A stretch of 64,000 nt of DNA. Origin: Candidatus Adlerbacteria bacterium (GTDB lineage Bacteria; Patescibacteriota; Minisyncoccia; Phycocordibacterales; SBAW01). Made by a program: the position numbers and the translations under genes. Shown here piece by piece: positions 1 through 64,000 of this stretch; positions within the stretch are counted from its first letter, which is position 1, and every line of letters starts with the position of its first letter. The notes under the pieces were generated by a model, which was not told the DNA's origin, did not search any database, and was given only the letters and a program-made list of their open reading frames with translations. The stretch is taken from assembly GCA_029288895.1 (NCBI GenBank), contig JARIGK010000004.1, positions 77,621-141,620 on the forward strand, given 5' to 3'.

Positions 1-98
1 CATACGCAGAATATTCAATCGCTGGCAATTATTATGCAGGACTTCTCCTCAGTAGCCGTATAACTACTGACCAAACGCCTGAAGCGATTGCCACCTTA

Positions 99-587
99 AT
101 GCAAAAATATGTTGCAGAAGGCGATACGCGTAATGATGCATATTTCTACTCCGCAGATACTATAATTATTGATGGTCTGTACCGTGCTCGAGCTATGGCA
201 TTGAGTAGTCGGATTTTGAAGAATAAGACCCCTTCTGACATTGAGCCGTACTTCAAAGCGGTTCAGACCACCATCGATCAATTCAAAGCTAAAGGTCAGG
301 ATATGAACCTGCCTGCAGTTGAAGCTGCCGTATTGAGATGGAGGTTTGCCTATGCTGATTTCCTACTAACCAATTTCGGAAACACACGAAACTCCTCTAT
401 TGTGACGCTTCTCGCCCCGTTTGGGTCTGCGGACGCCACTTCACCGGAAATAATAGGTCGACTAGAATCAATTGCTCTTATACCAACATTGAGCGCAAAC
501 GATCCGACCGTAGTAAAGGCAAAGAATTTGGCCGCAATCTCGCCTGAATTCAAAGCATTCTTGGTAGCAGAGGGAGTGAAATTCTAA
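99..587 (+). CDS. hypothetical protein (162 aa)
   Basis: Long ORF with ordinary, not low-complexity, composition. No recognisable motifs. Confidence 0.35.
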   Translation: MQKYVAEGDTRNDAYFYSADTIIIDGLYRARAMALSSRILKNKTPSDIEPYFKAVQTTIDQFKAKGQDMNLPAVEAAVLRWRFAYADFLLTNFGNTRNSSIVTLLAPFGSADATSPEIIGRLESIALIPTLSANDPTVVKAKNLAAISPEFKAFLVAEGVKF

Positions 588-616
588 ATAGAATAGATGG
601 ATGGTACAGTTGGGTC

Positions 617-1294
617 ATGTTTGTCGACCAACTAGATACGCTTTTTGGATTTTATAGATCGTTTAAGCAAATCCAGGGTGGTGTTGATGTGGCTCCTCTG
701 CAACAAGAACTTTTTGATGAGGAAGGGAAATTAAAGTTTGCCACGCAGTCGCGTTGGCCTCATCACGAAGCAGGGCATATACAGCTGCGCTCTATGGTGC
801 CGGTGCCGCACGGTTCGAAATTGTATTACGGGACGGTGACGGAAAGTATGGATACCCAGCTCTATCCACACTACCCATGCATCCGTGCGTGGGTCGAAGA
901 ATTTGCCGCAACGCATAATGCTCGCCTCGAACGCGTGCTCATTGCTGCCTTACCTGCACGTGCACGAATACATGCACATGCCGACCGTGGGTTTTACCAC
1001 GCACCGCGCGACCGCTACCACTTGGTATTACAAAGCGATGGAAGTTATATGAAAAGCGCAGGGCAGGATGTCTTTATGAAAGAGGGCGACGTGTGGTGGC
1101 TCAACAACAAAGCGCGCCACGAGTCGTGGAATGATTCTGGCCACGCTCGCATACATCTTATTTTTGACCTCTATCCGAACAGTCTTTGGAAAAGAGTAGC
1201 TAACTATATATATTGGGTCTATCTAGGTCTCCGGCCTAATAGACTAAGCGTATATTACATAAATTGGCCCCGCACAAAACAGACGTCGAGCTAA
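617..1294 (+). CDS. aspartyl/asparaginyl beta-hydroxylase family protein (2OG-Fe(II) oxygenase, LpxO/AspH-like)
   Basis: C-terminal 'RHESWNDSGHARIHLIFDLY' resembles the AspH/LpxO 'HEVWN..R..L.FD' iron-binding core, and there is an upstream His-rich stretch (HAHADRGFYHAP). Abuts the next gene convergently. Confidence 0.55.
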   Translation: MFVDQLDTLFGFYRSFKQIQGGVDVAPLQQELFDEEGKLKFATQSRWPHHEAGHIQLRSMVPVPHGSKLYYGTVTESMDTQLYPHYPCIRAWVEEFAATHNARLERVLIAALPARARIHAHADRGFYHAPRDRYHLVLQSDGSYMKSAGQDVFMKEGDVWWLNNKARHESWNDSGHARIHLIFDLYPNSLWKRVANYIYWVYLGLRPNRLSVYYINWPRTKQTSS

Positions 1295-2692
1295 CTAAAG
1301 AATCTTTTTCCCGGGGCGCAGAGGGATGAACTCGATAGCCGGTGCCACATAGTCAAGAATCCATTGGAATTCATTTTCTATTGCTTCGGCAGTGTGCGCA
1401 TATTCAATGGCGCTGTCCCATATGGAGAAGTTGTCCATACCAATGAGTCCGACGCGTTTGGTGCCCATCATGACCGCTATACGGGCCGCCTGAGCAGGGG
1501 AAAGCGATGAATGCTCCCAAATACTACGATCCATACCTTCGCCCGAGCGCGAAAGATGGTTTGCTGCAGAAATAAAGAGCATGTCCGGGTTCATACCCTG
1601 GACAACATCCCACATCGGATGAAGGTTCAAAAGGTTTTTATCAGTATTGGCACACGCATCGGTGATGTGTACAAAATGATGTTCTGGAGTTTTTACCTCA
1701 AACCCAAGGTGGCCTCGTTGGGGATTGGTAAAAGCACGGATGGTGAGATCGGGGAATGAATATTCGCGGGCTTCGTTACTTGCCTCAAATGTTATTTTTT
1801 CGTACAGATCTCCCAGTGCTGCTCGCAACCATGCATGATCATCTTCGGAGAGTGCAGGGCAGATAACTCGGATTGGTTTCAATCCGGCAAATTTGCGTAT
1901 CGAGCCAAGCGGCGCATGATGGGTATGGAAGTGCGAAAGAAGAATAATGTCTGGTGTTAAATCGATCCCTTTAAACACGGGTCGAGGAATCAAAAAATCT
2001 ATCGTACGCTGGAATGGCTGCAAGCCGCGCAGTACGGGGTTTTGGAACGTAGAAGAGTAAAGCCATGGGTCGACAACAAGCGAGCCATGTTCCGATTTGA
2101 GCCATACGCCTGCATGGCCAATAAAACGCAAACCAGGAGAAAATTCTTCCGTTGGATGAGTGCCTCGGTCAAGCTTTTTTAGAACATCCTGTGCTGCAGG
2201 GGATAGAAGTTGCATATACGGAACGTAGTGGTTTATTTCGAGCATCGTATCCTCATACATGGTGCCTGAAAGATGGTCTAGCGCGTTTGCAAGGAGCATA
2301 TGCAATAAACCGGACATTTCTTCCTGTGTCAGCACGATGGGGGCGTGGGTATCTTTATGGAGAGCTGTATATTCCCCCGGATTTGTTTTTGATGAAAAAG
2401 ATACCCGATCAATGACGGAAAATAGAGAAACTAAATGCAGTGCCTCGTCGCCGATAAGAAGCTGAACATGCTCCAAATCGTTTTTGTCTAGAATTTTTTC
2501 TGTAAAGTGTGACGTCCCGAATGCAGAATGGAAGAGCCCAGCTAACTGCACTGTTTCCGGCACTCTCCATGATGCAAGCGTTTCCTCTACTCGAGACAGG
2601 TGGTCAAAGAGAGTTCCGCCGCGCACATGCCGTATTTTATTAGCACCTTTGGAGTTTAAAAACGCTTTGGCAGTGAGGGTGGTAAGCGACAT
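1295..2692 (-). CDS. fusion protein: HD-like N-terminal domain + MBL-fold metallo-hydrolase
   Basis: 465 aa. The middle region 'DIILLSHFHTHHAPLG' is an HxHxDH-like metallo-beta-lactamase motif embedded in an 'AGVWL..SLVVDPW' Lactamase_B_3-like context. The N-terminal ~180 aa are helical and HD-like. Confidence 0.5.
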   Translation of the reverse strand: MSLTTLTAKAFLNSKGANKIRHVRGGTLFDHLSRVEETLASWRVPETVQLAGLFHSAFGTSHFTEKILDKNDLEHVQLLIGDEALHLVSLFSVIDRVSFSSKTNPGEYTALHKDTHAPIVLTQEEMSGLLHMLLANALDHLSGTMYEDTMLEINHYVPYMQLLSPAAQDVLKKLDRGTHPTEEFSPGLRFIGHAGVWLKSEHGSLVVDPWLYSSTFQNPVLRGLQPFQRTIDFLIPRPVFKGIDLTPDIILLSHFHTHHAPLGSIRKFAGLKPIRVICPALSEDDHAWLRAALGDLYEKITFEASNEAREYSFPDLTIRAFTNPQRGHLGFEVKTPEHHFVHITDACANTDKNLLNLHPMWDVVQGMNPDMLFISAANHLSRSGEGMDRSIWEHSSLSPAQAARIAVMMGTKRVGLIGMDNFSIWDSAIEYAHTAEAIENEFQWILDYVAPAIEFIPLRPGKKIL

Positions 2693-2819
2693 ACGCTTAG
2701 TCTACCAAGTGCCTCAGCCAAAAACAAAAACAACCCTTTTCACCCGCCATTTGACATCCGCCCCTATATTCACTAGGTTCTGTACAGAGCAGGGGTCTCT
2801 CACAGGAGGAACAAATCCA

Positions 2820-3275
2820 ATGGCGTATATGAAACGGGCTGCTTTGGCCCTGGTTGCAGCGCTTTCGCTGCTGGTCTGTGCCCACGAGGTATCGGCACAG
2901 GCGAATGCGTCGCTCGAGCAGAAGCTGCTTGGGAAGGCGTGGGTGGGTGCCGTGGATACGCGCCGGGCCAAGTGCACGACATGTCCTCCCAAGGCGGGCA
3001 TGGAAATTGTCTTCAAGAAGACAAGCGCGGGCCTGGTGGCGGACATCTACTACCAGTCTGGTGGTGAAGCGTACGATCGCGCCAACCGCGGAAAGCGCGG
3101 GGCTCCGCACGATGGCGACATCAAGATCGTCTCTCGCCCCAACGGCACCTTCTATGGCGACAACAGATACCACTGGGAATTTGTTTTGTCGCAAGACGGC
3201 ACGCTCGTGTGCAACCGCACGTTTAAGGCGGATAACGATCCCAACAAGCCGTTCAATTTCCGCCCAGCGAGCTGA
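2820..3275 (+). CDS. small secreted protein (signal peptide, Cys-containing)
   Basis: The internal ATG at 2820 is preceded by GGAGGA (2805-2810). The N-terminus 'MAYMKRAALALVAALSLLVCAHEVSAQA' is a classic signal peptide. The upstream part of the long ORF 2484..3275 is unlikely to be coding. Confidence 0.5.
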   Translation: MAYMKRAALALVAALSLLVCAHEVSAQANASLEQKLLGKAWVGAVDTRRAKCTTCPPKAGMEIVFKKTSAGLVADIYYQSGGEAYDRANRGKRGAPHDGDIKIVSRPNGTFYGDNRYHWEFVLSQDGTLVCNRTFKADNDPNKPFNFRPAS

Positions 3276-3285
3276 TGCGAAGTAC

Positions 3286-3322
3286 AAGCCGCCCCTTTCT
3301 CGGGGGCGGCCTTTTCTTTTTA
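3286..3322 (+). terminator. rho-independent terminator (gccgcccc-tttctc-gggggcggc + T-run)
   Basis: Perfect GC stem followed by 'cttttcttttt' immediately after the 2820..3275 stop. Confidence 0.7.
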
Positions 3323-3323
3323 G

Positions 3324-4180
3324 TTAGCTGCGTTTCTTGAGCCGGAATGGGTCGGCGGGGTAGATACCTAAAATTCGTACTTCTTCTGAAAAATACTTCA
3401 AATCGGCAAGCGCATGCTGCATGAGAGGTTCTTCAGGGTGAGCCATGGCTTCCGCGTAAAATTCGGCTGTTTGGAAGTCGCCATTTACGTAGCTTTCAAG
3501 TTTTATAAGGTTAACGCCCGTTGTAGCAAAGCCGCCAAGTGCTTTAAAGAGCGCGCCTGGGGTGTTACGGACCTTAAAAAATAAGCTGGTAATAGTTGGT
3601 TTGCCTTTGTGTGACGCGCGAGGTTGTTTTGCAATCACAATAAAGCGAGTTGTGTTGCCTTTTTGGTCGGCAATATTTTTGGCAAGTATATCCAGGCCGT
3701 AGAGCTTGGCTGCAAGCGGGGAAGCGACCGCTGCTATATGTTTTTCGCCACTTTCTGACAATGCAAGTGCTGCTCCGGCGGTGTCGTCGACCACAACTGG
3801 CTTTATATGATGAGCGCGGAAGTATGCCCGGCACTGTGCGAGTGCGTGCACGTGACTGTGCGCTTCACGAATGTCGGGCAGTTTTGTACCGCGTACGGCT
3901 AGCAAACAGTGCTCGATAGGTTGGAAATGTTCGCCAATAATATGCGTGCCGCTTGTTGGCAAAATGCGATGCACGTCGGCAACGCGACCTGCAATAGAAT
4001 TGTCAATCGGAATAACCGCATATGCTGCTTTGCCATTGCGAACGGCCAAGAAGGCATCTTCAAACATGGCGCACGGGAGAGTTGTGTGGCCAGGGAAGAG
4101 TGCGCGCGCCGCTAAGTCGGAATACGCGCCATGTTCTCCTTGGAAGGCAATCAGGAAAGTCTTTTCTGCCTTTGTAGACA
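3324..4180 (-). CDS. pheA: prephenate dehydratase (PDT + ACT domains)
   Basis: 'TFLIAFQGEHGAYSDLAA...' is a PDT domain and the C-terminal ACT domain contains 'FKVRNTPGALFKALGGFA'. Start chosen at Met 4180 (MSTKAEK); the ORF track extends to 4253 through unlikely N-terminal residues. Confidence 0.85.
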
Positions 4181-4237
4181 TAAAGTACATCAATGGTACG
4201 TGAGTATATGTGTATTTGAAATAGGCCAAATGTGAAA

Positions 4238-4268
4238 ACAAAAAACACCCCATAAGGGGTGTTTTTGC
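4238..4268. terminator. bidirectional terminator (aaaaaacacccc-ataa-ggggtgttttt)
   Basis: Stem-loop flanked by an A-run and a T-run, between pheA (-) and hup (-). Confidence 0.6.
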
Positions 4269-4286
4269 CTAAGCGTATGGGAAATA

Positions 4287-4559
4287 CTACTTAACTGCTT
4301 CTTTCAAAGCTTTTGCCGGCTGGAATTTCGGCACGCGCATCGAAGGGACCTGGACGGTCTCGCCGGTGCGAGGGTTGCGAGCAGTGCGAGCTGCGCGCAT
4401 TTTGACCTTAAAGATACCAAGGCCTGCGATAGAGACGTCATCGTTCTTCTTGAGACCAGAGACGATGGAGTCGATCATCGCTTCGACAGCGCGTTCTGCG
4501 TCGGCTTTAGTGCCGCCGAGAACTCCCTGTACTTTTTCTGCAATATCCTGCTTGTTCAT
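4287..4559 (-). CDS. hup: HU family DNA-binding protein
   Basis: 90 aa. 'MNKQDIAEKV...GLGIFKVKMRAARTARNPRTGE' is a canonical HU/IHF fold including the arm 'RNPRTGE'. Confidence 0.92.
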   Translation of the reverse strand: MNKQDIAEKVQGVLGGTKADAERAVEAMIDSIVSGLKKNDDVSIAGLGIFKVKMRAARTARNPRTGETVQVPSMRVPKFQPAKALKEAVK

Positions 4560-4689
4560 AGCTATAAACTAACGAGTAAAAAGGTGTTTGCCCTGCGCCC
4601 CTAGTATAGCTGGTGCAAAAAACCGCGCAACAGAGCCACGGGGATAGAAAAAATTGACAAATAGTATTTTTATTTCAAAAAAGTGCAAT

Positions 4690-4730
4690 AAAAAAGCCCC
4701 CGCACATGTTGCGGGGGCTTACTTTTTGGC
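4690..4730. terminator. terminator hairpin (gcccccgcaa-catg-ttgcgggggc + TT)
   Basis: 10-bp GC stem with a T-run, downstream of the minus-strand gene 4741..5262. Confidence 0.6.
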
Positions 4731-4740
4731 AAGAATTGCC

Positions 4741-5262
4741 CTACGCGGCCATCGGAAGTCCCAGCCGAACCGAGGATTTCTCGAGCCACGACCCAACCAC
4801 GTTATTGATCAGGAACTCCAAGGTCGCACATTCTGCGTCGATCACCCTCGAGCCTTCGTTGGGGTAGTCGAAGATGGCAACGCCGGGGTAGTGTTGGTAG
4901 TTGGGCGCCTCGTCTTTCCCTCCCCAGAACACTTGCGACATCATAATGCACATGGCGCGCATCGTGGGGGAGCTCTTGTGGAGCGAAAAACCGCCTTCCC
5001 GGACAATCGACAGAGCCTGGTAGGGCTTATGAGGATGGCTCCCGAGTTCAGCGAGATTGTTCATCCGGCAGGAGTATTCCATCCCATCCAAACGGCTCAT
5101 AGACGGTGGCTGGAGTGGGATAGCCCTCTTCTTTACTTCCTCGAGATGGAAGTCCTCGGGGAGATACAGGTGCTTCTCCAGTGCTTTGGTGATGTGGAAT
5201 TTGACCACACGGGGGTTAAACCCGCCCGTGTTGTAAAAGATATGAATCTTGTTCGACAACAA
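4741..5262 (-). CDS. hypothetical protein (173 aa)
   Basis: ORF with a strong AAGGAGG upstream on the minus strand (5266-5272). TTG/ATT start ambiguity. A terminator lies immediately downstream. The overlapping + ORF 4654..5397 runs through the terminator and is rejected. Confidence 0.45.
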   Translation of the reverse strand: MLSNKIHIFYNTGGFNPRVVKFHITKALEKHLYLPEDFHLEEVKKRAIPLQPPSMSRLDGMEYSCRMNNLAELGSHPHKPYQALSIVREGGFSLHKSSPTMRAMCIMMSQVFWGGKDEAPNYQHYPGVAIFDYPNEGSRVIDAECATLEFLINNVVGSWLEKSSVRLGLPMAA

Positions 5263-5439
5263 TGCCTCCTTACGTGGCGAACTGCCGAAGCGACTCTAGC
5301 AAAGATGAGGTATATACGCAAAACGTCCGCCATCCCTGGCCAGCCAAAGGCCAACCATATGGGACAGAGGACGTCTGCGCGAACGAATCCACACTAATTA
5401 TACACAAAAGCGTGAACAAGTCATGAAGTAGAAAACTTT

Positions 5440-6186
5440 TTACGATTTATTCCACACCATCTCAAAAATTTCTCGCACAGTTTTTGCAACATCAGCGTTT
5501 TCTATCGCAACACCTTGGAGATTTTTATAATCTTGGATGCGTACCACATCGCCCACGACATCAATTGCCACTTCTGATGAGTATTGTTCGTAGGGAACTG
5601 TCTTTACTGTGCGGTTTATGCCTGCGTCCATGTCGCGGTAGTCCTTTAGCGAGTCATGCGCGGGGGCAATAACGCGTTGCTGTATATTGTTTTTCTTGAT
5701 AGACGCCACCCATTCGTTTTTGAAATAGCGAACGAGTTCTGGGTCGGCATTCATATCTGTCGCATAAAACCCAACCAATTCTTTGCCGGCCCCGTCCTTT
5801 AAGCCATATTCGAGCAGCTGCTTTACACCCTCGATGCCTTCGTAATAGAGAGTACTTACTTTTGTTGGCTCGCCGCGGGTAAGCGCAAGCAGTTCGGGTA
5901 GCTTTTCTTTTGCACGGGCAAACTTATCTTCGGCAGATGCAAAGACATCCTGTGGCGAGTGGGGGATATACAACTGTTTTTTAACGCGCGGGACGCGTGA
6001 AGCCAATCCTTTCTCTATAAGCTCGTCCAAAATCACGTAGGTAGTTGGCTTCTTGAGCCCGCTTTTGAGCGCAATCGAATATGCCGAGCCGCGCCCGAGC
6101 TGTAGCAGCGCCAAATACACTGCCGTCTGCTTATCTGTGAGCCCAATAGTCTGCAATGCCTCAGTTAATTTCACATCTATAAGCAT
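5440..6186 (-). CDS. TrmB family transcriptional regulator
   Basis: N-terminal wHTH 'LTDKQTAVYLALLQLGRGSAYSIALKSGLKKPTTYVILDELIEKGL' is typical of TrmB, with a C-terminal TrmB-like sensor domain. ATG at 6186 is preferred over the TTG at 6210. Confidence 0.7.
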   Translation of the reverse strand: MLIDVKLTEALQTIGLTDKQTAVYLALLQLGRGSAYSIALKSGLKKPTTYVILDELIEKGLASRVPRVKKQLYIPHSPQDVFASAEDKFARAKEKLPELLALTRGEPTKVSTLYYEGIEGVKQLLEYGLKDGAGKELVGFYATDMNADPELVRYFKNEWVASIKKNNIQQRVIAPAHDSLKDYRDMDAGINRTVKTVPYEQYSSEVAIDVVGDVVRIQDYKNLQGVAIENADVAKTVREIFEMVWNKS

Positions 6187-6290
6187 AAACCTATAGCTAT
6201 TTTTAGTCAATATTTTTGATGAATTTTGCCTATTTATCTAAAATACGTTGGAATATAGAGCCGTTTTAGATATTTTTATAGCCCTTTAAA

Positions 6291-6318
6291 TTGACTTTTC
6301 TCCCAAAACTGGCATAAT
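6291..6318 (+). promoter_or_regulatory. sigma70-type promoter TTGACT-N16/17-cATAATg
   Basis: TTGACT (6291-6296) and CATAAT/ATAATG (6313-6318) in an AT-rich intergenic region, followed by AGGAGA (6349-6354) and ATG 6360. Confidence 0.55.
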
Positions 6319-6359
6319 GTATGCAGTTCAACAGTTCATCGAAACATAGGAGATACTCA

Positions 6360-6632
6360 ATGCTCTACATTTGCTGGTACGAGAAAAGTGTTGTTGAGGA
6401 AGTTAAGGAAAAGCCTGCTGAAGCTACGGGACCGGTAAAAGTTGGCGGCCTCACGAGGTGGCCAGAACGGGGTGGTTATGCCGAACACCCAATTCCTAAA
6501 CAGGAGGAATTTGCTTCCTTCGAGGAGGCAGTGGCTTACTTTAAGTCATGGGAAAAGGAGAGGGAGAATTGGAACCGTTCAATCCAAGTCCTTCTAGTCC
6601 CAGCTGACTTCAAGTTTCCTCCGTGGTGGTAG
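6360..6632 (+). CDS. hypothetical small protein (90 aa), first ORF of the 6.2-8.1 kb small-ORF islet
   Basis: AGGAGA 6 nt upstream of ATG 6360. The ORF track's longer version (6321) lacks an RBS. Confidence 0.45.
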   Translation: MLYICWYEKSVVEEVKEKPAEATGPVKVGGLTRWPERGGYAEHPIPKQEEFASFEEAVAYFKSWEKERENWNRSIQVLLVPADFKFPPWW

Positions 6633-6718
6633 CCCTTAGCTGAACGGGATGTCTTTAGAGAATTTTACGACGGAGCTAACATGATCTTCTCGTAAAAACC
6701 TACTACATCTCAAAATTT

Positions 6719-6800
6719 AGGAGGTCGAAATTCGTCGACCTCCTCTCTATTGAGTCTTTGAAGAAGTTCGAAGACTCATCGAGAACAGATCTTTAACACA
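6719..6800 (+). repeat. intergenic module copy 1: stem-loop (aggaggtcga/tcgacctcct) + TCTCTATTGAG + semi-conserved ~45 nt ending AGATCTTTAACA
   Basis: Perfect 10-bp hairpin 6719-6744. The 11-mer at 6744-6754 is identical in all three copies. 'ctcatcgagaacagatcttta' matches copy 2. Confidence 0.6.
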
Positions 6801-6822
6801 CCGCCCGAGCGCGGAGCAATAG

Positions 6823-7230
6823 ATGGAGATACAGATGTTCGAAGTTGGAAGCAAGTCTTTCGTCGAGTTCGTCAACGAGCTCAAGGCCGAATATGTTGCT
6901 CGCAAGGCAGCCTATGACGCAACCCCGGAATACAAAAGGTTTGATTGGGATGATAACTATATCGAACCCCCAATCGACCCGAGTACTCTTCCGGAGGAAA
7001 CTCTGAAAGAGAGATACGAGTCTGTGCGCAGCTTTGAAGCCAGTAGGGCCAGAAGCGATGCAGTTCGTGCGGAGCGTGAATTTATCCGCAAAACCTGCTT
7101 CCCGCTTCCAGATTACTGGGAGCACAACTCTTCCTCAGGGAAGAAAAGCGTAACTGTCATGATAGATGGGAGAACGAAAGGGCGAGAAGGCCCCACCACC
7201 TACATGCTCCAAATTGCGCCGCGCACATAG
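6823..7230 (+). CDS. hypothetical protein (135 aa)
   Basis: ORF between module copies 1 and 2. Weak GGAG upstream. Acidic/helical composition. Confidence 0.45.
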   Translation: MEIQMFEVGSKSFVEFVNELKAEYVARKAAYDATPEYKRFDWDDNYIEPPIDPSTLPEETLKERYESVRSFEASRARSDAVRAEREFIRKTCFPLPDYWEHNSSSGKKSVTVMIDGRTKGREGPTTYMLQIAPRT

Positions 7231-7245
7231 GAGGACGTGCGAATA

Positions 7246-7320
7246 GGAGAAGCCCCAGCTTCTCCTCTCTATTGAGAACTTGAATAGTCGAGTTCTCATT
7301 GAGACTAGATCTTTACATAC
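7246..7320 (+). repeat. intergenic module copy 2: stem-loop (ggagaagc/gcttctcc) + TCTCTATTGAG + ...CTCATTGAGACTAGATCTTTACAT
   Basis: Hairpin 7246-7265 with compensatory stem changes relative to copy 1. 11-mer at 7266-7276. Confidence 0.6.
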
Positions 7321-7329
7321 GAGGCAACA

Positions 7330-7590
7330 ATGCACGTCAATCGCGTAACAATTGAAAGCTTGGAGGGCGTAAGCTCTATCTACAAGCAGCGCCTTATTGC
7401 TGCCGACATTCCTCACGTCAGGCGACTGATTGGATGGTGGGGTTCGGAACATCTGTGCGAGGTGCTTGGAAACAAGCATAAGCAGGCATGTTTCCAACTC
7501 GAGCACGCGCTGAAAAAGCTCGGCTATGAGTTTTGGTTCGAGCCGCATTTGCGCAAAATCGAAAAAGTAGAAGTTGTTACGGGAACGTAA
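7330..7590 (+). CDS. hypothetical protein (86 aa)
   Basis: ORF following module copy 2. No similarity to its neighbours. Confidence 0.45.
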   Translation: MHVNRVTIESLEGVSSIYKQRLIAADIPHVRRLIGWWGSEHLCEVLGNKHKQACFQLEHALKKLGYEFWFEPHLRKIEKVEVVTGT

Positions 7591-7674
7591 CAGCCAACTA
7601 CTAAACGCTGCAACTTCGAGGGTAGCGCCTCGATAGATAGAGAGAAGTCCTTCTCTGTCGAACCTAAAGGCACT

Positions 7675-7745
7675 GGGCGAGTCCACATGGCTCGCCCTCT
7701 CTATTGAGTTCGCGAAATAGTTCGTGAGTTCATTGAGAAGGAGTA
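7675..7745 (+). repeat. intergenic module copy 3: stem-loop (gggcgag/ctcgccc) + TCTCTATTGAG + ...TTCATTGAGAAGGAG
   Basis: Hairpin 7675-7697, 11-mer at 7698-7708. There is an additional small hairpin agagaag/cttctct at 7641-7656. Confidence 0.55.
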
Positions 7746-7751
7746 GCAAGG

Positions 7752-8033
7752 ATGGTTTGTAGAAAGTTTGAAGTGTATAAGGAGTTCACACTTGTGATTC
7801 CGGACGCTTCGCCTGGCGAAGAACTGATAGATTGCTACTATGTTCTTGCTAAAAAGCTCTATCATTTTCCAATCGGAAAAGATTACACATCAACGAGTAT
7901 CAGAGAAAATGATGATGTGTATGTCACAATTAAGAAAGGAGAATTGTTAATAAGCACTGGAGAGATAAGCTGGGTTGCGCTTGCAGAGCTGTGCAATTTA
8001 AGAAGGATGGAATGGCTCAACGACGACGAGTGA
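7752..8033 (+). CDS. hypothetical protein (93 aa)
   Basis: ORF after module copy 3, followed by a strong terminator. Confidence 0.45.
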   Translation: MVCRKFEVYKEFTLVIPDASPGEELIDCYYVLAKKLYHFPIGKDYTSTSIRENDDVYVTIKKGELLISTGEISWVALAELCNLRRMEWLNDDE

Positions 8034-8039
8034 TAATAC

Positions 8040-8078
8040 AAAACCGCCTCGCAACAACCGAGGCGGTTTCTTTTTTTA
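8040..8078. terminator. rho-independent terminator (aaaaccgcctcg-caacaa-ccgaggcggttt + T9)
   Basis: Long GC stem plus 'ctttttttat'. Bidirectional, sitting between the islet and rny. Confidence 0.8.
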
Positions 8079-8088
8079 TGTAATCTTA

Positions 8089-9621
8089 TTAGCGGGCAAA
8101 CTCTATCGCTCTGCTTTCACGAATGACGTTTACTTTGACTTCGCCCGGATATTTGAGTTCGTTTTCGATGCGGTTAGCGATGTTGCGAGCAAGCTCGCGT
8201 GCTTGGAAGTCCGTCATTTCGTCTGGTTTGACGAAGACGCGTACTTCGCGGCCAGCGGAGATTGCGTAGCATTTCTCGACGCCAGGGAAGGAGGTTGCAA
8301 TTTCTTCTATATCGCCCAAGCGCTTCAAGTACTGCTCGACGCTGTCGCGGCGGGCACCTGGGCGGCCGCCTGAAATTGCGTCCGCAACCTGCACGATGAT
8401 CGATTCCACCGTTTCGTACGGGTACTCTTCGTGGTGCGCCTGCATTGCCTTGACGACTTCTTCTGAAACGCCAAACTTCTGCAAGATGCGGCGGCCGATT
8501 TCCACATGGGTACCGGTGACTTCGTGGTCGAGCGCTTTGCCAATGTCGTGGAGGAGGGCGCCTGCTTTTGCAACCTGGACGTTTGCGCCCATTTCCTCGG
8601 CGATCATGCCGGCGATATGAGCCATTTCCGTTGAGTGCTGCAAGACTGACTGGCCAAATGACGTGCGGAAGTGGAGGCGGCCCAAGATCATCATGAGACG
8701 TGGGTCCAAGTTAAGGACGCCCGTTTCAAAGCAGGCAGCTTCGGCCTTTTCTTTGATGATCTTAGTGACATCGGCCTTTGCCTTTTCGACGTGCTCTTCG
8801 ATCTTTGCTGGCTGGATGCGACCGTCCAAGATCAAGTTTTCAAGCGCCATGCGCGCCACGGCGCGGCGAAGCGGGTCGAACGATGAGAGGACGATCGAGC
8901 CTGGTGTGTCGTCGATGATAACTTCAACGCCCGATGCGCGTTCAAACGCTTTGATGTTGCGCCCTTCTTTGCCGATGATTTTGCCTTTGATTTCGTCGTT
9001 CGGGATAGTAACCGCAGTTGCCATCGTGTCTGCAGCAACCGAGTTGCCGAGACGGTGGATAGCAGTTGTGAGGATTTCTTTTGCACGGCGCTCGACGCGT
9101 TCCATGCCGTCGCGTTCAAGCTTGGCAACGCGGACCATCAAATCTTCGCTCGCTTCTTTTTCAAGCTCTGAAAAAAGCTGTTCTTTTGCTTGGTCTTTGG
9201 TAAGGCCTGCAACGCGCGCAAGTTCCGAGGTGCGCTCGGAAAGGAGGGCCTGCGCCTTTTCTTTGAGCGCGGCAACTTCTTCGATGCGCGCTTTCACAGC
9301 AACAATTTCAGCATCAAGCTCGGCTTGTTTTTTGTCGAGCTGCTCCTCGCGTTTAAAGACACGGTCTTCGGCGCGAGTAATTTTCTCTTCCTTTTCCCTG
9401 AGGTCTGCGTCGGCTTGGGCAAGTTTTTGCTTCGCTTCCTCCTCTGCTTTTTCAGTTACAGCTTTAGCCTCAACTTGCGCATTGAGTAAACTTTGCTGTA
9501 TTTCTAACTCGAGAGAGTTTTTACGAGCGCGTAAAACGAGGAGACGGAGCCAGTAACCGATTCCAGCGCCCAACAGAAGCGCCAAAAGGCCCACGAGGGC
9601 CACTATTGTCTTGGTAACCAT
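8089..9621 (-). CDS. rny: ribonuclease Y
   Basis: N-terminal TM helix, a long coiled-coil, a KH domain ('IIGKEGRNIKAFE') and an HD domain ('HSTEMAHIAGMIAEEMGANVQVAKAGALLHDIGK'). Confidence 0.92.
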   Translation of the reverse strand: MVTKTIVALVGLLALLLGAGIGYWLRLLVLRARKNSLELEIQQSLLNAQVEAKAVTEKAEEEAKQKLAQADADLREKEEKITRAEDRVFKREEQLDKKQAELDAEIVAVKARIEEVAALKEKAQALLSERTSELARVAGLTKDQAKEQLFSELEKEASEDLMVRVAKLERDGMERVERRAKEILTTAIHRLGNSVAADTMATAVTIPNDEIKGKIIGKEGRNIKAFERASGVEVIIDDTPGSIVLSSFDPLRRAVARMALENLILDGRIQPAKIEEHVEKAKADVTKIIKEKAEAACFETGVLNLDPRLMMILGRLHFRTSFGQSVLQHSTEMAHIAGMIAEEMGANVQVAKAGALLHDIGKALDHEVTGTHVEIGRRILQKFGVSEEVVKAMQAHHEEYPYETVESIIVQVADAISGGRPGARRDSVEQYLKRLGDIEEIATSFPGVEKCYAISAGREVRVFVKPDEMTDFQARELARNIANRIENELKYPGEVKVNVIRESRAIEFAR

Positions 9622-9715
9622 AAAAAGTTGAAATATTCATATAAGTGAAACGCACACCCTTACAGTAGCAGGGGTGTGCGTTTGCAGCAACTAAAGATGG
9701 TGCCCGGAGGCAGGC

Positions 9716-10360
9716 CTATTTTTTAGCCGGAGTTTCGGGGATTGTGGCACCCTTGCTCGTGAAGATGTCGTCGATGATGCCGTACTTTTTAGCCTCATCT
9801 GCTGACATAAAGTAGTCGCGCTCGACGTCCTTCTCGATCTTCGAGAGAGTCTGGCCGGTTGCCTTCGAGAGGATCTTATTGAGGCGCTCGCGGGTAGCTA
9901 AAATGTGCCGGGCGGTGATTTCGATATCAGTTGCCTGGCCCTGCGCGCCGCCCCATGGCTGGTGGATCATCACTTCGGCGTTGGGGAGTGCAAAGCGCTT
10001 ACCTTTTGCACCTGCGGCCAAGATAATTGCTGCGGCCGATGCTGCCATACCAACGCAGACAGTCGCGACATCTGGTTTGATGTGGTTCATCGTGTCGAGC
10101 ATTGCCAAACCAGCAGACACCGAGCCGCCAGGGGAGTTGATGTAGAGCTGGATGTCCTTCTTTGGATCTTCCGATGCCAAGAACAGAAGCTGGGCGATAA
10201 CCAAGTTTGCGGTGTGGTCTTCTATCGGCCCCGAGAGGAAGATAATCCGGTCTTTAAGCAGACGCGAATAAATATCGAACGCACGTTCGCCGTACGGGCT
10301 CTTTTCAATAACCATCGGCACGAGCTGGTTGCGGATGTCGTATTTTTTGAGATGTTCCAT
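9716..10360 (-). CDS. clpP: ATP-dependent Clp protease proteolytic subunit
   Basis: '[18 protein letters not shown]...[32 protein letters not shown]' shows the canonical ClpP Ser-His-Asp context. Confidence 0.95.
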
Positions 10361-10369
10361 GCAGGAACT

Positions 10370-11431
10370 TTACTCCTTTTCTTCTTTGCCTTCAAGCAAC
10401 TGCAAGACTTTCTCGTTGCGGAGCACCGTTTCGATATGGATGCGGACGAGCTCGGGGCGGGCGTCGGGGAAGTGCTCGAGTGCATGTTTGAGCTCGTTGG
10501 CAACAGCCTCTTCGTCTGCTTCAATCTTTTCTTCTTCGGCGATTTTGTTCAGCGTCAGCTGGAGTTTTGCGCGCTGCGTTGCCTGCTGGCGGAATTCGGC
10601 GCGGATCTGCTCTTCAGTTTTCTCGACGCGCTTCAAGTAGTCGTCGAATGAGAGGCCAAAGCGCTGCGTGTCCTCGCGCATCTGGTTCAAAATTTTATCA
10701 AGTTCGCTGTCGATGAAGATGGCAGGCACTTCGATGGTCGTTTTCTCGAGCAATGCCTCGACGATTTTGCCGCGGCGCGCATCTTTTGCCTTCTGCTCCT
10801 TCTCCGTCTTCATATTGCTGCGGAGCTTCTGCTTCAAATCTTCGACGCCAGTAAAATCACCAAGCGATTTTGCAAAGTCATCAGTAAGTTCAGGCAAATT
10901 CTCCGGTTCCGCTGTTTTTTCTTCGCCTTGCGGGTTGGAATTTGATTTCGCATATGCGCGGCGGATAGACGTGAGCGCTTCGTCGACTTCTGCATCCAAA
11001 ATATCTACCACCGTTTCAACTTCGACGCCTTCGCCGATCTTCTTCCAATTCTTTGGGAGCGAAATTTCAGGGTAGACGCTCGTGCGCACAACAATAGCCA
11101 CAGGGTTGCCTGGTGCCAACTTGGTGATGCGTATATCGGGGCGGCCTACGGCATCTTTTGCGTGTGCCTGCACCAGTTCGACATAGAAGTCGCGCATAAA
11201 GAGCTCAACTGCCTCTTCGAGGATGGCTACCTCGCCAAACTTCTTCTGTGCAATGTCGGCAGGGACATGGCCTTTGCGGAAGCCAGGCATATCAAGCTGG
11301 GCAGCCAATAGGGCCAAGGCCTTGTCGTGGTAGGGGGCAATAACATCAGCCGGGATTTCGCCGGTGAGTTCTATTTCTGATTCGGGCAGCTGTTTCTTAG
11401 CGAATGACTTCGCGAGTTCTTCAAATGACAT
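10370..11431 (-). CDS. tig: trigger factor (short form, 353 aa)
   Basis: N-terminal ribosome-binding signature 'GFRKGHVP'. The tig-clpP adjacency is classic. Confidence 0.85.
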   Translation of the reverse strand: MSFEELAKSFAKKQLPESEIELTGEIPADVIAPYHDKALALLAAQLDMPGFRKGHVPADIAQKKFGEVAILEEAVELFMRDFYVELVQAHAKDAVGRPDIRITKLAPGNPVAIVVRTSVYPEISLPKNWKKIGEGVEVETVVDILDAEVDEALTSIRRAYAKSNSNPQGEEKTAEPENLPELTDDFAKSLGDFTGVEDLKQKLRSNMKTEKEQKAKDARRGKIVEALLEKTTIEVPAIFIDSELDKILNQMREDTQRFGLSFDDYLKRVEKTEEQIRAEFRQQATQRAKLQLTLNKIAEEEKIEADEEAVANELKHALEHFPDARPELVRIHIETVLRNEKVLQLLEGKEEKE

Positions 11432-11454
11432 GGAGCGATACTACTGTATTGTGG

Positions 11455-11627
11455 CTATGCGGGCAACTGCGCCTCTTGTTCTTGCTGGCGCATCGCGCGG
11501 TTGTGGCGTTCTTGCTGTACAAGGAAGTACACGCCCGCGACAACTAATATAAGAACGATGATGATAGTAGCCGAAAGGGGCCCGACGGACCCCTCTCTTT
11601 TTTCTGTTGTGCGAGGAGAATCGTCCA
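11455..11627 (-). CDS. possible small membrane protein (57 aa, not in ORF track)
   Basis: Manual translation gives 'MDDSPRTTEKREGSVGPLSATIIIVLILVVAGVYFLVQQERHNRAMRQQEQEAQLPA' with one clear TM helix. Weak GAGGT upstream. It fills the tig-ppa gap. Confidence 0.3.
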
Positions 11628-11665
11628 TGAGGTAATTGTACCTCGGGGACCGATATCCACACCAA

Positions 11666-12202
11666 TTATTTAGCGAACTTTTGGTTGTAGAGCTCGACGG
11701 AGCGCTTCACTGCCTCCATTGCCTCAGCTTTACCTTTGATGCCGTTGATTTCTACTGGTGCTGGCTTGCCCTTGAGCGCTTTGTAGGTCTCGAGGAAGTG
11801 CTGGATCTCTTTGAGGGTGTGCTTGTTCAAATCGGCAACATCCTGCACGTCATCCCAGCGCTTGTCGTTTGTTGGTACGGCAACGATTTTAAAATCGCTT
11901 TCGCCTGTGTCGATCATTTCAATGACGCCAACGGGGCGGACTGCGACCATAATGCCAGGGTTAAGCGGCCAGGTAGTCATGACAATAACGTCGAGGGCGT
12001 CGCCATCGTCCCAAAGGGTCTTTGGTGCAAAGCCGTAGTCGTAGGGGAAGGCAGCGTCCGAGTAGTTTGCACGGTCGAGTGCAATAAGGCCGGTCTCCTT
12101 ATCTATCTCGTACTTATTGTGCGAGCCTTTAGGGACCTCGATAATGACATTAATTTCGTTCGGGACATTGTCGCCGAGCGGTACATCGTGCCAGAGATTC
12201 AT
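11666..12202 (-). CDS. ppa: inorganic pyrophosphatase
   Basis: 'DGDALDVIV' and 'YDYGFAPKT' family I PPase signatures. Confidence 0.92.
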   Translation of the reverse strand: MNLWHDVPLGDNVPNEINVIIEVPKGSHNKYEIDKETGLIALDRANYSDAAFPYDYGFAPKTLWDDGDALDVIVMTTWPLNPGIMVAVRPVGVIEMIDTGESDFKIVAVPTNDKRWDDVQDVADLNKHTLKEIQHFLETYKALKGKPAPVEINGIKGKAEAMEAVKRSVELYNQKFAK

Positions 12203-12225
12203 GGTTAGAAGTATAGCTTAGGTTA

Positions 12226-13428
12226 TTACTCGACCGCGATATTCTCGTCGGTTGCTGCTTCGTCCGCAGGAACTTCGCCTTGTTCATCTGCGATGGTGTC
12301 GCCGCGGGTCGACTGGATGTCGATGCGCCAGCCGGTCAACTTGGCTGCCAAACGGACGTTCTGCCCACCGCGGCCAATTGCCAAGGACTGCTGGTCTTCT
12401 GCGACTTTAATTGATGCTTTGTGTTCTGCCTCGTCCAAATCAACTGAGGTAATGCGTGCTGGCGAGAGAGCCTCTTCGATAAATGCCTTTGGATCCTCGT
12501 TCCACTCGATGATGTCGATCTTTTCGCCGCCAAGTTCCGACGTCACCGTCGAAACACGAACGCCGCGCTGGCCAACGAGCGAGCCGACTGGGTCAACATG
12601 CGGGTCTGTGGATGCCACCGCGACCTTCGAGCGCGAACCTGCTTCGCGAGCGATTGCTTTAAAGACAACGGTGCCGTGTGCTGCTTCTGGCGCTTCCATT
12701 TCGAAGAGCTTTGCCAAAAACTGTGGGTTTGCACGCGAAAGGCGGAGGTAAATACCGCGAGGTGATTCTTCTACTTGGTAGAGCAATGCGCGGATGCGCT
12801 CGCCTTGGCGGTAGCGTTCGCCTGGAATTTGTTCGTCGTACGGCAAGATGCCGGTTGCGCGGCCGAGGTCCACATAAATATTGCCGCGTTCCATGCGCTG
12901 CACGGTGCCAGTGACAATAGAACCTGCGCGCTGGCCAAATTCTGCAACAACAGACACCTTTTCTGCTTCGCGGATCTTCTGGATGATGACCTGTTTTGCC
13001 GTTTGTGCTGCGATGCGGCCGTAGTCGTCCTTCATTTCAAGCGGGAAGACGAGCTCGTCGCCAACCTTTGCGTCGCGCTTGATAAACTTTGCGTCTTCGA
13101 TAGTGATGTGCTGCTCGGGGTTAAAGCGGGGGAGCAAGAGGATAGGGTTGCCTTCCTCGTCGTACTGCTGTTCCTGCACTTCTTCCTCTGCGCCTTCTTC
13201 GACAAAGCGGACGGTGGTGTCATCAACCACTTCTTTTACTTGAGAAAATTCGGTCGAGCCGCTGTCCATGTCGAGGGTGGCACGGATAATCTGCCCGCGT
13301 TTTGCGTACTCTTTTTTATATGCAGTTGCGAGTGCAGCCTCGATTGCTTCGATGACTTTTGCACGGGGGATACCGCGCTCCTCTTCGAGCTCGCCGAGCA
13401 CTGAATTCATTACTTTGAGGTCAAACAT
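12226..13428 (-). CDS. nusA: transcription termination/antitermination factor NusA
   Basis: NusA N-terminal domain, an S1 domain and two KH domains ('GRGGQNVRLAAKLTGWRIDI'). Confidence 0.92.
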   Translation of the reverse strand: MFDLKVMNSVLGELEEERGIPRAKVIEAIEAALATAYKKEYAKRGQIIRATLDMDSGSTEFSQVKEVVDDTTVRFVEEGAEEEVQEQQYDEEGNPILLLPRFNPEQHITIEDAKFIKRDAKVGDELVFPLEMKDDYGRIAAQTAKQVIIQKIREAEKVSVVAEFGQRAGSIVTGTVQRMERGNIYVDLGRATGILPYDEQIPGERYRQGERIRALLYQVEESPRGIYLRLSRANPQFLAKLFEMEAPEAAHGTVVFKAIAREAGSRSKVAVASTDPHVDPVGSLVGQRGVRVSTVTSELGGEKIDIIEWNEDPKAFIEEALSPARITSVDLDEAEHKASIKVAEDQQSLAIGRGGQNVRLAAKLTGWRIDIQSTRGDTIADEQGEVPADEAATDENIAVE

Positions 13429-13520
13429 AAGGGTTTAGTTAGTTTGTTTAAAAGGAGAACCGCCCTCTCGGGGCGGTTTCCAGATATCCACACTGTACTC
13501 CTCATATATACTGTAGTCAA

Positions 13521-14297
13521 GTGAAGCGGGATATGCGGCTCTATATAACGGTAGGTGCAGGGCTTATAGCCTCGGGGCTTTTGGCATGGGCCTCCTTCTA
13601 TATATATACGGGGAAGGGGTGGCTCGTACTTGAGCGCAAAGAAACCGTGGCGGATTTTTACTTTAACCGCGGCCTCTACTATTTTAACGGCAAAGCCTAT
13701 AACCTTTCTGTTGCAGAACATGCATTTGAGCAGGCGCTGGCGCACGCCGGTGGCCCATACCCATACGCGCACTACGAGCTTGGCCGCATCTATTTTATCC
13801 ATGGCAATTTCTCGTCTGCGTTGGCAGAAATGGATATGGAGCTTGGGGCATACCCCGACCACGCAAAAGCCCACTATATGAAAGGTCTCATCTATGGGTA
13901 TCGAAAACAATACATCCAGGCCGAGCACGAGTTTATTGCGTTTAATGCGGCCGTGCCACGGCAGTGGGCTGGATACAACGATTTGGCGTGGGTTTATTTC
14001 TCTGAAGGTGCGTATGCCGATTCAGCACGTGCTGCACAACAAGGGCTTGCTGTCGTACCGGGTAACCCCTGGCTCCAAAATTCGTACGCAGTTGCAGAAC
14101 TTAACCTGGGTAAGTACAAAGAGGCAGAACTATATTTCACAAAATCGTATGATGCATTTATGGCGATGAGCGAAGAAGAGTGGGGACGGTCATACCCAGG
14201 GAACGATCCTGCACAATACGCATCAGGGCTCGAGCAGATTCGTACTGCTGTTGCGCACAACCTTACGCTTGTCCACAGTAAACTCGGGGAACAGTAG
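13521..14297 (+). CDS. membrane-anchored TPR-repeat protein
   Basis: N-terminal TM helix 'LYITVGAGLIASGLLAWASFYIY' followed by TPR-like repeats (multiple 'A..Y..G..Y...G.Y..A' blocks). Confidence 0.55.
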   Translation: MKRDMRLYITVGAGLIASGLLAWASFYIYTGKGWLVLERKETVADFYFNRGLYYFNGKAYNLSVAEHAFEQALAHAGGPYPYAHYELGRIYFIHGNFSSALAEMDMELGAYPDHAKAHYMKGLIYGYRKQYIQAEHEFIAFNAAVPRQWAGYNDLAWVYFSEGAYADSARAAQQGLAVVPGNPWLQNSYAVAELNLGKYKEAELYFTKSYDAFMAMSEEEWGRSYPGNDPAQYASGLEQIRTAVAHNLTLVHSKLGEQ

Positions 14298-14322
14298 GCC
14301 CAGTGCTACACTAAATTCACAT

Positions 14323-15198
14323 ATGAAGCAGATCTTGAATGCAGATCGCGTTCGTATAGCTGGAACGTCTCTCGCTGTGTTGGCTCTCCTTGCAGGGGCG
14401 CATTTTTTTGCTGACGCTCGCTCGTCATCTGTTGAAGTCGGGTTTGCGTCATTGTCGCCAAATGGTACTGCTGGGGGGAGTATTATCCCCGCATCGTGCA
14501 GCTCTTCATTCGATTCTGGCGATGTCCAATCATGCACACGTACCAACTCGTGCGGACAATCAAACACAGGAGTTACCACCGATTGTTCGGGGACGTGCTC
14601 TGTAAGTGCTCCGGCCGAATCAGGCTGCCCACAGCCACCAACTGTCTATATATGCACTGGCGCAAACTGTACGCCGACAAGCAACTCGACTGTTACCGTC
14701 ATTGCGGGGTCGGCCGTCACTGTTAAATGGGTATGCCCATCGCCGAACACGTCGGTGTCCGGTACAAGTAACCCTGTAAATAGCGGCTTTTCATTCTCTG
14801 GCGGAGCCTTGCAAGGCACGAAAACTGCGACGATTAACCAGAGCAGTACATTTACGGTGGCCTGCGATCAAACTGGTACCCAAGCAAGCGTGACTGCGAC
14901 TGCAATTAACCCAACAGCATCTGTCACGGCAACGCCATCCCGCGTCCACTCGGGCCAAACTTCGACCATTAGCTGGTATGCATCAGGTGTCACAAGCTGC
15001 ACCTTGAATGGTCCGGGCACGGTAGATGGTCCGGTAACGGCAACGGGCGGCAACATTGCATCTCAAAGCAGCCCTCGTCAAAAAGGTACCGCAGCAATCA
15101 CAGGGCAGAGCACCTACACACTCACGTGCCAGACAAGCGGTGGGCCAAAAACCGCAAGCGTGGTCGTCAACTTAGTCCCTGTTGAGATAGAACTCTAA
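14323..15198 (+). CDS. secreted/surface Ser/Thr/Cys-rich protein with Ig-like repeats
   Basis: Internal ATG 14323 gives a signal-anchor 'RIAGTSLAVLALLAGAHFFA'. The remainder is Ser/Thr/Cys-rich with repeated 'TVT..S...TC' beta-strand-like units. The stop overlaps the start of the downstream ATPase (TAAATG). Confidence 0.55.
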   Translation: MKQILNADRVRIAGTSLAVLALLAGAHFFADARSSSVEVGFASLSPNGTAGGSIIPASCSSSFDSGDVQSCTRTNSCGQSNTGVTTDCSGTCSVSAPAESGCPQPPTVYICTGANCTPTSNSTVTVIAGSAVTVKWVCPSPNTSVSGTSNPVNSGFSFSGGALQGTKTATINQSSTFTVACDQTGTQASVTATAINPTASVTATPSRVHSGQTSTISWYASGVTSCTLNGPGTVDGPVTATGGNIASQSSPRQKGTAAITGQSTYTLTCQTSGGPKTASVVVNLVPVEIEL

Positions 15199-16938
15199 AT
15201 GGTAGTCGACGAGCGCCGGCTCAAAGACTTTTTATTTGATACGGGCGTTCTACCCCGAGGCGAACTTGATCGCGCCCATACCCTTGCGCGCGAGCGTGAT
15301 ACGTCGCTTGCCGACACGCTTGTTGCCACGGGTATGCTCCGCGATGATGATGTGCGCCGCGCACTTGCGCATGTGCTTGGCGTGCCGTTTGTCATCATTT
15401 CAAAAGATATGCTCGTACCAGAAGCTCTGTCGCTCTTGCCCGAGCCGTTTTCGCGCGCGCGCAACGCGGTGGTGCTCTCAGTACAGGGAAATGCGGTAGA
15501 AGTCGCGCTGCTCGATATAGACGACCTTAGGGCTGTTCAAGAACATGTTGGCGCTGCCCGCGTGGTGCGCCCGCGTTTGACGAATCGCGAATCATTGATG
15601 CGCGCATTGCTTTACTATCAGAAACATTTGAAAGATACGTTTGGTGCTGCGTTGGCTGCCGAATGCGCTCGCATTGGCGCGGCTTCATCGATGAGCGATG
15701 CGTCGAGCCATGACGCGCTCGTGCGCGCTGCCGACTTATTGTTGTCGCACGCACTGCATCAGCAGGCACATGCCGTCCATATCGAACAGGGCGAGCGGGG
15801 GTTGCGCGTACGCTATCGCACACAGGGCGGCCTCTTTGACGCGATGACACTGCCGGGCGCTGCCGCCATGCCGCTTATCGCACGCTTTAAATTGCTCGCA
15901 CAACTGCCGCTCCAAAGCGACACGCCAGGGCTTGGGCGATTTAAAATTTCGCACACCGATGGCTCAGTTGTTGGCATTACCGTCTCGACGGTGCCGCAGA
16001 TAACAGAAGCGGGTACAGGAGAAAAACTTGTGCTGGCCTTTGTGCACGAAGGGAGCGGCCGCCGCGGCCTTTCGCTTGCGGCACTATCCTGGACGCCGTC
16101 GAATACGAGAGAACTCCGCCGCGCACTGTCGGCCCGTTCGGGGCTCGTGCTTGTTTGTGGCGACGAAGGCGCAGGGAAGACAACACTGTTGTATACGTTG
16201 ATGGATCAGCTCGCGAGCGGGGAGAAAAGTTTAGTAAGTGTCGAGTCCCAGGTGAGCTATATCGTCCCTGCAGTGGCGCAGATGGAAGTTAACGAGGGCC
16301 TTGGCCTTACGCCAGCGTCGTGCCTGCGCGCACAACTGCGCCAAGATGCGGACGTCATTATGGTGGACTGCGCACTCGACGACGAAGTTGCGACGCTTGC
16401 CGCAAACGCTGCCAATAGAGGCGCGCTTGTACTTATGAGCGTCCCCGCTTCATCTGCCGCAGAAGGCGTCGAGTATCTGCAGGAGCTTGGTGTGCCCTCG
16501 GCGTTGCTCGCATCAACACTTGTAGCGTCTATTGCAACGGCGACTGTACCGCGTCTGTGCCCTCACGTCCGAAATGAACATCGCCTCTCGCGTACAGAGC
16601 AGTCAGAACTTGAAGAGCGCATTGATATCAAACGCGTGTTGGATGAATTAAAGGCCGAACACATGCTCGGCGCACACACGGCATGGAAAGAAGTGCAGAT
16701 GTTTGATGCATCACCGTGTGCAGAATGCGAAGGTGGCTACAAGGGGACGCTCGGCCTCCAAGAGGTGTTGCCCGTAACGCGCACGCTCAAAGACGCGATC
16801 CGAGGCGGGGCAGGTGCAGAGGAATTGGCCGCGCAGGCGAAGGAAGAAGGGATGATGACAATTGCCGACGACGCCCTGTATAAAGCGGTGCAAGGCAGTG
16901 TTAGTGCCGAGGTACTCCTTCTCGTAGCAGGCCGCTAG
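15199..16938 (+). CDS. GspE/PilB-family secretion ATPase homologue with divergent catalytic motifs
   Basis: T2SSE_N-like N-terminal domain. Walker A 'GDEGAGKTT' and a C-terminal tetracysteine Zn motif (CPHV...C...CAEC) are present. Canonical Walker B 'DIIMVGEIRD' is replaced by 'DVIMVDCALDD' and the His-box 'TLHTN' by 'SVPAS'. The gene is GC-rich. Confidence 0.7.
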   Translation: MVVDERRLKDFLFDTGVLPRGELDRAHTLARERDTSLADTLVATGMLRDDDVRRALAHVLGVPFVIISKDMLVPEALSLLPEPFSRARNAVVLSVQGNAVEVALLDIDDLRAVQEHVGAARVVRPRLTNRESLMRALLYYQKHLKDTFGAALAAECARIGAASSMSDASSHDALVRAADLLLSHALHQQAHAVHIEQGERGLRVRYRTQGGLFDAMTLPGAAAMPLIARFKLLAQLPLQSDTPGLGRFKISHTDGSVVGITVSTVPQITEAGTGEKLVLAFVHEGSGRRGLSLAALSWTPSNTRELRRALSARSGLVLVCGDEGAGKTTLLYTLMDQLASGEKSLVSVESQVSYIVPAVAQMEVNEGLGLTPASCLRAQLRQDADVIMVDCALDDEVATLAANAANRGALVLMSVPASSAAEGVEYLQELGVPSALLASTLVASIATATVPRLCPHVRNEHRLSRTEQSELEERIDIKRVLDELKAEHMLGAHTAWKEVQMFDASPCAECEGGYKGTLGLQEVLPVTRTLKDAIRGGAGAEELAAQAKEEGMMTIADDALYKAVQGSVSAEVLLLVAGR

Positions 16939-16959
16939 CGAACGCGGTATATTTGAGTA

Positions 16960-17742
16960 GTGAAAAAGCGCATCATTGCCGGGAACTGGAAGCTGTATAT
17001 AGAAGAGGTAGATGCGGCAAAGAAGCTCGCGTCGACATTGAAGCGTGCGCGCAGCAAAACTCCGAATATTGATTTGATTGTGTTGCCATCGGCGACACTG
17101 TTGGGCACGGTTGCCGGGGCGCTTAAAGGATCGAACATTGCCGTGGGCGCCCAAGCAATACAACCATTCCAAAGTGGCGCGTATACCGGCTACGTGTCGC
17201 CTGCTGCCGTAAAGGAAGTGGGTGCGACGTGGGCACTCGTAGGGCACAGCGAGCGCCGCATGCAAACAATTGATGGCGTGCCTGCTGCGGGCGAAAGTGA
17301 CGAGCAGGTTGCCGCACAAGTACGCGCCGCTCACGAAGCGGGGCTCAAAGTAATGCTCTGTATTGGTGAGGTAGAGCGCGACCCGGGCGGCGCGCATTTT
17401 TCTGTTATCGAACGCCAACTTTCATCGGCACTTTCACCGCTCGCAAAAACAAATATCAAATTGGCGATTGCCTACGAACCCGTGTGGGCAATAGGGAAGA
17501 CGTCGGCAGATGCAATGAAGCCAGCTGATTTAGAAGAGATGGTGATTTTTATCCGCCGCACGCTGACAGAGTTGTTTGACCGCGCGGCTGCTGCAAAAAT
17601 CCCGATTTTGTACGGAGGCTCGGTCGATGCAAGTAACGCGCACGAGTTGCTTACGCAGGGTGGTGTTGTTGGGTTTTTGGTGGGGCGTGCAAGTACGGAT
17701 AGCAAATCATGTATAGAACTTTTGAAGGTATGCCAGGGATAA
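16960..17742 (+). CDS. tpiA: triosephosphate isomerase
   Basis: GTG start. 'IAGNWKL', 'VGHSERR' and 'ILYGGSV' TIM signatures. Confidence 0.9.
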   Translation: MKKRIIAGNWKLYIEEVDAAKKLASTLKRARSKTPNIDLIVLPSATLLGTVAGALKGSNIAVGAQAIQPFQSGAYTGYVSPAAVKEVGATWALVGHSERRMQTIDGVPAAGESDEQVAAQVRAAHEAGLKVMLCIGEVERDPGGAHFSVIERQLSSALSPLAKTNIKLAIAYEPVWAIGKTSADAMKPADLEEMVIFIRRTLTELFDRAAAAKIPILYGGSVDASNAHELLTQGGVVGFLVGRASTDSKSCIELLKVCQG

Positions 17743-18821
17743 AAAATATCAAAGACGCAGATGTCCACGGTAAGCGCGTGCTTGTACATACAGACTTTGA
17801 TGTCCCGTTGAAGAATGGCGCCGTCGCAGACGACTTCCGCATTCGCGCAGCATTGCCAACGCTGCAACTTTTGAAGGAGAGAGGTGCGACGCAGATTGTC
17901 ATTATTTCGAAACTTGGTCGCCCAGGAGGAAAGGTAGTGGAGGAATTGCGCATGGCGCCTATTGCGGCACATCTTGCGACACTTATTGATATGTCGAATA
18001 TCGAGGTGCGGGAAAATTTGCGCTTTGACCCGCGCGAGGAAGCAAGCGACGAAAGTTATGCGAAAGAGTTAGCGACGTTGGGAGACATCTTTGTAAATGA
18101 AGCATTTGCCGACAGCCATCGCGCACATGCATCGATTGTTGGGATACCGAAATTCCTCCCGAGCTACGCGGGGCTGCGTTTTGCCGAAGAGGTTGTGCGC
18201 GTGAGCGAGGCGCTCGTGCCACCTCAAAAATCACTCGCAATCATTGGTGGTGCAAAATTTGAAACAAAACAGCCGTTGCTTGAGGCGCTTGTATCGCGCT
18301 ACGGCACAATATTCCTTGGCGGCGCACTCGCAAATGATTTGCTCAAGAGCCGCGGTATGCCTGTTGGGGCGTCACTTATTTCTGAAACGCCTATACCGGC
18401 ATCACTCGCAGAAAATTTCCATATCCAAGCGCCTGTTGATTTAGTGGTGCGAACGGGGGAGGGCGCTGCTCGCTCAGCGAAGACGGGTGATGTGCATCAC
18501 GACGAACGCATCGTCGACATTGGCGAAAATACCGCAGCCCAGTGGGGTGAACAAATAAAAAGCGCAGAGTTTGTGCTGTGGAACGGCCCCGTCGGAATTT
18601 ATGAGGATAGTTTTGTTGGAGGAACTGATGTGTTGGCAGGGGCACTTGCAAGCTCGCCGTGCCGCGCAATTGTCGGAGGCGGTGATACAGCCGCGGCGCT
18701 GTCGAAATTCTCGTTCGACCCTGCACGTGTCTTTATTTCGACAGGCGGCGGCGCGATGCTCGAGTTGTTGGCAAAAGGCACACTGCCCGGCATCGAAGCA
18801 CTTACATCTTCGAAGGAATAA
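17730..18821 (+). CDS. pgk: phosphoglycerate kinase
   Basis: 'KRVLVHTDFDVPL' and 'ISKLGRP' PGK N-domain motifs. Start placed at Met 17730 to minimise overlap with tpiA. Confidence 0.88.
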   Translation: MPGIKNIKDADVHGKRVLVHTDFDVPLKNGAVADDFRIRAALPTLQLLKERGATQIVIISKLGRPGGKVVEELRMAPIAAHLATLIDMSNIEVRENLRFDPREEASDESYAKELATLGDIFVNEAFADSHRAHASIVGIPKFLPSYAGLRFAEEVVRVSEALVPPQKSLAIIGGAKFETKQPLLEALVSRYGTIFLGGALANDLLKSRGMPVGASLISETPIPASLAENFHIQAPVDLVVRTGEGAARSAKTGDVHHDERIVDIGENTAAQWGEQIKSAEFVLWNGPVGIYEDSFVGGTDVLAGALASSPCRAIVGGGDTAAALSKFSFDPARVFISTGGGAMLELLAKGTLPGIEALTSSKE

Positions 18822-19110
18822 GGTGGACGTGCACATGGGGCACGTCTTTGCCCACAATAGAGAGGTGGATATAGTCAGCGCTATATTCGCTTTTTAGTTT
18901 TTGCGCGAGCATTTTTGCACGGCGGAAGAGATTGTCGGAAAGGTCGTCCGGCAGATCCTGAAACCATTGGTGGTGTGCTTTAGGGATGAGGAGGGTGTGG
19001 CCAGGTGCGTTAGGGTGGATGTCGAGGAATGCGATGAATTCGTCATCCTCAAATGTCTTTTGTGCTGGGATTTCGCCCGCGACAATCTTGCAGAAAATAC
19101 AGTTTTCCAT
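18802..19110 (-). CDS. HIT family protein (histidine triad)
   Basis: 'CIFCKIVAGEIP' and the triad 'HVHVHLIP'. Confidence 0.88.
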   Translation of the reverse strand: MENCIFCKIVAGEIPAQKTFEDDEFIAFLDIHPNAPGHTLLIPKAHHQWFQDLPDDLSDNLFRRAKMLAQKLKSEYSADYIHLSIVGKDVPHVHVHLIPSKM

Positions 19111-19132
19111 ACCCCTCCATTATACTGATGAG

Positions 19133-20794
19133 ATGCGGAAAGAGTATCGCCTGCGCGACAGGGCCCACGAAGACCTACTTCAAGACCTGCTACACGCTCG
19201 CGGTATTGAAGATACTGAACTCCAGCAGATGTTCCTCTCGCCTGACTTCGAGCGCGACAGCCACGACCCGATGCTATTGCCCGACATGGAAAAAGCAGTG
19301 GCGCGTGTGTGGGATGCAAAACAAAGAGGCGAGAAAGTTGCGGTGTGGAGCGACTACGACGCTGACGGTTTGCCTGCGGGCGTCATGCTTACGCAATTTT
19401 TAAAGAGTATTGGAGTTGATGTTATTCATCACATCCCACATCGCAATAACGAAGGCTTTGGGTTGAATGAAAACGGCATCGCTATGCTTGCAGAAAAAGG
19501 CGTAACGCTGATGATTACGGCCGACTGCGGCACCACGGACACACAACAAATGCTGTTTGCAAAAGAAAAAGGCATCGACACGATTGTGACAGACCACCAC
19601 ATTGTGCCCGAGCCTATACCGACCGCACAGTTTGCACTGATTAACCCGCACCGCCCCGACAGCGCATACCCATTCCATGAACTATGCGGCGCCGGCACCG
19701 CGTGGAAGTTGGTGCAGGGTATATTGCAAAAACATCGGCCGGAAAACTACATGAAAGGGGAAGAGAAGTGGTTTTTAGATTTGGTAGGTATCGCAACCCT
19801 TTCCGATATGGTGTTGCTGCAGGGCGAAAACAGAATGTTGGCCCACTTTGGGTTGGTTGTCATGCGCCGCGCACGCCGCCCGGGGTTGGCTGCACTCCTT
19901 AAACTTTTGAAAATGAAACCCACAACGATTACTGAAGATGATGTTGGGTTTATGATCTCGCCGCGCATCAACGCCGCATCGCGCATGGGCGACCCGATGG
20001 TCGCGGCGCGCTTGCTCGCCGCGGGGGAAGATGACAACCCAGCAATACTTGCAGAAGAACTCCAGGCATTAAATGACGAGCGGAAGGGTGTGGTGGCTGC
20101 GACTGTCAAAGAAGCAAACAAACGCTTGAGCGAAATGACACCAAGCCCGCTTATTGTCTTAGGCAGCCCCAACTGGCGGCCGGGGATTTTGGGGCTTGTA
20201 GCGAGCGCGCTTGTCGAGGCGCACGGGAAGCCCGTCTTTTTGTGGGGGCGCGAAGGCGGCGACACACTCAAAGGCTCGTGCCGCTCGGACGGTGCAGTAA
20301 ACATTGTGGAGTGTATGCGCGGCGCGCATGATGTGTTTGCCGACTACGGCGGGCATCATGGCGCTGGCGGGTTTTCACTGACAGAAGAACATGCGCATGA
20401 ACTGCATCCAAAGTTGGAACAGGCGTACACATCGCTCCAAACAAGCACGCCTGCTGCAGTAGAGGTTGTGATAGATAGGGAAGTGGAGTTGGCCGAGCTT
20501 GCACATGCGTTGCGCGCGGTGCAAAAATTGGCACCCTTTGGCGTGGGCCATACAAAGCCGCTTTTTAAAATCCCGAATGTGCGCGTGGCGAATATAAAAA
20601 TGTTTGGCAAAACACAAAATCACTTAGGGCTCACTCTTACCACTAACTCTGCCCGCGCCGAGGGCGTCGCGTTTTTCTCGGGCCCCGACTCATTCCAAAA
20701 ACCCATTACTGTTGGTTCTACTTACTCCATCGTCGGCCATATCGAACTCGACTGGCGCGGCGCCCTCCGCATCCGCATCATCGACGTCCTGTAA
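19133..20794 (+). CDS. recJ: single-stranded-DNA-specific exonuclease RecJ
   Basis: DHH motifs ('AVWSDYDADG', 'MITADCG', 'TDHH') and a DHHA1 domain ('GGHHGAGGFSL'). Start at ATG 19133. The upstream part of the ORF 18986 overlaps the HIT gene. Confidence 0.9.
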   Translation: MRKEYRLRDRAHEDLLQDLLHARGIEDTELQQMFLSPDFERDSHDPMLLPDMEKAVARVWDAKQRGEKVAVWSDYDADGLPAGVMLTQFLKSIGVDVIHHIPHRNNEGFGLNENGIAMLAEKGVTLMITADCGTTDTQQMLFAKEKGIDTIVTDHHIVPEPIPTAQFALINPHRPDSAYPFHELCGAGTAWKLVQGILQKHRPENYMKGEEKWFLDLVGIATLSDMVLLQGENRMLAHFGLVVMRRARRPGLAALLKLLKMKPTTITEDDVGFMISPRINAASRMGDPMVAARLLAAGEDDNPAILAEELQALNDERKGVVAATVKEANKRLSEMTPSPLIVLGSPNWRPGILGLVASALVEAHGKPVFLWGREGGDTLKGSCRSDGAVNIVECMRGAHDVFADYGGHHGAGGFSLTEEHAHELHPKLEQAYTSLQTSTPAAVEVVIDREVELAELAHALRAVQKLAPFGVGHTKPLFKIPNVRVANIKMFGKTQNHLGLTLTTNSARAEGVAFFSGPDSFQKPITVGSTYSIVGHIELDWRGALRIRIIDVL

Positions 20795-20805
20795 ATTTTT
20801 CCAAA

Positions 20806-20838
20806 AGAAAAACCCGCGTCGTTTCCGACGCGGGTAGT
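20806..20838. terminator. bidirectional terminator (aaaaacccgcgtcg-tttc-cgacgcgggta)
   Basis: 9-bp GC stem flanked by an A-run and 'tagtaatct', between the convergent recJ (+) and the 20842 gene (-). Confidence 0.7.
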
Positions 20839-20841
20839 AAT

Positions 20842-21246
20842 CTAGAAGAGGCAGCCTTGCTGGAGCTCCTTCAGTACATGTGTACTCAGAAGATCGGAAC
20901 GAACGTGCTCCACCTTCATGTTCGCGCAGTAATCACGGGTTTTCGGAATCACCCATTCGATATTCGGATAGGCTTCCTTCACCTCGTCAATGAGCCATGA
21001 CGTGAAGTTGCAGCACTCGCTAAGAAGTAGAACCTTCTTCGCTTTCGGCGCTTCTTTCATGTACGTCTTGAATCCTTCTTTGTCGAGTTCGAAACGCCAC
21101 GTAGTAACTTGGGTGACGTATCCTTTGGCCTGACCTGAGGCACACGGCACGATAAAGACAGTGTCGATCCCGTCCAGTTGGAAGGGGAACGAGCCTTCGT
21201 CCTTAATCACCTTGAGAAACTCCGAAGTCGTATAGATGCCACGCAT
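20842..21246 (-). CDS. hypothetical protein (134 aa)
   Basis: Start at Met 21246 (MRGIYTTSEF) with AGGAGA 6 nt upstream on the minus strand. Contains 'CASGQ' and 'SECCNF' Cys motifs. Family not recognised. Confidence 0.45.
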   Translation of the reverse strand: MRGIYTTSEFLKVIKDEGSFPFQLDGIDTVFIVPCASGQAKGYVTQVTTWRFELDKEGFKTYMKEAPKAKKVLLLSECCNFTSWLIDEVKEAYPNIEWVIPKTRDYCANMKVEHVRSDLLSTHVLKELQQGCLF

Positions 21247-21294
21247 TTCTGTCTCCTGGGTTGTGATGAACGTTCTGGCAACAGTATGCACCCG

Positions 21295-21365
21295 TATTTG
21301 ACATAGTTCAAAAATAATGGCTTTTTATGCTTGACAGTCAAAAATATTTTGACTAAAATAGGGCA
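21295..21365. promoter_or_regulatory. divergent promoter/operator region with three TTGAC-containing palindromes
   Basis: Plus strand: TTGACA (21331-36) - 17 nt - TAAAAT (21354-59) - ATG 21366 (leaderless). Palindromes TTTGACATAGTTCAAA (21297-21312), TTGACAGTCAA (21331-41) and TATTTTGACTAAAATA (21345-60). The minus-strand TTGAAC-17-CATACT promoter for gene 20842 overlaps. Confidence 0.55.
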
Positions 21366-22202
21366 ATGCTAGGAACACCCAAGCAAAGTATTGAGGACTT
21401 GATAGTCGAGGCGCTGGCAAAAAAGCCTTATATTGCAGGCCCAGAGTTGGTTGCTTCTATACAAAAAGAGCGCCCTAACACCACAAAACAGGCGGTATAT
21501 ATAGCGCTCAAAACACTGCTTGCGAGCGAAACGGTGGCTAAGGCGGGCGGCGAATATTTCCTTACCCGTGTGTGGCTCGGGAAGATCCAGCGTTTGTTGG
21601 GGTTGAAGAATGAGACGCAGAATGTGCCGGACGCCATCTTCGATTTGCAAGATGGTGAATCTATCTCATATCGCTTCCCAAGCTTGTTGTCGTGTGACAC
21701 CTATTGGGCGCACATCTTTAACACGCTTGTTGAATGGACGCCCAAAGAGCGCCCAATTTGTATCTGGAACCCGCATGAATGGTTCGCCGTTGGCCGCACC
21801 GAAGTCGAAAAAGAAATCTTTAACGAATATGAGCGTCACGACAAATATATTTTCCATACCATTGGTGGCCGTACGGCGCTTGACCGTGCATTTCTTAAAG
21901 AGTGGGGGAGCAAGCGCGTGCAAATCAATATGGATGAAAATTTCCTTCCGCAGAATTACTATCTAAACGTATTTGGAGATTTTATTGTGGAAGTGTTTTT
22001 TGATGACGCAATTGTAGGAAAGATAGAAGCGTTTTATCAGAAATATGAAACGTTGACGCCGGAAAACACGAAGGAGTTCGAAAAGCTGCTTGAAGAAAAA
22101 TATCCCGTGCGTATGAAAATTTCTCACAAAAAGAAAAAAGCTGCAGAACTCCGCAAACAGCTTTCCAAAGAGTTCTACGTTCCAGAACATTTGAATCTGT
22201 AA
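21366..22202 (+). CDS. putative winged-helix transcriptional regulator (278 aa), leaderless
   Basis: N-terminus 'SIEDLIVEALAKKPYIAGPELVASIQKERPNTTKQAVYIALKTLLASETVAK' is wHTH-like. C-terminal domain unknown. The promoter lies immediately upstream with no 5'UTR. Confidence 0.4.
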   Translation: MLGTPKQSIEDLIVEALAKKPYIAGPELVASIQKERPNTTKQAVYIALKTLLASETVAKAGGEYFLTRVWLGKIQRLLGLKNETQNVPDAIFDLQDGESISYRFPSLLSCDTYWAHIFNTLVEWTPKERPICIWNPHEWFAVGRTEVEKEIFNEYERHDKYIFHTIGGRTALDRAFLKEWGSKRVQINMDENFLPQNYYLNVFGDFIVEVFFDDAIVGKIEAFYQKYETLTPENTKEFEKLLEEKYPVRMKISHKKKKAAELRKQLSKEFYVPEHLNL

Positions 22203-22232
22203 AAAGAAAAACCCGACCGAAGTCGGGTTATG
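22203..22232. terminator. bidirectional terminator (aaacccgac-cgaag-tcgggtt)
   Basis: Stem-loop preceded by 'aaaaagaaaa', between convergent genes. Confidence 0.6.
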
Positions 22233-22809
22233 CTCTGCGCTTTCGATAGATGCGCTTGGTGGATTGAATCGTCACAGCTCGCAGAGTGTCGGCAAGAATG
22301 ACACGCTTACTGGTGCCTCGAAAAGCAATCATCCCAACGTACTGCCTTTTGGTTTCGTGAGGCATGATGAGGTGTGGGACGCCGTGGCCACCAGGCTCAC
22401 CAAGTTCGTATTCAACGCATACGCGAGCTTGTGTAGCGAGGTTTTCGAGCATCATTAATGCTTCGGCATTCACTTGGGGAAGAAGCTTCCGATGGCTTTC
22501 ATCCTCCACTGTCATCTTCAGTAGAGTCTGCTGTAGTTCGTCTGTGATGCGCCAGCGCGTAAGACCGTCTTGGCTTTCTGTGATGATGTGAGGCAGAAGG
22601 CGTGTATATCCGTAGAGATATCCTACGCGCCCATACGTTGCCCAGTTTGGTCGTCTCGCCAACAGATTGAGAGCGACACGTAGGTCATGTATTGGGTGCT
22701 GTGGGTTAGGGCATCTGTCGAGGACGCGGTGCCATGGTGTTTGAGCCACGATGTTACTCCCTTTGAAGTGCTTTGTCCGCACTGTAATTACTTTTGCGAT
22801 ATACTGCAA
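22228..22809 (-). CDS. hypothetical protein (193 aa)
   Basis: Long ORF with only a TTG start at 22809. It abuts the rnhA start with no intergenic space. No recognisable domain. Confidence 0.35.
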   Translation of the reverse strand: MQYIAKVITVRTKHFKGSNIVAQTPWHRVLDRCPNPQHPIHDLRVALNLLARRPNWATYGRVGYLYGYTRLLPHIITESQDGLTRWRITDELQQTLLKMTVEDESHRKLLPQVNAEALMMLENLATQARVCVEYELGEPGGHGVPHLIMPHETKRQYVGMIAFRGTSKRVILADTLRAVTIQSTKRIYRKRRA

Positions 22810-22811
22810 GC

Positions 22812-23516
22812 GTGGAAAAAATTACTATTTTTACTGATGGCGCGTCGAAGGGGAATCCGGGCAGGGGCGGGTGGGGCGCGATCGTAAGTGATGGGGAGAC
22901 GGTTGTGGAGTTGGGGGCACGCGACGAACATACGACCAACAACAAAATGGAACTGACGGGTGCGCTCGAGGCGCTCCGAAATGCGCCGCATGCGGAATGG
23001 CCGGCGGTTATCTACACTGATTCGAAGTATGTGATCAACGGCATCACCAAGTGGGTCAAAGGGTGGGAGCGCAACGGATGGATGACGCAGCAGAAAGAGC
23101 CGGTATTGAATAGAGAATTGTGGGAGCAATTGCTCGATGCGACACGTGCGCGCACCGGAAAGATTCAGTGGGAGTATGTTGGCGGCCACGTCGGCATTGC
23201 CGGTAATGAACGAGTCGATGAGATCGCCTCTAACTTTGCAGATAATATCCCAGTCGAACTCTACTCGGGTCCCGCTTCTGCCTACACAGTTGCTATCGAA
23301 AATTTAAATTTTGACGAGATAAAGCAAAAAGAAAAATCTGCATCAAGCAAGCGCTCAAATGCAAAAGCCTATTCGTACGTCAGTAAGGTTGATGGTGTTA
23401 TTGAGGTACATAAAACATGGGCCGAGTGTGAAGCTCGCGTCAAAGGCCGTGCTGCACGTTTTAAGAAAGCTACGTCGCCCGAAGAAGAGGCGGAGATTAT
23501 AGAATCTTTTTCATAA
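22812..23516 (+). CDS. rnhA: ribonuclease HI with ~90-aa C-terminal extension
   Basis: 'ITIFTDGASKGNPGRGGWGAIV', 'ELTGALEALR', 'IYTDSKYVINGI' and 'HVGIAGNERVDEIA' are RNase HI catalytic DEDD motifs. GTG 22812 is proposed as the start. Confidence 0.8.
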   Translation: MEKITIFTDGASKGNPGRGGWGAIVSDGETVVELGARDEHTTNNKMELTGALEALRNAPHAEWPAVIYTDSKYVINGITKWVKGWERNGWMTQQKEPVLNRELWEQLLDATRARTGKIQWEYVGGHVGIAGNERVDEIASNFADNIPVELYSGPASAYTVAIENLNFDEIKQKEKSASSKRSNAKAYSYVSKVDGVIEVHKTWAECEARVKGRAARFKKATSPEEEAEIIESFS

Positions 23517-23558
23517 AATTTGAGCGAATCTATATCAGCCTTTCGCTAGAGTGCGAGG

Positions 23559-24941
23559 GTGAAGCCGCTCTATAGAAACATACTGCTTGCTCTCGGGTTT
23601 GTATGCATCTTTGCTGCGCGCGGTTTGATATATCAAACCAATTGGAACAGTCAGACACTGTTGCAGCTGGTGCATACAATTGACGCAGAAAAGGGGAAGA
23701 AGGTTGTGGTGGTGGGGAAGGTGGCAGACGACCCCGACAGGCGTGACACAACGCTGCATGTGAATGTTGATGTCGAAACTGTTGATGGCGTTCCAAAAAA
23801 CGGCACGCTTATCGCATTCTTCCCGCCCGAAACAAAACTGGAATATGGCCAACATGTTGTGGCGAAGGGGACGCTGCGCTTGCCCGATGCATTTGAAACA
23901 GAAACTGGCGTCTTTGATTACCCGCACTACCTACAAGCCCAAGGAATTTCTGCGATGCTTACAAGTGCGCAGCTTTCTTCGTCGTCATCCGTACACATTT
24001 CTTTGTTTGGAGTGTTGTATGGCATCAAACATATGTTTGATGCATCGCTCGAGAAAATTTTTATCCCGCCGCATGGTGCACTCATCGACGGCGTCTTGCT
24101 TGGCGAACGCCGCGGCATCCCTGACGATTTGCAACGCGCATTTATTGTCTCGAGCTTGGTGCACATCGTTGTCCTTTCGGGCCACGTACTCACTTTGGTG
24201 GCCGACGCCATTATGCGCACGCTTGGCTTTTTGCCGCGCAAATACAAATATCCGCTGGGCGCGCTTATGATCGTGCTCTTTGTATTGATGGTTGGTGCCT
24301 CGTCGACGGCAGTCCGTGCGGGCATTATGGCGCTCATTGGTTTGATAGGCCGCGTTGCACACCGGCACGCGGACGCACTGCGTTCGTTATTCATCGCAGC
24401 TGCCATAATGATTCTCTGGAACCCACCCGTCGTATTGTGGGACACATCATTTATTTTGAGCATGTTGGCTGCGTTTGGGTTGATCACGCTTTCGCCACTC
24501 GTAGAGACATGGCTACACTGGGTGCCAGAAAAGTTCGAGCTGCGCGCGATCGCTACATCAACCTTGTCTGTCGAAATTTTTATTGTGCCCGCGCTTCTGT
24601 ACTTCACTGGAACATTTTCTGTTTTTGCATTGCCCGCGAACATACTCGCATTGCCGGTGTTGCCGTGGGCAATGTTGTTTGGATTTTTGGCAGGTGCGCT
24701 AAACTTGCTACCCGGTGTTGCTGGTGTAGTGCTCGCATTTGTGCCAGCGTTTTTTGCGCAACTACTTCTGCGCTGGATCATCTATATTGCCACCACGATA
24801 CAAAGTATCCCGCACTCGAGTTACCTCGTGCGCGGGTTTCCTTTGTGGGCGATGGCCCTGTGTCATGTGCCGCTTATTGCGGTTTCCAGCTGGACAATGC
24901 GGCGAATCGCTCCTCGACGAGCGACCAGTTCAAATTCTTAA
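23559..24941 (+). CDS. comEC: ComEC/Rec2 family competence protein (DNA internalisation channel), short form without C-terminal MBL domain
   Basis: N-terminal TM plus OB-like DUF4131 region, then a polytopic Competence domain ('LLGERRGIPDDLQRAFIVSSLVHIVVLSGHVLTLVA'). Confidence 0.75.
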   Translation: MKPLYRNILLALGFVCIFAARGLIYQTNWNSQTLLQLVHTIDAEKGKKVVVVGKVADDPDRRDTTLHVNVDVETVDGVPKNGTLIAFFPPETKLEYGQHVVAKGTLRLPDAFETETGVFDYPHYLQAQGISAMLTSAQLSSSSSVHISLFGVLYGIKHMFDASLEKIFIPPHGALIDGVLLGERRGIPDDLQRAFIVSSLVHIVVLSGHVLTLVADAIMRTLGFLPRKYKYPLGALMIVLFVLMVGASSTAVRAGIMALIGLIGRVAHRHADALRSLFIAAAIMILWNPPVVLWDTSFILSMLAAFGLITLSPLVETWLHWVPEKFELRAIATSTLSVEIFIVPALLYFTGTFSVFALPANILALPVLPWAMLFGFLAGALNLLPGVAGVVLAFVPAFFAQLLLRWIIYIATTIQSIPHSSYLVRGFPLWAMALCHVPLIAVSSWTMRRIAPRRATSSNS

Positions 24942-25479
24942 AGAAGGCGTCGATATATTTTCCTTTGCCTTGTGCGCCATAGTCGACGAGGAAGGCATGC
25001 TCCCACACATCGAGTGCAAGCACGATAGGGAGGGTAACGAAGTGGCCCTGGTGCTGTTCGCCCGAGAAGCCTGCCAACAATTGCTGGCCGTATGCATCCC
25101 AGTAGAGGATAGCCCAGCCCGGTCCGCGCATATTTCCAATTGCTTTAAAGTACGGCTCGAAGTGCTCGGCCTTCATGTACTCCTTTTCGAATTGCTTGGC
25201 GAGCGCACTTTCTGGGTTGAGTGCTTTGGCGCCGCCTTCAAATTGCTGGAAGTAGTATTCGTGCAAACGCATGCCGCCAAACTCAAACGAGCGGCGGCGG
25301 ATCAGTTCTGACAGGGCGTGCGCGTTTGCCTCGCTGTCTTGTGCGTACTCAGGCAACTTTTTTGAGATTGCATTAAAGTTTTTTACGTAGCCTTGGTAGA
25401 GACCAATATGTTCTTCGACGGATTCGCTCGAGATGCCATCAAGCTCGGGGATGTTAAATGTCTTTGCGGTGTATTCCAT
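24874..25479 (-). CDS. sodA: Fe/Mn superoxide dismutase
   Basis: 'HHSKHH'-equivalent N-terminal metal ligands and the C-terminal 'DVWEHAFLVDY' signature. Confidence 0.92.
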   Translation of the reverse strand: MEYTAKTFNIPELDGISSESVEEHIGLYQGYVKNFNAISKKLPEYAQDSEANAHALSELIRRRSFEFGGMRLHEYYFQQFEGGAKALNPESALAKQFEKEYMKAEHFEPYFKAIGNMRGPGWAILYWDAYGQQLLAGFSGEQHQGHFVTLPIVLALDVWEHAFLVDYGAQGKGKYIDAFFKNLNWSLVEERFAALSSWKPQ

Positions 25480-25529
25480 ACAATAAATCTTAATGTGTAG
25501 TGTTCATATTCTATTGTACACGCCCCAAA

Positions 25530-25563
25530 AATTGACATGAAGAGCGAGGAGAGTATGGTGAGA
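25530..25563 (+). promoter_or_regulatory. putative promoter TTGACA-N16-TATGGT
   Basis: TTGACA at 25530-35, upstream of the small ORF 25581. Confidence 0.35.
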
Positions 25564-25580
25564 AATGGAGGGCGCATGTA

Positions 25581-25763
25581 ATGGAACAAAACGAGAAAAA
25601 TAGTACTTTGCCGGACACACCGGAAGATCGGCCTGCGGGCCTTGTAATACTCGAGCGGGATATCGATGTGTTCGATAACCCATTCGATTTTGAACTCAAC
25701 TTTTGTCGCGGATGCGATAGAGAGGGAGAGTGTGACGACGGTGCATGTATGACCATGGGCTGA
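25581..25763 (+). CDS. small acidic Cys-rich peptide (60 aa)
   Basis: GGAGGG 11 nt upstream. The C-terminus 'CRGCDREGECDDGACMTMG' carries five Cys. A promoter-like sequence lies upstream. Confidence 0.35.
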   Translation: MEQNEKNSTLPDTPEDRPAGLVILERDIDVFDNPFDFELNFCRGCDREGECDDGACMTMG

Positions 25764-25765
25764 AA

Positions 25766-25802
25766 AAACAAAAAGGCGACCACAGGGGTCGCCTTTACTG
25801 TA
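25766..25802 (-). terminator. terminator of rpmB (read on minus strand: ggcgaccc-ctgt-ggtcgcc + TTTTTGTTTTTT)
   Basis: Hairpin followed on the minus strand by a long T-run. Confidence 0.7.
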
Positions 25803-25815
25803 TTTGGAGTTCTAG

Positions 25816-26058
25816 TTAGATGAGGCCTGCTGCCTTGAGGGTCTTGTACGCACCGTTTTTAGCGATGGTCTTGAGGCCCTGGGTAGAAACGGTGACCGTA
25901 ACGCTCTTGTTGAGCTCCGGTACGAAAATGCGCTTCTTTTGCAAGTTAACCTGCTTGCGGACGTTGCCCGTTGGGTTGAACTTGGTAGCACGAATACGGT
26001 TGCTGTAGCCGCCTGCAACCTTCGAAGTCTTGCCCGTTATTTCGCAAACTTTTGCCAT
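25816..26058 (-). CDS. rpmB: 50S ribosomal protein L28
   Basis: 'MAKVCEITGKTSKVAGGYSNRIRATKF' is the canonical bL28 N-terminus. Confidence 0.9.
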   Translation of the reverse strand: MAKVCEITGKTSKVAGGYSNRIRATKFNPTGNVRKQVNLQKKRIFVPELNKSVTVTVSTQGLKTIAKNGAYKTLKAAGLI

Positions 26059-26095
26059 ATCAGTTGTCGCGACATGATATCATTAATATATAAAT

Positions 26096-26728
26096 ATGCA
26101 AACGGACGTCATTTTTGGCCTTATTATTCTCATCATTTCGGTAATTTTGCACGAAGTGGCCCATGGCTACATGGCCAACTGGCTGGGCGACCCCACGGCG
26201 CGTTTAGCTGGCCGCCTTACCTTAAACCCGCTTTCGCACATCGACCCGGTGGGCTCCATTCTCCTGCCAGCGCTCCTTACTATGACTGGCTCGCCCTTCC
26301 TTATCGGGTACGCAAAGCCAGTGCCGTACAACCCCTACAACTTAAAGAGTGCATTGGGCGAGACATTGGTTGCGGCCGCGGGCCCGGGCACCAACTTGCT
26401 GTTGGCGCTTATCTTTGCAGCGCTTATCCGCACGGGCGGGGTAGCGATGGCGACACCGATGCTGTCGGCGTTTGCGACAATCGTGTACGTAAACCTTCTG
26501 TTGGCACTCTTTAATATCATCCCGATCCCGCCACTTGATGGCTCAAAAGTGTTGTCAGGCTTGCTTGGAACCCGCAACGCAGTGGGCCGCGCGTACGAGT
26601 CATTCCGTGTGAGCCTCGAACGTTTAGGCGTCCTTTCGGGCACGCTCGTGATGCTTATCGTCTTCTATGCGCTGTACCCATATTTTGCTTCGGTACTGCA
26701 ATGGCTCTTTGCCCTTTTGATAGGGTAG
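26096..26728 (+). CDS. site-2 protease family (M50) zinc metalloprotease
   Basis: 'HEVAHG' HExxH motif within TM1, a polytopic membrane protein, and the 'NLLPIPPLDGSK' LDG motif. Confidence 0.7.
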   Translation: MQTDVIFGLIILIISVILHEVAHGYMANWLGDPTARLAGRLTLNPLSHIDPVGSILLPALLTMTGSPFLIGYAKPVPYNPYNLKSALGETLVAAAGPGTNLLLALIFAALIRTGGVAMATPMLSAFATIVYVNLLLALFNIIPIPPLDGSKVLSGLLGTRNAVGRAYESFRVSLERLGVLSGTLVMLIVFYALYPYFASVLQWLFALLIG

Positions 26729-26802
26729 AGGGGCACCTAGTTGCACGGTTAACTTATATATAGTAGATTGTTGGCAACGCCTGACGGGCGTTTTTAATTC
26801 GA

Positions 26803-27219
26803 ATGGCACGTATCTCACAGCTTGTCCGCAAAGGACGCACACAACTGAAAGCAAAATCAAAGTCACCGGCTCTTGGCCGCGGCTTTAACGTGCTTAAGAA
26901 CCGCCCCGTCTTCTACCCGTCGCCATTTAAGCGCGGCGTTTGCACCAAGGTCACTACAATGACTCCTCGCAAGCCTAACTCCGCTATCCGCAAAATCGCC
27001 CGCGTACGCTTGACCAACGGTCAGGAAATCACCGCATACATCCCAGGTGAAGGCCACAACCTCCAGGAGCACTCAGTCGTCGTCGTTCGCGCAGGCCGCG
27101 TGAAGGACATCAACGTCCGCTACCAGATCGTCCGCGGTCGCTTGGATGCAGGTGCAGTCGAGAAGCGCAACGTCTCTCGCTCGCGCTACGGTGTTAAACG
27201 CTCAGGTGGCAAAAAATAA
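26803..27219 (+). CDS. rpsL: 30S ribosomal protein S12
   Basis: '[48 protein letters not shown]' is near-identical to consensus uS12. Confidence 0.96.
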
Positions 27220-27229
27220 ATAAGGAATA

Positions 27230-27706
27230 TTGTATATGCGTCGTCCAGTAAAAAATCGTAATATCGTCGGCCCGGACATGAAGTTCAACTCAACGAAGGT
27301 TGAGAAGTTCATCAACTCTGTTATGTGGGACGGCAAAAAGTCGACTGCCCGCAAGGTTGTCTACGATGCATTCGACATCATCCAGGAAAAGACCAAGGCA
27401 GAATCTCCATTGGAAGTATTTGAAACTGCGCTCCGCAACGTTGGCCCTGCAATGGAAATCCGTTCTCGCCGTGTCGGTGGTGCAAACTACCAGGTGCCGC
27501 GCGAAGTTCGCCCAGAGCGCAAGCAGGCTCTCGCGTACCGCTGGATCCTCCAGGCAGCACGCGCACGCAAAGGTATGCCGATGGCAAACCGCCTTGCAGA
27601 AGAAATCATTGCAGCATCGAACAACGAAGGTCCAGCAATCAAGAAGAAGGACGATACGCACAAGATGGCAGAGTCCAACAAAGCCTTCGCACACTTCGCT
27701 TGGTAA
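27230..27706 (+). CDS. rpsG: 30S ribosomal protein S7
   Basis: '[26 protein letters not shown]' and '[14 protein letters not shown]' uS7 signatures. Confidence 0.95.
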
Positions 27707-27754
27707 TTTTTTTCAAGTTGGAAACTTCCTACTGATGAGGTAGGTTACAAAGAG

Positions 27755-27790
27755 CGGCATATGCCGTTCTTTTGTTTTGTAATAGGGGAG
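27755..27790 (+). terminator. rho-independent terminator after rpsG (cggcatatgccg palindrome + ttcttttgttttg)
   Basis: Palindromic GC stem followed by a T-rich tract. Confidence 0.6.
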
Positions 27791-27797
27791 TAGCGTA

Positions 27798-27974
27798 ATG
27801 GACGAAAAGCAATCTCCTAAGCCGAGGAGGTCGGGATGGTCGTTCGACCCGCACTTTGGGCCTAAGGCTCCGATTGATTGCGACCACGTCGCAGGGTCGG
27901 ATATTTGCCCGCGCTGCGGAGCACAACTTCATGCAAAGCCACACACCCCAGAATCTCCGACGCCCGCCGCTTAG
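27798..27974 (+). CDS. small zinc-ribbon-like protein (58 aa, not in ORF track)
   Basis: AGGGGAG 8 nt upstream of ATG 27798. Translation 'MDEKQSPKPRRSGWSFDPHFGPKAPIDCDHVAGSDICPRCGAQLHAKPHTPESPTPAA' with a C-x-H...C-x2-C motif. A terminator follows immediately. Confidence 0.4.
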   Translation: MDEKQSPKPRRSGWSFDPHFGPKAPIDCDHVAGSDICPRCGAQLHAKPHTPESPTPAA

Positions 27975-27992
27975 GCGGGCTTTTCTTTTACC
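27961..27992. terminator. bidirectional terminator (gcccgccgc-tta-ggcgggc + TTTTCTTTT)
   Basis: Hairpin overlapping the stop of the small ORF. It also serves the convergent minus-strand gene that ends at 27988. Confidence 0.65.
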
Positions 27993-28671
27993 TAAATGTT
28001 GCTAGCTGCGCTTCCGCGAGAGGGATATCTTCGTGGCGATTGATAGGCAACCACGCATCTTGTTGCTCGACATGCACAGGGTTTTTTGCCGCCAAGGCAT
28101 TAACAAGATCTGGTAAAAGATATTCTTTCAATGTTTTTGATTCTTCCATTGTTTGCGCAAAAATCTGCTCGTCGAGCACCATCACTCCGGTTGATACTAA
28201 GTTACTTTCTGGCGCGGCGGGCTTTTCAGTGATGCGCGCGAGCGTTCCATCTTCTTTCATTGATATAACTCCGAAGCGTTCTGGATGGTCGCTTGGTGCC
28301 GCGAGTACCGCGTAGGTATGGGTTGCCATACGCGCAAGTGCCTCACTGCCGTGGATGTCGTCGCCCAGCATAACGAGAAACTTCCCAGACACGTACGGTT
28401 TGCACTGGGCAAGTGCGTGCGCCGTCCCTCGCGGTTCGTCTTGCATAACGTAGCGCACGGGGAGGTTGTAGAAGACGTCTCCGCAGTGCGCGCGAATTGC
28501 TTCATGGAGATGGGAAACGACAAGAATAAGTTCGTCGACCGAAGAGGGGAGGGCGCCCACGATATGGTCTAAAAGTGGTTTGCCGGCAACTTCGATGAGT
28601 GGTTTTGGGATGCGTTCTGTCAGAGGGAGCAACCGAGTGCCTTTGCCTGCGGCTAAGATGACGCATTTCAT
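27988..28671 (-). CDS. sugar-phosphate nucleotidyltransferase (NTP_transferase family)
   Basis: 'ILAAGKGTRLLPLTERIPKPL' is the G-x-G-T-R nucleotide-binding signature. 227 aa short form. Confidence 0.75.
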   Translation of the reverse strand: MKCVILAAGKGTRLLPLTERIPKPLIEVAGKPLLDHIVGALPSSVDELILVVSHLHEAIRAHCGDVFYNLPVRYVMQDEPRGTAHALAQCKPYVSGKFLVMLGDDIHGSEALARMATHTYAVLAAPSDHPERFGVISMKEDGTLARITEKPAAPESNLVSTGVMVLDEQIFAQTMEESKTLKEYLLPDLVNALAAKNPVHVEQQDAWLPINRHEDIPLAEAQLATFR

Positions 28672-28802
28672 AGGGTGTATCTGTATGAGAATAGCGGATT
28701 ATTGGCAAAAGTTACAGAAAATGTTCTTTTGCTTTTTTTGAGCGAGAGGAGTATTGTATGGGCAACGCGCTTTCGCGCTATTTTTAATCCTCATTATTGT
28801 AT

Positions 28803-30956
28803 ATGGCAGACACCAGAGACTATCCATTGGAGCGCGTGCGTAACTTCGGCATCATTGCGCACATCGACGCGGGCAAGACCACGACGTCGGAACGCATCCT
28901 CTACTACACCGGTTCACAGCACAAAATCGGCGAAGTGCACGAAGGCGAAACCACCACCGACTGGATGGAGCAGGAGCGCGAACGCGGCATCACTATTACC
29001 GCGGCGGCTATCACCTGCTTCTGGAGCAAATCAAACGAGCCAGACAAGAAAGACCCTGCTAAGAAGACCCGCTTCAACATCATCGACACTCCAGGCCACA
29101 TCGACTTTACCGTCGAAGTGAAGCGCTCAATGCGCGTCTTGGACGGCGCAGTCTGTGTCTTCGACGGCGTTGCAGGCGTCGAACCTCAGTCTGAAACAAA
29201 CTGGCGCTACGCCGACGAGGCAAACGTGCCGCGCATCTGCTTCATCAACAAGCTCGACCGCATGGGCGCGTCGTTCGAAAAGTCGTACCAGTCAATTCTT
29301 GACCGCCTTTCTCCAAAAGCAGTCCGCATGCAGTTGCCGATTGGTGCAGAAGAAGCGCTCGAAGGCGTCGTCGACCTCCTGTCGATGAAGGCATACAAGA
29401 ACGAAGGTGCGATGGGCGACGAAATCGTCGAAATGCCATTCCCTGAAGCGATGCGCGCAGAAGCTGAAAAGTACCGCGGCCAGCTTATCGAAAAGATTGT
29501 CGAAAACGACGAGGCGCTTATGACCTCATACCTTGATGGCCAAGAGCCCTCGATGGAACAGTTGAAAGCAACGCTTCGCAAAGCAGTTATCGCAAACCAG
29601 ATCTTCCCGGTATACACCGGCTCGGCACTCAAAAACAAAGGCGTGCAGCACGTGCTCGACGCAGTCGTCGACTACTTGCCATCTCCGCTCGACATGCCGG
29701 CGGTGAAGGGTACCGACCCACGCACGGGTGATGAAATCGAACGCCATGCATCGGACTCGGAGCCGTTCTGCGCGCTCGCATTCAAACTCCAAGCAGACCC
29801 ATTCGTCGGCCAGCTTACCTTCTTCCGCGTGTACTCGGGTTCGATCGAAGCAGGCTCATACATTTACAACGCAACAACAGGCCAGAAAGAACGCCTCGGC
29901 CGCATCGTGCGCTTGCAGGCAAACCAGCGCGAAGAAGTAAAGAAAGTCTACGCCGGCGAAATCGCTGCAGCCGTAGGTCTCAAAGACACGAAGACCTCGC
30001 ACACGCTCTGCGATGAAGCAAATCCAATCGTTTTGGAGCAGATCAAATTCCCAGAACCAGTTATCTCGCTCCGCATCGAGCCGAAGACCAAAGCAGACCA
30101 GGAGAAGATGGGTATCGCACTCAAGAAACTTTCTGACGAAGACCCAACCTTCCGCGTGACCTCTGACCCAGAAACTGCCGAGACACTTATCTCAGGCATG
30201 GGCGAACTCCATTTGGAAATCTTGGTTGACCGCATGAAGCGCGAGTTCAACGTCGAAGCAAACGTCGGTACGCCGCAGGTTGCCTACCGCGAAACGATCC
30301 TCCAGGAGGCAGAAGCAGAAGGTAAGTACATCAAGCAGACGGGCGGTAAGGGCCAGTACGGCCACGTGCGCCTGCGCTTGAAGCCGCTGCAGCCGCTCGA
30401 AGAAGGCGCAAAGATTCCGAAGAACGTAACGCGCGAAGAGCACTTCGAATTCATCAACAGCATCAAGGGCGGTGTCGTCCCGCAAGAATTTATTGCCCCG
30501 GTTGAAAAGGGCATCCGCGAAGCAATGGAACGTGGCTTTGTTGCAGGCTTCAAGATGGTTGATATTTCGGCCGAGCTCTACGACGGTTCGTACCACGATG
30601 TCGACTCCTCAGAAATCGCCTTCAAGATTGCAGCATCGATGGGCTTCCAGGAAGCTGCACAAAAAGCGCGCGCCGTGTTGCTCGAGCCGATCATGAAAGT
30701 GGAAGTTGTCGTCCCAGAAAAGTTCATGGGTGACGTCACTGGCTCGCTTTCAGGTAAGCGCGGTGCAATCGAAGGCATGGAAGAACGCGGTTTGGCCCGC
30801 GCCGTTAAGGCAAAAGTACCGCTGTCTGAAATGTTCGGCTACACCACACAGCTCCGCTCGATGACCGAAGGCCGCGGTTCGTTCACTATGGAATTCGACC
30901 ACTATGAAGTCGTTCCTCCGAACGTCGCAGCTGATATCATCGCAAAGCGCAAATAA
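28803..30956 (+). CDS. fusA: elongation factor G
   Basis: '[24 protein letters not shown]' G1 motif, 'DTPGHIDF' and 'NKLDR'. Five-domain length. ATG 28803 is preferred over the upstream TTG. Confidence 0.96.
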
Positions 30957-30998
30957 TCTCCTCCGTAAGAACAGCATGGGCGCCGCGTCTTCAGATAT

Positions 30999-32006
30999 AT
31001 GAAGAAATTAACCGCGGCGCTTTTTGCTTTATTGGTATTGATATCTGCATCTCCCGTATCGGCAAATAGTTACATTGCTCCAACCTCGTGTCCGCAATTT
31101 TCTGTAAATCTCTACATGGGTGCGCGTGATGCGGCCATGGGTGGGCAGGTGAGCCAACTCCAGCAATTTCTCAATCAGCGTTATGGCAACCAGCTTGTCA
31201 CCGGCTACTTTGGTGTGATGACCGCGGCGAATGTATCGCGCTTGCAGCAAGAGCTCGGTATTGCTCGCGTGGGCGGCGTGGGCCCTCTGACGCGCGCAGC
31301 AATCGCAAAACTTTGCAGCACAAGCGGTACGCCCACGCCGACAGCAGGCAGCCTCTCTGCGTACCCATCGTCGGGCACGGCACCTTTGGCTGTGAACTTT
31401 ACCGCGACTGTACCGGACACGAACCAATACATCATCGACTTTGGTGATGGTGCGAACAGCGGCCCTATTGGTGCAGGCGTCGTGGCACACACATACCAAA
31501 ACCCTGGCACGTACACCGCGAACCTCTCGCGCTATATCTCGTGCCTCTACGCGACACCAGTGCACTGCATGATCGCCGTGATGCCGATTGCGTCAGCGAC
31601 GGTCACTGTTGCGGCACCTCAAACACAAACAAATACGCTCCAAGTCACAAGCCCTGCGGCGGGGCAGATATATACACGCGGCAGCCAGATGAACATCAGC
31701 TGGAGCGGCCTCGTGCGCGAAACATTTGCCTACGAGCCACATGCAAGCATTGTCGACCTCTACACGGCAGCAGGTACTAAAGTGGGTACCATCGCAATCA
31801 CGAATGATTTGAAAGGTAGCTATGACTGGCATATCCCTGGCTTTCCGCAAACTATGATGTGCACGATGCAATATCCAAATGCACTCTGCGGCACCAATGT
31901 GCAGGGCCAGTACTACATCCAAGTCACCGCGGTTGTGGGCAATGGCTTTGGCACAAACGAAACAGTCATTGGTACAGCGCAAAGCGGCGTCTTCGGAGTT
32001 CAATAA
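30999..32006 (+). CDS. secreted protein: signal peptide + peptidoglycan-binding (PG_binding_1) + PKD domain
   Basis: Signal peptide 'MKKLTAALFALLVLISASPVSA'. 'QLQQFLNQRYGNQLVTGYFGVMTAANVSRLQQELGIARVGGVGPLTRAAI' is PGBD-like. 'PLAVNFTATV...IIDFGDG...HTYQNPGTYTANLS' is a PKD domain. Confidence 0.65.
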   Translation: MKKLTAALFALLVLISASPVSANSYIAPTSCPQFSVNLYMGARDAAMGGQVSQLQQFLNQRYGNQLVTGYFGVMTAANVSRLQQELGIARVGGVGPLTRAAIAKLCSTSGTPTPTAGSLSAYPSSGTAPLAVNFTATVPDTNQYIIDFGDGANSGPIGAGVVAHTYQNPGTYTANLSRYISCLYATPVHCMIAVMPIASATVTVAAPQTQTNTLQVTSPAAGQIYTRGSQMNISWSGLVRETFAYEPHASIVDLYTAAGTKVGTIAITNDLKGSYDWHIPGFPQTMMCTMQYPNALCGTNVQGQYYIQVTAVVGNGFGTNETVIGTAQSGVFGVQ

Positions 32007-32065
32007 ACAAAAAAGATATCCCCACACACCGCTTGTCGGAAGCGGGGAAGAGAATACACTAGTAA

Positions 32066-32112
32066 GTAACAGGGCATCCCGGAAACGGGAGGCCCTTTCT
32101 CTTTTATTTTTG
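32066..32112 (+). terminator. rho-independent terminator (gggcatcccg-gaaa-cgggaggccc + tttctcttttatttttg)
   Basis: Strong GC hairpin followed by a long T-rich tract. Confidence 0.7.
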
Positions 32113-32125
32113 TAACTTTCTATCG

Positions 32126-34120
32126 ATGGAAAAATTCGCACGTGCACTCGAACTCGCAACCGCCTACTTCGCAGTAGGCGTGTTGATGGTGCTGGTCGCA
32201 GGCACCGCCGTGCCGCCTTCAGGCGCGCCGTTTGCTGCAGCCGCAGTGGCGGGATGTACGCCTCCATCATTTTCGAACCTCACTATCACCGCAGCCAATT
32301 TGTATACGCCCTGGAGTGTGCCGCTCTTGTCGGCCATCAATGATGCGTCGTTCCCAACTGTAAGTGCCACGGGTTTGCCGCCGGGTATTACACTCAAAGA
32401 CCAGACCACCACGCTCACCACAGGCGCTGGCTCCGTGCTCCACACCTGGGTCTTGGATGGTGCGCCGACGCAGCTTGGCACCTACACCATCACGGTAACT
32501 GCGCAGAATAGCTGCGGTGGTGCGTCGACCGTTATCACACTTCCGATCAATAACACCCAGACTGCCGCGGGGACTGTCTCGTGCCCGGCGGGGTACGCGG
32601 GCGCATACCCCAACTGTGTTTCAAGCTCGGGCCCGAGTGTATCGTTTGACCAAGCATCGCTTGTGGCAACAAGTTCGACAGCGATAATTACCGGCACGTC
32701 GCGCACGTCGTCGGTAAAATTGACCGTCCAAACTCCGAACGGCATTACCTACAGTAGCGAAACTGCACCTGTCGGCGGTGGGCGCTGGACAATCGTGCTC
32801 AAAAATTTAACGAGTGGCCTCTATTCGCTCTATTTGTACGACGGCAATAATTCGCCATTGTTGCCGGGCAGCTTAACCGTTACGTTGCCCGGTGATACCA
32901 AGCCTGCGCAGAACTTTTCCAGCGGTTCTAGCGAACCGGGACAAAGTTTTACTCCGGCATCAGCGAAGGCGTCTGCGCAGGCAACAAGGACTTCAACGTT
33001 TTCATGCAGCAATATTCCTACAACGCTCAAAATAGGGAGCCGCGGAAGCACGGTGCTTGCACTGCAAAAATCACTTATCTCAATAGGCGCATTGCCGTCT
33101 GATTCAGCAACCGGCTATTTTGGCCAAGCGACAAATTCGGCGGTCGCACGCCTGTGTCCATCAATTTCGGCAACAACCGTGCAGACGACAACAAGTTTGC
33201 CGGCATGCCCGAAAGTCGCCGTACCGCCGTGCCAGCATGGGACGCTTGTATCGCTTGGGGCCGACCAAAACCACTGCACGCTTGGTTATATGTGCCAGCA
33301 ACAGCCGGGCTCGAACTGCCCATCGGTGACCGCACCTCTGTGTTCGGGCGGGACAATAGTTTCAAGTGGCACAGACATAAATGGCTGCTCGACCGGCTAT
33401 TCGTGCCAGAAAGTGTCATGCCCCACTGTGCCGCAGCCAACCTGCGCACCAGGCCTGCGGCTTGTAACAGGCCCTGATGCAAACGGATGCGCAACCGTGT
33501 CCTACTGTATTGATGGCAACGGAAATACAACAAGCGTCACAGGCGCCTCGTCTGCCACAACAAATAATTCAACCAGCATCTTTAGTAATTTCTTTGGCGG
33601 TTTGGGCTCTATAGGTTCGTCATTTAGCAGTTACTACAGTTCAATTTTTGGTACCCAACCGACAGCAGGTGTCACCACATCGGCGGCAGGGAGTGCTGCT
33701 GCTGCAAGTAATGCGTCGCAGGCGTACACGACGCTTTCTTCGAAATATACCAACGCAACACTTACCAAGTGCACCGCTACCGATGGTAGCGTGAGTTATA
33801 CCGCAAAAGGGTTTAACAACGACGGCACAAGCTATGAAATCCAAACCTACCCCGTTGGAGTAACGCCAAGCGGCGCGTGTCAGATAACGCAATACACTGG
33901 CCCTGCAGCACTGCGTGGCAGTAATAGCATTGGAGGAACAGTGACAAGCCCAAGTAGTGGCGTGGGTGCAAGTAGCTATGGCGGCGCTGATGGAAGTACT
34001 GGCGGCACTGCCGGGGCAGACGCTTCATCCGGCAACGCAAGCGCAGCAGATGCATCAGCCGCTGCAAACGGCGACTCGAGCGGCGATGGCACAGGCGGCG
34101 GAACAGGAGGTACCTATTAG
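32126..34120 (+). CDS. large secreted/wall-associated protein with internal PG_binding_1 domain, three ~31-aa Cys-repeats and Gly/Ser/Ala-rich tail
   Basis: N-terminal hydrophobic anchor. 'STVLALQKSLISIGALPSDSATGYFGQATNSAVARL' is PGBD-like. The repeat C-P-x-V-x3-C-x2-G-x-V/L-x3-G-x-D-x-N-x-C-x2-G-Y-x-C-Q occurs three times. C-terminal 120 aa are G/S/A/D-rich. Confidence 0.6.
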   Translation: MEKFARALELATAYFAVGVLMVLVAGTAVPPSGAPFAAAAVAGCTPPSFSNLTITAANLYTPWSVPLLSAINDASFPTVSATGLPPGITLKDQTTTLTTGAGSVLHTWVLDGAPTQLGTYTITVTAQNSCGGASTVITLPINNTQTAAGTVSCPAGYAGAYPNCVSSSGPSVSFDQASLVATSSTAIITGTSRTSSVKLTVQTPNGITYSSETAPVGGGRWTIVLKNLTSGLYSLYLYDGNNSPLLPGSLTVTLPGDTKPAQNFSSGSSEPGQSFTPASAKASAQATRTSTFSCSNIPTTLKIGSRGSTVLALQKSLISIGALPSDSATGYFGQATNSAVARLCPSISATTVQTTTSLPACPKVAVPPCQHGTLVSLGADQNHCTLGYMCQQQPGSNCPSVTAPLCSGGTIVSSGTDINGCSTGYSCQKVSCPTVPQPTCAPGLRLVTGPDANGCATVSYCIDGNGNTTSVTGASSATTNNSTSIFSNFFGGLGSIGSSFSSYYSSIFGTQPTAGVTTSAAGSAAAASNASQAYTTLSSKYTNATLTKCTATDGSVSYTAKGFNNDGTSYEIQTYPVGVTPSGACQITQYTGPAALRGSNSIGGTVTSPSSGVGASSYGGADGSTGGTAGADASSGNASAADASAAANGDSSGDGTGGGTGGTY

Positions 34121-34237
34121 GTCTCTCTTGCGGCTAGGGTAGCGCTTTGCTACTATGTCCCTAACACTGCATCAGCCGTGTTTGGCGTGCTTTATATTGT
34201 TCGGAATTATTCATTATAAATAATAGTAATTTTAGGT

Positions 34238-35431
34238 ATGGCAACATTTGAACGTGCAAAGCCGCACATGAACGTCGGCACCATCGGCCACGTCGACCAC
34301 GGAAAGACGACCTTGACGGCGTCTATCCTCCACACCCTCGACATGCTGAAAGCAGAGGGCTACAGCGCCCGCGTCGAAGGCGTTGACGGTATCGACAACG
34401 CGCCGGAAGAAAAGGCTCGCGGTATCACCATCGCGCTCCACCACTCGGAATACGAGTCGCCGAAGCGCCACTACGCGCACATCGACGCTCCGGGCCACGC
34501 AGACTACATCAAGAACATGATCACCGGCGCAGCCCAGATGGACGGCGCAGTGCTCGTGGTTGCAGCAACTGACGGCGTTATGCCTCAGACTCGCGAACAC
34601 ATCCTCCTCGCAAAGCAGGTTGGTGTGCCGAAGATCATCTGCTTCCTCAACAAGTGCGACATGGTTGACGACAAGGATCTTATCGACCTCGTCGAAGAAG
34701 AAGTAAAGGAAGCTCTTGCAAAGCAGGGCTACGCTGATGCTCCGGTTATCCGCGGCTCAGGCCTCAAGGCTCTCGAGAGCACTGACATCAACAATGAGTG
34801 GTCACAGAAGGTCAAAGACCTCATCGACACCATGGACAGCTACTATCCGGACCCAGTCCGCGAAACTGATAAGCCGTTCCTCATGCCTATCGAAGACATC
34901 TTCTCGATCGAAGGCCGCGGTACCGTGGTTACGGGCCGTATCGAACGCGGTGTAGTTAAGGTTGGTGAAGAAGTCGAAATCGTCGGCTTGGAAGCTACAA
35001 CTAAGACCACCATCACTGGTATCGAAATGTTCAACAAGCAGTTGGACACTGGTATGGCAGGCGACAACGCGGGCATCTTGCTCCGCGGTACAAAGAAGGA
35101 AGACATCCACCGCGGCCAGGTTTTGGCTAAGGCTGGCTCTGTGACTCCTCACACTGAGTTCGAAGGCGAGGTATACATCTTGACCAAGGACGAAGGTGGC
35201 CGCCACACGCCGTTCTTCTCTGGCTACAAGCCACAGTTCTATATCCGCACCACTGACGTTACGGGCGAAGTGACGCTTGCTGCAGGTACTGAAATGGTTA
35301 TGCCGGGCGACACCGTCACCTTTAAGGTGAAGTTGGTAGCGCCGGTTGCGCTTGAAGAGAAGACTCGTTTCGCAGTCCGCGAAGGCGGTAAGACCGTCGG
35401 CGCAGGCGTCGTTACGAAGATTGTTGCGTAA
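34238..35431 (+). CDS. tuf: elongation factor Tu
   Basis: '[12 protein letters not shown]', 'DAPGHADY' and 'NKCD' G-motifs. 397 aa. Confidence 0.97.
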
Positions 35432-35451
35432 GTAACTCTCACACTTGAAAA

Positions 35452-35490
35452 AGAAAGGCCCCGCAGAAATGCGGGGTTTTTCGTTCTTAT
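35452..35490. terminator. bidirectional terminator (aaaggccccgca-gaaa-tgcggggttttt)
   Basis: GC hairpin flanked by A- and T-runs after tuf. Confidence 0.75.
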
Positions 35491-35708
35491 ACGCAGCCCA
35501 TGGCTTTAGGAACTCGGGGCGTAAAGTCTCTGGGCTTGTGACTACGTGAGAGCCTAAGGCTCAAAACATCATAGGCGCTCAGGTTGTAGTCCTTCGCGTG
35601 CTGCCAGGCGAGCCTCTGGTCGCCCTTGTCTCGGGCTTCCTTGGCTAGCCTCATCCCATCCTGGTGTTGCTTCACGATTGCGAACTGCTTCTCAGCATTG
35701 ATATACAT
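35487..35708 (-). CDS. hypothetical small basic protein (74 aa)
   Basis: Start at Met 35708 (MYINAEKQF...) with GAGGAGG 5 nt upstream on the minus strand. The track's longer form (35747) lacks an RBS. Confidence 0.4.
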   Translation of the reverse strand: MYINAEKQFAIVKQHQDGMRLAKEARDKGDQRLAWQHAKDYNLSAYDVLSLRLSRSHKPRDFTPRVPKAMGCV

Positions 35709-35765
35709 CGCCGCCTCCTCTAATTTCCTCTGTCGCCATCCTAACACGAGAGATTTAATTTAGCG

Positions 35766-35794
35766 TTGCAATTAAGGCAGCAATGAGGCATACT
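35766..35794 (+). promoter_or_regulatory. sigma70-type promoter TTGCAA-N17-CATACT upstream of rpsJ
   Basis: TTGCAA 35766-71, CATACT 35789-94. Leader ~75 nt to ATG 35873. Confidence 0.5.
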
Positions 35795-35872
35795 CACAGA
35801 CGGTTAGATTTATTAGGAGTTAGCTAAAAGGTACTAGGTTACTTCGAAAGAAGAGAACTAGATCCAAACAAC

Positions 35873-36241
35873 ATGGCAACCGAAGAAACAAAGAAAGCTC
35901 CGGCAAAGCGCACCAAGAAGGCAGAGCCTGCATCGGCGCAGAAGCTCCGCATCAAGGTCCGCGCCTACGAGCACAAAGTTCTTGATCAGTCTGTGCGCCA
36001 GATTATGGACACCGCGCTTCGCTACGATGCGAAGATTGCAGGCCCGATCCCGCTGCCAACTGAAATCAAGAAGTACACGGTCAACCGCTCAACCTTCATC
36101 TACAAGGATGCGCGCGAGCAGTTCGAGATGCGCATTCATAAGCGTGTCATCGACATCCTCGAGCCTAATGCCAAGGTGATCGAAGCATTGACCAACCTCT
36201 CGCTGCCTTCGGGCGTGACGATCGAGGTCAAAATGATCTAA
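35873..36241 (+). CDS. rpsJ: 30S ribosomal protein S10 (with ~20-aa basic N-terminal extension)
   Basis: 'KLRIKVRAYEHKVLDQSVRQIMDTALRYDAKIAGPIPLPT' uS10 core. Confidence 0.92.
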   Translation: MATEETKKAPAKRTKKAEPASAQKLRIKVRAYEHKVLDQSVRQIMDTALRYDAKIAGPIPLPTEIKKYTVNRSTFIYKDAREQFEMRIHKRVIDILEPNAKVIEALTNLSLPSGVTIEVKMI

Positions 36242-36267
36242 ACGACACAATCAAGTCGAAAAACAAA

Positions 36268-36296
36268 GAACCTTCCAGCAATGGGAGGTTTTTTGT
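36268..36296 (+). terminator. terminator/attenuator hairpin after rpsJ (ccttcc-agcaat-gggagg + TTTTTTGTTTG)
   Basis: 6-bp stem with one G-U pair followed by a T6 run. Unexpected inside the S10 operon. Confidence 0.5.
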
Positions 36297-36313
36297 TTGT
36301 AGCAGGGATGTAC

Positions 36314-36342
36314 TTGCTATTTTCATGAAACTATGCTATATT
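36314..36342 (+). promoter_or_regulatory. strong sigma70-type promoter TTGCTA-N17-TATATT
   Basis: TTGCTA 36314-19, TATATT 36337-42. It would drive a ~450-nt untranslated leader before rplC. Confidence 0.55.
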
Positions 36343-36348
36343 GATGAG

Positions 36349-36790
36349 GTTCGGGTGGCCCCACCGCCCGGATTTCTACCCTCACTGGGCGGCAGGTATT
36401 CTGCTGTGTTGCTCCCCACATCCCCCGGAAGCAACCCTCGAGTAGGATGCTGTCGTCCAGTGAGACCTCGTTTCGGTCTTTTTGAAATTTATTTCTACTG
36501 CAGTCTGGGAGACGCAGAGGAGGAGCTCGTCGAAGCAAGGTGGCCAGGAAACTGTCCTCTGGGCAAGTCGATAGGATTCTTTGGTACCTTGCTTTGGCGG
36601 GTTTCCCTTCTCTCAAACTACACAGTTCTTTGTTTGTTCGAGCCCTCGCCATTTGGTGAGGGTTTCTGCTTTTTGGGCTCCATACATTGGACCACCCTAT
36701 GTATTTGCATAATTTATACACCTCGTGTATAGTCTCGTGGACTCTTACATAGAGTTGATCCACGTCCCGGGCGCCAAGCCCAGAGGGACC
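36349..36790 (+). other. ~440-nt GC-rich structured untranslated region between rpsJ and rplC (candidate leader/ncRNA)
   Basis: No convincing ORF: both overlapping track ORFs are Pro/Gly/Cys-rich and run into rplC. Multiple nested GC hairpins, e.g. ccgccc...gggcgg and gagccc...gggctc (36651-36691). Confidence 0.25.
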
Positions 36791-36800
36791 ACTAGACAAC

Positions 36801-37424
36801 ATGAAGTTTATACTCGGCGAAAAGCAGCATATGGTCACCATCTTTGATGAAGATGGTATTGCGCATGCAGCAACGATTGTTGTTGCAACCCCCGCAACGG
36901 TGACCCAGATCAAAACCACTGAAAAGGAAGGCTACAACGCTGTCCAAATCGGCCAGGGCGAGGCAAAAGAAAACCGCGTCAACAAGGCACAGGTTGGCCA
37001 CGCAAAGGGCAAAGCATTGAAGAATTTCCGCGAACTCCGCCAGCGCGATGGCAAACTCCCTGAAGGTGTCGAAGTTGGCGCATCGATCGATGTCTCTGCA
37101 TTTGCAGCAGGCGAGAAGGTACAAGTCTCGGCAATCTCAAAAGGTAAGGGCTTCCAAGGCGTAGTGAAGCGCCACGGCTTCCATGGCGGCCCACGCAGCC
37201 ACGGCCAGAAGCACAGCGAACGCGCACCGGGTTCTATCGGTGGCTCGGGTGGCCGCGCAGGCGGTCGCGTTGCAAAGGGTATGCGCATGGCAGGCCGCAT
37301 GGGCCAGGACCGCGTAACCGTCCGCAACTTGAAGGTCCTCCAGGTGCACCCAGAAACCCACGAAATTGTTATCGCAGGTGCTATCCCGGGCCGCCGCGGC
37401 ACGCTTGTTGAAATCCGTGGCTAA
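36801..37424 (+). CDS. rplC: 50S ribosomal protein L3
   Basis: 'GKGFQGVVKRHGF' and 'GGPRSHGQKHSERAPGSIG' uL3 signatures. Confidence 0.95.
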   Translation: MKFILGEKQHMVTIFDEDGIAHAATIVVATPATVTQIKTTEKEGYNAVQIGQGEAKENRVNKAQVGHAKGKALKNFRELRQRDGKLPEGVEVGASIDVSAFAAGEKVQVSAISKGKGFQGVVKRHGFHGGPRSHGQKHSERAPGSIGGSGGRAGGRVAKGMRMAGRMGQDRVTVRNLKVLQVHPETHEIVIAGAIPGRRGTLVEIRG

Positions 37425-37434
37425 CGAAATTTTT

Positions 37435-38100
37435 ATGGAAGCAACACTCTACAACATCAAAGGCGAAAAGAAGGGGACGGTGAATGTACCGGAAAGCATC
37501 TTCGGCGTGCCATTTAATGCAGACCTCCTCCACACTGTCGTTACCTCGATGCAGGCAAACGCACGCACCCCAGTCGCACACACTAAAGACCGCTCTGAAG
37601 TTCGCGGCGGCGGCAAGAAGCCATGGCAGCAGAAGGGCACTGGCCGCGCACGCCACGGCTCATCACGCTCACCAATTTGGCGCGGCGGCGGTATCACGCA
37701 CGGCCCTCGCAACGAACGCGACTACTCTGTCAAAATCAACCGCCAGCAGCGCCAGAAGGCACTCTTGGTTGCGCTTTCTCGCAAGTGGAAGGACGGCGAA
37801 GTTATCTTTGTCGACTCGCTTGAGATGGCAGCACCAAAGACCGCAGATGCAAAGAAAATGATCGATGCGCTCGGCAAGGCTGGCTTTAAGTTTAAGACCA
37901 ACAACTCGGCACTTATTGCGCTCCCTGCACGCCACACTGCAACCGTTAAAAGCTTTGCAAACATGGGCCACATTGCAGTCGAAGAGGTCCGCACCTTGAA
38001 CCCGGTCAACGTCCTCTCTTCGAAGTACCTCATCATCGCAAACCCGGAATCAGCATTTGAAACGCTCGGCAAAAAGCGCGTCGTGAAGGCAGAGAAATAA
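37435..38100 (+). CDS. rplD: 50S ribosomal protein L4
   Basis: 'KPWQQKGTGRARHGS...PIWRGGG' uL4 signature. Start at ATG 37435 just after the rplC stop. Confidence 0.93.
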   Translation: MEATLYNIKGEKKGTVNVPESIFGVPFNADLLHTVVTSMQANARTPVAHTKDRSEVRGGGKKPWQQKGTGRARHGSSRSPIWRGGGITHGPRNERDYSVKINRQQRQKALLVALSRKWKDGEVIFVDSLEMAAPKTADAKKMIDALGKAGFKFKTNNSALIALPARHTATVKSFANMGHIAVEEVRTLNPVNVLSSKYLIIANPESAFETLGKKRVVKAEK

Positions 38101-38105
38101 TCTAT

Positions 38106-38393
38106 ATGAAAAAGCACTCAGGTAACATAATTCTCTCGCCGCGCATTACTGAAAAGGGCGCATACATGTCGGAAAAGGGCGTCTACGTCTTTAACGTCAG
38201 CGTCAATGCCAACAAGCTCGAGATTGCAGAAGCAGTATCGGAGCTCTACAAGGTAACGCCACGCCAGGTCCGCGTTGTTGCTGTGCCGCGCAAGGTCGTC
38301 CAGACTCGCAACACCAACCGCAAGGGTATGACTGCAGGCGGCAAGAAGGCCTACGTCTACTTGAAAGAAGGCGATAAGATCGAGCTCGCATAA
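38106..38393 (+). CDS. rplW: 50S ribosomal protein L23
   Basis: 'ILSPRITEKGAYMSEKGVYVFNVSVNANKLEIAEAV' uL23. Confidence 0.92.
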   Translation: MKKHSGNIILSPRITEKGAYMSEKGVYVFNVSVNANKLEIAEAVSELYKVTPRQVRVVAVPRKVVQTRNTNRKGMTAGGKKAYVYLKEGDKIELA

Positions 38394-38403
38394 GTAAACG
38401 CAT

Positions 38404-39252
38404 ATGAAATCCTATAAGCCATACACAAAATCGCGCCGCCACATGACCGGCATCAACTTCCGCGAGAAGTTGTCGGGCCATGCGCCGCACAAGGCACTCG
38501 TCTCGGGTGGCAAGCGCTCTGTGGGCCGCAACAACGCAGGCCGCATTTCGGTGCGCCACAAGGGCGGTGGCCACAAGCGCCTCTTCCGCGACGTCGACTT
38601 TACCTACAAGAAGATGGTTCCGGCAGTTGTTGAAACTGTCGAGTACGATCCGAACCGCTCGGGCTTTATCGGCCTCGTGCTCTACAAGGACGGCGAGCGC
38701 CGCTACATCCTCCTCCCTCGCACGGCGAAGGTTGGCGACACTGTCATGACCGGCGAAAACGTCCCAGCAGTACCAGGCAACCGCATGCCTCTCAAGTCGA
38801 TGCCAATTGGCGCGTTTGTTTACAACGTCGAAATCAAGCCGGGCAACGGCGGCAAACTTGGCCGCTCGGCAGGTACCTACATCGAACTTATCGCGCGCGA
38901 CGCAGGCTATGCGGACTTGAAGATGCCGTCATCAGAAGTCCGCAAAGTTCTCGAAACCTGCTACGCAACCTTGGGCGAAGTCTCGAACGACGAACACCAC
39001 TTGGTGAAGATTGGTAAGGCCGGCCGCTCCCGCTGGAAGGGTATCCGCCCTACAGTCCGCGGTACCGCGATGAACCCAGTAGACCACCCGCACGGCGGCG
39101 GTGAAGGCCGCCAGGGCCGAGGTTTGCGCCGCGCAAAGTCTGCGTGGGGTAAACCAACAGGCAAGGGCCAGAAGACCCGCACGCCGAAGAAGTACTCAAA
39201 CTATCTCATAGTGTCTCGCCGCAAAGTCGGCAAGCGCTCACAGCAAGCCTAA
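38404..39252 (+). CDS. rplB: 50S ribosomal protein L2
   Basis: 'RPTVRGTAMNPVDHPHGGGEGR' uL2 signature. Confidence 0.96.
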   Translation: MKSYKPYTKSRRHMTGINFREKLSGHAPHKALVSGGKRSVGRNNAGRISVRHKGGGHKRLFRDVDFTYKKMVPAVVETVEYDPNRSGFIGLVLYKDGERRYILLPRTAKVGDTVMTGENVPAVPGNRMPLKSMPIGAFVYNVEIKPGNGGKLGRSAGTYIELIARDAGYADLKMPSSEVRKVLETCYATLGEVSNDEHHLVKIGKAGRSRWKGIRPTVRGTAMNPVDHPHGGGEGRQGRGLRRAKSAWGKPTGKGQKTRTPKKYSNYLIVSRRKVGKRSQQA

Positions 39253-39262
39253 TATCAAAAAG

Positions 39263-39298
39263 AAAAATCCCCGCCCTAAGGCGGGGATTGTCGTTGTT
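39263..39298. repeat. direct repeat copy L: aaaaATCCCCGCC-ctaa-GGCGGGGATTGTCGTT (terminator-like hairpin)
   Basis: 9-bp GC stem. Apart from the loop it is identical to the copy at 39716-39749. Immediately after the rplB stop. Confidence 0.7.
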
Positions 39299-39339
39299 GT
39301 GTCGCGTGGTAGTATCGATGCGGACAAGGAGGCTTACTA

Positions 39340-39684
39340 ATGCCAATTAAATTTCTGATTGTCGCAGGCGCTACACTGCTCTTGGGCAGCTGGATTTTCT
39401 CATCGTATCGGTGGCACAATCGTTATGATCAGCTTCGAAGTCTCATGAAGTTCAACATAGGCGACCGAGTCGTTAGGATGGGGCGCGTAGACATACACAG
39501 CCCCATCGATTACACGATGGACCCGTACCTTCCGACCCGTATGGGGCAGTGTATCGATATTGCTGTGCGAAGAGCCACTGGCACGGTAGAGAAATTCAAT
39601 ATCGTGCGCTGTTCTTCCTTGTGGGACGGCGGTCCCTTCCGGAACATGACTTCGGAGGACTATCATCGACGTGTTGTGTGCTAA
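39340..39684 (+). CDS. hypothetical membrane-anchored protein (114 aa) inserted between rplB and rpsS
   Basis: AAGGAGG 8 nt upstream of the ATG. N-terminal TM 'FLIVAGATLLLGSWIFSSY'. Putative promoter TTGTCG-N16-TAGTAT (39289-39316). Followed by an agccc/gggct hairpin + TTTTTCTTTTT (39685-39711). Confidence 0.5.
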   Translation: MPIKFLIVAGATLLLGSWIFSSYRWHNRYDQLRSLMKFNIGDRVVRMGRVDIHSPIDYTMDPYLPTRMGQCIDIAVRRATGTVEKFNIVRCSSLWDGGPFRNMTSEDYHRRVVC

Positions 39685-39715
39685 AGCCCGTAGAGGGCTT
39701 TTTCTTTTTCCAAAA

Positions 39716-39751
39716 ATAAATCCCCGCCGAAAGGCGGGGATTGTCGTTAGA
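39716..39751. repeat. direct repeat copy R: aaaATCCCCGCC-gaaa-GGCGGGGATTGTCGTT
   Basis: Second copy of the rplB-proximal hairpin element. On the minus strand it is followed by 'tttatttttgg', serving as the terminator of the minus-strand gene 39747..39953. Confidence 0.7.
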
Positions 39752-39953
39752 TGCCCAAGTAATGGTTTTCGCAAAAACCTTCGTTCTCGGGAAGCTGCTT
39801 TGCAGCAATTCCTTGAATGTAGGCTTGGACGACTTCCGGCGCTGGCATATCCATGCCCCTCATGCGTGGAAACACGAGGTCGACACCTGCGTCCAGGGCA
39901 TCGACGCGCTCTTTTGCAGTGGCTTTTGAAAGTTCGACTTCACGATCGCCCAT
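39747..39953 (-). CDS. hypothetical small protein (68 aa) encoded antisense within the r-protein cluster
   Basis: GAGGAGG 6 nt upstream of the ATG on the minus strand. Preceded by a 24-codon Lys-rich micro-ORF (MNSVERAVQNTKKLLKKAKKKKKL, 39961-40035) that has its own GGAGGG RBS. Minus-strand promoter-like TTGATG-N17-TATGGT near 40100. Confidence 0.45.
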   Translation of the reverse strand: MGDREVELSKATAKERVDALDAGVDLVFPRMRGMDMPAPEVVQAYIQGIAAKQLPENEGFCENHYLGI

Positions 39954-40089
39954 CAGTTCCTCCTCTAAAGCTTTTTCTTCTTCTTGGCCTTCTTGAGAAG
40001 CTTTTTCGTGTTTTGGACAGCCCGTTCAACACTGTTCATAACACCCTCCCTCTGGTAAAGCCAATGTCCGAGATAAGAATACACCATAT

Positions 40090-40118
40090 TTGACTATTCC
40101 TGGGGCATCAAGTAGTAT
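40090..40118 (+). promoter_or_regulatory. sigma70-type promoter TTGACT-N17-TAGTAT upstream of rpsS
   Basis: TTGACT 40090-95, TAGTAT 40113-18. ~100-nt leader with hairpins before ATG 40221. Confidence 0.6.
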
Positions 40119-40220
40119 CTGTGTACTTCCGTGCCGCAAGGTCTAGCCGCTCGCTGGCTACGACGGGCAGGGAATTTAATTTTGGCAAAGTCTGCGTTAG
40201 CAGACGTCAAATATACAAGA

Positions 40221-40571
40221 ATGGCACGATCGCTTAAAAAAGGCCCATACGTAGACGAAAAGCTTCTCAAGAAGATTGAGGGCAAGAAACCCCAGACAAC
40301 CGGGGTTATTAATACATGGGCACGCCGCAGCCAGATTGCCCCTGAAATGGTGGGCTTTAAGTTTGGCGTCCACAACGGCAAAACGCATATTGAAGTGTTG
40401 GTCAACGAAGACATGGTAGGCCACCGCTTGGGCGAATTCTCACCAACCAAGAAGTTCCTCCGCCACGGCGGTAAGATGCAGAAGGAAATGGAAGCAAAGG
40501 CTAAGGAGTCTGAAATTGCATCTGCACAGGCTGCAAAGGCTGCTGGCGACGCTAAGGATAAGAAGAAATAA
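40221..40571 (+). CDS. rpsS: 30S ribosomal protein S19 (with Lys/Ala-rich C-terminal extension)
   Basis: '[20 protein letters not shown]...[18 protein letters not shown]' uS19. The ORF-track start at 40131 is upstream of the true Met. Confidence 0.93.
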
Positions 40572-40577
40572 AATTAT

Positions 40578-40970
40578 ATGGCAGGCTCAACCGCACAACT
40601 GAAGAACTACCGCCAGTCGCCCCGCAAGGTGCGCTTGGTTGCAGACCTCGTCCGCGGTAAGCGCGCAGACCGCGCATTGGCCCAGCTTTCGATGTTGCCA
40701 AAACGCGCATCAGACCCAGTTGCGAAGTTGATCAAATCAGCTGTCGCAAACGCAGGTGCAGGCGCTGAAGGCCTCGTCGTTTCCAAGATCGAAGTCAACG
40801 GCGGTATTGTATTTAAACGCTTTATGCCCCGCGCACGCGGCCGCGCATCGGCTATCCGCAAAAAGACAAGCATCATCACTCTGACCCTCTCGGCTATTGA
40901 GCCAAAAGCTAAGGCACCGAAGAAGGCAGCAGCAAAAGCACCTAAGGCAGCAGAAGAAACCCAAAACTAA
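40578..40970 (+). CDS. rplV: 50S ribosomal protein L22
   Basis: 'YRQSPRKVRLVADLVRGKRADRALAQL' uL22. Confidence 0.93.
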   Translation: MAGSTAQLKNYRQSPRKVRLVADLVRGKRADRALAQLSMLPKRASDPVAKLIKSAVANAGAGAEGLVVSKIEVNGGIVFKRFMPRARGRASAIRKKTSIITLTLSAIEPKAKAPKKAAAKAPKAAEETQN

Positions 40971-40971
40971 T

Positions 40972-41640
40972 ATGTCGAAAGTAGTTAATCCATTTGCACA
41001 CCGTTTGGGCATCATCCATGACTGGCGTCATCGCTGGTTTGCGACGGGCCCGAAATTCCAAGAATATTTGAAGGCGGATATTTTGCTGCGCCAGTTCTTG
41101 CAGAAGGAGCTCCGCGGTATGTACGTTGGCGGTATTGAATTTGAACGCAACGACAAGACCCTCCGCATTAAGATCGCAACCTCACGCCCAGGCATCATCA
41201 TTGGCCGCTCGGGCGAAGGCTCTATCAAGCTCAAGAACAAGATTGTCGCCTTTTTGAACGACAAGAAGCTTACGGCGCCGGAAATCAAACTCGATATCGA
41301 AGAAGTTCGCTCGCCAGAATCAAACGCTGCCATCGTGGCCTACATGATCGCAGAAGGGTTGGAGAAGCGCCTCCCATTCCGTCGCGTCTTGAAGCAGACG
41401 GTTGAAAAGGTCATGGCTAACCGCGACGTAAAGGGTGTTCGTATCGCCTTGGGCGGCATGCTCGGCGGCGGTTCGATGTCCCGCACTGAAGAATTGAAGA
41501 AGGGCCGCGTTCCGTTGCAGACTTTCCGTTCGAACATCGACTACGCAAAGGAGCGCGCAAACTTGCCACTTGGCGTGATCGGCATCAAAGTCTGGATCTA
41601 CAAAGGCGAAGTCTTCGGAGACGAGAAGGGCGACAAATAA
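40972..41640 (+). CDS. rpsC: 30S ribosomal protein S3
   Basis: KH domain 'GIIHDWRHRWFA', 'IIGRSGEGS' and 'GGMLGGGSMSRTE' uS3. ATG 40972 directly follows the rplV stop. Confidence 0.94.
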   Translation: MSKVVNPFAHRLGIIHDWRHRWFATGPKFQEYLKADILLRQFLQKELRGMYVGGIEFERNDKTLRIKIATSRPGIIIGRSGEGSIKLKNKIVAFLNDKKLTAPEIKLDIEEVRSPESNAAIVAYMIAEGLEKRLPFRRVLKQTVEKVMANRDVKGVRIALGGMLGGGSMSRTEELKKGRVPLQTFRSNIDYAKERANLPLGVIGIKVWIYKGEVFGDEKGDK

Positions 41641-41646
41641 ACTACC

Positions 41647-42069
41647 ATGCTTTTCCCTAAGAAAGTAAAATTCCGCAAGTCACACACGATGCGCCGCAAC
41701 GTAAAGCGCGCAATGGTCGCGTCGCGTGGTGCAACGTTGGCATTCGGCTCACACGGCCTCAAGGCTGTGACCCATGCCCGCGTCCGCTCAAACCAGATCG
41801 AATCTGCTCGTAAGGTTATCGCCCGCTCGCTCGGCAAGACCGGCAAGAGCTGGATCCGCATCTTCCCTGACAAGCCATACACCAAGAAACCGCCGGAAGT
41901 GAAGCTCGGTAAGGGTAAGGGTGACTTGGAAGGTTACGAAGTCGAAGTCTGGCCAGGCCGCATCCTCTTTGAAGTAGACGGCGTCGACGCAAAGTTGGCA
42001 TCGACCGCGCTCATCAGCGCTTCGAAGAAGCTCCCGCTCAAAGCAAAGGTCGTGTCCCGCACCCACTAA
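41647..42069 (+). CDS. rplP: 50S ribosomal protein L16
   Basis: 'MLFPKKVKFRKSH' uL16 N-terminus. Confidence 0.95.
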   Translation: MLFPKKVKFRKSHTMRRNVKRAMVASRGATLAFGSHGLKAVTHARVRSNQIESARKVIARSLGKTGKSWIRIFPDKPYTKKPPEVKLGKGKGDLEGYEVEVWPGRILFEVDGVDAKLASTALISASKKLPLKAKVVSRTH

Positions 42070-42075
42070 ACGTAT

Positions 42076-42273
42076 ATGGCAAAGAAAGTATCACTCAAAA
42101 ACAATAGCGTTGAAGATTTGAACCGCCTCGTGGCAGAGAAGCGAGAAGAGCTCCGCTCCTTGCGCTTTTCGGTCGCAGGTAGTAAAAATCGAAATGTGAA
42201 GTTGGCTCGCAAGCTCCGCAAGGAGGTCGCACGCAGCCTGACTGAGCTTAATGCCCGCGCAAAGAATGCATAA
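42076..42273 (+). CDS. rpmC: 50S ribosomal protein L29
   Basis: 65 aa, helical. 'LVAEKREELRSLRFSVAGSKNRNVKLARKLRKEVARSL' uL29. Confidence 0.9.
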   Translation: MAKKVSLKNNSVEDLNRLVAEKREELRSLRFSVAGSKNRNVKLARKLRKEVARSLTELNARAKNA

Positions 42274-42274
42274 T

Positions 42275-42520
42275 ATGGAAACCAAAACCGTACATAAGAA
42301 AACTCTCCGCGGCGTCGTCGTCTCGGACAAAATGCAGGACACTGCAGTGGTTTCCGTGCAGCGCTACGTAAAGCACCCGAAGTACAAGAAGTACATCAAG
42401 TTGAACAAGAAGTACCACGTCCACAACCCTGGCAATAAGGCAAAGATGGGGGAGAAGGTTACTATCCGTTCGACCCGTCCTCTTTCCAAGACCAAATCGT
42501 TCGAGATCGTTTCCGAATAA
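42275..42520 (+). CDS. rpsQ: 30S ribosomal protein S17
   Basis: 'KKTLRGVVVSDKMQDTAVVSVQRYVKHPKYKKYIK' uS17. ATG 42275 follows the rpmC stop. Confidence 0.93.
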   Translation: METKTVHKKTLRGVVVSDKMQDTAVVSVQRYVKHPKYKKYIKLNKKYHVHNPGNKAKMGEKVTIRSTRPLSKTKSFEIVSE

Positions 42521-42526
42521 ACTTAT

Positions 42527-42907
42527 ATGATCCAAGACCGCTCACTCGTTGTTGTTGCAGATAATTCCGGCGCCAAGATTGGCCGCATTTTCAAGATTCC
42601 TGGCTCGTCCAAGAAGCGCTATGCGGAAATCGGCGAAATCGTCGTGCTCTCGGTACAGACCGCAGAGCCTCGCAAGGCTGTAAAGAAAAAGGATGTCTTG
42701 AAGGCTGTTGTCGTACGCCAGAAGAAGCCATTCCGCCGCAAAGACGGTAGCTACATCCGCTTCGATGAAAATGCAGTCGTCATCATCGAAGGTACTGGCA
42801 AGAGCCCGCAGGAGCCAAAGGCAGGCCGCATCTTCGGCCCTATCCCTCGCGAATTGCAGGAGCTTGGCTACCAGACCATTATTTCTCGCGCACCTGAAGT
42901 CGTGTAA
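42527..42907 (+). CDS. rplN: 50S ribosomal protein L14
   Basis: 'MIQDRSLVVVADNSGAK' uL14 N-terminus. Confidence 0.95.
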   Translation: MIQDRSLVVVADNSGAKIGRIFKIPGSSKKRYAEIGEIVVLSVQTAEPRKAVKKKDVLKAVVVRQKKPFRRKDGSYIRFDENAVVIIEGTGKSPQEPKAGRIFGPIPRELQELGYQTIISRAPEVV

Positions 42908-42920
42908 TTTTTGAATTTTT

Positions 42921-43148
42921 ATGAACACACTTCACATCAAAAAGGGAGATACGGTTGTTGTATTGTCGGGTAACGACCGCGGTAAGTCGGGCAAAGTCAC
43001 TGCCGTCTTCCCAAAGACCAACAAAGTCGTCGTCGAAGGCATCGGTATGCACAAAAAGCACCAGAAGCCTCGCCGCGAAGGCCAGAGCGGCCAGATTGTC
43101 GACAAACAGCATGCGATCCACGCAAGCAATGTAGCGAAGAAGAAGTAA
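42921..43148 (+). CDS. rplX: 50S ribosomal protein L24
   Basis: KOW motif 'IKKGDTVVVLSGNDRGKSGKV'. Confidence 0.93.
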   Translation: MNTLHIKKGDTVVVLSGNDRGKSGKVTAVFPKTNKVVVEGIGMHKKHQKPRREGQSGQIVDKQHAIHASNVAKKK

Positions 43149-43157
43149 ACCACCACC

Positions 43158-43694
43158 ATGCCTAAACTCGTTAAAGAACAGCAGAAGAGTGCGTACGCAG
43201 ACCTCAAAGGTAATTTTGGGTGGACTGGCGTCATGCAAACCCCGAAGGTGGAGAAGGTTGTTATCTCTGTCGGTACTGGCTCGACCAAAGACAAGAACAA
43301 GATCAAGTTGATCGAAGGCCGTTTGGCTACCATCACTGGCCAGAAGCCGGCATACCGCATCACCAAGAAGGCAATTGCGACCTACAAGACTCGCGTTGGC
43401 GACAAAGTTGGCTATCAGGTTACGCTTCGCGGCAAGCGCGCAGAAGACTTCTTGAACCGCCTCCTCCACGTTGCGCTTCCTCGTACGAAAGACTTTAAGG
43501 GCATCCCAGGCAATTCTATCGATGACATGGGCAACTACACGCTCGGTATCAAAGAACACACCGTCTTCCCAGAAACAGCAGACGAAGAATTGAAGGACGT
43601 CTTCGGTATGGCAATCACTGTCGTCACTACTGCAAAGACTAAAGACGAAGCAAAAGCCTACCTCACACACTTGGGCTTCCCATTCAAAAAGTAA
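43158..43694 (+). CDS. rplE: 50S ribosomal protein L5
   Basis: 'LKEQQKSAYADLKGNFGWTGVMQTPKVEKVVISVGTG' uL5. Confidence 0.95.
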   Translation: MPKLVKEQQKSAYADLKGNFGWTGVMQTPKVEKVVISVGTGSTKDKNKIKLIEGRLATITGQKPAYRITKKAIATYKTRVGDKVGYQVTLRGKRAEDFLNRLLHVALPRTKDFKGIPGNSIDDMGNYTLGIKEHTVFPETADEELKDVFGMAITVVTTAKTKDEAKAYLTHLGFPFKK

Positions 43695-43710
43695 TTTTCT
43701 TACTCCTCGA

Positions 43711-43746
43711 AAAAGCGACCTCCTCACCGAGGTCGCTTTTTCTTTT
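43711..43746. terminator. cassette hairpin 1: aaaaaGCGACCTC-ctcacc-GAGGTCGC + TTTTTCTTTTG
   Basis: 8-bp stem and T-run immediately after the rplE stop. First of six hairpin+TTTTTCTTTT elements. Confidence 0.7.
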
Positions 43747-43788
43747 GGGATTGTGTATGGTTTTGAAAGTTTTACGAGAGGTGTTTAT

Positions 43789-44025
43789 ATGCCTGATGGT
43801 TCGTTGCCAGAAGTACCACCGCCTGGGAAAAAGAGATACAGGATGGTGTGTCGGGACCGTGGGGTCAATCCTTTCAAGAGTCGATCCTTTGAAATGGACA
43901 GACCCCTACAGAGACACACCAAGACTGTCGATGTGGATGAACATATCCCATTTGAGCAGGTCGAGAAGTGGGCTCGCGAAGAACAAGGGCCCTACGAGTT
44001 TCTCAAGCTTGAAGTGGTGAGTTGA
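43789..44025 (+). CDS. hypothetical protein (78 aa), cassette 1 of rplE/rpsN insertion
   Basis: GAGAGG 8 nt upstream of ATG 43789. Basic N-terminus with an acidic C-terminus. Confidence 0.45.
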   Translation: MPDGSLPEVPPPGKKRYRMVCRDRGVNPFKSRSFEMDRPLQRHTKTVDVDEHIPFEQVEKWAREEQGPYEFLKLEVVS

Positions 44026-44034
44026 ATATTGCAA

Positions 44035-44064
44035 GGCGATCCATTCGGGTCGCTTTTTCTTTTG
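44035..44064. terminator. cassette hairpin 2: GCGATCC-attc-GGGTCGC + TTTTTCTTTTG
   Basis: Same architecture as hairpin 1, with a G-U pair in the stem. Confidence 0.65.
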
Positions 44065-44137
44065 GGGTAGGGTAAGGTGGCGGCAGGCAGCGTATCGCCT
44101 GTGTTCCTTTCAACCATCAACTAAAGGGATATCTGTC

Positions 44138-44677
44138 ATGACTGCCAATACGGCACGAAACGACGGTAATAAAAAGAAGTCTAAACAAAGGCTCTCGGCT
44201 GAACAGACTGGCGTCCTCCAACAGAGGCTCCAGGATGTTATCCGCCGCGTCGAGGAGGGGAAACTTTCTTTTGACGTTGTGGCGCAATCGCTTCAGCGTA
44301 TCTCGGAAGAGACATTCATCTCTCACTACAAAGACAAAAAGCCGAAGGAGACGTGGGAGATTTTCACACGTCCGCCTCTGGCCGAGCGGAGAAAGTCGTT
44401 GTCGCCTTATGGCATGACGCTTCCGCACAAGGTCAAACGTCTTGAGTTTCCGGAACGGAATCCCGAGCGGATAATGATGGAGCTTTGGGAAAAGGAGAAT
44501 ATCCCGAAACCTCAAATAAATCACGGTCGTGTACCGGTCAACGCCATCCTTAACGCCGTTGAACTGCTGCCCCAGGATGTGCAGATTGTGGCCGCGACCG
44601 TCCAATGGTTTGGGACAAATATTGGTATGTCCTACCTTGGCGAATTTTCCCGAGCGGCAGAATTGCGGGGTTTCTAA
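44138..44677 (+). CDS. hypothetical protein (179 aa), cassette 2
   Basis: AAGGGA upstream. Basic N-terminus (KKKSKQR). No recognisable domain. Confidence 0.45.
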   Translation: MTANTARNDGNKKKSKQRLSAEQTGVLQQRLQDVIRRVEEGKLSFDVVAQSLQRISEETFISHYKDKKPKETWEIFTRPPLAERRKSLSPYGMTLPHKVKRLEFPERNPERIMMELWEKENIPKPQINHGRVPVNAILNAVELLPQDVQIVAATVQWFGTNIGMSYLGEFSRAAELRGF

Positions 44678-44689
44678 AACAATGTACAT

Positions 44690-44721
44690 TGGCGACCCAT
44701 TCGGGTCGCTTTTTCTTTTGA
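44690..44721. terminator. cassette hairpin 3: GCGACCC-attc-GGGTCGC + TTTTTCTTTTG (preceded by 12-bp palindrome caatgtacattg)
   Basis: Near-identical to hairpin 2. The palindrome lies at 44681-44692. Confidence 0.7.
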
Positions 44722-44779
44722 TGACAAGGATGGTTAGATGGTTTATGCTCGTGCCAGGCACATTTTGGAGGAATAGAAC

Positions 44780-45295
44780 ATGCCGGAGAAGAGAATTCTG
44801 CAGTTGGTCGGCTCATGCGGCGAATGCCCGCGCTATCAGTATTACAGTGGCGGAACGAGTAAGTGCATCGAAGTCGACCAGATTGTTCGCGACAAGCATG
44901 TCGTTGCGCCGTTCTGCCCGCTGGCGCCGTATCCTGCGGACATTATTGCCGATCAGGCCGAGACAATTCGGGTCATGCGGGAAGGGAACGATACGCTGTT
45001 CGTCTTCCTTCTTCTGGAGCGCATTGGCAAAAAGCTTAATGCAATCCGCAAGGATGGGACTATGGTGCTCGAAATTCCGCTGAAGGAAGAAGGCAAAACT
45101 GTTTGCCTCGATCTCCACTATGTGGACGAGGAAAGGAGTCGGCTATTTCCTCGCCCAGAAATTCGCTTCAAGTATCAGGACTCGTGGTACATCCTGGACA
45201 TCGAGGCGAAGCCGCCGATTCTCAAAAAGGTGGTTAGACATCCGGGCGGCAGCGAAGCTGGAGAATTGTACGAGTCTGTCCCGCTGGCAGTCTGA
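44780..45295 (+). CDS. hypothetical protein (171 aa) with N-terminal Cys cluster, cassette 3
   Basis: GGAGGA 7 nt upstream. 'CGECPRY...C...C' is a possible Zn-binding N-terminus. Confidence 0.45.
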   Translation: MPEKRILQLVGSCGECPRYQYYSGGTSKCIEVDQIVRDKHVVAPFCPLAPYPADIIADQAETIRVMREGNDTLFVFLLLERIGKKLNAIRKDGTMVLEIPLKEEGKTVCLDLHYVDEERSRLFPRPEIRFKYQDSWYILDIEAKPPILKKVVRHPGGSEAGELYESVPLAV

Positions 45296-45300
45296 CAAAC

Positions 45301-45333
45301 AAGCGACCTTTGAGAGGGTCGCTTTTTCTTTTG
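45301..45333. terminator. cassette hairpin 4: GCGACC-tttgaga-GGGTCGC + TTTTTCTTTTG, fused to promoter TTGACA-N16-TAGTAT (45331-45358)
   Basis: The T-run of the terminator runs directly into a consensus -35 TTGACA. TAGTAT at 45353-58. Confidence 0.7.
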
Positions 45334-45389
45334 ACAAAACGTGCACTGCAAGTAGTATGTGCAGCGGATTCACAAAACAGGAGAAGCTC

Positions 45390-46022
45390 ATGCTGAGCGT
45401 AGAACAAAGGTTTCTTGGTGCCTACAAGGGCGCACTTTTAGAAGCCATCATGCAAGAGGATTCGAAATTCGTACTGGATGCCAAGATCGAATCGCTGTAT
45501 GACTGGCTCAATCTGATGAATTGGGGCAATGTTGAAACTTGCCGCGAGACAGCCTCGCTCATCGAGTTGCCCATTTTATTTTCGTTCCGGTTCCAGCGTA
45601 ACCCTGCGGCGCGTATACGCTTCACTCGGCATCAATTCCGTGATTGCTCGACGGAAGTGCAGCGTGATGCGCACGATTTAGCACTGTTGCGCAGTGCCTA
45701 TCTCGCTGAGTTGCTCTATGGAAAGGGTGAAGAGGAGGCGGTCAGCTTCGTTCTCCGTCAATACGATACGGACTTCCTTTTTACCCGCTCCATCAAGGAG
45801 CTGGAAGAGCGCGCTCCATTACTCGACCTTTCGGGGTTAAAAACACCTCGTACTTGCAAACTGTACATAGAAACGAAGATGTTCAGTGGCGCGTGTTATG
45901 GAGCTGTGCACGGACCCGACTACCTGCATCTTGCCCGGTGGCAAGAAGGCCGCATCGAACACAACCCTTTAGTGAAAGAGGTTGGCCTGAGGCTTTTCAG
46001 GGAAGCGTACGGATACACATAG
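45390..46022 (+). CDS. hypothetical protein (210 aa), cassette 4
   Basis: AGGAGA 6 nt upstream of ATG 45390. The track's longer version (45120) overlaps cassette 3 and crosses hairpin 4, so it is rejected. Confidence 0.45.
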   Translation: MLSVEQRFLGAYKGALLEAIMQEDSKFVLDAKIESLYDWLNLMNWGNVETCRETASLIELPILFSFRFQRNPAARIRFTRHQFRDCSTEVQRDAHDLALLRSAYLAELLYGKGEEEAVSFVLRQYDTDFLFTRSIKELEERAPLLDLSGLKTPRTCKLYIETKMFSGACYGAVHGPDYLHLARWQEGRIEHNPLVKEVGLRLFREAYGYT

Positions 46023-46029
46023 CAGTTCT

Positions 46030-46063
46030 TAAGCGACCCACCCGGGCCGCTTTTTTCTTTTTA
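46030..46063. terminator. cassette hairpin 5: GCGACCC-acc-cGGGCCGC + TTTTTTCTTTTT
   Basis: Imperfect version of the same element, with one mismatch. Confidence 0.55.
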
Positions 46064-46216
46064 TAAAATATGGGGCTGGTGGTAGGGGATTATTGATATT
46101 TTTGAAAAATGTGTTAAAAAAGCTGCAGCTGATGGTAGTGGCATTCCGCCATATCCACTGACAGCTCTTTGTCGTCCAGCCTACCCTGTGCCAATGACGG
46201 GGATGGTTATAGCGCA

Positions 46217-46891
46217 ATGGAGAAACTAATGCGTGCTGTGTCTCGTGACCAAGCGACTAATCTTATTGGGCGTATTGCAACGACTATAAATTTTGGACCT
46301 CTGGATTCCCAATTCGTCCAAAAGGCAATCATCGAAGGCCTCGACGACGAGGAATTCGGTGACAACGTCACCAGCTTTCTCAAGAATGGGGCCAAAAGAG
46401 TCATCGCCCTTCCGAAATCTCTGGACATCAACCATCATCTACGTCCGGAAAACGTAGACCAGGTGTCGCAACTCTGGAAAGGTCCGTTTCCGAGCGATGG
46501 GACTCGAGGTAATGTAGTGGACCACCTTCCAGACTTGCAATCCCTGGAATTTTCCAGAGTTGCCTTTAGTCGTCCAAAAGGGAGCCAGCTCGCTGCTGGT
46601 CATATCTACCAGGAATTAGTGGGGCAAGTGCCGCTCCTTGGCTTTCGGGTAGGGATGGCGCTTATGCGGGACTATAAAGAGCGTGGCAAAGATTCTGCGC
46701 TTGAGTGGTATCGTGCTACCTACGACATTCGGGACATGACATTCATGGGCACAGTCCTGCGCCGACCAAGTGACGGGTACCCATTCTTTTATGGCCTGCA
46801 GCATATAAATAGTGTGTGGGATTGGGGTTCCGTGGGGCTTTGGGATCTCACGTTTTCGGAGCAGGAGGCTATACCTATTTACGTCCCCTAG
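46217..46891 (+). CDS. hypothetical protein (~225 aa), cassette 5
   Basis: Start 46217 or 46229, the latter with GGAGA 6 nt upstream. No recognisable domain. Confidence 0.42.
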   Translation: MEKLMRAVSRDQATNLIGRIATTINFGPLDSQFVQKAIIEGLDDEEFGDNVTSFLKNGAKRVIALPKSLDINHHLRPENVDQVSQLWKGPFPSDGTRGNVVDHLPDLQSLEFSRVAFSRPKGSQLAAGHIYQELVGQVPLLGFRVGMALMRDYKERGKDSALEWYRATYDIRDMTFMGTVLRRPSDGYPFFYGLQHINSVWDWGSVGLWDLTFSEQEAIPIYVP

Positions 46892-46904
46892 AGCTGGGGT
46901 TTGT

Positions 46905-46940
46905 TCGGGCCCGCGGTAAAACGCGGGCCTTTTTTCTTTG
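46905..46940. terminator. cassette hairpin 6: GGCCCGCG-gtaaaa-CGCGGGCC + TTTTTTCTTTG
   Basis: 8-bp GC stem and T-run immediately after the cassette 5 stop. Confidence 0.7.
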
Positions 46941-46942
46941 GT

Positions 46943-46971
46943 TTGACTTATAGGGTGGGGTCGAGTATATT
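46943..46971 (+). promoter_or_regulatory. sigma70-type promoter TTGACT-N17-TATATT upstream of rpsN, followed by short leader hairpin agccc-gttt-gggct + T7 (46979-47000)
   Basis: TTGACT 46943-48, TATATT 46966-71. The attenuator-like hairpin sits right at the predicted 5' end of the transcript. Confidence 0.6.
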
Positions 46972-47083
46972 GATGCCTAGCCCGTTTGGGCTCCTTTTTT
47001 TCGTCAGGTGCCGCTTAGTCGCAAGGCGAGGCAAACCCACGAGATCATAACTCCCTAGGTATAAGGGGAGTAACCATTCAAAA

Positions 47084-47269
47084 ATGGCAAAAAAATCTAC
47101 AATCGCACGCTCTAACAAGACCCCGAAGTTTAAGTCTCGGGTAGTTCGCCGTTGCTTCCGCTGCGGCCGCAAGCGCGCCTTTATGCGTGATTTCGGCATG
47201 TGCCGCGCATGCTTCCGCGAAGCTGCTAACGAAGGCCTTATCCCTGGCGTCCGCAAATCATCTTGGTAA
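47084..47269 (+). CDS. rpsN: 30S ribosomal protein S14 type Z (zinc-binding)
   Basis: 61 aa with '[23 protein letters not shown]' C4 zinc motif. Confidence 0.95.
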
Positions 47270-47272
47270 TTT

Positions 47273-47662
47273 ATGGTAACTGACCCTATCTCAGACTTGA
47301 TCGTCCGCATCCAGAACGCGTCTCGCGCAAAGAAGACGTCGGTCTCTTTGCCATTCTCGAAGATGAAGTTGGCTGTCGCAGAAGTCCTTGAACAGGAGGG
47401 CTATATCGGCGGCATCGACAAGAAGGCAAGCAAGGAAGGCGTTCTCTCATTCGAACTTTCCTACAAAAACGGCACTCCGGCAGTTAATGGCGTTAAGCGT
47501 ATCTCGAAGCCATCGCGCCGCATGTACGCAAGCGTCCACGACATCAAGCCGGTAAAGCGCGGCTACGGCCTCGTTGTCCTTTCGACCCCGGCAGGCATCT
47601 TGTCTGGTAAGGCTGCAAAGCAGAAGAATGTCGGCGGCGAAATCCTGTTCGAAATCTGGTAA
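47273..47662 (+). CDS. rpsH: 30S ribosomal protein S8
   Basis: 'DPISDLIVRIQNA' uS8 N-terminus. Confidence 0.95.
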   Translation: MVTDPISDLIVRIQNASRAKKTSVSLPFSKMKLAVAEVLEQEGYIGGIDKKASKEGVLSFELSYKNGTPAVNGVKRISKPSRRMYASVHDIKPVKRGYGLVVLSTPAGILSGKAAKQKNVGGEILFEIW

Positions 47663-47666
47663 TCAT

Positions 47667-48197
47667 ATGTCACGTCTTGCAAAACAACCTATCGTCCCCG
47701 GCAAAGCTGAAGTCAGCGTGTCTGGTGATGTCATTTCAGTAAAAGGCCCTAAGGGCACGCTCACGAAGCCTACCCACCGCCTCGTCAATGTTGAAGTTGG
47801 CGCAGACGGTGTCCAGGTCTCGGTCCGCGGTGCATCGCTTGAAGCAAAGGCACTCGTTGGCACCTACGCATCGCATGTCAAAAACATGATCAAGGGTGTC
47901 ACCGAAGGCTACACCAAGAAGCTCCTCATCGAAGGTGTCGGCTACAAGTGGGACGTCCAAGGCAAAAAGCTCAACTTGGCGCTTGGCTTCTCGCACCCTG
48001 TGTCCGTTGATATCCCAGAAGGCCTTACCGTCAAAGCAGACAAGGGCGCACTTACCATCGAAGGCCACGACAAAGAAGCAGTAGGCCAGTTCGCGGCAAA
48101 CATCCGCGCCATGAAGAAGCCGGAGCCGTACAAGGGTAAGGGTATCCGCTACGAAGGGGAAGTTATCCGCCGCAAGCAGGGTAAGAAGGCAGCATAA
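47667..48197 (+). CDS. rplF: 50S ribosomal protein L6
   Basis: 'MSRLAKQPIVPGKAEVSVSGDVISVKGPKGTL' uL6. ATG 47667 follows the rpsH stop. Confidence 0.94.
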   Translation: MSRLAKQPIVPGKAEVSVSGDVISVKGPKGTLTKPTHRLVNVEVGADGVQVSVRGASLEAKALVGTYASHVKNMIKGVTEGYTKKLLIEGVGYKWDVQGKKLNLALGFSHPVSVDIPEGLTVKADKGALTIEGHDKEAVGQFAANIRAMKKPEPYKGKGIRYEGEVIRRKQGKKAA

Positions 48198-48208
48198 CGA
48201 ATTGATTT

Positions 48209-48511
48209 ATGGATAAACGCACACGCCGCCACAATCGCATACGCGCAAAAGTACAGGGCACAACAGAACGCCCTCGCCTTGCTGTGTACAAATCTAACCG
48301 CTATATGGAAGCGCAGATCATTGATGATACGAAGGGCCACACCTTGGCATCTGCAAAGATGGATGATGCTGCAAAGGCAGGCGCAGAAGTTGCCAAGAAG
48401 GCAAAGGCAGCAGGTGTCACACGCGTTGTGTTCGACCGCGGTGGCTTCCGCTACACTGGTCGTGTCGCAGCATTGGCAGAGGCAGCACGTGCGGCAGGTC
48501 TTGAATTCTAG
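48209..48511 (+). CDS. rplR: 50S ribosomal protein L18
   Basis: '[34 protein letters not shown]' uL18. Confidence 0.93.
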
Positions 48512-48525
48512 TACTCAAACTTTAT

Positions 48526-49119
48526 ATGGCTGAAAACGAAAACACACAGGTAATAGAAACCACAGAAGCTGCAGCGCCTGCTGCAGATGCTTCGAGCGCG
48601 CCTCGCAATGACCGCGGTCCTCGCGGCCGTGGTGGCCGTGGAGGCGACCGTGGTGGCCGCCGCCCGTCGTCGCGCCCTCCTCGCCCGAAAAGCGAGTTCG
48701 ATCAGCGCATGATCAACATCCGCCGCGTCGCCCGCGTCGTTGCCGGTGGCCGCCGCTTCTCATTCTCAGTTGCGATTATCATCGGCAACAAGAAGGGCAA
48801 AGTTGGCGTAGGCTTGGGCAAAGCAGGGGACACCACCTTGGCAATCGACAAGGCAGTCCGCGATGCAAAGAAGAACATGATCACCGTATCGCTCACCAAA
48901 GACAACTCAATCGCACACGAAGTGTCGGCAAAGTACAACGCAGCACGCGTGACCATGATGCCAGCACACGGCCGCGGGTTGGTCGCAGGCTCATCAGTTC
49001 GCCCAGTGCTCGAGCTTGCTGGTGTCACTAACATCGTCGCAAAGATCCACTCTGGCTCGAAGAATGGTTTGAACAACGCACGCGCAGCAGTCGAAGCGCT
49101 CAAGAACCTCAAGGCGTAA
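48526..49119 (+). CDS. rpsE: 30S ribosomal protein S5 (with Arg/Gly-rich N-terminal extension)
   Basis: 'INIRRVARVVAGGRRFSFSVAIIIGNKKGKVGVGLGKA' uS5 dsRBD-like domain. Confidence 0.94.
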   Translation: MAENENTQVIETTEAAAPAADASSAPRNDRGPRGRGGRGGDRGGRRPSSRPPRPKSEFDQRMINIRRVARVVAGGRRFSFSVAIIIGNKKGKVGVGLGKAGDTTLAIDKAVRDAKKNMITVSLTKDNSIAHEVSAKYNAARVTMMPAHGRGLVAGSSVRPVLELAGVTNIVAKIHSGSKNGLNNARAAVEALKNLKA

Positions 49120-49132
49120 TCTCTAACACTAT

Positions 49133-49576
49133 ATGCAGCTCCACGAACTCAAACGCAAAACAGAAAACAAGACCGCAAAGCGCGTCGGTCGCGGCGGTGG
49201 CCGTGGTAAGACCTCGGGCCGCGGTACCAAGGGTCAGAACGCACGTTCAGGCCACAAGAAGCGCCCAGAAATCCGCGAAATCTTGAAGAAGCTTCCAAAG
49301 CGTCGCGGTCGCGGTATCGCGGGCCTCGTCTCTATCCAGAGCAAGCCGCTTGTCGTAAACATCTCGTCGCTCGAAGTCGCATTCAAGGCAGGTGATGTTG
49401 TAAACCCAACAACCCTCCTCGAGCGTGGCCTTATCCGCGCACGTAAAGGCGACGCAACTCCAAAGGTAAAAATTTTGGGCAATGGTGAAATCACCAAAAA
49501 GCTCACATTCTCGGGTGTTGTTATCTCGGGCTCTGCAAAGGAAAAGATAGAAAAAGCGGGCGGTTCGGTAGCGTAA
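49133..49576 (+). CDS. rplO: 50S ribosomal protein L15
   Basis: 'LKRKTENKTAKRVGRGGGRGKTSGRGTKGQ' uL15. It follows rpsE directly, with no L30 gene. Confidence 0.93.
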   Translation: MQLHELKRKTENKTAKRVGRGGGRGKTSGRGTKGQNARSGHKKRPEIREILKKLPKRRGRGIAGLVSIQSKPLVVNISSLEVAFKAGDVVNPTTLLERGLIRARKGDATPKVKILGNGEITKKLTFSGVVISGSAKEKIEKAGGSVA

Positions 49577-49582
49577 ACCTCT

Positions 49583-50845
49583 ATGCTTCAAAAACTCACA
49601 CTGCTTTTGACCGACAAGCTTCTCCGCAACCGGCTGCTCTTTGTGCTGGGTGCCTTGGCTGTGTTCCGCGTGCTTGCAAGCATCCCGATCCCAGGCATCA
49701 ACGCACAGCAGTTGCAGCTGTTTTTCGCAAATAACCAATTCTTTGGCCTCTTGAACTTGTTCTCAGGCGGCGGCCTCTCGAACCTTTCGCTCGTACTCTT
49801 GGGCGTTGGCCCCTACATCACTGCGTCGATTATCTTGCAGCTCCTTACTATGATGGTGCCGTCGCTCAAGGCGCTCTATCAAGAAGAAGGGGAGGCAGGC
49901 CGCGTCAAGTTTAGCCAGTACACTCGTTTTCTTACACTCCCAGTGGCCGTGGTGCAGGGCATTAGCTTCTTGCTTATCCTCCAGCGCGAAGGCGTTATGC
50001 CGGGCCTTTCGTCCTTCCAGTTTGGTATTAACTTGCTCGTCATTGTTGCGGGCTCATTGCTGTTGATGTGGCTTGGCGAGCTCATCTCGGAGTTTGGGTT
50101 GGGCAACGGCGTTTCGGTCCTTATCTTTGCCGGTATCGTTGCACGCTTGCCGCAGGATGCATCACAGGCACTCTTTGCATTTAACTCGAGCCAGCTCCCG
50201 GTCTACTTGGGATTCATCGCAGCAGCAGTTGCTGTCGTGGCGGCCGTTGTCGTTGTCACAGAAGCAGAGCGTCCAGTGCCGGTGACGTACGCTAAGCGCG
50301 TGCGCGGTATGAAGTTCTTTGGCGGCGCTTCGACCTACTTGCCACTTCGTTTGAACCAGGCAGGCGTGATCCCGATTATCTTCGCACTCTCGCTCTTGCT
50401 TATCCCGCAGATGGCAGCAACTTTCTTCCAGACCTCGCACATCGCATGGTTGGCCACTGCTGCAAGCGCTGTCTTGCACACCTTCCAGAATTTGGCAGTG
50501 TACGGCGCACTCTACTTTGTGCTCGTCTTCCTCTTTACCTACTTCTACACCGCAGTCACGTTCGACCCGCATCAGATCTCTGAGAACTTGCAGAAGAACG
50601 GCGCATTTATCCCAGGTGTCCGCCCGGGCCAGTCCACCATGGAACACTTGGGCCGCGTTATCACACGCATCACCTTCGTCGGCGCATTGTTCCTCGGCGT
50701 TATCGCAGTCTTGCCGATCGCTATGCAGTCGCTCACCGGCATCCAGTCGCTTGCCCTCGGCGGCACCGCACTCTTGATCGTTGTCTCTGTCATCTTGGAC
50801 CTCGCGCGCCGCATTGACGCGCAGATCTCAATCCGCGAATATTAA
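49583..50845 (+). CDS. secY: preprotein translocase subunit SecY
   Basis: 10-TM protein. 'GVGPYITASIILQLLTMMVPSL' is SecY TM2 and 'NGVSVLIFAGIVARLP' matches. Confidence 0.95.
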   Translation: MLQKLTLLLTDKLLRNRLLFVLGALAVFRVLASIPIPGINAQQLQLFFANNQFFGLLNLFSGGGLSNLSLVLLGVGPYITASIILQLLTMMVPSLKALYQEEGEAGRVKFSQYTRFLTLPVAVVQGISFLLILQREGVMPGLSSFQFGINLLVIVAGSLLLMWLGELISEFGLGNGVSVLIFAGIVARLPQDASQALFAFNSSQLPVYLGFIAAAVAVVAAVVVVTEAERPVPVTYAKRVRGMKFFGGASTYLPLRLNQAGVIPIIFALSLLLIPQMAATFFQTSHIAWLATAASAVLHTFQNLAVYGALYFVLVFLFTYFYTAVTFDPHQISENLQKNGAFIPGVRPGQSTMEHLGRVITRITFVGALFLGVIAVLPIAMQSLTGIQSLALGGTALLIVVSVILDLARRIDAQISIREY

Positions 50846-50849
50846 GCAA

Positions 50850-51266
50850 ATGGGAAAGACTGTCGACATCCACAAGGCTGCCGGCGTTCTATTGAAAGAT
50901 AGAAAGTTCCTTATCACGCGCACACGTGGCAAGGAATTTTTTATTGCACCGGGTGGGCGGCTTGAAGCAGGGGAGAGTGTGACCGATGCTCTCATTCGCG
51001 AACTGAAAGAAGAGCTTTCAATCGATACAAAAGCTGAAGATTTTGAAGTGTTGGGCACGTTTTATGCCCCGGCAGCAGGCGCGGAAGACAAATATCTCCA
51101 GAGCGATGTTTTTATCGTCAAACATTGGGCGGGCGAAATTATACCTGCTGCAGAAGTAGAAGAAGTGAAATGGATCGATTCAAATATGCCAGAAGGCTTG
51201 GTGCTCGGCTCAATATTTTTACATGATGTTCTGCCCGCTCTTAAAGAGCGCAATCTTATTGACTAG
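50850..51266 (+). CDS. NUDIX hydrolase
   Basis: Nudix box 'GGRLEAGESVTDALIRELKEELS' (GX5EX7REUXEEXGU). Start at ATG 50850. Confidence 0.85.
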   Translation: MGKTVDIHKAAGVLLKDRKFLITRTRGKEFFIAPGGRLEAGESVTDALIRELKEELSIDTKAEDFEVLGTFYAPAAGAEDKYLQSDVFIVKHWAGEIIPAAEVEEVKWIDSNMPEGLVLGSIFLHDVLPALKERNLID

Positions 51267-51269
51267 TAT

Positions 51270-51842
51270 ATGAAAGGGAAACTTATTTTAGTGGTGAGTC
51301 CGGCGGGTGGTGGGAAAAGTACGCTGCTCAAATATCTCCGCGAGCAGATGCCGGATATTGTGTTTCCAGTGTCGTGCACGACGCGCCCTATGCGTCCAGG
51401 CGAGGTAGAAGGCGCGGTCTACCATTTCATCAGTGACGAGGAGTTCCAGAAGCGTGCAGCAAATAACGAATTTTTGGAATGGGTCTATACCGACGGCAAA
51501 CGCTACGGCACGCTTAAATCAGAAATCGTCCCGCCTGTAGAGGCAGGCAAAACTGTCGTGCGCGAAATTGACATCAAAGGCCTCTACAAAATTGAAGAGA
51601 TTTTGCCGAAAGAAAATGTGCGCACTATCTACATTGATGCGGGCACGTGGGATGATTTGGAAAAGCGCATCGTCGCCCGCGCCCCAATAGAGCAGACCGA
51701 ACTTGCTTCGCGTCGCGCACGTTTCGAAGCAGAGGCACCATTTAAAGATCATGCCGACATTGTCGTTAAAAACCCCGATGGTGGGCTCGAGCAGGCAAAG
51801 CAGGATTTTATTGCAGCAGTCAAAACACTCGCGGTGGCGTAG
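51270..51842 (+). CDS. gmk: guanylate kinase
   Basis: P-loop 'SPAGGGKST', 'CTTRPMRPGEVEGAVYHFIS' and 'EF' guanylate kinase signature. Confidence 0.88.
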   Translation: MKGKLILVVSPAGGGKSTLLKYLREQMPDIVFPVSCTTRPMRPGEVEGAVYHFISDEEFQKRAANNEFLEWVYTDGKRYGTLKSEIVPPVEAGKTVVREIDIKGLYKIEEILPKENVRTIYIDAGTWDDLEKRIVARAPIEQTELASRRARFEAEAPFKDHADIVVKNPDGGLEQAKQDFIAAVKTLAVA

Positions 51843-51857
51843 TGTACAATACAAAAC

Positions 51858-52448
51858 GTGGAAAAACAGACACTCATATTTTTAGGTCCGCAGGGTTCGG
51901 GAAAGGGTACACAGATACAGCTTTTAAAAGAATATCTCCAGAAGAACGATTCAACTCGTGCGGTATTTGAATTTGGTATGGGGCAAGGACTGCGTGAGCT
52001 CGCAACCTCTCCTAGTTTTGCAGGAAAGAAGACCGACTCTATCTTAAAGAACGGAGGTCTTATCCCGTATGCAATCTCGTGCAGCGTATTCACCCAGTTC
52101 TTGATGAATAATTATTCTGGGGAAGAGCATCTGATTATTGATGGCTTCCCACGAACCGCCGACCAAGTGCCTGCGCTCGATTCAGCGCTCGAGTTTTTCG
52201 AAGCAAAGCCGATAACCGTGGTGTGTATAAATATTTCTGATGAAGAAGCAGTGACGCGCTTACTGAAGCGTGGGCGCAGCGATGACACAGAAGAGGCAAT
52301 ACGAAAGCGCCTTGCATGGTCGCGCAAAGATACTATGCCTAACATTGCCTGGTTTAAGACAGCGCCTAACTACCGCGTACTCGAAATAGATGGCGCACGC
52401 TCTGTCGAAGAAATTCAGAAAGACATCATCACACAGCTCGGGCTCTAA
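51858..52448 (+). CDS. adk: adenylate kinase (short, no Zn lid)
   Basis: 'LIFLGPQGSGKGTQ' P-loop and 'LIIDGFPRTADQ'. Confidence 0.9.
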   Translation: MEKQTLIFLGPQGSGKGTQIQLLKEYLQKNDSTRAVFEFGMGQGLRELATSPSFAGKKTDSILKNGGLIPYAISCSVFTQFLMNNYSGEEHLIIDGFPRTADQVPALDSALEFFEAKPITVVCINISDEEAVTRLLKRGRSDDTEEAIRKRLAWSRKDTMPNIAWFKTAPNYRVLEIDGARSVEEIQKDIITQLGL

Positions 52449-52453
52449 CGTAT

Positions 52454-53218
52454 ATGATCGCAAAAACAAAAGAAGATTACGAAGGATTGCGCATGTCGGG
52501 CAAAATTTTGTCTGGCGCATTGAAAGAAACTGCCAAGTTGGTAAAGGCGGGAGTTTCGACTGCGCAGCTTGATTTGGCAGCCGATGAATATATCCGCGCG
52601 CACGGTGGTGTGCCTGCATTCCTCAACTACAAGCCCTCTGGTGCCTCGTACCCATTTCCAGCAGCGCTCTGCGTTTCTGTAAACGACGAAGTCGTGCACG
52701 GCATACCGCGCGAAGATGTTGTATTGGAAGATGGCGACATCATTACGCTCGACCTTGGAGTGAACTACAACGGCTACTTTACTGACTCTGCAATTTCTGT
52801 GGCAGTGGGGGAGGCAACAAAAGAAACACAGCGTTTTTTTGATGCGGGCCGCGAAGCGCTTTCGGCTGGCATTAAAGCGGCGAAGGCAAACGGCCACACC
52901 GGCGACATTGGTGCGGCGGTGGAGGCGGTAGTCCGCCGCTATGGCTACAGTGTTGTTGAAGAGTTGGGCGGCCACGCAGTAGGCGGCGGTGTGCACGAAA
53001 AACCTTTTATAGAAAATACGGGCACTGCGGGCACGGGCGAAGTCATGCCCGAAGGCTTGGTTATTGCCATTGAGCCAATTGTGGCAGAAGGCAAAGGTAG
53101 CATTGTCATAGAAGATGACGAATGGACCTACTCGACAGAAGACGGCTCGCGCGCCTGCCACTTTGAACAAACCATCATTCTCACCAAAGACGGTGCAGAG
53201 ATAATCACACCGTTTTAA
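52454..53218 (+). CDS. map: type I methionine aminopeptidase
   Basis: 'VVHGIPRE', 'DIITLDLGV', 'GHAVGGGVHE' and 'LVIAIEP' metal-ligand motifs. Confidence 0.93.
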   Translation: MIAKTKEDYEGLRMSGKILSGALKETAKLVKAGVSTAQLDLAADEYIRAHGGVPAFLNYKPSGASYPFPAALCVSVNDEVVHGIPREDVVLEDGDIITLDLGVNYNGYFTDSAISVAVGEATKETQRFFDAGREALSAGIKAAKANGHTGDIGAAVEAVVRRYGYSVVEELGGHAVGGGVHEKPFIENTGTAGTGEVMPEGLVIAIEPIVAEGKGSIVIEDDEWTYSTEDGSRACHFEQTIILTKDGAEIITPF

Positions 53219-53700
53219 AGGGCGCCTTTGATGTGTGCGTAGAGCGCGCACAACCCAACAAGAAATACACCGTACTCAATAAACGCCACCGGGGTGGGGC
53301 GGAAGTAATACGCAATAACCCAATGCTCGCGCGGCTCTTTTTTGGGAGCAAGAAATTGGAATCGTCGTTTTGAAAACGGCCATAGCCATGCGATGCCCCA
53401 GCCCAAACCAATCGTGTCGTGTATAAGATGCATCGCAATACACAAAAGTAAAAGTGTGCAGATTATGGGCCCTGCAAAGAAATAGACGAGCGCGATGATG
53501 GGCACCCACACGAGCGGGTAGTGAGGGTACGTACGGTGGTCGTGATACGTTGACCTCGAAGCGAGATACCAGAGCATGTCGACGTCGGGCAAAAGAGCAA
53601 AGATAACCCCGAGCGCAATGAACGATGGTGTCGTGGGCACAGAAAAGAGATGTGCGGTGGCGAGTGAGAGCATGATCCCAAACCCTATATCGAGCGGCAT
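53215..53700 (-). CDS. membrane-bound metal-dependent hydrolase (DUF457/YdjM-like)
   Basis: Start at Met 53700 (MPLDIGFGIML...). Four TM helices with 'HLIHD' and 'HDHRTYPH' His clusters. The upstream part of the 396-aa track ORF is antisense to ndk and is rejected. Confidence 0.6.
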   Translation of the reverse strand: MPLDIGFGIMLSLATAHLFSVPTTPSFIALGVIFALLPDVDMLWYLASRSTYHDHRTYPHYPLVWVPIIALVYFFAGPIICTLLLLCIAMHLIHDTIGLGWGIAWLWPFSKRRFQFLAPKKEPREHWVIAYYFRPTPVAFIEYGVFLVGLCALYAHIKGAL

Positions 53701-53751
53701 GCGTCCAGTATAACAGTTGCTAAATTCCTCATATATTGTAGAGTTAGCGCC

Positions 53752-54336
53752 ATGATGCATCCCAAGGAGGAAAAGACCTTCGTGCTTATTAAGCCAGACG
53801 GCGTCCGCAAGGGCCTTATTGGCGAGATCATTAACCGCTTCGAGCGACGCGACTTGAAGGTGGTTGCTATGGAAATGTTCCAGCCAACCAAGGCTGAGAT
53901 GGACAACCACTACCCTAAAGACGAGAAGTGGATAGCGCGCATTGGCGAGCGCACCTCGGCAACATACGCAAAATACGACCACGATATCAAGCGCGACTTT
54001 GGTACCACCGATACGATTAAGATCGGCAAAGAAGTGCGCAAGTGGCTCATCGACTTTATGGTTTCGGCACCGCTCGTCAAAATGGTGGTGCAGGGCCCGC
54101 ACGCCGTCGACATGGTGCGCAAAATTGTCGGCCCTACGATGCCGTACTTGGCAGAGATGGGCACTATCCGCGGAGACTATTCGGCAGACTCGGCAATTTC
54201 TGCAAACATCGAAAAGCGCGCAATCTACAACCTCATCCACGCGTCGGAAACTCCAGACGAAGCAAAACACGAAATCGCTCACTGGTTTGGCAAGAAAACG
54301 ATTTTCAAATACAAACGCTTCGGCATCGACGAGTAG
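53752..54336 (+). CDS. ndk: nucleoside diphosphate kinase (with insertions)
   Basis: 'ERTFVLIKPDGV' and 'RNLIHASE' (active-site His) NDK signatures. 194 aa because of inserts. Confidence 0.8.
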   Translation: MMHPKEEKTFVLIKPDGVRKGLIGEIINRFERRDLKVVAMEMFQPTKAEMDNHYPKDEKWIARIGERTSATYAKYDHDIKRDFGTTDTIKIGKEVRKWLIDFMVSAPLVKMVVQGPHAVDMVRKIVGPTMPYLAEMGTIRGDYSADSAISANIEKRAIYNLIHASETPDEAKHEIAHWFGKKTIFKYKRFGIDE

Positions 54337-54339
54337 AAG

Positions 54340-54376
54340 CGAACAGGCCGCCCCGTGGGGCGGTTTTTTCGTTTGT
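54340..54376 (+). terminator. rho-independent terminator (gaacaggccgcccc-gt-ggggcggtttttt)
   Basis: GC hairpin + T7 run after ndk. Confidence 0.8.
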
Positions 54377-54580
54377 GATATAGTAGGTGCAGACTGCAGG
54401 GGCAAATGTCCTTAAGTGATCTACAGGGAGTCCGCTGTCCGGCAGCACCGTGGTGTGGCTGGTAGGACACCCACTTTGCACAAAAGTAGACACTTGCTCC
54501 TGTAGTCTACGAGAACTCCCGACGTAGGTCGGGATTTCTCGTACTCGGGGCCGGAAAGGAGGATACGTTATACTACTTTT

Positions 54581-55948
54581 GTGCAATCCACAATACATTT
54601 TTTCGGCGGGGCAGGGACAGTGACAGGTTCCAACTTTTTGCTCGACACAGGTGGCGCTAAATTCCTCGTCGACTGTGGGCTCTTCCAGGGCGAACATTCG
54701 TTTGACGATGCCAACTGGATGCCATTTCCGTTCGACCCGTCGTCTATTTCATATTTAATTAACACGCACGCGCATATCGACCACATCGGCCGTATCCCAA
54801 AGCTCGTAAAGGATGGCTACCGTGGCCGCATTATTTCAACTGAGGCAACGCGCGCCTTGGCCGAGCCCATGCTCTTGGATGCGATGGAGCTCTCGCGCAA
54901 AACTGCAGAAAAAATTGGCAAAGAGCCGCTCTATGATGAGCGCGATATTGCGCAAGCGATGTCGCAGTGGGACACGGTGCCGTATCACAAAGAAGTTACG
55001 TTGCCCGACGGCGTCATGCTCGAATTTTTTAATAGCGGCCACATCTTGGGTTCGGCAATGGCGAAATTTTCGCGTGGTGGCAAATCAATTGTCTTTACGG
55101 GCGACTTGGGCGGCGGCAATTCTCCCTTGTTGCCTTTGTGCGAAAACCCGAAGGGTATCAACTACCTTGTGATGGAAAGCGTCTATGGCGACAAAACTCA
55201 GGCCGACAAAGAGCGCAGCACTCGTCTGAATGATTTAGCACGCGTCATCAAAGACACTGCCGCACGCAATGGCACGCTGCTTATCCCAGCATTTTCTACA
55301 GAACGCACGCAGGATATTTTGTTTGATATCCGCGAGTTGTTTGCAACGAATGCCGTGCAGCATATGCCCGTCTTTCTTGATTCGCCTTTGGCGCAAAAAA
55401 TTACCGAAAGCTATTTGCGCTACCCGCAGTACTTTAATGCACAGATGCAGCGACGCGTCGAAGAAGGGGAGAAGCTGTTTGAATTGCCAGGCCTCCGCTA
55501 CGTGCACGATGCGATGGAATCGCACGATGTGTCATCGAGCCAGGGCCCCAAAATAATTATTGCAGGTTCTGGCATGAGCAACGGCGGCCGCGTGGTGGCG
55601 CACGAGGCGGCTATTTTGCCCGACAAAAACTCCACCGTGCTTATCGTGGGCTACCAAGCCGCAGGCAGCCTTGGCCGCAAAATTGCCGAAGGTGCTAAGA
55701 AAGTCACCATCAAAGGCAAACCGGTACCCGTGCGCGCGCATGTGGAAACAATCTACAGCTACTCGGCGCATATGGACTCGGGGCAATTGCTTGAGTTTGT
55801 CGAAAAAATCGGCGAGCCGCTCCACGACATTTTTGTCACCATGGGCGAGCCTGCATCGTCGGCGTTTTTGGCGCAGCGTATTCGCGACTATGCAGGGCTG
55901 CATGCCACAGTGCCCGCAGAAGGGGGAAGTGCTGTTATCGAGCTATAA
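54581..55948 (+). CDS. beta-CASP family MBL-fold ribonuclease (RNase J/CPSF-like)
   Basis: 'HAHIDHIG' MBL motif 2, beta-CASP motifs and a C-terminal RMMBL 'SAHMD' His. GTG start 15 nt after AGGAGG. Confidence 0.78.
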   Translation: MQSTIHFFGGAGTVTGSNFLLDTGGAKFLVDCGLFQGEHSFDDANWMPFPFDPSSISYLINTHAHIDHIGRIPKLVKDGYRGRIISTEATRALAEPMLLDAMELSRKTAEKIGKEPLYDERDIAQAMSQWDTVPYHKEVTLPDGVMLEFFNSGHILGSAMAKFSRGGKSIVFTGDLGGGNSPLLPLCENPKGINYLVMESVYGDKTQADKERSTRLNDLARVIKDTAARNGTLLIPAFSTERTQDILFDIRELFATNAVQHMPVFLDSPLAQKITESYLRYPQYFNAQMQRRVEEGEKLFELPGLRYVHDAMESHDVSSSQGPKIIIAGSGMSNGGRVVAHEAAILPDKNSTVLIVGYQAAGSLGRKIAEGAKKVTIKGKPVPVRAHVETIYSYSAHMDSGQLLEFVEKIGEPLHDIFVTMGEPASSAFLAQRIRDYAGLHATVPAEGGSAVIEL

Positions 55949-55955
55949 TTGGCAG

Positions 55956-56555
55956 ATGGATTTAAAGAACAACACGCAGAAAATCAAACTTGGCGTCTCG
56001 GGCGCGGCAGAAACTGGCCACTGCGGTCCTGATGCCTACGATATGGGTCTCGAGCTTGGCCGCCAAATTGCAAGACAGGGCGCTATTTTGCTGACAGGTG
56101 CAACAACTGGCTTCCCAATGTGGTCGGCCATGGGCGCTACAGAAGCGGGCGGTATTTCTGTGGGCCTCTCGCCGGCCGCCACGCCGCGCGAACATATCGA
56201 AACATACAACTTGCCACTGGAATATATGGACATGGTGCTTTACACCGGCTTTGGGTACCCTGGCCGCGACATTATCTTTACGCATTCGACAGACGCCATG
56301 CTCTTTGGCTGCGGCCGCATCGGTACCATCCACGAATTTACTGTGGCCTTTGAGGATGGCAAACCCATTGGCGTGCTCCAGGGCAGCTGGGAGACAGACG
56401 AGGTGATTAAAGACATCTTGGAAGGCGGCCACCGCCCCAACGATCTCATCGTTTTTGAAAGTGACCCACAAGTACTTGTAGAAAAGGTTATTGAAAAGGT
56501 CAAAAAGCAAAAAGCCGCCCAATTGGCGGCCCTTACTGCAACTCCTGTTGCCTAG
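55956..56555 (+). CDS. TIGR00725/SLOG-like Rossmann-fold protein
   Basis: 'KIKLGVSGAAETGHCGPDAYDMGLELGRQIARQGAILLTGATTG' resembles the LOG/DprA-like nucleotide-binding fold. Start at ATG 55956 just after the preceding stop. Confidence 0.45.
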   Translation: MDLKNNTQKIKLGVSGAAETGHCGPDAYDMGLELGRQIARQGAILLTGATTGFPMWSAMGATEAGGISVGLSPAATPREHIETYNLPLEYMDMVLYTGFGYPGRDIIFTHSTDAMLFGCGRIGTIHEFTVAFEDGKPIGVLQGSWETDEVIKDILEGGHRPNDLIVFESDPQVLVEKVIEKVKKQKAAQLAALTATPVA

Positions 56556-56556
56556 A

Positions 56557-56907
56557 TTACTTAACTTTTGAGACGACCTTTGCGAAGGTGGCAGGGGACT
56601 GCTCTGCGAGTGCCGAGAGCATTTTGCGGTTAAGCGCAATATTGCTCTTCTTGAGCGCACCAATAAACTTGCTGTACGAAAGAGTTTCGCCCATGGTGTC
56701 GAGGCCTGCGTTGATGCGGACGTTCCAGAGGCGGCGGAAGTCGTTCTTCTTGTCGCGGCGGTGCGCAAATGCGTACTTGCCAGCGTGGAAGATAGCTTCG
56801 CGTGCAGCCTTTGTCTTCTTGCTGCGGGCAAAGCGGTAGCCCTTGGTCATCGCCAAGATATTCTTGCGGCGCTTTGTTGTATTTGTACCTCCTTTTACGC
56901 GTGCCAT
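56557..56907 (-). CDS. rplT: 50S ribosomal protein L20
   Basis: 'MARVKGGTNTTKRRKNILAMTKGYRFARS' bL20. Confidence 0.95.
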   Translation of the reverse strand: MARVKGGTNTTKRRKNILAMTKGYRFARSKKTKAAREAIFHAGKYAFAHRRDKKNDFRRLWNVRINAGLDTMGETLSYSKFIGALKKSNIALNRKMLSALAEQSPATFAKVVSKVK

Positions 56908-56926
56908 GGTAGTTCGTTATTAAAAA

Positions 56927-57127
56927 TTAGTTCTTAGACGGTGATGCGGTACCGATGTAGCGCTGCGAGACCTTCGGAGAGAGAGTCAACTGCTGCGAAC
57001 GGCGGCCTGCCATCTGGGTCGAGCGGCCTTCCTTTGCGTTGAAATGGTTCTGGCCCGGCTTGCGCGCAACAATCTTCCCCGTACGGGTGATCTTAATGCG
57101 CTTCGTAAATGACTTGTTGGTCTTCAT
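56927..57127 (-). CDS. rpmI: 50S ribosomal protein L35
   Basis: 'MKTNKSFTKRIKITRTGKIVARKPGQNH' bL35. Confidence 0.9.
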   Translation of the reverse strand: MKTNKSFTKRIKITRTGKIVARKPGQNHFNAKEGRSTQMAGRRSQQLTLSPKVSQRYIGTASPSKN

Positions 57128-57136
57128 ATAGATTTT

Positions 57137-57652
57137 CTAGGATTTCTTGCCGGACTTTTCGATAACACAGGTCAGGCCTTTGGGGCTTTTCGTAACGGGG
57201 TCGCTGATCTTAAACTCGGCCGGGATGATGTTCAAAAATCGCTCCAGGCGCTCCTTCAAGAACGCAAACTCCATGTACTTGTACCGCCCCCACAAAAACA
57301 AGTCGACCTTAACGCGATGGCCTTCGCCCAGCCATTCTGCGGCCCTTTTGGCCTTGAGCATCATGTCATTTTCGCCGGTGCCTATCTTTACCTGGACCGA
57401 TTTAGTCTCGGTGGTATGGGATTTGGCCTTTATTTCACGGCGCCGTTTCTCTTGTTCGTATTGGAATTTACCATATTCCATTATTTTTGCAACGGGCGGG
57501 TTGGCATTGGGGGAGATCTCGATAAGGTCCAACCCGGCCTCTTGGGCCTGGGCAATAGCCTCAGACAAGGGGATAACGCCGATGTTCTCTCCTTCGGGGC
57601 CTATGACGCGTACCTCCTGGGCGCGTATTTGGTGGTTGATGCGGGTATCCAA
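57137..57652 (-). CDS. infC: translation initiation factor IF-3
   Basis: 'INHQIRAQEVRVIGPEGENIGV' and a C-terminal domain. Probable non-AUG start, as is typical for infC. Confidence 0.92.
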   Translation of the reverse strand: MDTRINHQIRAQEVRVIGPEGENIGVIPLSEAIAQAQEAGLDLIEISPNANPPVAKIMEYGKFQYEQEKRRREIKAKSHTTETKSVQVKIGTGENDMMLKAKRAAEWLGEGHRVKVDLFLWGRYKYMEFAFLKERLERFLNIIPAEFKISDPVTKSPKGLTCVIEKSGKKS

Positions 57653-57741
57653 GGTAGTTTCTTAGTGAATTGCAGTATAGCACACAGCCCTTTTCCTGTC
57701 TGTTTCATAGATTTTTTAGACGATAGGGTACAATAGCGTAG

Positions 57742-57769
57742 TGAAAGACTACTCGTGCGCACCCGTCTA
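57742..57769 (+). promoter_or_regulatory. ECF-type promoter TGAAAG-N16-CGTCTA driving leaderless sigma gene
   Basis: -35 TGAAAG 57742-47 and -10 CGTCTA 57764-69. ATG 57775 lies ~6 nt downstream. Confidence 0.5.
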
Positions 57770-57774
57770 TATAT

Positions 57775-58311
57775 ATGGAGGACAGTAAAGACGCATTCTC
57801 CCGCATATTTGAGGCCCATTCTGATGAGCTGTTCAGGCATGCGTTCCTTCGTCTGTCCGACCGCGAACGCGCGCTCGAGCTGACTCAGGAGACCTTCCTT
57901 AAGGCATGGAACTATGTCGTCGAGGGAGGGGATGTGCGGCAATACCGTTCCTTCTTGTACCGTATCTTAAACAACCTCATCATCGATGAGTACAGGAAGC
58001 ACAAGAGCCAGTCACTGGATGCCATGCTCGAAAATGAGGAAACCAGCACCCAGGTGGAGGCTGAACTGTTGCGCGACGACACTGATGAGTTGGAAGCGGC
58101 AGTTGTCCGCTTCGACAGTGCCCGCGCTGTGGCGGCGCTTGCCAATGTGGGCGAGGCGTACCGGAGCGTGCTTGTGATGCGCTACATCGATGGCCTCTCG
58201 CCAAAGGAGATTGCAGAAAGCCTTGGCGAAAGCGAAAATACAGTATCGGTCCGCATCCACCGCGGTATTAAAAAACTGCAAACCCTGCTCGAAGACCCCA
58301 AACTCCAATGA
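57775..58311 (+). CDS. ECF-family RNA polymerase sigma factor (sigma-70 regions 2 and 4)
   Basis: 'FLRLSDRERALELTQETFLKAWNY' is region 2 and 'VLVMRYIDGLSPKEIAESLGESENTVSVRIHRGIKKL' is region 4. Confidence 0.9.
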   Translation: MEDSKDAFSRIFEAHSDELFRHAFLRLSDRERALELTQETFLKAWNYVVEGGDVRQYRSFLYRILNNLIIDEYRKHKSQSLDAMLENEETSTQVEAELLRDDTDELEAAVVRFDSARAVAALANVGEAYRSVLVMRYIDGLSPKEIAESLGESENTVSVRIHRGIKKLQTLLEDPKLQ

Positions 58312-59234
58312 GTAACCTACAACGACAACTTCAAAATGAAACGCGCGATATGCGCATGACCGATGCAGAAAAGGCGGCGATGCGCGCGCGTCTTGTTGCT
58401 GCCATGACACCTGCGCGTTCCGTACCGCACAAGAGTCCATACCAGTGGATGTTTTATACACGCACAGTCGCAACATTTGCGCTCGTGCTTGTAATTATTG
58501 TCTCGACGGGTACCGCGTACGCGGCAGAAGGTGCGTTGCCGGGTGCGACGCTCTACCCGATCAAAACAAATGTCATAGAGCCATTGACGGTGGCGCTTGC
58601 CACAACGCCTGCAGCAAAAGCAGAAGCAAACGCAACTATCGCAGCAACGCGTGTTGAAGAAGCGCAGACGCTTGCCGCACAAGGCAACCTTACGCCAGAC
58701 GTTGCAAAAGTAATTTCTGAAAACTACACCGTCCACGCAACCGCAGCGCTTGCCCTTGCTGCAGACGCTGATGGCGAAGGTTCTACCGAGCCTGCGCAAG
58801 ATTCCTCCAGCGGTTCTGGGGAACCGGGAGGGAATCCTGCTTCGGCATCCGCAACAGCAGGGGAGCCGCGACAAGGTCTTGCTACGGCATCAGTGAAGTC
58901 TGATGATGGGACCGATGCGGTAACGTCAGAAGTGACGGGCGGTGTGGGTGGCGAAGTCGCTGTCGCACCGCAGGCTAAAGTGATGTCACTATCGCTTGGG
59001 TTGGCTACGGGCGCATCAAACACGGCAACTGCAACCGCATCGACGACTGCACCGAAAGCCCCAACAAGTTTTGCACGCAAAGCATCAACCACCGTGCTTA
59101 TGGCAACAGCTACTACGACTGCGACATCAACCAACAGCCTTTCGCACCGCATCCGTGCAACGCTCTCGACCCAGGCAAAAATCTTGGACTCCCTCAATGT
59201 CGAGGTGGGGATTTCGATGAAGCATTTAAAATAA
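58308..59234 (+). CDS. putative membrane anti-sigma factor / DUF5667-like protein
   Basis: Translationally coupled to the sigma gene (ATGA overlap). Single TM 'VATFALVLVIIVSTGTAYA', then a helical domain and a Thr/Ala-rich tail. Confidence 0.55.
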   Translation: MSNLQRQLQNETRDMRMTDAEKAAMRARLVAAMTPARSVPHKSPYQWMFYTRTVATFALVLVIIVSTGTAYAAEGALPGATLYPIKTNVIEPLTVALATTPAAKAEANATIAATRVEEAQTLAAQGNLTPDVAKVISENYTVHATAALALAADADGEGSTEPAQDSSSGSGEPGGNPASASATAGEPRQGLATASVKSDDGTDAVTSEVTGGVGGEVAVAPQAKVMSLSLGLATGASNTATATASTTAPKAPTSFARKASTTVLMATATTTATSTNSLSHRIRATLSTQAKILDSLNVEVGISMKHLK

Positions 59235-59254
59235 GGCCTATATACTGGTAGGTA

Positions 59255-60637
59255 ATGGCCGATCAAGCCGCATTGCCGTCTATACCGACGCTGCTTTCGC
59301 ACACCCGTGCACTCTTTCGCGGCCGCGTTGTTTCTACTCTTATATATATTCTCCTGGCTGCTATTGTCGCTACTGCACTCGGCATCAGCGGCCTTTTTGT
59401 ATATAGGGCATCATGGGGCGCAGAAATTTTCATCGCACTCTTTGTTATCTACGTGTGTGTGCTGCTGCGCTTCTTTGCAGCACTTCTGACAGATTTCGCA
59501 TCACCTATGCCACTTGGCGCCTGGGGTGCCCTCCGCGCGTCGAAGGGGAAGAGAGCGCTCCGCGTTGTCGGTGCCACGGCTGCATACTTCTGTGTTGTCT
59601 TGGGCGGGCTCGTACTCTTCCTTGTGCCCGGCATCGTAGCAGCAGTTGTCTTTATAGCCGCACCATTTTTCATCGCCTCAGGTGAAGAGCTGAGCATTAC
59701 TGCGGCGTTTTGGAAAAGCTATAGCTCTGTGCGTCTCGCATGGCGCGGCGTCTTTATACGGCTCGCATTTGGCGTCTTAGCGCTTGTGCTGTTTGCGCAA
59801 GCGTCGCACACGGCAGGCATCCTCGTGCCACACTATGAGCACAACGCCATTGGCGTATGGTTCTTACTTTCGCTACAACCATTCCTCAACTTGTGTATCG
59901 CACTGTTGTCCGTAGTCTATGTTGCGACACTCTCAATGCACGTCAAAATGGCAGCTGCGGCGCAGCCTCTTGCTGTACAGCAGGGAGGGAAGGGATTGCT
60001 CTACACCATGGGTGCCATCGGGGCTATAAGTTTCCTTGTGTTGCCGGTGCTGTTGGCCGCGTACAACATTGGGCAAAACAGTTTGCTGTTGCGAGAGTAT
60101 GCAGCACTTGGCTTGCAGTTGCCCGACAGAGATACCCGCGTGTTTGCATCGCACCGCTTTGGCGTGATGTTTTCGTACCCAGCAAGCTGGAGTGATGGCA
60201 CGCTTGCAGAAACGGCATCCACAGACGGCCACACCGTAATTTACCTTGTCCATAACGACTTGGGCGGCTACACCAAAAAATTTATCCTGCGAAAGTTTTT
60301 GACGAAGCAAAGCGTTGCGCAGTTTGCAGCAGGGTATGAAGCAGAAGTCACAAAGAAGGGTGATGTTATTACAAACAAAAGCACTGCGGGCGGTGTCTAC
60401 TCAGCTGTTGTTATAGAGACGGTGCCGGCGCAGGGCTCGATGCCTGCGGTGCGCGAAGCGCATGACATTATCGTCTTCCCGGGCTCGATGTTCCGTTCAA
60501 ATGGTATGTACACGGTCGACTTCTACGACAAAGCGGATGTGTACCTCAGAGATTTTGCCTCGGTATTCGACACTATTTCAAGCACTATGACGGGCATTGT
60601 GCCGGCAGATGTGCCTGATACACACGAAGGACGATAA
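59255..60637 (+). CDS. polytopic membrane protein with C-terminal extracytoplasmic domain
   Basis: At least six hydrophobic helices in the first 260 aa, followed by a ~190-aa soluble domain. Confidence 0.55.
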   Translation: MADQAALPSIPTLLSHTRALFRGRVVSTLIYILLAAIVATALGISGLFVYRASWGAEIFIALFVIYVCVLLRFFAALLTDFASPMPLGAWGALRASKGKRALRVVGATAAYFCVVLGGLVLFLVPGIVAAVVFIAAPFFIASGEELSITAAFWKSYSSVRLAWRGVFIRLAFGVLALVLFAQASHTAGILVPHYEHNAIGVWFLLSLQPFLNLCIALLSVVYVATLSMHVKMAAAAQPLAVQQGGKGLLYTMGAIGAISFLVLPVLLAAYNIGQNSLLLREYAALGLQLPDRDTRVFASHRFGVMFSYPASWSDGTLAETASTDGHTVIYLVHNDLGGYTKKFILRKFLTKQSVAQFAAGYEAEVTKKGDVITNKSTAGGVYSAVVIETVPAQGSMPAVREAHDIIVFPGSMFRSNGMYTVDFYDKADVYLRDFASVFDTISSTMTGIVPADVPDTHEGR

Positions 60638-60638
60638 T

Positions 60639-62774
60639 ATGAAAAAAATTCCACTACACACTCTTTCAATACTCGTTGCAGCAGCTCTTCTTGTTGTAGT
60701 TGTCCCGTATGTGCACGCGCAAGATGAGGATGGGGGAAGTAACGATAGCGCAAACGTTGATTACAACAACTACGGCGACTCGGGAGGCAATCCCGGTGCC
60801 GTTGATAGTGGCATTCCAACCGCGGCTAGTGAAGTCGATTACAACAATTATGGCGACAGCGGTGGCACTACTATATTCCAAAGTCAACCAATAAATACGA
60901 ATTTTACTGAGCCTGACAATACGCAAGTTGATTTTCCTCCTCAAGAAGAAATTTCATATCCTCCTCAGGAACCAAGTGTAGACGCGTCTTCCAATGCGTG
61001 GTTCTCTAACCCAGACTTTGCAAGTGATGGAAGTGCTAGCTACTACCCGCAGCAGACCGCCGACTATCCGCAAGAAGAGATTACCTATCCACCTGAACCT
61101 ACGCCTATATATGTGCCACCGGACGCAACCCCGGTTGTAAATGGCCAATACCAGGAAGATCAAAACAAAGCGGCAGGTGGTTCAAATGGTGCAAACGGCT
61201 ATTATCAAGAAGACCAGAGTGAAGCGAGCGGTGGTAGAAACGGCGCAAATGGTTACTACCAAGAAGACCAAAATAGCGCTGCGGGTGGTCCGTACGCTAA
61301 TAACACCGGTGGCTCCGATCAACGTTACTATCAGGAAGATCAAAACAGTGCCGCAGGCGCACCTCTACCAGGTACACAATACAAAGTCGACCCTTCAACA
61401 TACGTTGGCTGTGCCCAGGGTGATTGTGGGCCGGGCGATGGTGTTGGCCACAGTGAACCAATGCCGCCTTCAAAGGATGGCACGACGAATAAAGATGGTG
61501 ATAAGTTTGTTCCAGCTCCTTCATCTGATAATAAAACCGATAATGCGGGAGATATTCGCACTGCAGGCGACCGCGATTTAAATGGGTATGGACCGTCGTC
61601 GCCTTCAGAACAGCAGGCTCCATCAACTGTTGCTAAAGCTGCAACAACGATTGCCGCAGGTCTTGATACGCTCTTTGGCCGCGACGTGGTAGCAAATGAT
61701 TCGAAACCTGCTTCATCAAACGCTGGCAATGGTGGAGGAAATATTACGTACGTGAACTTGACGCAAGATGGCACAGGCCTTCTTTCGCTGCCAGCGGGCC
61801 AGACACCACCTCCGGGATACACGCGCGTGTACACAACATCTGATGGTGGTATAACGACAGACTCGAAGTTAGCCGCATCGACAGACCCTCGTACTGCAGG
61901 TGACCGCGACTTAAATGGATATAACGGAAATGGGAATGCAGGAGCGGCACCGAAATACAATTCGATTGGTGAATTGATCGACAACCTCCCGAACAAAGGC
62001 GTAACAAACACGAGCAATAATTCGTCGGCAGGGACTGCTGTGGAGCCATCGAAGGCACTTGTTTCGCAAGCGTATCTCTTTGGTGGCACGGGTGGTGCGG
62101 CCACTGTCGTCGATGCATACAAGCCGATACTTGAAGCTCAGTATAAAGAGATTGCCGTTGCATCGCCCAGCGCAAAACTTCCGCCGTTTAGCAGCCTTTC
62201 AGGATGGCAACTTGCGGGCTTGAAAGATACTATCGAAAACCATAATGGTGATACTGCAGCGGTGGCCGCTGTACTTAACGGCGCAACCAACACAACAGTG
62301 TCGCCAAGTGCAGCGTCTTCGGGCGGGCAGATACCCAACACGGTTCCAGGTGCACCAGCGTATAGCGATATTAAATATGTTCCACCATCGACTCCTACAT
62401 ATCAAGGGCCTACGGGTACAGGCGAAGTGACAGACCGGGGCCCTTCAGCTCCTAAACCTGCATCCCCATCGTCGAAACCTGCTGGCCCAGTATGGACAGG
62501 AGAAGGTGATACAAAGCAACCAACTTCGCCTACTGGTCCTGTGGGTTCAGGAGGAATAGGTGAACAGGATGTTGGTAAAACAGGCAATCTTGGAACGCCT
62601 CCTGTGTCTGGTAAACCTGTGGGTTCAGGAGGAATAGGTGAACAAGATGTCGGCCGCGGCACAAACACACCTCCTGCCACTACTCCTGCTACGTTCACAC
62701 CTCCACCGTCAAGTTTTAGTCAAAGGTTAATAAAGGTGGGTGCATGCTTTATCAGCTTCATGTGCGATTACTAA
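60639..62774 (+). CDS. large secreted low-complexity repeat protein (711 aa)
   Basis: Signal peptide 'MKKIPLHTLSILVAAALLVVVVPYVHA'. Tandem 17-aa 'NGANGYYQEDQNxAAGG' repeats (51-nt DNA repeats, 61148-61365). Two 'RTAGDRDLNGY' units and two 'PVGSGGIGEQDVG' units (62538-62656). Confidence 0.65.
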   Translation: MKKIPLHTLSILVAAALLVVVVPYVHAQDEDGGSNDSANVDYNNYGDSGGNPGAVDSGIPTAASEVDYNNYGDSGGTTIFQSQPINTNFTEPDNTQVDFPPQEEISYPPQEPSVDASSNAWFSNPDFASDGSASYYPQQTADYPQEEITYPPEPTPIYVPPDATPVVNGQYQEDQNKAAGGSNGANGYYQEDQSEASGGRNGANGYYQEDQNSAAGGPYANNTGGSDQRYYQEDQNSAAGAPLPGTQYKVDPSTYVGCAQGDCGPGDGVGHSEPMPPSKDGTTNKDGDKFVPAPSSDNKTDNAGDIRTAGDRDLNGYGPSSPSEQQAPSTVAKAATTIAAGLDTLFGRDVVANDSKPASSNAGNGGGNITYVNLTQDGTGLLSLPAGQTPPPGYTRVYTTSDGGITTDSKLAASTDPRTAGDRDLNGYNGNGNAGAAPKYNSIGELIDNLPNKGVTNTSNNSSAGTAVEPSKALVSQAYLFGGTGGAATVVDAYKPILEAQYKEIAVASPSAKLPPFSSLSGWQLAGLKDTIENHNGDTAAVAAVLNGATNTTVSPSAASSGGQIPNTVPGAPAYSDIKYVPPSTPTYQGPTGTGEVTDRGPSAPKPASPSSKPAGPVWTGEGDTKQPTSPTGPVGSGGIGEQDVGKTGNLGTPPVSGKPVGSGGIGEQDVGRGTNTPPATTPATFTPPPSSFSQRLIKVGACFISFMCDY

Positions 62775-62787
62775 GCTGATATGAAAT

Positions 62788-62824
62788 ACAAAAACTCCCC
62801 CGCTTGGGGGAGTTTTTAGTAGGA
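62788..62824. terminator. bidirectional terminator (aaaaactccccc-gctt-gggggagttttt)
   Basis: Perfect hairpin flanked by A5 and T5, between convergent genes. Confidence 0.85.
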
Positions 62825-62839
62825 GGGAAGAGAGTGTAA

Positions 62840-63469
62840 TTAGTTGGTCTTGAAGGTTGTAGGCCACGTGACCGAAACACCGGATGGGCCGATCGATTCG
62901 ATCATGTAGTAGTACGTCGTGCTTGCAGTGGTGTTGGTCAAGCCAAGCGAGTTGTTGGTGCCTGCGCCGGTCGTCATGCTCATGACGCCCGAGCCGCTGA
63001 TGTTCGGAGCTTTGCCAGGGCCGGTCGCTTCCGTCACAACCAGCGGCGAGGTGCTGTAGTAGACAACACCGGTTGCGGTCTGGTTGGTGTTCCAGAGCAC
63101 GTTCATGCCGCTGTTGTTTGGTGCCAACGTAACGTTCGAGATAATTGGTGCGCCGCCAACAGATGCGGTGCCGCCGTAGACCTCGTTAAATTTGGCGATA
63201 GTCATAGGGCCGACACGACCAACCTGCGGCAAACCGTACTTCGCCTGGAAGCGCGACACTGCGGCTGCTGTCATCGAGCCGAAGTAGCCCGTGACCAAAC
63301 CCTGCGGGTATATAGACGAGTCTGTTGCAAGCGTCTGCTGCAGTGTTGTCACATCAGCGTTGCGCGAGCCGACACTCATCTGGCTGGAGATGGATGCCGC
63401 AAGCGCAGGGGCAGCAAAGGAAAGTGCTGCAATGGCGCCAACGAGAGAAAGAGCGAATTGCTTTTTCAT
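62840..63469 (-). CDS. secreted protein: signal peptide + PG_binding_1 + FN3-like domain
   Basis: Start at Met 63469 (MKKQFALSLVGAIAALSFAAPALA). 'TTLQQTLATDSSIYPQGLVTGYFGSMTAAAVSRFQAKYGLPQVGRVGPMT' is PGBD-like, paralogous to the 30999 and 32126 proteins. C-terminal beta-sandwich-like domain. Confidence 0.65.
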   Translation of the reverse strand: MKKQFALSLVGAIAALSFAAPALAASISSQMSVGSRNADVTTLQQTLATDSSIYPQGLVTGYFGSMTAAAVSRFQAKYGLPQVGRVGPMTIAKFNEVYGGTASVGGAPIISNVTLAPNNSGMNVLWNTNQTATGVVYYSTSPLVVTEATGPGKAPNISGSGVMSMTTGAGTNNSLGLTNTTASTTYYYMIESIGPSGVSVTWPTTFKTN

Positions 63470-63640
63470 AAATATTTTATTAATAACGGCTAATGGGTAA
63501 CCTACTCGCACGCGGATACTGACGAGCAGATGATTGATTCATTACACGCATCCGTTCGTCTTAATACAAAGCTCATCAATAGCTTGCTACACCTATAGAG
63601 GCGTGAACAAATTACATCGTGCACTAATCTATTTTTTCGT

Positions 63641-63913
63641 ATGGCAACGATTATCGACGACAATGCAGCGGTCGTAGAACGCGTGCGCAGTGAGGATTCG
63701 TCTTCGGGCTGGATCGTGGCAATCGTGATACTGCTCTTGGTTATAGTGGGTGGCGTGTTTGCATGGATGCGCTACCACCCGCGCACAGCAGCGCCTGCAT
63801 CAAACGGCGGCGCAAGCATCAACGTGACGCTCCCGGCGGGCGGCGGTTCGAACGCGGGCGGCTCAAGTGGTGGCACTACTGGCAGTTCTAATTCTGGCGG
63901 AAGCGCCCAATAA
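63641..63913 (+). CDS. small membrane protein with Gly/Ser-rich tail (90 aa)
   Basis: TM 'WIVAIVILLLVIVGGVFAWM' and a C-terminal GGSNAGGSSGGTTGSSNSGGS tail. Confidence 0.4.
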   Translation: MATIIDDNAAVVERVRSEDSSSGWIVAIVILLLVIVGGVFAWMRYHPRTAAPASNGGASINVTLPAGGGSNAGGSSGGTTGSSNSGGSAQ

Positions 63914-63915
63914 TA

Positions 63916-64000
63916 TGTTGGCATTCCTTGGCTCGTATGCGCTCGCGTCGTTCCTTGGAGGCGGCATTATCTTGGCCCTTATCATCTACTTCCTCTTCTT
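63916..64000 (+). CDS. membrane protein, 5' fragment (continues beyond window)
   Basis: ATG 63916. The hydrophobic 'MLAFLGSYALASFLGGGIILALIIYFLF' has no stop before the window end. Confidence 0.3.

Follow-up and report, generated by a model that had tools for sequence, protein, structure and literature searches.

Gene order, recurrent gaps and candidate transcription units in the str-S10-spc cluster of a Candidatus Adlerbacteria bacterium

The str, S10 and spc ribosomal protein genes of other phyla follow a classical pattern, with promoters 5′ of rpsL and rpsJ and terminators 3′ of tuf and rpsQ, and the spc operon classically also carries gmk, adk and map as passengers. Here, we analysed this cluster in a 64,000-nt stretch of DNA (the window) from an ultra-small bacterium, Candidatus Adlerbacteria bacterium (Patescibacteriota; GCA_029288895.1, contig JARIGK010000004.1). 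Judging from the sequence patterns described below, we consider it probable that the cluster was re-partitioned in an ancestor of the clade, and that the resulting boundaries act as permissive landing sites for cassettes with fast turnover.

Gene order and composition of the cluster

Translations, Pfam and tblastn place all genes from rpsL to map on the plus strand in canonical order, in agreement with the original prediction (promoters in the list are predicted):

26803–27219, plus: rpsL (translation; 60–90% identity in relatives, tblastn)
27236–27706, plus: rpsG, in unit 1 with rpsL (translation; 60–90% identity in relatives, tblastn)
28803–30956, plus: fusA
34238–35431, plus: tuf (75–87% identity in relatives)
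35768–36241, plus: rpsJ unit, with weak promoter TTGCAA-17-CATACT (35768–35796), leader and rpsJ (35873–36241)
36704–39252, plus: rplC-rplD-rplW-rplB unit (rplC from 36801, rplB to 39252), with promoter TTTGCA-18-TATAGT (36704–36733) and a leader of ~65 nt
40090–43694, plus: rpsS-rplE unit, with promoter TTGACT-17-TAGTAT (40090–40118), a structured 100-nt leader and nine genes (rpsS, rplV, rpsC, rplP, rpmC, rpsQ, rplN, rplX, rplE; 40221–43694)
46943–50845, plus: rpsN-secY unit, with promoter TTGACT-17-TATATT (46943–46971) and rpsN, rpsH, rplF, rplR, rpsE, rplO, secY (47084–50845)
50846–51857: junction 7 insert (secY/adk), nudix and gmk
50853–51266, 51270–51842, 51858–52448 and 52454–53218, plus: nudix, gmk, adk and map (Pfam, NCBIfam)

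The cluster had also been described as including the alpha operon, which does not hold: rpsM, rpsK, rpsD, rpoA and rplQ were not found 3′ of map, nor were infA and rpmJ found after it, and the 3′ neighbour of map is a minus-strand YdjM-like ORF. Additionally, rpmD (L30) is absent, and at rpsQ|rplN, the classical S10|spc boundary, the genes are tightly spaced. Non-ribosomal DNA amounts to ~10.7 kb of the 26.4 kb and lies, as had been claimed, at seven junctions, where all seven inserts were found, together carrying 15 accessory ORFs plus a single structured RNA. Such inserts could in principle be chimeric joins introduced during assembly or binning, and the sequence is probably a metagenome assembly (the sole identical protein on record comes from one 298 kb NCBI contig); however, the 27 genes are in perfect order and orientation, the GC content of the inserts (0.50–0.56) is in line with that of their flanks, and gaps at the same junctions recur in independent assemblies from many studies, making an artefact extremely improbable.

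Contents of the junctions

At the first three junctions, the following features were found (terminators here and below are predicted):

27707–28802: junction 1 insert (rpsG/fusA), a 58-aa ORF and a minus-strand sugar-1-phosphate nucleotidyltransferase
27749–27772, plus: terminator hairpin 3′ of rpsG (−14.9 kcal/mol, z −4.4, U-run)
27798–27974, plus: zn58, a 58-aa Cys/His ORF
27962–27980: hairpin (−17.1 kcal/mol) where zn58 and the nucleotidyltransferase gene converge, likely a bidirectional terminator
27988–28671, minus: sugar-1-phosphate nucleotidyltransferase (NTP_transferase, Pfam PF00483, E 5e-34)
30957–34237: junction 2 insert (fusA/tuf), two proteins, secreted or in the membrane, that match PG_binding_1
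30999–32006, plus: PG335, secreted protein (PG_binding_1, PKD; Pfam)
32071–32096, plus: terminator hairpin 3′ of PG335 (−19.3 kcal/mol, U-run)
32126–34120, plus: PG664, a 664-aa Ser/Thr/Gly-rich, membrane-anchored or secreted protein (coding-like codon score)
35432–35872: junction 3 insert (tuf/rpsJ), a minus-strand 73-aa ORF
35453–35482, both strands: bidirectional terminator between tuf and the 73-aa ORF (−22.6 kcal/mol)
35487–35708, minus: as74, the 73-aa ORF, with a GAGGAGG ribosome-binding site

The Zn-ribbon micro-protein proposed for junction 1 corresponds to zn58, which is doubtful as a gene, with flat GC1/2/3 (0.61/0.58/0.59), no Pfam match, no homolog in a word-seeded search and no promoter of its own. 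The antisense NTP-transferase proposed for the same junction is borne out by the minus-strand PF00483 match; its NCBIfam matches (GlmU-N/AglF-like) lie under the family cutoffs, and relative L010 has a gene 33% identical to it at this junction, likewise on the minus strand relative to the cluster. Both of the large secreted proteins described as PG-binding at fusA/tuf matched PG_binding_1, but the match of PG664 is weak (E 1.3e-3) and below the Pfam cutoff. For as74 (GC1/2/3 0.57/0.38/0.68), the word-seeded homolog search and family searches found nothing; its promoter region is divergent from, and overlaps, that of rpsJ.

The fourth junction is occupied by an RNA unit:

36242–36800: junction 4 insert (rpsJ/rplC), a terminator, promoter, 330-nt structured RNA, terminator and second promoter
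36262–36297, plus: terminator 3′ of rpsJ (16-bp stem, −20.8 kcal/mol, z −6.2)
36314–36675, plus: self-contained non-coding RNA unit, with predicted promoter (TTGCTA-17-TATATT with TG, 36314–36342), RNA of ~330 nt (three long hairpins, 36346–36626) and its own terminator (36640–36665)

All elements anticipated at this junction (terminator, promoter and structured RNA) were found, along with the second terminator and promoter. The assignment of the 36314 promoter to rplC has to be revised, as this site would drive the RNA unit, and the predicted rplC promoter is that at 36704, which has a counterpart in the nearest relative (L001, 8133–8161). The leader directly 5′ of the rplC start codon, compared by eye, resembles that of L001 (GTTGATCCAYGT...TAGACAACATG). 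The RNA is the most structured stretch of the window, its plus strand folding at −154.6 kcal/mol (z −8.7) versus −110.7 kcal/mol (z −1.7) for the minus strand, with 25 G-U pairs out of 117; a 135-aa ORF overlapping it has flat GC1/2/3, and Rfam, nhmmer and a phage comparison gave no match.

Repeated hairpins accompany the inserts at the fifth and sixth junctions:

39253–40220: junction 5 insert (rplB/rpsS), a plus-strand 114-aa ORF and a minus-strand 24-aa and 68-aa pair
39259–39295: terminator hairpin 3′ of rplB (−20 kcal/mol), which is also copy 1 of a 37-nt direct repeat
39303–39701, plus: cassette o114, with a TGGTAGTAT −10 element, AAGGAGG site and its own terminator (39683–39701)
39712–39748: copy 2 of the repeat (89% identical), terminator of the minus-strand pair
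39747–40111, minus: two-gene unit, with predicted promoter TTGATG-17-TATGGT (about 40111–40083)
43695–47083: junction 6 insert (rplE/rpsN), five monocistronic units
43709–43745, plus: rplE terminator (−23.4 kcal/mol), first member of the GCGACC..GGTCGC-TTTTTCTTTTG hairpin family
43789–44056, plus: cassette 1, 78-aa ORF (43789–44025), terminator (44033–44056)
44138–44710, plus: cassette 2, 179-aa ORF (44138–44677), terminator (44691–44710)
44721–45324, plus: cassette 3, promoter-like site (44721–44749), 171-aa Cys-rich ORF (44780–45295), terminator (45301–45324)
45331–46055, plus: cassette 4, predicted promoter TTGACA-16-TAGTAT (45331–45358), 210-aa ORF (45390–46022), terminator (46032–46055)
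46229–46930, plus: cassette 5, 220-aa protein (46229–46891), terminator (46907–46930)

The o114 ORF (114 aa, 39340–39684) has a hydrophobic segment at its N-terminus, and the minus-strand pair consists of a basic 24-aa peptide (39968–40042) and an acidic 68-aa protein (39747–39953), neither with a match in Pfam and further family searches. The cassette ORFs are coding-like (GC1>GC3>GC2). Family and homolog searches returned no match for cassettes 2, 3 and 4, where, for eight cassette ORFs in all, "no homolog" refers to a word-seeded search that missed ~50 homologs of a ninth ORF. Cassette 5 encodes a member of an uncharacterised family of ~220 aa, whose homologs elsewhere lie in non-ribosomal gene contexts.

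Integron-like capture, in which site-specific insertion at terminator hairpins would leave each cassette flanked by regenerated hairpin copies, is suggested by the position of o114 between two copies of the rplB terminator, by the terminal hairpin shared by cassettes 1–4 of the rplE/rpsN island, and by a diverged fifth hairpin copy preceding cassette 5, whose own terminator is unrelated. A 16-nt 3′-arm motif is present in four exact copies, and these are confined to the island within the 64 kb. Similarly, L094 carries a 3.2-kb insert with a 36-nt palindrome at both sides, and flanking duplications were found in 3/75 gaps versus 0/75 controls. However, 72 of the 75 gaps lack such a duplication, no integrase, transposase or other recombinase was found in the 64 kb, the cassettes have predicted promoters of their own, unlike integron cassettes, and the hairpins resemble ordinary terminators. 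Local duplication or homogenisation is also indicated by relatives in which similar, genome-specific terminators stand at several junctions but enclose no cassette (L002 D3), and we regard capture as unlikely.

Predicted promoters, terminators and transcription units

The terminators proposed after rpsG, tuf, rpsJ, rplB and rplE correspond to hairpins of −15 to −23 kcal/mol with T-runs, within a range of −10.6 to −23.4 kcal/mol for hairpins in the window. Promoter-like matches in the window do not exceed the number in shuffled sequence (7 versus 11.3 expected); support for the predicted promoters comes from position and conservation rather than from counts. The promoters claimed for rpsS (40090) and rpsN (46943) have the same hexamers in L001 (L2 81% identical), with TTGACT-17-TAGTAT before rpsS, TTGACT-17-TATATT before rpsN and the same leader hairpin, and 98 nt of the rpsN-secY unit share 79% identity with L001. 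In the rpsN leader, a 5′ hairpin and U-run (46979–47001) are followed by a second, conserved hairpin. The rpsS promoter recurs, at 9/12 or better, in 24 of the 27 loci of the organism's own clade (L30-less; L3 identity of relatives at least 51%). A site was also found for rpsJ at ~35768, but it matches 8/12 consensus positions and is not near-consensus, as had been claimed.

Across Patescibacteria-like loci, promoter-like sites stand 5′ of tuf (82%), rpsS (53%) and rpsN (47%), compared to roughly 5–25% for most other genes and up to 33% for rpsL and secY. Terminators stand 3′ of fusA (32%), rplB (29%), rpsG (19%), rpsJ (18%) and rplE (15%), compared to 0–4% for most other genes (tuf 7%, rpsL 8%, rplO 14%). 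The conserved start module reads TTGACW-16/17-TAnnAT, usually with a short 5′ hairpin and U-run within 3–10 nt; 40 composites of promoter, hairpin and U-run were found in 27 loci, 32/40 of them before rpsS, rpsN, tuf or fusA, with a rate of 0.7% at random positions.

We infer that these motifs act as promoters and terminators, in which case the ribosomal protein genes would form about seven units: rpsL-rpsG, fusA (with PG335), tuf, rpsJ, rplC-rplB, rpsS-rplE and rpsN-map. The proposed split into at least five transcription units gains comparative support from promoter conservation and terminator enrichment, the count by sequence being seven. Alternatively, there could be one superoperon, or two, with the hairpins as partial attenuators or RNA-stability or processing elements, the internal promoters merely boosting transcription and the inserted genes expressed by read-through. 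This would suit PG335, PG664, nudix, gmk and zn58, which have no promoter of their own, the lack of overall promoter enrichment, and the conserved 5′ hairpin and U-run, which, being located downstream of promoters, cannot fully stop transcription if the essential genes behind are expressed. It sits poorly with the strong stems (13–16 bp, −20 to −23 kcal/mol) and U-runs after tuf, rpsJ, rplB and rplE, with the minus-strand units at junctions 1, 3 and 5, where read-through would meet convergent transcription, and with rpsS and rpsN promoters kept in both sequence and position; we consider such a superoperon possible but doubtful.

Gaps and cargo across relatives and other phyla

Among Patescibacteria-like loci, gaps of at least 300 nt occur at rpsG/fusA (9/26), fusA/tuf (19/24), rpsJ/rplC (14/72), rplB/rpsS (23/51) and rplE/rpsN (13/34), and elsewhere mostly in 0–1 loci (rplC/rplD 4/83, tuf/rpsJ 2/45), whereas the same five junctions gave 0/12, 0/9, 2/41, 0/63 and 0/34 in the 65 loci of other phyla. 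Within the L30-less clade, the rplB/rpsS gap reaches at least 400 nt in 22 of 26 relatives, and this occupancy (85%) is above what simple permissiveness predicts. Occupancy is not universal, since the gaps of L001 are small at fusA/tuf, rpsJ/rplC and rplB/rpsS. The architecture had been called unusual, which is true relative to other phyla, but the synteny comparison shows it to be the norm in the organism's own clade. As to whether the interrupted layout is ancestral in the lineage, the break positions look ancestral and the contents are genome-specific; "ancestral" here refers to frequency, not a tree, because the relatives were taken as the 80 top-scoring hits from two scans rather than sampled along a phylogeny, with taxonomy known for L001–L014 only.

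The str-S10-spc order has been kept in this clade, and if the cluster was re-partitioned, about seven transcription units would have arisen, with new boundaries at rpsG|fusA, fusA|tuf, rpsJ|rplC, rplB|rpsS and rplE|rpsN rather than the classical ones. Downstream units would each open with the conserved start module, and several upstream units would close with an intrinsic terminator. Because a junction with its own terminator and promoter could accept an insertion without loss of essential downstream gene expression, these junctions may serve as landing sites at which small accessory cassettes come and go rapidly.

Grouping of the 155 gap ORFs gave 143 clusters, including 132 singletons, and the 27 rplB/rpsS gaps have no ORF in common, even at E 0.1. 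A search of the 160 loci for the window's cassette genes found only the nucleotidyltransferase, in L010 at the same junction, and a PG-binding domain, in L116. One two-gene module sits at different junctions in L108 and L102. Pfam matches in the cargo of relatives include HicA (four), PemK (two), YafQ/ParE/HigB (two), pyrimidine-synthesis genes, a reverse transcriptase, a restriction enzyme and others, toxin-antitoxin genes being the commonest named class. Permissiveness, rather than function, would explain this cargo. Were the inserts instead lineage-specific ribosome factors, regulators or regulatory RNA kept for co-regulation, this would be in line with the classical spc passengers, with the recurrence of gmk next to secY, with the often filled rplB/rpsS junction and with the RNA unit immediately 5′ of the rplC promoter. 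However, genomes with ~80% identical ribosomal proteins still carry unrelated cargo at a given junction, the toxin-antitoxin genes are selfish, cassette 5 has its homologs outside ribosomal contexts, and three units lie on the opposite strand, leaving a role as translation partners very unlikely.

Most cargo of the window has its own predicted promoter, ribosome-binding site and terminator, and the description of the inserts as self-contained modules applies to most of them. Junction 7 and PG335 are out of line with this cassette picture, having no promoter or terminator on the 5′ side and being packed into the operon. PG335 follows fusA after a 42-nt spacer with no terminator between. At secY/adk, nudix and gmk were both found as anticipated, in a secY-nudix-gmk-adk-map series with spacers of 3–15 nt and no promoter or terminator. 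L003 and L006 likewise have gmk between secY and adk, whereas in L012 it adjoins adk but is encoded on the other strand.

Gene order and the seven junctions

Six-frame ORFs, their translations and Pfam matches gave, on the + strand between 26803 and 53218, rpsL, rpsG, fusA, tuf, rpsJ, rplC, rplD, rplW, rplB, rpsS, rplV, rpsC, rplP, rpmC, rpsQ, rplN, rplX, rplE, rpsN, rpsH, rplF, rplR, rpsE, rplO, secY, adk and map, an unbroken canonical gene order from rpsL to map. Translations, Pfam and tblastn against relatives all bear out this part of the original prediction, which had described a canonical str-S10-spc-alpha order. The label 'alpha' is unsupported because the alpha operon, infA and rpmJ do not follow map: none of rpsM, rpsK, rpsD, rpoA, rplQ, infA or rpmJ was found 3′ of map up to position 64000, and the first ORF beyond map is a minus-strand YdjM-like gene. 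The window carries rpsN in its 61-aa short form and lacks rpmD (L30) between rpsE and rplO, where the spacer is 13 nt. Across the 64 kb, ARAGORN detected no tRNA or tmRNA, and no Rfam family reached the gathering threshold. Ranked by L2 identity, the nearest genomes are MAGs of Patescibacteria, headed by 'Minisyncoccia bacterium SPRUCE_529' (locus L001, 81% identical) and followed by Zambryskii-, Kaiser- and Paceibacterota MAGs (63–70% identical); a metagenome scan with L3 gave nothing nearer than L001, the best among the matches listed being 63% identical. Look-ups of the exact rpsJ, rpsN and cassette 5 proteins turned up no recorded contig.

About 10.7 kb of these 26.4 kb is non-ribosomal DNA, placed at seven junctions with gaps of 441–3389 nt, so that the contiguity expected of canonical operons, with intergenic spacers measured in tens of nt and breaks confined to str|S10 and S10|spc, is lost. 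The classical S10|spc joint, rpsQ|rplN, spans only 6 nt in the window. Predicted intrinsic terminators, each a GC-rich stem-loop with a U-run, lie right behind stop codons.

Features at the interrupted junctions of the window
Junction 1 (rpsG/fusA), 27707–28802: rpsG terminator, zn58 (58-aa Cys/His ORF), a shared hairpin, then a minus-strand sugar-1-phosphate nucleotidyltransferase
Junction 2 (fusA/tuf), 30957–34237: PG335, a terminator, then PG664 (both secreted/membrane proteins)
Junction 3 (tuf/rpsJ): bidirectional terminator, then a 73-aa ORF on the minus strand with GAGGAGG as its ribosome-binding site
Junction 4 (rpsJ/rplC), 36346–36675, + strand: 330-nt RNA with its own predicted promoter and its own terminator (36640–36665)
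Junction 5 (rplB/rpsS): the terminator of rplB; a cassette (114 aa, + strand) that carries a −10 element, a ribosome-binding site and a terminator of its own; the rplB terminator again, as a second copy; then a minus-strand pair
Junction 5, 39259–39295 and 39712–39748: 37-nt direct repeat, 89% identical
Junction 5, 39968–40042, minus strand: 24-aa Lys-rich peptide of the pair
Junction 5, 39747–39953, minus strand: 68-aa acidic protein of the pair
Junction 6 (rplE/rpsN): five + strand single-gene units (cassettes 1–5) of 78, 179, 171, 210 and 220 aa
Junction 6, 43709–46055: GCGACC..GGTCGC-TTTTTCTTTTG hairpin family, five members
Junction 6, 46943–47001, + strand: promoter-hairpin-U-run composite before rpsN
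Junction 7 (secY/adk): nudix and gmk genes with spacers of 3–15 nt and no promoter or terminator signals

The nucleotidyltransferase of junction 1 matches PF00483 (E 5e-34), and a 33% identical counterpart lies at rpsG/fusA, in the same orientation, in one related locus (L010); zn58 is doubtful as a gene because it lacks a promoter and has flat codon-position GC. PG335, which combines a signal peptide with PG_binding_1 and PKD domains, begins 42 nt 3′ of fusA without an intervening terminator and is followed by one of −19 kcal/mol. The minus-strand pair of junction 5 has a promoter-like site divergent from the rpsS promoter, four of the five units at junction 6 terminate in one common hairpin, and gmk is also found between secY and adk in two relatives (L003 and L006). 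The description of the inserted material as self-contained modules fits junctions 3–6 and part of junction 1, but not junction 7 or PG335.

A 74-nt stretch within PG664 (32891–32964) is 74% identical to 58779–58852, inside an ORF at 58308–59234 with a DUF5667 domain; the two surface proteins, encoded 26 kb apart, probably have a segment in common.

Recurrence of the gaps and signals at their boundaries

We compared synteny over 160 loci around L2 and L3 homologs, taken as the best matches of two scans, measuring every spacer by tblastn with the proteins of the window and counting gaps of at least 300 nt. Large gaps recurred at five junctions in Patescibacteria-like loci and were scarce in other phyla.

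Loci with gaps of at least 300 nt (Patescibacteria-like; other phyla)
rpsG/fusA: 9/26; 0/12
fusA/tuf: 19/24; 0/9
rpsJ/rplC: 14/72; 2/41
rplB/rpsS: 23/51; 0/63
rplE/rpsN: 13/34; 0/34

Of the five recurrent junctions, only rpsJ/rplC had any such gap in other phyla, and the remaining junctions of Patescibacteria-like loci were mostly open in 0–1 loci (rplC/rplD in 4/83, tuf/rpsJ in 2/45). Sorting by L3 identity revealed a sharp edge: rplB/rpsS measures at least 400 nt in 22 of the 26 relatives with at least 51% identity, none of which has room for L30, whereas loci below 50% mostly have room for L30 together with tight junctions, the exception being L133 with 3170 nt at rplB/rpsS. The rpsE–rplO spacer is accordingly 12–157 nt in this L30-less clade (27 loci including the window), compared with 280–430 nt in more distant loci, and rpsQ|rplN is tight clade-wide (median 32 nt, maximum 170). 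The original observation was largely right and its interpretation right in kind but wrong about uniqueness: the layout is a trait of a clade and not a peculiarity of this genome.

Predicted signals concentrate at the same boundaries. Promoter-like sites, defined by at least 9 of 12 consensus positions, occur 5′ of tuf in 82%, of rpsS in 53% and of rpsN in 47% of loci, compared with roughly 5–25% for most other genes; rpsL and secY reach as much as 33%. Terminators were predicted behind fusA (32%), rplB (29%), rpsG (19%), rpsJ (18%) and rplE (15%), and behind most other genes in 0–4% (tuf 7%, rpsL 8%, rplO 14%). The set from other phyla shows the textbook pattern, with promoters before rpsL and rpsJ and terminators behind tuf and rpsQ. 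Between L001 and the window, the hexamers before rpsS and rpsN are identical, and the promoter site of the window at 36704 has a counterpart before rplC.

A more specific arrangement emerged before rpsS, where 24 of the 27 clade loci contain TTGAC[AT]-16/17-TAnnAT and 16 of those 24 have a 5–8-bp hairpin with a U-run beginning 4–9 nt behind the −10 element. Throughout the 27 loci, we found 40 composites of a TTGACW-16/17-TAnnAT promoter with a hairpin and U-run, the hairpin lying 3–10 nt downstream; 32 of them stand before rpsS, rpsN, tuf or fusA, and the rate at random positions is 0.7%. Their stems vary in sequence among genomes while the structure is retained. Composites often lie just 4–26 nt from the start codon, and a Shine-Dalgarno sequence was not evident by eye. 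Judged from sequence, the best case for genuine promoters at the junctions is made by the conserved boundary sites and these composites; the promoter-hairpin-U leader could act as a 5′ stabiliser or as an attenuator.

The rpsN leader also contains a second hairpin, GGUGCCGCUUAGUCGCAAGGCGAGGCA (46999–47045), near-identical in L001 (16165–16205), which is a candidate r-protein autoregulatory site. In two further relatives, repeats are found in the spacers of the block. L007 has a ~140-nt repeat (73–97% identical) at 9864–10006, 11989–12131 and 14667–14809, in the rplW/rplB, rpsS/rplV and rplN/rplX spacers, which resembles a miniature mobile element. In L002, a ~35-nt element (86–89% identical) is repeated just 5′ of rpsJ, rplC and rpsS, within regions 5822–6580, 6980–7204 and 9836–10653; the tuf/rpsJ and rplB/rpsS gaps of this locus are joined by a 103-nt inverted match, and tuf, rpsJ and rplB all have the same type of terminator behind them.

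Contents of the gaps

The recurrent gaps are constant in position and not in content. The 155 largest non-overlapping gap ORFs fell into 143 clusters, 132 of them singletons; neither an ORF (even at E 0.1) nor a nucleotide element common to the 27 rplB/rpsS gaps was found. This is the pattern of an integration hotspot, in which the flanking core gene pair is constant over many genomes and the content between is unrelated. Pfam searches of 150 gap ORFs returned the toxins HicA (4), PemK (2) and YafQ/ParE/HigB (2). Other matches included a reverse transcriptase, a restriction enzyme, DAG kinase, Lgt and, within one subclade, genes of pyrimidine synthesis. Toxin-antitoxin modules are the commonest named class in the gaps of relatives, the window's own ORFs being mostly uncharacterised. 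One two-gene module occupies rplC/rplD in L108 (11013–11605) and rpsG/fusA in L102 (1406–1998), which indicates that small modules move between junctions. A tRNA search and a Pfam recombinase scan found no tRNA or mobility gene at the junctions within the 64-kb window; signs of mobility in relatives are sporadic, namely a REP/IS200-like ORF in L014, judged by eye, and one RVT_1 match.

All cassette ORFs of the window other than zn58 show the GC1>GC3>GC2 pattern of known genes. Searches against Pfam, NCBIfam, PADLOC, PHROGs and, by tblastn, phage genomes gave no match for them, apart from endolysin-type PG-binding matches of PG335 and one match of zn58 at 0.004, and a word-seeded search of 5.8 billion clusters with two concatenated cassette-ORF queries found no homolog. 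An exhaustive search with cassette 5 yielded 53 matches, ~50 of them full-length (210–240 aa, 25–36% identity), so the word-seeded negatives carry little weight, and the other eight cassette ORFs can be called orphans only provisionally. Two cassette 5 homologs were located outside r-protein clusters, surrounded by unrelated genes that include acetate kinase and Mur ligase, and a profile search for cassette-ORF homologs with alignment A3 retrieved 3 proteins only. The 24-aa and 68-aa minus-strand genes form one predicted operon with a ribosome-binding site per gene, a toxin-antitoxin-like layout; the pair matched no Pfam, PADLOC or PHROG family, and HicA, PemK and ParE modules are present at these junctions in relatives.

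Junction 4 contains what we treat as another cassette, a non-coding one. The junction opens with the terminator of rpsJ (stem of 16 bp, −20.8 kcal/mol), behind which a predicted promoter, TTGCTA-17-TATATT with a TG extension, precedes a predicted ~330-nt transcript; the rplC promoter (36704) lies only downstream of this unit. Folded on the + strand, the RNA forms three long hairpins (−154.6 kcal/mol, z −8.7), and in a 160-nt sliding scan no other + strand windows of the 64 kb came out as more structured. The minus-strand fold is weaker (−110.7 kcal/mol, z −1.7) because 25 of the 117 pairs are G-U. A 135-aa ORF overlying the RNA lacks the GC1>GC3>GC2 pattern. Rfam 15, run on the whole window at the gathering threshold and in E-value mode on 36230–36810 and 26600–47100, gave nothing at the gathering threshold for the RNA, the best sub-threshold matches being terminator look-alikes (E at least 0.18). 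No copy was found in 2 Mb of related loci (nhmmer) or in phages (blastn), and the RNA is missing from L001. SRP RNA, 6S RNA, RNase P RNA, a retron, a group II intron remnant and ωRNA were considered and rejected, none having Rfam support; read by eye against known folds, the structure seems to have neither a GGAA-loop domain IV nor a central bubble, and neither a reverse transcriptase nor a TnpB gene was found nearby.

At two junctions of the window, the resident terminator is duplicated around or between cassettes, as the 37-nt direct repeat of junction 5 and as the five-member hairpin family of junction 6, whose 16-nt 3′-arm motif has four exact copies, confined to the 43709–46055 island, and a diverged fifth. 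A duplicated hairpin also surrounds a 3.2-kb gene in L094. Such duplication at the flanks was present in 3/75 gaps and 0/75 controls, and as a general signature of gaps it was rejected, being limited to 3/75. Recombination at the hairpin could have produced it, and so could local duplication. Integron cassettes are promoterless, and the attC site is an imperfect 60–140-nt palindrome with R/L boxes. Junction 6 resembles an integron array in its same-orientation single-gene units separated by a repeated hairpin element, but its cassettes carry promoter-like sites, the window has no IntI, and the repeats are ~30-nt GC terminator hairpins with T-runs rather than attC. Pfam searches of all large ORFs revealed no integrase or recombinase in the 64 kb. 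We regard an integron-like mechanism as a minority possibility because of the missing recombinase, the cassettes' own promoters and the lack of the signature in most gaps.

Redrawn boundaries and related systems

The reading best supported by these sequence comparisons is that an ancestor of the L30-less clade redrew the transcription-unit boundaries of str-S10-spc and left the gene order unchanged. A new boundary, consisting of a terminator followed by a promoter with a 5′ hairpin leader, would render insertion harmless to the essential downstream genes, and such boundaries would then have become hot spots where small accessory units are gained and lost. That the boundaries are ancestral to the clade, we infer from their frequency among the sampled loci. 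It seems improbable to us that the fixed breakpoints amount to a clade-wide platform for regulation and gene capture, beyond passive gaps. On that view, the promoter with 5′ hairpin and U-run could represent an attenuator or stability switch not described before, coordinating r-protein units in Patescibacteria, a proposal that takes classical r-protein leaders to be lacking there, and terminator hairpins could double as recombination targets that capture genes and the 330-nt RNA into strong expression.

Since the r-protein block is a standard syntenic marker for placing uncultivated bacteria and judging contig integrity, its routine interruption in one large Patescibacteria clade, where five fixed junctions hold variable DNA of up to ~4.7 kb, matters in practice for binning, marker extraction and synteny-based annotation. 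Redrawn boundaries would also mean that, even in the most conserved gene cluster of bacteria, operon limits can shift without any change of gene order, and an existing boundary appears to draw fast-turnover accessory genes.

The closest published framework is that of Brandis (2021), in which cluster erosion in Gammaproteobacteria and Bacilli starts with the insertion of a few genes between operons. Small sets of unrelated genes (tusDCB, bfd-bfr, ilv-leu, nrdHEF) break up a translation gene cluster that is conserved apart from them, in most cases where one transcription unit meets the next, and are not kept in all descendants (Brandis, 2021). They fall mostly at the classical joints rpoBC|str and str|S10, whereas the gaps described here lie within the str, S10 and spc operons and leave S10|spc tight; many junctions are occupied at once, the state is stable clade-wide, and the cargo, mostly uncharacterised, turns over much faster. 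Our literature search found no description of the layout for CPR/Patescibacteria. We regard it as a variation on known operon-boundary and insertion-hotspot behaviour that provides two leads. The promoter-hairpin-U leader and the orphan RNA of 330 nt are both candidates for regulating translation genes in organisms whose gene expression is very little studied.

Gene order, and units opening with structured leaders, are shared with E. coli and B. subtilis, whose str, S10 and spc operons are under r-protein-mediated leader control (the Nomura-type feedback model). By analogy, the terminator-like leader hairpin may recall L4-mediated attenuation in the S10 leader; the r-protein leader families of Rfam had no match in the window. 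Unlike those operons, the block described here has other boundaries, no L30, no adjacent alpha operon and accessory genes between its units.

Phage 'morons' are autonomous promoter-gene-terminator units inserted between conserved late-cluster genes. Junctions 3–6 similarly hold monocistronic units with a promoter-like site, a ribosome-binding site and a terminator, but the host cluster is chromosomal and ribosomal rather than a prophage, and the cargo has no PHROG or phage-genome match. The archaeal str-type cluster has S10 after EF-1alpha, apart from the L3 cluster. A loose parallel may be seen in the clade, where tuf generally adjoins rpsJ (median spacer 65 nt; terminator behind tuf in 7%) and rpsJ|rplC is split in 14/72 loci; the window itself differs from this arrangement, a terminator and a minus-strand gene lying between its tuf and rpsJ.

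Follow-up and report, generated by a model that had tools for sequence, protein, structure and literature searches.

A probable stand-alone structured RNA gene between rpsJ and rplC in an Adlerbacteria-like subclade of the Patescibacteria

The gap between the ribosomal protein genes rpsJ and rplC in a Candidatus Adlerbacteria genome probably holds a stand-alone RNA gene, which has its own predicted promoter (P1) and terminator (T2) and is inserted between the terminator of rpsJ (T1) and the promoter of the rplC operon (P2). Several features by which bacterial sRNA genes are generally recognized were found by sequence analysis: its own promoter and intrinsic terminator, orthologous positions and a conserved secondary structure. 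The RNA is restricted to a narrow Adlerbacteria-like subclade, and six distinct sequences are in hand. It forms an RNA family without a counterpart in Rfam 15; the kind itself, a stand-alone structured bacterial RNA gene, is known. A search of the literature gave nothing on this RNA.

The stretch of DNA analysed here, called the window, is 64 kb in length. Its genes tuf (34238–35431), rpsJ, rplC, rplD, rplW, rplB and so on are all encoded on the + strand. According to the open reading frame list, rpsJ (35873–36241, +) encodes ribosomal protein S10 (NusE) of 122 aa (Pfam PF00338, E = 7e-33), and rplC (36801–37424, +) encodes ribosomal protein L3 of 207 aa, the homologues of which carry PF00297. 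The closest L3 proteins are those of Patescibacteria (CPR), and the named ones belong to Candidatus Adlerbacteria, Paceibacterota and Minisyncoccia. A previous sequence-only reading had recognized a non-coding gap between the two genes. The last base of rpsJ is 36241 and the first of rplC is 36801, which leaves a gap of 559 nt (36242–36800). Two other statements of that reading did not hold. The gap had been called GC-rich, whereas its GC content of 0.48–0.535 is equal to or below that of the flanking genes (0.49–0.66). The junction had been said to be normally a few dozen bp; in a survey of 80 species-representative genomes, it ranged from 0 to 3560 nt across the 70 loci in which both genes are present, and it is often long in Patescibacteria. 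The ribosomal protein cluster of the window is interrupted elsewhere by terminators and inserted genes, for example at 39268–39300 and 39719–39750.

The signals of the gap were located on the + strand by promoter and terminator scans. The word CAAUCAAGUCGAAA in the 3′ UTR of rpsJ (36249–36262) is present in every member of the clade, with or without the insertion. It lies outside the RNA gene and signals where the rpsJ unit ends. The intrinsic terminator T1 of rpsJ (36272–36295) consists of CUUCC-loop-GGAGG followed by U6; the terminator scan gives a stem at 36272–36288 followed by TTTTTTG, and thus recovers the hairpin with T6 as placed earlier. An equivalent hairpin and U-tract are present in all relatives. 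P1 (36314–36342), the predicted promoter of the RNA gene, has the form TTGCTA, 17 nt, TGcTATATT. The promoter scan agrees with the TTGCTA-N17-TATATT site proposed before and adds the TG of an extended −10 element. The −35 element TTGMWW and the extended −10 element ATATGnTAnnnT are kept in L161, L164, L168, L170 and L175 (the numbers denote loci of relatives). T2, the predicted intrinsic terminator of the RNA gene, is located at 36640–36680, with a stem at 36640–36665 and a U-tract to about 36676. It is kept in all homologues despite altered stem sequence. A palindrome read from the sequence, ATACAT-N11-ATGTAT (36682–36704, assigned to neither strand), abuts the −35 element of P2, and other hairpins occupy this place in relatives. 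P2 (36704–36733; TTTGCA, 18 nt, TATAGT) was found by the promoter scan, and its sequence TTTGCATAAAAT...TCGTGTATAGTC is nearly invariant in all relatives, including L001 and L179, which have no insertion. It is followed by a conserved rplC 5′ leader of 62 nt (36739–36800) with a hairpin GUCCC...GGGAC (36764–36789) and then CACUAGACAAC-AUG. The leader word GTTGATCCAYGT occurs in 15 loci of the clade; a scan of viral contigs with this word gave 120 chance matches, none of which was in a leader context.

The 5′ end of the RNA is inferred at approximately 36347–36350, and its 3′ end would lie within the U-tract of T2. The structured RNA is thus assigned to 36346–36676 (+), as delimited by folding and by the homologues. 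A structured transcript region of about 440 nt, with candidate reading frames running into rplC, had been proposed before. This does not agree with T2 and P2, which are both conserved and between them would make the structured RNA about 330 nt long, stopping before rplC. T2 and P2 with its leader had been overlooked in the earlier reading.

Close relatives were gathered through homologues of L3 and their contigs. A search of metagenome contigs with L3 patterns returned only relatives of at most 63% identity, the patterns being too generic. An insertion of the same order (upstream terminator, P1, structured non-coding stretch, T2, P2, rplC leader), hereafter the cassette, is present at the same site in six distinct lineages, namely the window and five others. 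The L3 proteins of these five are 86–93% identical to that of the window (L161–163, 93%; L164, 92%; L168, 87%; L170/171, 86%; L175–177, 87%). The RNAs span 334 nt in the window, 303 nt in L161–163, 159 nt in L164, 312 nt in L168, 285 nt in L170/171 and 339 nt in L175–177. The rpsJ gene is located directly upstream of the cassette in four of the six lineages, and is not adjacent in L168 and L170. In the relatives without the cassette, L001 (L3 identity 79%) and L179/L180, P2 and the leader come straight after T1. In L165, L166, L169, L172, L174 and L178, the same site holds another non-coding element of about 200 nt, in some cases accompanied by a DUF1761 gene. Clearly, the cassette is an accessory element inserted at a site where insertions accumulate. 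It is missing from sister lineages and is therefore dispensable.

The conservation visible to BLAST is confined to the flanks, that is, the rpsJ 3′ UTR, T1 and P1 (77% in L161), and P2 with the leader (77–87%). The interior of the RNA shows no BLAST similarity even to the relative with 93% L3 identity. BLASTN and nhmmer searches of the gap against the 80 species-representative loci and the window found nothing similar outside the gap, and the RNA is a single copy within the 64-kb window. An alternative is that the stretch is a non-functional remnant, either a decaying fragment of a gene or mobile element or a spacer between duplicated terminator–promoter junctions, and is rich in hairpins by chance. 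The site is an insertion hot spot in which relatives hold the DUF1761 gene, other open reading frames or an element called type B, the presence of the cassette varies among close relatives, the interior diverges beyond recognition, and T1–P1 resembles T2–P2 in L175. The promoter and the terminator are, however, kept in six lineages, and searches of the window and of 660 kb of related loci gave no other copies; nor was any trace of an open reading frame found. The fold and its covariation, described below, also bear on this alternative.

The strong structure noted in the sequence-only reading is borne out. The 338-nt stretch folds on the + strand with −157.8 kcal/mol (z = −6.9), compared with −116 ± 6 kcal/mol for its dinucleotide shuffles, and the reverse complement folds with −111.9 kcal/mol (z = −2.1). 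Repeating the calculation on the exact RNA span gave z = −7.7 for the + strand and −2.4 for the − strand. The predicted G-U pairs number 25 of 117 on the + strand versus 8 of 96 on the − strand. In the five homologues, the + strand folds with z = −4.0 to −6.0 against shuffles. In five of the six RNAs, the + strand is the more stable of the two, and it has more G-U pairs. The + strand fold and the excess of G-U pairs point to selection on an RNA and not on a DNA palindrome. A repeated palindromic or MITE-like element, which would have many genomic copies and hairpins alike on both strands, was rejected on the single copy in 64 kb and on the far greater stability of the + strand.

According to the minimum free energy (MFE) structures, the RNA would fold on the + strand into three hairpin domains. 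D1 (36346–36376) is a 5′ hairpin of 13 bp that is variable in relatives, and D2 (36381–36464) is a long irregular hairpin. The position of D2 also holds a long hairpin in L161, L168, L170 and L175, and the short RNA of L164 has neither D1 nor D2. No convincing alignment of D1 or D2 among the homologues was obtained. An AU-rich linker (36465–36505), assigned from sequence and word counts, contains a small hairpin and GGUCUUUUUGAAA (36476–36488); the relatives have GUUCUUU(U) where the window has GGUCUUUUUGAAA. D3 (36507–36614), assigned from MFE structures and covariation, is composed of the outer helix P-a, the helix P-b and a variable apical extension. P-a pairs GGGAGA (36507–36512) with UCUCUC (36609–36614). 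P-b, of 13 bp, pairs 36524–36536 (AGCUCGUCGAAGC) with 36591–36603 (GCUUUGGCGGGUU). In most cases it lies within GGGAG(G)/(C)CUCCC, and its apex is a short loop in L168 and L170 and an extension of 40–60 nt in the others. The conserved tail CAGUUCUUUGUUUGUU (36623–36638), single-stranded according to the alignment and RNAalifold, contains GUUCUUU at 36625–36631.

Helix P-b shows covariation. In the hand alignment A6 of the six sequences, 98.7% of the P-b cells are paired, and 7 of the 13 pairs are altered on both sides; the helix was aligned by hand with the apical parts replaced by N, and one loop base of L170 and one bulged C of L164 were cut, which is a source of bias. None of 500 column shuffles attained the observed values, and sliding the P-b partner by 1–3 columns reduced the pairing to 22–47%. 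Aligning the whole RNA, or D3, with MAFFT gave non-structural results, which were discarded. From trimmed sequences aligned independently with MAFFT, RNAalifold predicted P-b and T2 with a conserved unpaired tail between them. A covariance model built from five sequences, with L175 left out, recovers L175 with E = 0.004. Over 660 kb of Patescibacteria loci, the covariance model found no further members; its extra matches in L087, L026 and L108 were plain terminators on inspection. Nor did it recognize D2 as a repeat of the D3 module.

A degraded insertion, one of the options of the sequence-only reading, is thus unlikely because of the covariation and the conserved transcription signals. With P-b at 98.7% pairing with compensatory changes, and with z from −4 to −7.7 and the + strand G-U bias in every homologue, we consider the non-functional remnant quite improbable. 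The option of an unrecognised non-coding RNA gains support from the conserved promoter and terminator, from the compensatory changes that the comparison with relatives brought out in P-b, and from the failure to find an Rfam match or a conserved open reading frame.

We also considered whether the gap contains a protein gene or a pseudogene with frameshifts, the 135-aa open reading frame on the + strand at 36325–36732 being one candidate. One frame on each strand is free of stops across the cassette in the window. The 135-aa frame, however, begins inside P1, and its composition, rich in Cys, Pro and Gly, is unlike that of a protein. Neither it nor the 198-aa frame on the − strand has a Pfam match or remains open in relatives, where every frame contains 2–11 stops. 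A tblastx comparison of the central 340 nt with the relatives gave no similarity. The earlier statement that the stretch has no credible open reading frame is thus confirmed, no support from Pfam or tblastx was found for a frameshifted or pseudogenised protein, and a coding function is hardly conceivable.

The RNA gene was compared with known RNA families. No Rfam 15 family, including those of RNase P, 6S, SRP, tmRNA, ribosomal protein leaders and EAR, reached the gathering threshold in the 64-kb window. At E <= 10, the region 35400–37000 gave only terminator-like chance matches, and no family recurs in the five homologous loci. No known RNA family was found in the rpsJ–rplC gaps of the 80 species-representative genomes, and ARAGORN detected neither a tRNA nor a tmRNA. 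6S RNA, a single rod of about 180 nt in which a large central bubble mimics an open promoter, was rejected on the three separate hairpin domains, in RNAs of 285–339 nt, and on the failure of RF00013 to match.

The most shared 6-mer of the RNAs is GTTCTT, with 10 copies in five of the six and in none of 300 shuffles. Four of the six RNAs contain GUUCUU(U) twice, and that of the window contains it once. Its sites are the AU-rich linker after D2 and the unpaired tail, 8–10 nt 5′ of the T2 stem. A hairpin followed by BoxA is the boxB–boxA order of rrn leaders. The rrn antitermination leader (boxB hairpin, BoxA, boxC) is bound by NusB–S10 (NusE), NusA, NusG and SuhB. The consensus of BoxA, GYTCTTTAANA, was derived from gamma-proteobacteria (Baniulyte et al., 2017; PMC5725501). 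GTTCTT corresponds to positions 1–6 of this gamma-proteobacterial consensus (PMC5725501). BoxA of the Mollicutes spacer type is GUUCUUUGAAAA, as taken from a primer sequence, and box A of the cyanobacterial ITS is GAACCTTGAAAA. The linker of L175, GUUCUUUUGAAAA, nearly equals GTTCTTTGAAAACT of the Mollicutes 16S–23S spacer, a classic primer site. The 3′ half of BoxA is matched in some linker copies alone (GUUCUUUUGAAAA in L175 and GGUCUUUUUGAAA in the window) and is poor in the tail copies. As the core of BoxA, the RNA site of NusB–S10, the GUUCUUU word suggests a possible link to S10 and the Nus factors or to the transcription of the ribosomal protein operon.

Putative BoxA sequences have been reported upstream of rpsJ in some gamma-proteobacteria, and autoregulation of NusE has been proposed (PMC5725501). 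In 180 loci, the sequences 5′ of rpsJ and rplC were screened for GYTCTTT, and no enrichment was seen in other Patescibacteria. Several of the GYTCTTT matches are the codons of EF-Tu ‘TPFF’, and in three AT-rich genomes a BoxA-like word immediately precedes rpsJ. An rRNA 5′ leader that could give the BoxA of this lineage was found neither in the window nor among the 180 genome, metagenome and assembly loci, and the 16S 3′ flanks of the distant loci L049 and L074 held nothing informative on BoxA.

We propose the following working model. Transcription would start at P1 (36314–36342) and stop at T2 (36640–36680), and the product, about 330 nt of + strand RNA, would contain the hairpin domains D1, D2 and D3. 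Its conserved parts would be P-b, the GGGAG/CUCCC helix around it and the single-stranded (A)GUUCUU(U), and the remainder may evolve at a nearly neutral, fast rate with its base pairing kept. Rather than being the leader of rplC, such an RNA may serve as a platform that offers a helix and single-stranded words to a protein. It would be independent of rplC because P2 and the 62-nt leader intervene and are sufficient in the relatives without the cassette. By analogy with rRNA leaders, the hairpin-plus-GUUCUUU modules may imitate boxB–boxA and bind NusB–S10 as a decoy or a loader, our preferred mechanism, which we put forward tentatively. The RNA would then either titrate free S10 and Nus factors or load them onto RNA polymerase starting from P1. 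The Nus step is rated low because the match is a core of 6–7 nt, because GYTCTTT is not enriched near rpsJ or rplC in other Patescibacteria, because the search for rRNA leaders of the lineage yielded no BoxA to compare, and because rpsJ is not a neighbour in L168 and L170.

The two hairpin-plus-BoxA units behind the strong promoter may also be seen as an rRNA-leader-like module that heads the main ribosomal protein operon as a non-coding unit of its own. It is a doubtful extension of the analogy that an orphan BoxA RNA would bind NusB–S10 and so couple the transcription of the operon, or the availability of S10, to the Nus machinery.

A relocated ribosomal protein leader had been another option of the sequence-only reading. 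In its present form, the RNA would act in cis, as the leader of the rplC operon. RNA polymerase from P1, once altered by the RNA itself or by Nus factors, would pass T2 and later terminators in the manner of processive antitermination, or T2 would be an attenuator controlled by a ribosomal protein. The cassette always abuts P2 and the rplC leader on their 5′ side, including in L168 and L170, in which rpsJ is not adjacent. The order of a hairpin and then GYUCUUU is that of boxB–boxA in rrn, the last GUUCUUU is 8–10 nt 5′ of the T2 stem, and the ribosomal protein cluster is broken by terminators and inserted genes that such a complex would have to pass. T2 is, however, a strong, canonical terminator built like T1, and the fully conserved P2 with its own leader stands between T2 and rplC and is enough in the relatives without the cassette, which keep it. 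An autoregulatory mRNA leader of a ribosomal protein was rejected on this separation. By eye, neither a consistent antiterminator pairing with the T2 arm nor a switch between P-b and T2 is found across the homologues. Complexes of the rrn type counter mainly Rho-dependent, rather than intrinsic, termination, and T2 is intrinsic. A cis-acting leader is thus weakened and rather unlikely.

Action in trans as an antisense sRNA was also considered, in which AGUUCUU(U) would control the synthesis of S10 by pairing with (G)AGAACU immediately 5′ of the start codon, in the leader of rpsJ. The word is predicted to be unpaired, and the tail or linker word is complementary over 8–10 bp to the rpsJ leader GAGAACUAG in the window, L168 and L175. 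In L161, however, the leader is altered (GGUCACUAG) and the RNA has no matching change, and in L164 only 5 bp would form. Genomes without the cassette conserve the rpsJ leader word equally well. The 8-mer match is statistically weak, and the 15-nt version gives 5 matches in the window versus 2.1 expected. Antisense control of rpsJ is therefore very improbable.

The stand-alone RNA gene resembles several known systems in part. Like the rrn leader, it has a hairpin followed by single-stranded GYUCUUU, with the module present twice and right behind a strong promoter, and it is tied in the genome to S10 (NusE) and the ribosomal protein cluster. Unlike the rrn leader, it ends in a canonical terminator, no rRNA gene follows, and only the 5′ core of BoxA is present, the AANA half being poor in the tail copies. 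The BoxA sequences of mRNA leaders (suhB of E. coli, and putative ones upstream of rpsJ in some gamma-proteobacteria; PMC5725501) are likewise BoxA-like words by the gene of a Nus factor or S10 outside rRNA operons, but they lie within 50 nt 5′ of a start codon and act on the gene that follows, whereas here the word is in a separate transcript 3′ of rpsJ. The S10-operon leader of E. coli, which acts by L4 attenuation and translational control, is also a structured RNA with a terminator hairpin in the S10/L3/L4 cluster. That leader, however, precedes rpsJ and lies within the mRNA, whereas here rplC has a separate conserved leader, and it shows no Rfam or sequence similarity to the RNA of the window. 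Leaders of the E. coli S10 type are restricted to Gammaproteobacteria (PMC3616713).

Protein-sequestering sRNAs (6S RNA, Ms1 and CsrB/RsmZ) are similarly stand-alone, with their own promoter and terminator, a structure more conserved than the sequence, and short repeated motifs. The RNA of the window differs from them in having neither the rod and central bubble of 6S RNA nor GGA-loop repeats nor an Rfam match. Processive antitermination RNAs (HK022 put and EAR) are also stem-loop RNAs encoded after the promoter of a long operon and before its first terminator, but they have no likeness to the present element in sequence or size, and here a second promoter stands between the element and the operon.

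The weaknesses of the present case are the few members, the narrow and patchy distribution, and a gene status assigned from sequence. CPR/Patescibacteria have tiny genomes and are not culturable alone, and to our knowledge almost no regulatory RNAs have been described in them. Here, an RNA gene with structural covariation sits within the most conserved gene cluster of the cell, and in this lineage the ribosomal protein cluster is split into units (rpsJ, the RNA, rplC and so on) whose promoters and leaders are conserved. If NusB–S10 does bind the BoxA-like words, they would provide a testable use of Nus factors outside rRNA operons and mRNA leaders, and an orphan BoxA decoy or loader, if true, would be a use of the Nus system that is so far undescribed. 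Should the Nus link be false, the RNA would still be a new candidate family, narrow and accessory, for curation of the Rfam type. Should it be true, the RNA would give a handle on how the synthesis of ribosomal proteins and rRNA is coordinated in reduced genomes.

The junction between rpsJ and rplC also carries other inserts in related Patescibacteria. In six of the numbered relative loci (L165, L166, L169, L172, L174 and L178), the region upstream of the predicted rplC-operon promoter, P2, holds another conserved non-coding element, which is distinct from the cassette, about 200 nt long and termed 'type B'. The element, which occupies the same junction as the cassette (L165, 2676–3000), contains GGUUAGUUUGUUCGCGAUCGCA, followed by two terminator-like hairpins, and a DUF1761 gene often adjoins it. 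The start of the type B element is similar to the tail of the ~330-nt cassette RNA. In L170, the rplC promoter region is interrupted by an insertion of about 480 nt (2400–2900), which carries small minus-strand ORFs. TTTGCAWAAAAT is found on either side of this insertion, and the paired copies are like a target duplication.

At the rplB–rpsS junction of the window (39268–39750), an ORF of about 114 aa (39341–39685, plus strand) with an AAGGAGG ribosome-binding site is flanked by two near-identical terminators, AAATCCCCGCC..AAGGCGGGGATTGTCGTT (39268–39300 and 39719–39750). The ORF has the appearance of an accessory gene whose insertion was accompanied by terminator duplication. Other small ORFs occupy this junction in relatives. 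The tuf–rpsJ gap (35432–35872) is 441 nt in the window, whereas it is about 70–100 nt in relatives. The gap contains a bidirectional terminator (35453–35482) and an 86-aa minus-strand ORF (35487–35747), for which a Pfam search gave no match; the AT skew of the ORF region is consistent with minus-strand coding. In some Patescibacteria, the tuf/rpsJ/rplC cluster lies a few kb downstream of the end of a 16S rRNA gene (L049, 1–406; L074, 1–1056; L060, ~169). As a terminator and protein genes, not 23S, follow 16S in these loci, the rRNA genes are unlinked there.

The rpsJ leader (~35800–35872) is conserved between the window and L161–L178. UUAGGAGUAAGCUAA..GUAUAGGUUAC is followed by a variable hairpin and then by GAGAACUAGAYY.AACAAC(U)AUG, and these leaders lack a canonical Shine–Dalgarno sequence at normal spacing. 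In three other Patescibacteria, the BoxA-like words UUGCUCUUUUAAAACA, UUGUUCUUUUAAUUAAAA and CUGUUCUUUAAAGA lie within about 20 nt upstream of the rpsJ start (L027, ~3548; L116, ~2467; L110), which is reminiscent of the NusE autoregulation proposed for gamma-proteobacteria (PMC5725501). Overall, such words showed no statistical enrichment before rpsJ in the 180 loci. The 14-nt word CAAUCAAGUCGAAA (36249–36262), between the rpsJ stop codon and terminator, is kept in every clade member, whether or not the cassette is present.

A separate promoter and leader serve the rplC operon (36704–36800, plus strand), with counterparts in L001 and L164–L180. Among these loci and the window, the promoter TTTGCATAAAAT...TCGTGTATAGTC is nearly invariant, and the leader of about 62 nt is conserved. 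The hairpin at the leader end covaries (GUCCC/GGGAC in the window, GUUCC/GGAAC in L001) and is followed by CAMUAGACAAC-AUG; the end portion of the rpsJ leader is similar to this leader end. The rplC leader is a candidate r-protein leader with no counterpart in Rfam.

Follow-up and report, generated by a model that had tools for sequence, protein, structure and literature searches.

The S10-spc ribosomal-protein cluster is held to be among the most stable gene orders of bacteria, and it forms the backbone of concatenated-marker trees for the Candidate Phyla Radiation. In the genome of a Paceibacteria-type Patescibacterium, the space between two genes of this cluster, rplB and rpsS, holds genes on both strands and a hairpin that occurs twice, which raises the question of which parts of this arrangement are old, which were added, and how. 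We analysed a stretch of 64,000 nucleotides around this site (hereafter, the window). Direct reading confirmed the promoters, ribosome-binding sites and opposite-strand ORFs placed there by an initial annotation; promoter and terminator activity is predicted from consensus matches throughout. The features are the following:

38404–39252, plus strand: rplB (ribosomal protein L2), which closes the upstream unit (Pfam Ribosomal_L2_N and Ribosomal_L2_C).
39250–39252, plus strand: stop codon of rplB (direct sequence reading).
39257–39295, no strand assigned: hairpin copy 1, an A-tract, a 10-bp GC stem (39266–39289) with loop CTAA, then TTGTCGTT (terminator scan and fold).
39288–39315, plus strand: predicted ORF114 promoter, -35 TTGTCG (39288–39293), N16, -10 TAGTAT (39310–39315), read from the sequence.
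39340–39684, plus strand: ORF114, 114 aa, with SD AAGGAGG at 39326–39332.
39683–39710, plus strand: predicted intrinsic terminator of ORF114 itself, AAAGCCC-GTAGA-GGGCTTT (39683–39701) followed by TTCTTTTT (scan; fold -10.6 kcal/mol).
39712–39748, no strand assigned: hairpin copy 2, stem 39719–39742, loop GAAA (repeat search, scan, fold and MAFFT).
39747–39953, minus strand: ORF68, 68 aa, with SD GAGGAGG at 39958–39964.
39965–40039, minus strand: Lys-rich upstream ORF of 24 codons (MNSVERAVQNTKKLLKKAKKKKKL, pI 10.9), with SD GGGAGGG at 40044–40050.
40083–40111, minus strand: candidate promoter of the minus-strand unit, TTGATG-N17-TATGGT, found by eye; weak (8/12, below the scan threshold).
40090–40118, plus strand: predicted rpsS promoter, TTGACT-N17-TAGTAT (consensus scan).
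40121–40220, plus strand: rpsS leader, a conserved stem-loop (40121–40187), then AUUUAAUUUU, then a second hairpin (fold).
40221–40571, plus strand: rpsS (S19), ATG at 40221, first gene of the next unit (Pfam Ribosomal_S19, E 3e-32).

The expectation that only 10–30 bp should separate rplB and rpsS proved wrong for this clade. In a junction table over 17 Patescibacteria loci, the L2|S19 gap exceeds 300 bp in 15 (median 761); the same is true of L5|S14 in 8 of 14 loci, and of none of the 17 other junctions in a single case. The contents of the rplB|rpsS gap vary among relatives and include MazEF, DUF5674, diacylglycerol kinase, an IS200-like transposase and ORFans (e.g., MazE/PemK in locus L007, DUF5674 in L003, DAGK in L011, and Y1_Tnp plus a PKD/CARDB protein in L014), and in an all-against-all BLAST comparison only the window and locus L083 had gap gene families in common. 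A consensus rpsS promoter, followed by a leader with a hairpin and a U-run, is found in nearly every relative, the promoter having at least 9 of 12 matching positions in 14/17 loci; scores are 9–11 in L001–L014 and L083, and 6–8 in L086, L087, L088, L090 and L058. L001, whose rplB product is 81% identical in amino acids to that of the window, has this promoter and the leader although its gap is only 171 bp. The predicted promoter thus appears ancestral in the clade, and the idea that it “re-initiates” rpsS after an insertion had to be dropped. Given wide gaps with differing genes and a separate promoter and leader in relatives, rplB|rpsS is an inter-operon joint and not the interior of an operon; the supposed antisense transcription within a ribosomal operon is more aptly seen as a divergent/convergent unit lying between two operons. 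The rplB|rpsS and rplE|rpsN joints are a clade-wide hot spot for lineage-specific small genes. A parallel is offered by integration hot spots that lie between core genes of a chromosome, and by the hypervariable region that SAR11 carries within its rRNA operon: L2|S19 and L5|S14 hold different accessory genes across lineages of streamlined genomes. The patescibacterial sites differ in lying inside the S10-spc ribosomal-protein cluster and in what they have taken up, for the most part one small ORFan or a toxin-antitoxin pair instead of an island with an integrase. Our literature search found no description of this type of locus, and no contig with an exact-protein match to the L2 or ORF114 of the window was found.

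A by-product of this comparison is a candidate rpsS leader RNA. The leader folds at -38.2 kcal/mol (z -2.9), with 17 pairs of which 6 show compensatory changes, and its covariance model matches only upstream of rpsS in L086–L091, including L089, which was left out of training and scores 78.7 bits. No relevant Rfam match was obtained at E up to 10.

The two-copy repeat described around ORF114 was recovered in full. The element AAATCCCCGCC-N4-GGCGGGGATTGTCGTT is present exactly twice in 64 kb (39265–39295 and 39718–39748), on either side of the 114-aa ORF, with zero mismatches outside the loop; no further copy occurs in the window at up to three mismatches, and the number expected in shuffles is 0. 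Ungapped extension yields 37 nt at 89% identity (39259–39295/39712–39748), or about 40 nt if a 2-nt indel is allowed in the A-tract. The four differences between the copies are confined to the loop (CTAA in copy 1 and GAAA in copy 2, differing at 2 of 4 positions) and the A-tract (2), while all 20 positions of the stem and all 7 of the tail agree, a clustering for which a hand-computed Fisher test gives p = 210/66045 = 0.003. Identical stems with differing loops are at odds with a simple duplication of very recent date, except where selection acts on the stems. The same differences bear on whether the structure was created during assembly at a short repeat, as might be suspected for a window from a metagenome-type assembly: the copies can be told apart by loop and A-tract, and the repeat is only 31 nt long. 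All elements of the locus, moreover, carry intact signals, ORF114 stands beside rpsS-type sequence independently in L083–L085, and the same kind of repeat structure recurs in another genome, for which two assemblies made independently (L090 and L091) both show it. An artefact is, on these grounds, hardly credible.

Both hairpins look like transcription terminators. The stem folds at about -21 kcal/mol in both copies (z from -3.7 to -5.2), and copy 1 does so on either strand (z -4.5 and -5.2), its tails reading UUUUUCUUUUUG on the minus strand and UUGUCGUUGUUG on the plus strand. A GC stem-loop followed by a U-tract, as in an intrinsic terminator, is found on the minus strand in both copies and on the plus strand also in copy 1, and in both the minus-strand U-tract is the better one. 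An A-tract/GC-hairpin/T-tract terminator lies directly 3' of rplB in most relatives, and orthologous hairpins follow rplB in L086 (ATCCCCGCC-GAAA-GGCGGGGG) and L093 (CCCCCGCC-TTCC-GGCGGGGG, with tail TCGTTCGTT). Copy 1 is, on this basis, a predicted bidirectional intrinsic terminator in its ancestral position just 3' of rplB. It resembles known bidirectional terminators as a palindrome between rplB and the convergent ORF68 whose position is conserved across relatives, and differs from them in being present twice here and in a poor plus-strand U-tract, decayed to UUGUCGUU in both copies. Copy 2, paired by MAFFT with the single hairpin of L086 (both loops being GAAA), contributes its last two bases to the stop codon of ORF68, and would serve as the terminator of the minus-strand ORF68 unit and as a back-up stop for ORF114. 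Rfam matches on the hairpins (BSnc120, Hrs1) fell far below the gathering score and were set aside as generic terminator matches. A mobile hairpin family was also rejected; two Bacteroidales-like metagenome contigs share only the 31-nt hairpin.

Between the two copies, ORF114 forms a compact cassette. Its product is basic (pI 9.7) with an N-terminal hydrophobic helix, and the AF2 model is confident only for helix 3–44 (single-sequence AlphaFold models, with pLDDT 51 and 65, were too poor for a fold search). The predicted promoter has an extended -10 (TGG-TAGTAT, with TG at 39307–39308) and scores below the generic scan threshold; its -35 falls inside the tail of hairpin copy 1, and in alignment its -10 region pairs with TGGTACTATC, which precedes the L083 homologue of ORF114. 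The terminator likewise aligns with that 3' of the L083 homologue. The hairpin-plus-tail terminator noted after ORF114 is indeed present; the tail is no mark of a module, since TTTTTCTTTT also occurs at 3286, 27962, 22229(-) and 20835(-) in the window and is thus an ordinary terminator tail of this genome. A word-indexed homologue search returned only the query itself, and a deep phmmer search added P0007 (41% identity, E 1e-12); P0008, a repetitive protein matching a short stretch, was set aside as non-homologous. There was no match above noise in Pfam, PHROG, PADLOC or PDB, no transposase or integrase match in Pfam for the cassette or 40 other window ORFs, and no member of the ORF114 or ORF68 families in viral contigs scanned. 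Both ORF114 and ORF68 nevertheless diverge as coding sequences do, with codon positions ordered 3>1>2 (differences of 0.47/0.38/0.67 for ORF114, with dN 0.65 against saturated dS, and of 0.38/0.28/0.69 for ORF68). In lambdoid phages, morons are stand-alone promoter-gene-terminator units between operon genes. The ORF114 cassette resembles them as a single inserted gene with its own predicted promoter and terminator and a strong SD, sporadic among relatives, free of mobility genes and set between two genes adjacent in most bacteria. It differs from a moron in occupying a cellular ribosomal-protein cluster, not a phage or prophage, in that no viral relatives were found, and in that a host terminator, duplicated, encloses it on both sides, a trait that does not define morons.

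The minus-strand unit has another distribution. ORF68, whose product is acidic (pI 4.6), belongs to a family with links to L083_67 (E 7e-13), L093_101 (2e-4) and L096_78 (2e-3); L086_69 joins only transitively, through L096_78 at 5.6e-6, its direct comparison with ORF68 giving a shuffle p of 0.057 and an hhalign E of 0.04. Family members lie on the minus strand at the same place in L083, L086, L093 and L096. ORF68 had no match in Pfam or PDB, and the word-indexed search again returned only the query. A small ORF occupies the upstream position in L083 (44 aa), L093 (74 aa) and L086 (58 aa); those of L083 and L093 are homologues (E 8e-9), and that of the window shares only low-complexity, non-significant similarity with them. 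Searches of Pfam, PADLOC and PDB gave neither the small ORF nor ORF68 a recognisable toxin or antitoxin domain of the kind expected in a type II toxin-antitoxin pair. The candidate promoter of the unit stands back to back with that of rpsS. Judged by its family's distribution, the ORF68 unit is apparently the older resident of the spacer, at odds with the proposal of one module with genes on both strands.

What is new can be delimited by comparison. In L086 and L093 a single orthologous hairpin follows rplB directly and is itself followed by an opposite-strand gene, without ORF114; compared with them, the window is longer by a period of 453 bp (hairpin plus ORF114 cassette), and alignment to L086 shows one period, 39246–39712, missing there. 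No ORF114 homologue was found in L086, L088, L090, L093, L095 or L096. The lineage-specific part, as read from these alignments, is confined to the ORF114 cassette and a single copy of the hairpin. This agrees with the earlier suggestion that the flank was duplicated by an insertion, the repeat being a duplicated rplB terminator around an inserted gene. In rplB DNA, the relatives without ORF114 reach no more than about 81% identity, too little for dating the insertion, and loss of ORF114 in those lineages is a less likely alternative. Among the loci, L083 alone has a homologue, placed past the ORF68 unit and ahead of the rpsS promoter: the same genes are on the same strands in swapped order, so that cassette and ORF68 unit have exchanged sides (the L083 contig reaches only into the ORF68-like gene, short of the rplB side). 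This order invites a second account, in which an ancestral block of hairpin, ORF68 unit, ORF114 cassette and rpsS promoter was duplicated in tandem and then lost its first ORF68 unit and second ORF114 cassette. Such a history predicts exactly the observed order, hairpin-ORF114-hairpin-ORF68, including a hairpin on both sides of ORF114, and needs no recombinase. It requires, however, three events, two of them clean deletions without remnants; only 44 nt separate copy 1 from the start of ORF114 and about 50 nt the small ORF from the rpsS -35; and as ORF114 is missing in L086, L093 and L096, an L083-like ancestor is not the most parsimonious. We consider this history unlikely. An ancestral joint into which ORF114 was inserted duplicatively is probably the best explanation.

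On the preferred reading, rplB closes one transcription unit and rpsS opens another, behind a predicted promoter and a structured leader that belong to it. The ancestor of the subclade would have had, after rplB, one palindromic bidirectional terminator hairpin and a minus-strand unit of two genes (a small upstream ORF and an ORF68-family gene), divergent from rpsS and ending at the hairpin. In the lineage of the window, a stand-alone unit of about 420 bp, comprising an extended -10 promoter, an SD, ORF114 for a membrane-anchored protein and its own terminator, would have entered past the hairpin and short of the stop codon of ORF68 by a duplicative event that left a full hairpin copy on each side. 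The resulting locus may work as three insulated units: copy 1 would stop rplB transcripts, probably leakily, block antisense transcription into rplB and supply, with its tail, the -35 of ORF114; ORF114 transcripts would end at their own terminator, and those of the ORF68 unit at copy 2.

As to the kind of event, comparable direct repeats flank cassettes elsewhere: 30 nt at 44035/44691 in the window; 34 nt in L090, also present in the independent assembly L091; and 65 nt in L009, around two genes that, judged by eye, are predicted to be an antitoxin/toxin-like pair. This signature is not universal, since direct repeats flanking inserts are mostly absent in L002–L014. A non-autonomous transposable element with a long target-site duplication would account for a direct target repeat around a discrete insert that is absent where the target is single, and for a homologous cassette at another position in L083. 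Yet transposon target-site duplications are fixed at 2–14 nt, far shorter than the 31–40 nt found here and the varied lengths of the three other cases, whose insert ends share no common motif; the cassette ends lack terminal inverted repeats, no transposase accompanies them, and the cassette is present once in 64 kb. This origin is very improbable.

Site-specific, integron-like recombination has a different appeal. It would take the hairpin as the site, with crossover at G|TT of GTCG|TT and a recombinase encoded elsewhere, and rplE|rpsN as cassette arrays. In the rplE-rpsN array, a related hairpin (GCGACC...GGTCGC) indeed stands behind every one of the five ORFs, and GGTCGCTTTTTCTTTTG is present in four exact copies, so that, as in integrons, ORFs are separated by related palindromes, and the ORF114 cassette is bounded by direct hairpin copies. 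Both repeat copies end at GTCGTT, and copy 2 continues as GTTAGAT, which fits the GTTRRRY core; copy 1 (GTTGTTG) does not. An attC site, however, spans 57–141 bp, with extrahelical bases and RYYYAAC and GTTRRRY cores, whereas the hairpins here are simple intrinsic terminators, a perfect 10-bp stem and 4-nt loop (24 nt) without an inverse core. Integron cassettes are promoterless and expressed from Pc, whereas those here have predicted promoters (the extended -10 promoter-like site of ORF114 is conserved in L083). A scan of 40 window ORFs revealed neither an IntI integrase nor any other tyrosine recombinase. The repeats range in length from 30 to 65 nt, and the one in L090 consists of the rplE 3' end instead of a hairpin. 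We regard this mechanism as quite improbable. Returning to duplicative insertion, a broader and rather doubtful proposal is that, in Patescibacteria, cassettes are added duplicatively and without a transposase beside terminators at operon joints, leaving target repeats of 30–65 nt (usually the terminator itself) and repeatedly building arrays of fast-evolving ORFans and toxin-antitoxin pairs in the S10-spc cluster; behind it would stand a new recombination system acting in trans or else template switching provoked by the hairpin.

For the biology of these organisms, the results indicate that in Paceibacteria the S10-spc cluster is cut into separately promoted units, with two fixed joints, rplB|rpsS and rplE|rpsN, that are hypervariable. 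The rplB|rpsS spacer shows small unknown genes collecting at the joints of a usually very conserved cluster, which accounts for a group of insertions that look odd in these assemblies and provides a defined, easily located place for studying gene gain in tiny streamlined genomes. The duplication of a terminator around promoter-gene-terminator units is a repeat signature that may point to an undescribed insertion process.

The gap between rplB and rpsS spans 968 bp in the window, and every promoter-like site, Shine-Dalgarno sequence and ORF that the initial annotation had placed there was found in position. Its main features are:

end at 39252, rplB (Pfam L2_N/L2_C)
39265-39295, hairpin copy 1, AAATCCCCGCC-N4-GGCGGGGATTGTCGTT
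39340-39684, plus, ORF114 (114 aa)
39718-39748, hairpin copy 2, the same element
39747-39953, minus, ORF68 (68 aa), with a 24-codon Lys-rich micro-ORF upstream
start at 40221, rpsS (Pfam S19)

The duplication of the hairpin was verified; the search for further copies proposed earlier returned no third one in the 64 kb with up to three mismatches allowed, and shuffled sequences also gave none. Aligned without gaps, the repeat covers 37 nt at 89% identity, or ~40 nt when a 2-nt A-tract indel is admitted. All four differences between the copies fall in the A-tract or the loop (CTAA vs GAAA), whereas stem and tail agree at each of their 27 positions (Fisher p 0.003, computed by hand). The TTTTTCTTTT tail, noted earlier as part of a terminator type shared with the rplE/rpsN array, is the customary one in this genome. 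In both copies the minus-strand U-tracts (UUUUUCUUUUUG and UAUUUUUGG) are better than the plus-strand one (UUGUCGUU). We read the gap as three insulated units, in which each hairpin copy works as a bidirectional terminator and copy 1 also provides, in its tail, the -35 of ORF114.

Most relatives carry an A-tract, GC hairpin and T-tract within a few bases of the rplB stop. Clear orthologues of the hairpin occur in two close relatives, with ~81% rplB DNA identity to the window: AAAAAGATCCCCGCC-GAAA-GGCGGGGGTTTTATTTG in locus L086, and ACCCCCGCC-TTCC-GGCGGGGGTCGTTCGTTC in L093/L094, where the stop codon of a minus-strand gene comes right after. Judging from these comparisons, the duplicated hairpin appears to be the ancestral rplB terminator. 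Two otherwise unrelated Bacteroidales-like metagenome contigs (L081, 1961-1991; L082, 5353-5383) have one identical 31-nt hairpin, AATCCCCGCCGGCTGGCGGGGATTGTCGTTT, between convergent genes; its stem and tail equal those of the window's hairpin, a likeness that is probably coincidence or terminator convergence.

A word-indexed database search returned no homologue of ORF68. The small minus-strand genes at its place in relatives nonetheless belong to a single, rapidly evolving family marked by an N-terminal SKATAKE..DALDAGVD motif, which links the window protein to L083_67 (E 7e-13), L093_101 (E 2e-4) and L096_78 (E 2e-3), and the last to L083_67 (E 1e-5) and L086_69 (E 5.6e-6). Between the window and L083, the three codon positions differ in a coding pattern (0.38, 0.28 and 0.69 for positions 1 to 3). 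Upstream of the family gene, L083, L093 and L086 each have a small ORF, and the L083 and L093 versions are homologous (E 8e-9); the window's micro-ORF keeps the position and nothing more. ORF68 is acidic (pI 4.6) and the micro-ORF very basic (pI 10.9). This minus-strand unit is an old resident of the gap.

A consensus sigma-70-type promoter, TTGAC[ATCG]-N16-17-TA[GT][TA]AT, stands directly before rpsS in most relatives, with a hairpin and U-run after it, so rpsS probably heads its own transcription unit clade-wide. The promoter scores at least 9/12 in 14 of 17 loci and lower in L086, L087, L088, L090 and L058; it is also present in L001, with only 13 nt between the rplB stop and the -35. The predicted promoter at 40090, earlier described as re-initiating rpsS, is accordingly ancestral rather than a product of insertion. 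Between promoter and start codon lies a conserved stem-loop of ~55 nt, then AUUUAAUU (window 40121-40187; L086 1330-1396; L087 1293-1358; L088 4933-4999; L089 21-87; L090 4940-5006), with compensatory changes in 6 of its 17 pairs. Hits of its covariance model were confined to the region upstream of rpsS in the closest relatives, no Rfam match was found, and in more distant relatives a short GC hairpin and U-run is all that stands there; the stem-loop may be a ribosomal-protein leader or attenuator.

Within the gap, the new part would be the ORF114 cassette alone. Exhaustive phmmer searching gave one true homologue, P0007 (112 aa, 41% identity, E 1e-12), whose gene is carried by three short ENA scaffolds. 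ORF114 is absent from L086, L093, L095, L096, L088 and L090, and in the alignment with L086 one repeat period (39246-39712) stays unpaired, the L086 hairpin aligning with copy 2. The order in L083 is ORF68-like (minus), 44-aa ORF (minus), ORF114-like (plus), terminator, rpsS promoter and rpsS; genes and strands match the window, with ORF114 on the opposite side of the resident unit. Since homology with L083 runs from the extended -10 (TGGTAGTATC vs TGGTACTATC) through the terminator tail plus CCAAA, the cassette is delimited as a promoter-gene-terminator block of ~420 bp. The divergence of ORF114 is of the coding type (0.47, 0.38, 0.67 by codon position), with a dN of ~0.65 vs 0.07 for S19, and its in-frame codon usage is barely better than out-of-frame. 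It is a basic protein (pI 9.7) and has a hydrophobic helix at the N-terminus. Searches of protein families, defence systems, phage and PDB found nothing for the gap ORFs, and their predicted structure models were too poor for use.

By its L2 protein the window belongs to Patescibacteria, the best locus being a Minisyncoccia MAG (81% identity), with Zambryskii-, Kaiser- and Paceibacterota next; the nearest S19 proteins carry Adlerbacteria, Paceibacterota and Minisyncoccia annotations. Junction lengths were measured for the whole L3-to-SecY cluster in 17 Patescibacteria loci. L2|S19, for which the initial annotation had expected 10-30 bp, has a median of 761 bp (range 78-4039 bp) and is longer than 300 bp in 15 of 17 loci; L5|S14 passes that length in 8 of 14, and the other 17 junctions do so in no locus. 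The expanded junctions of the window are precisely these two (968 and 3389 bp). Gap contents are unrelated from genome to genome: L007 has a MazE/PemK pair, L003 DUF5674, L011 a diacylglycerol kinase, and L014 both a 1007-aa PKD/CARDB protein and an IS200-like Y1 transposase, with ORFans elsewhere. The sole link in an all-against-all BLAST was window-L083.

Repeated elements were also seen around ribosomal-protein genes. A perfect 24-nt palindrome, TGTGCAACCTCCGGAGGTTGCACA, stands on both sides of the L014 transposase gene in the rplB-rpsS gap (13998-14021, 14765-14788), an arrangement similar to REP/RAYT elements. L007 has a MITE-like ~145-bp element with inverted ends (TATGCCCGGCAGGACAATTTCGAATT ... 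AATTCGAAATTGTACTAGCCGGGTATG) at L23|L2, S19|L22 and L14|L24 (9864-10006, 11989-12131, 14663-14809). In L058, a MAG labelled Saccharibacteria, a ~100-nt intergenic element (GCATGCGAAA...) precedes six different ribosomal-protein genes (6560-6665, 7725-7811, 8524-8614, 9275-9376, 10512-10621, 12946-13056). Genes are inserted at further str/S10 joints of the window too:

27988-28671, minus, nucleotidyl-transferase gene between rpsG and fusA
30999-34120, plus, PG_binding/PKD protein and 664-aa unknown between fusA and tuf
35487-35709, minus, 73-aa ORF with AGGAGG Shine-Dalgarno between tuf and rpsJ

Between rpsJ and rplC (36314-36675), a promoter-like TTGCTA-N17-TATATT with TG is followed by ~327 nt, in which no convincing ORF was found, and a terminator (36640-36665). 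This region folds at -149.5 kcal/mol on the plus strand (z -7.8) and -110.7 on the minus (z -2.6), has no Rfam or tmRNA match and nothing alike in the compared loci, and is a candidate structured non-coding RNA.

The rplE-rpsN gap (43695-47083) holds five ORFan units (~78, 179, 171, 210 and 224 aa), each with a Shine-Dalgarno at its start and a related GCGACC...GGTCGC terminator at its end; GGTCGCTTTTTCTTTTG occurs there in four exact copies, and Pfam, PHROG and PADLOC gave no matches for the units. The rpsN promoter (TTGACT-N17-TATATT at 46943) again precedes a leader with hairpin and U-run; this DNA (46931-47037) is conserved with L092 (87%) and L001 (79%), so rpsN too is probably the first gene of a separate unit and has a conserved leader.

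Direct repeats around inserts recur. The second unit of this array, cassette iB, is flanked by a 30-nt repeat with one mismatch (44035-44064/44691-44720). In L090, a 34-nt repeat with one mismatch (8379-8412/9226-9259), made of the 3'-terminal 24 nt of rplE and 10 nt more, surrounds a two-gene cassette and recurs in the independent assembly L091. In L009, a 65-nt terminator repeat with two mismatches (1605-1669/2396-2460) surrounds a two-gene pair that by eye looks like an AbrB-type antitoxin and a RelE-type toxin. The whole window holds three direct-repeat pairs of such size and spacing, two of them the ORF114 and iB flanks; shuffles gave 0.

Neither the cassette nor 40 other window ORFs gave a transposase or integrase domain, and no inverted ends, further copies in the 64 kb or viral relatives turned up. 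The repeats differ in length and no motif is common to the insert ends, which argues against a sequence-specific recombinase and leaves as candidates an unspecific duplicative insertion, or a tandem duplication followed by loss. The latter would start from an L083-like order; three relatives have the ancestral layout without ORF114, and for this reason a single duplicative insertion of the cassette into that layout is favoured.

Hot spots and bidirectional terminators are well known. The rplB-rpsS locus does not pass tests for an IS or MITE element or an integron cassette, and neither a known toxin-antitoxin family nor an Rfam leader matches it; the ORF114 cassette behaves like a phage moron, but set in a cellular hot spot. 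We found no description in the literature searched of two fixed hypervariable joints inside the Paceibacteria S10-spc cluster, of a terminator-duplication signature around transposase-free cassettes, or of the rpsS leader motif. The feature first reported is real and its local interpretation was right in part; the wider pattern is moderately interesting.
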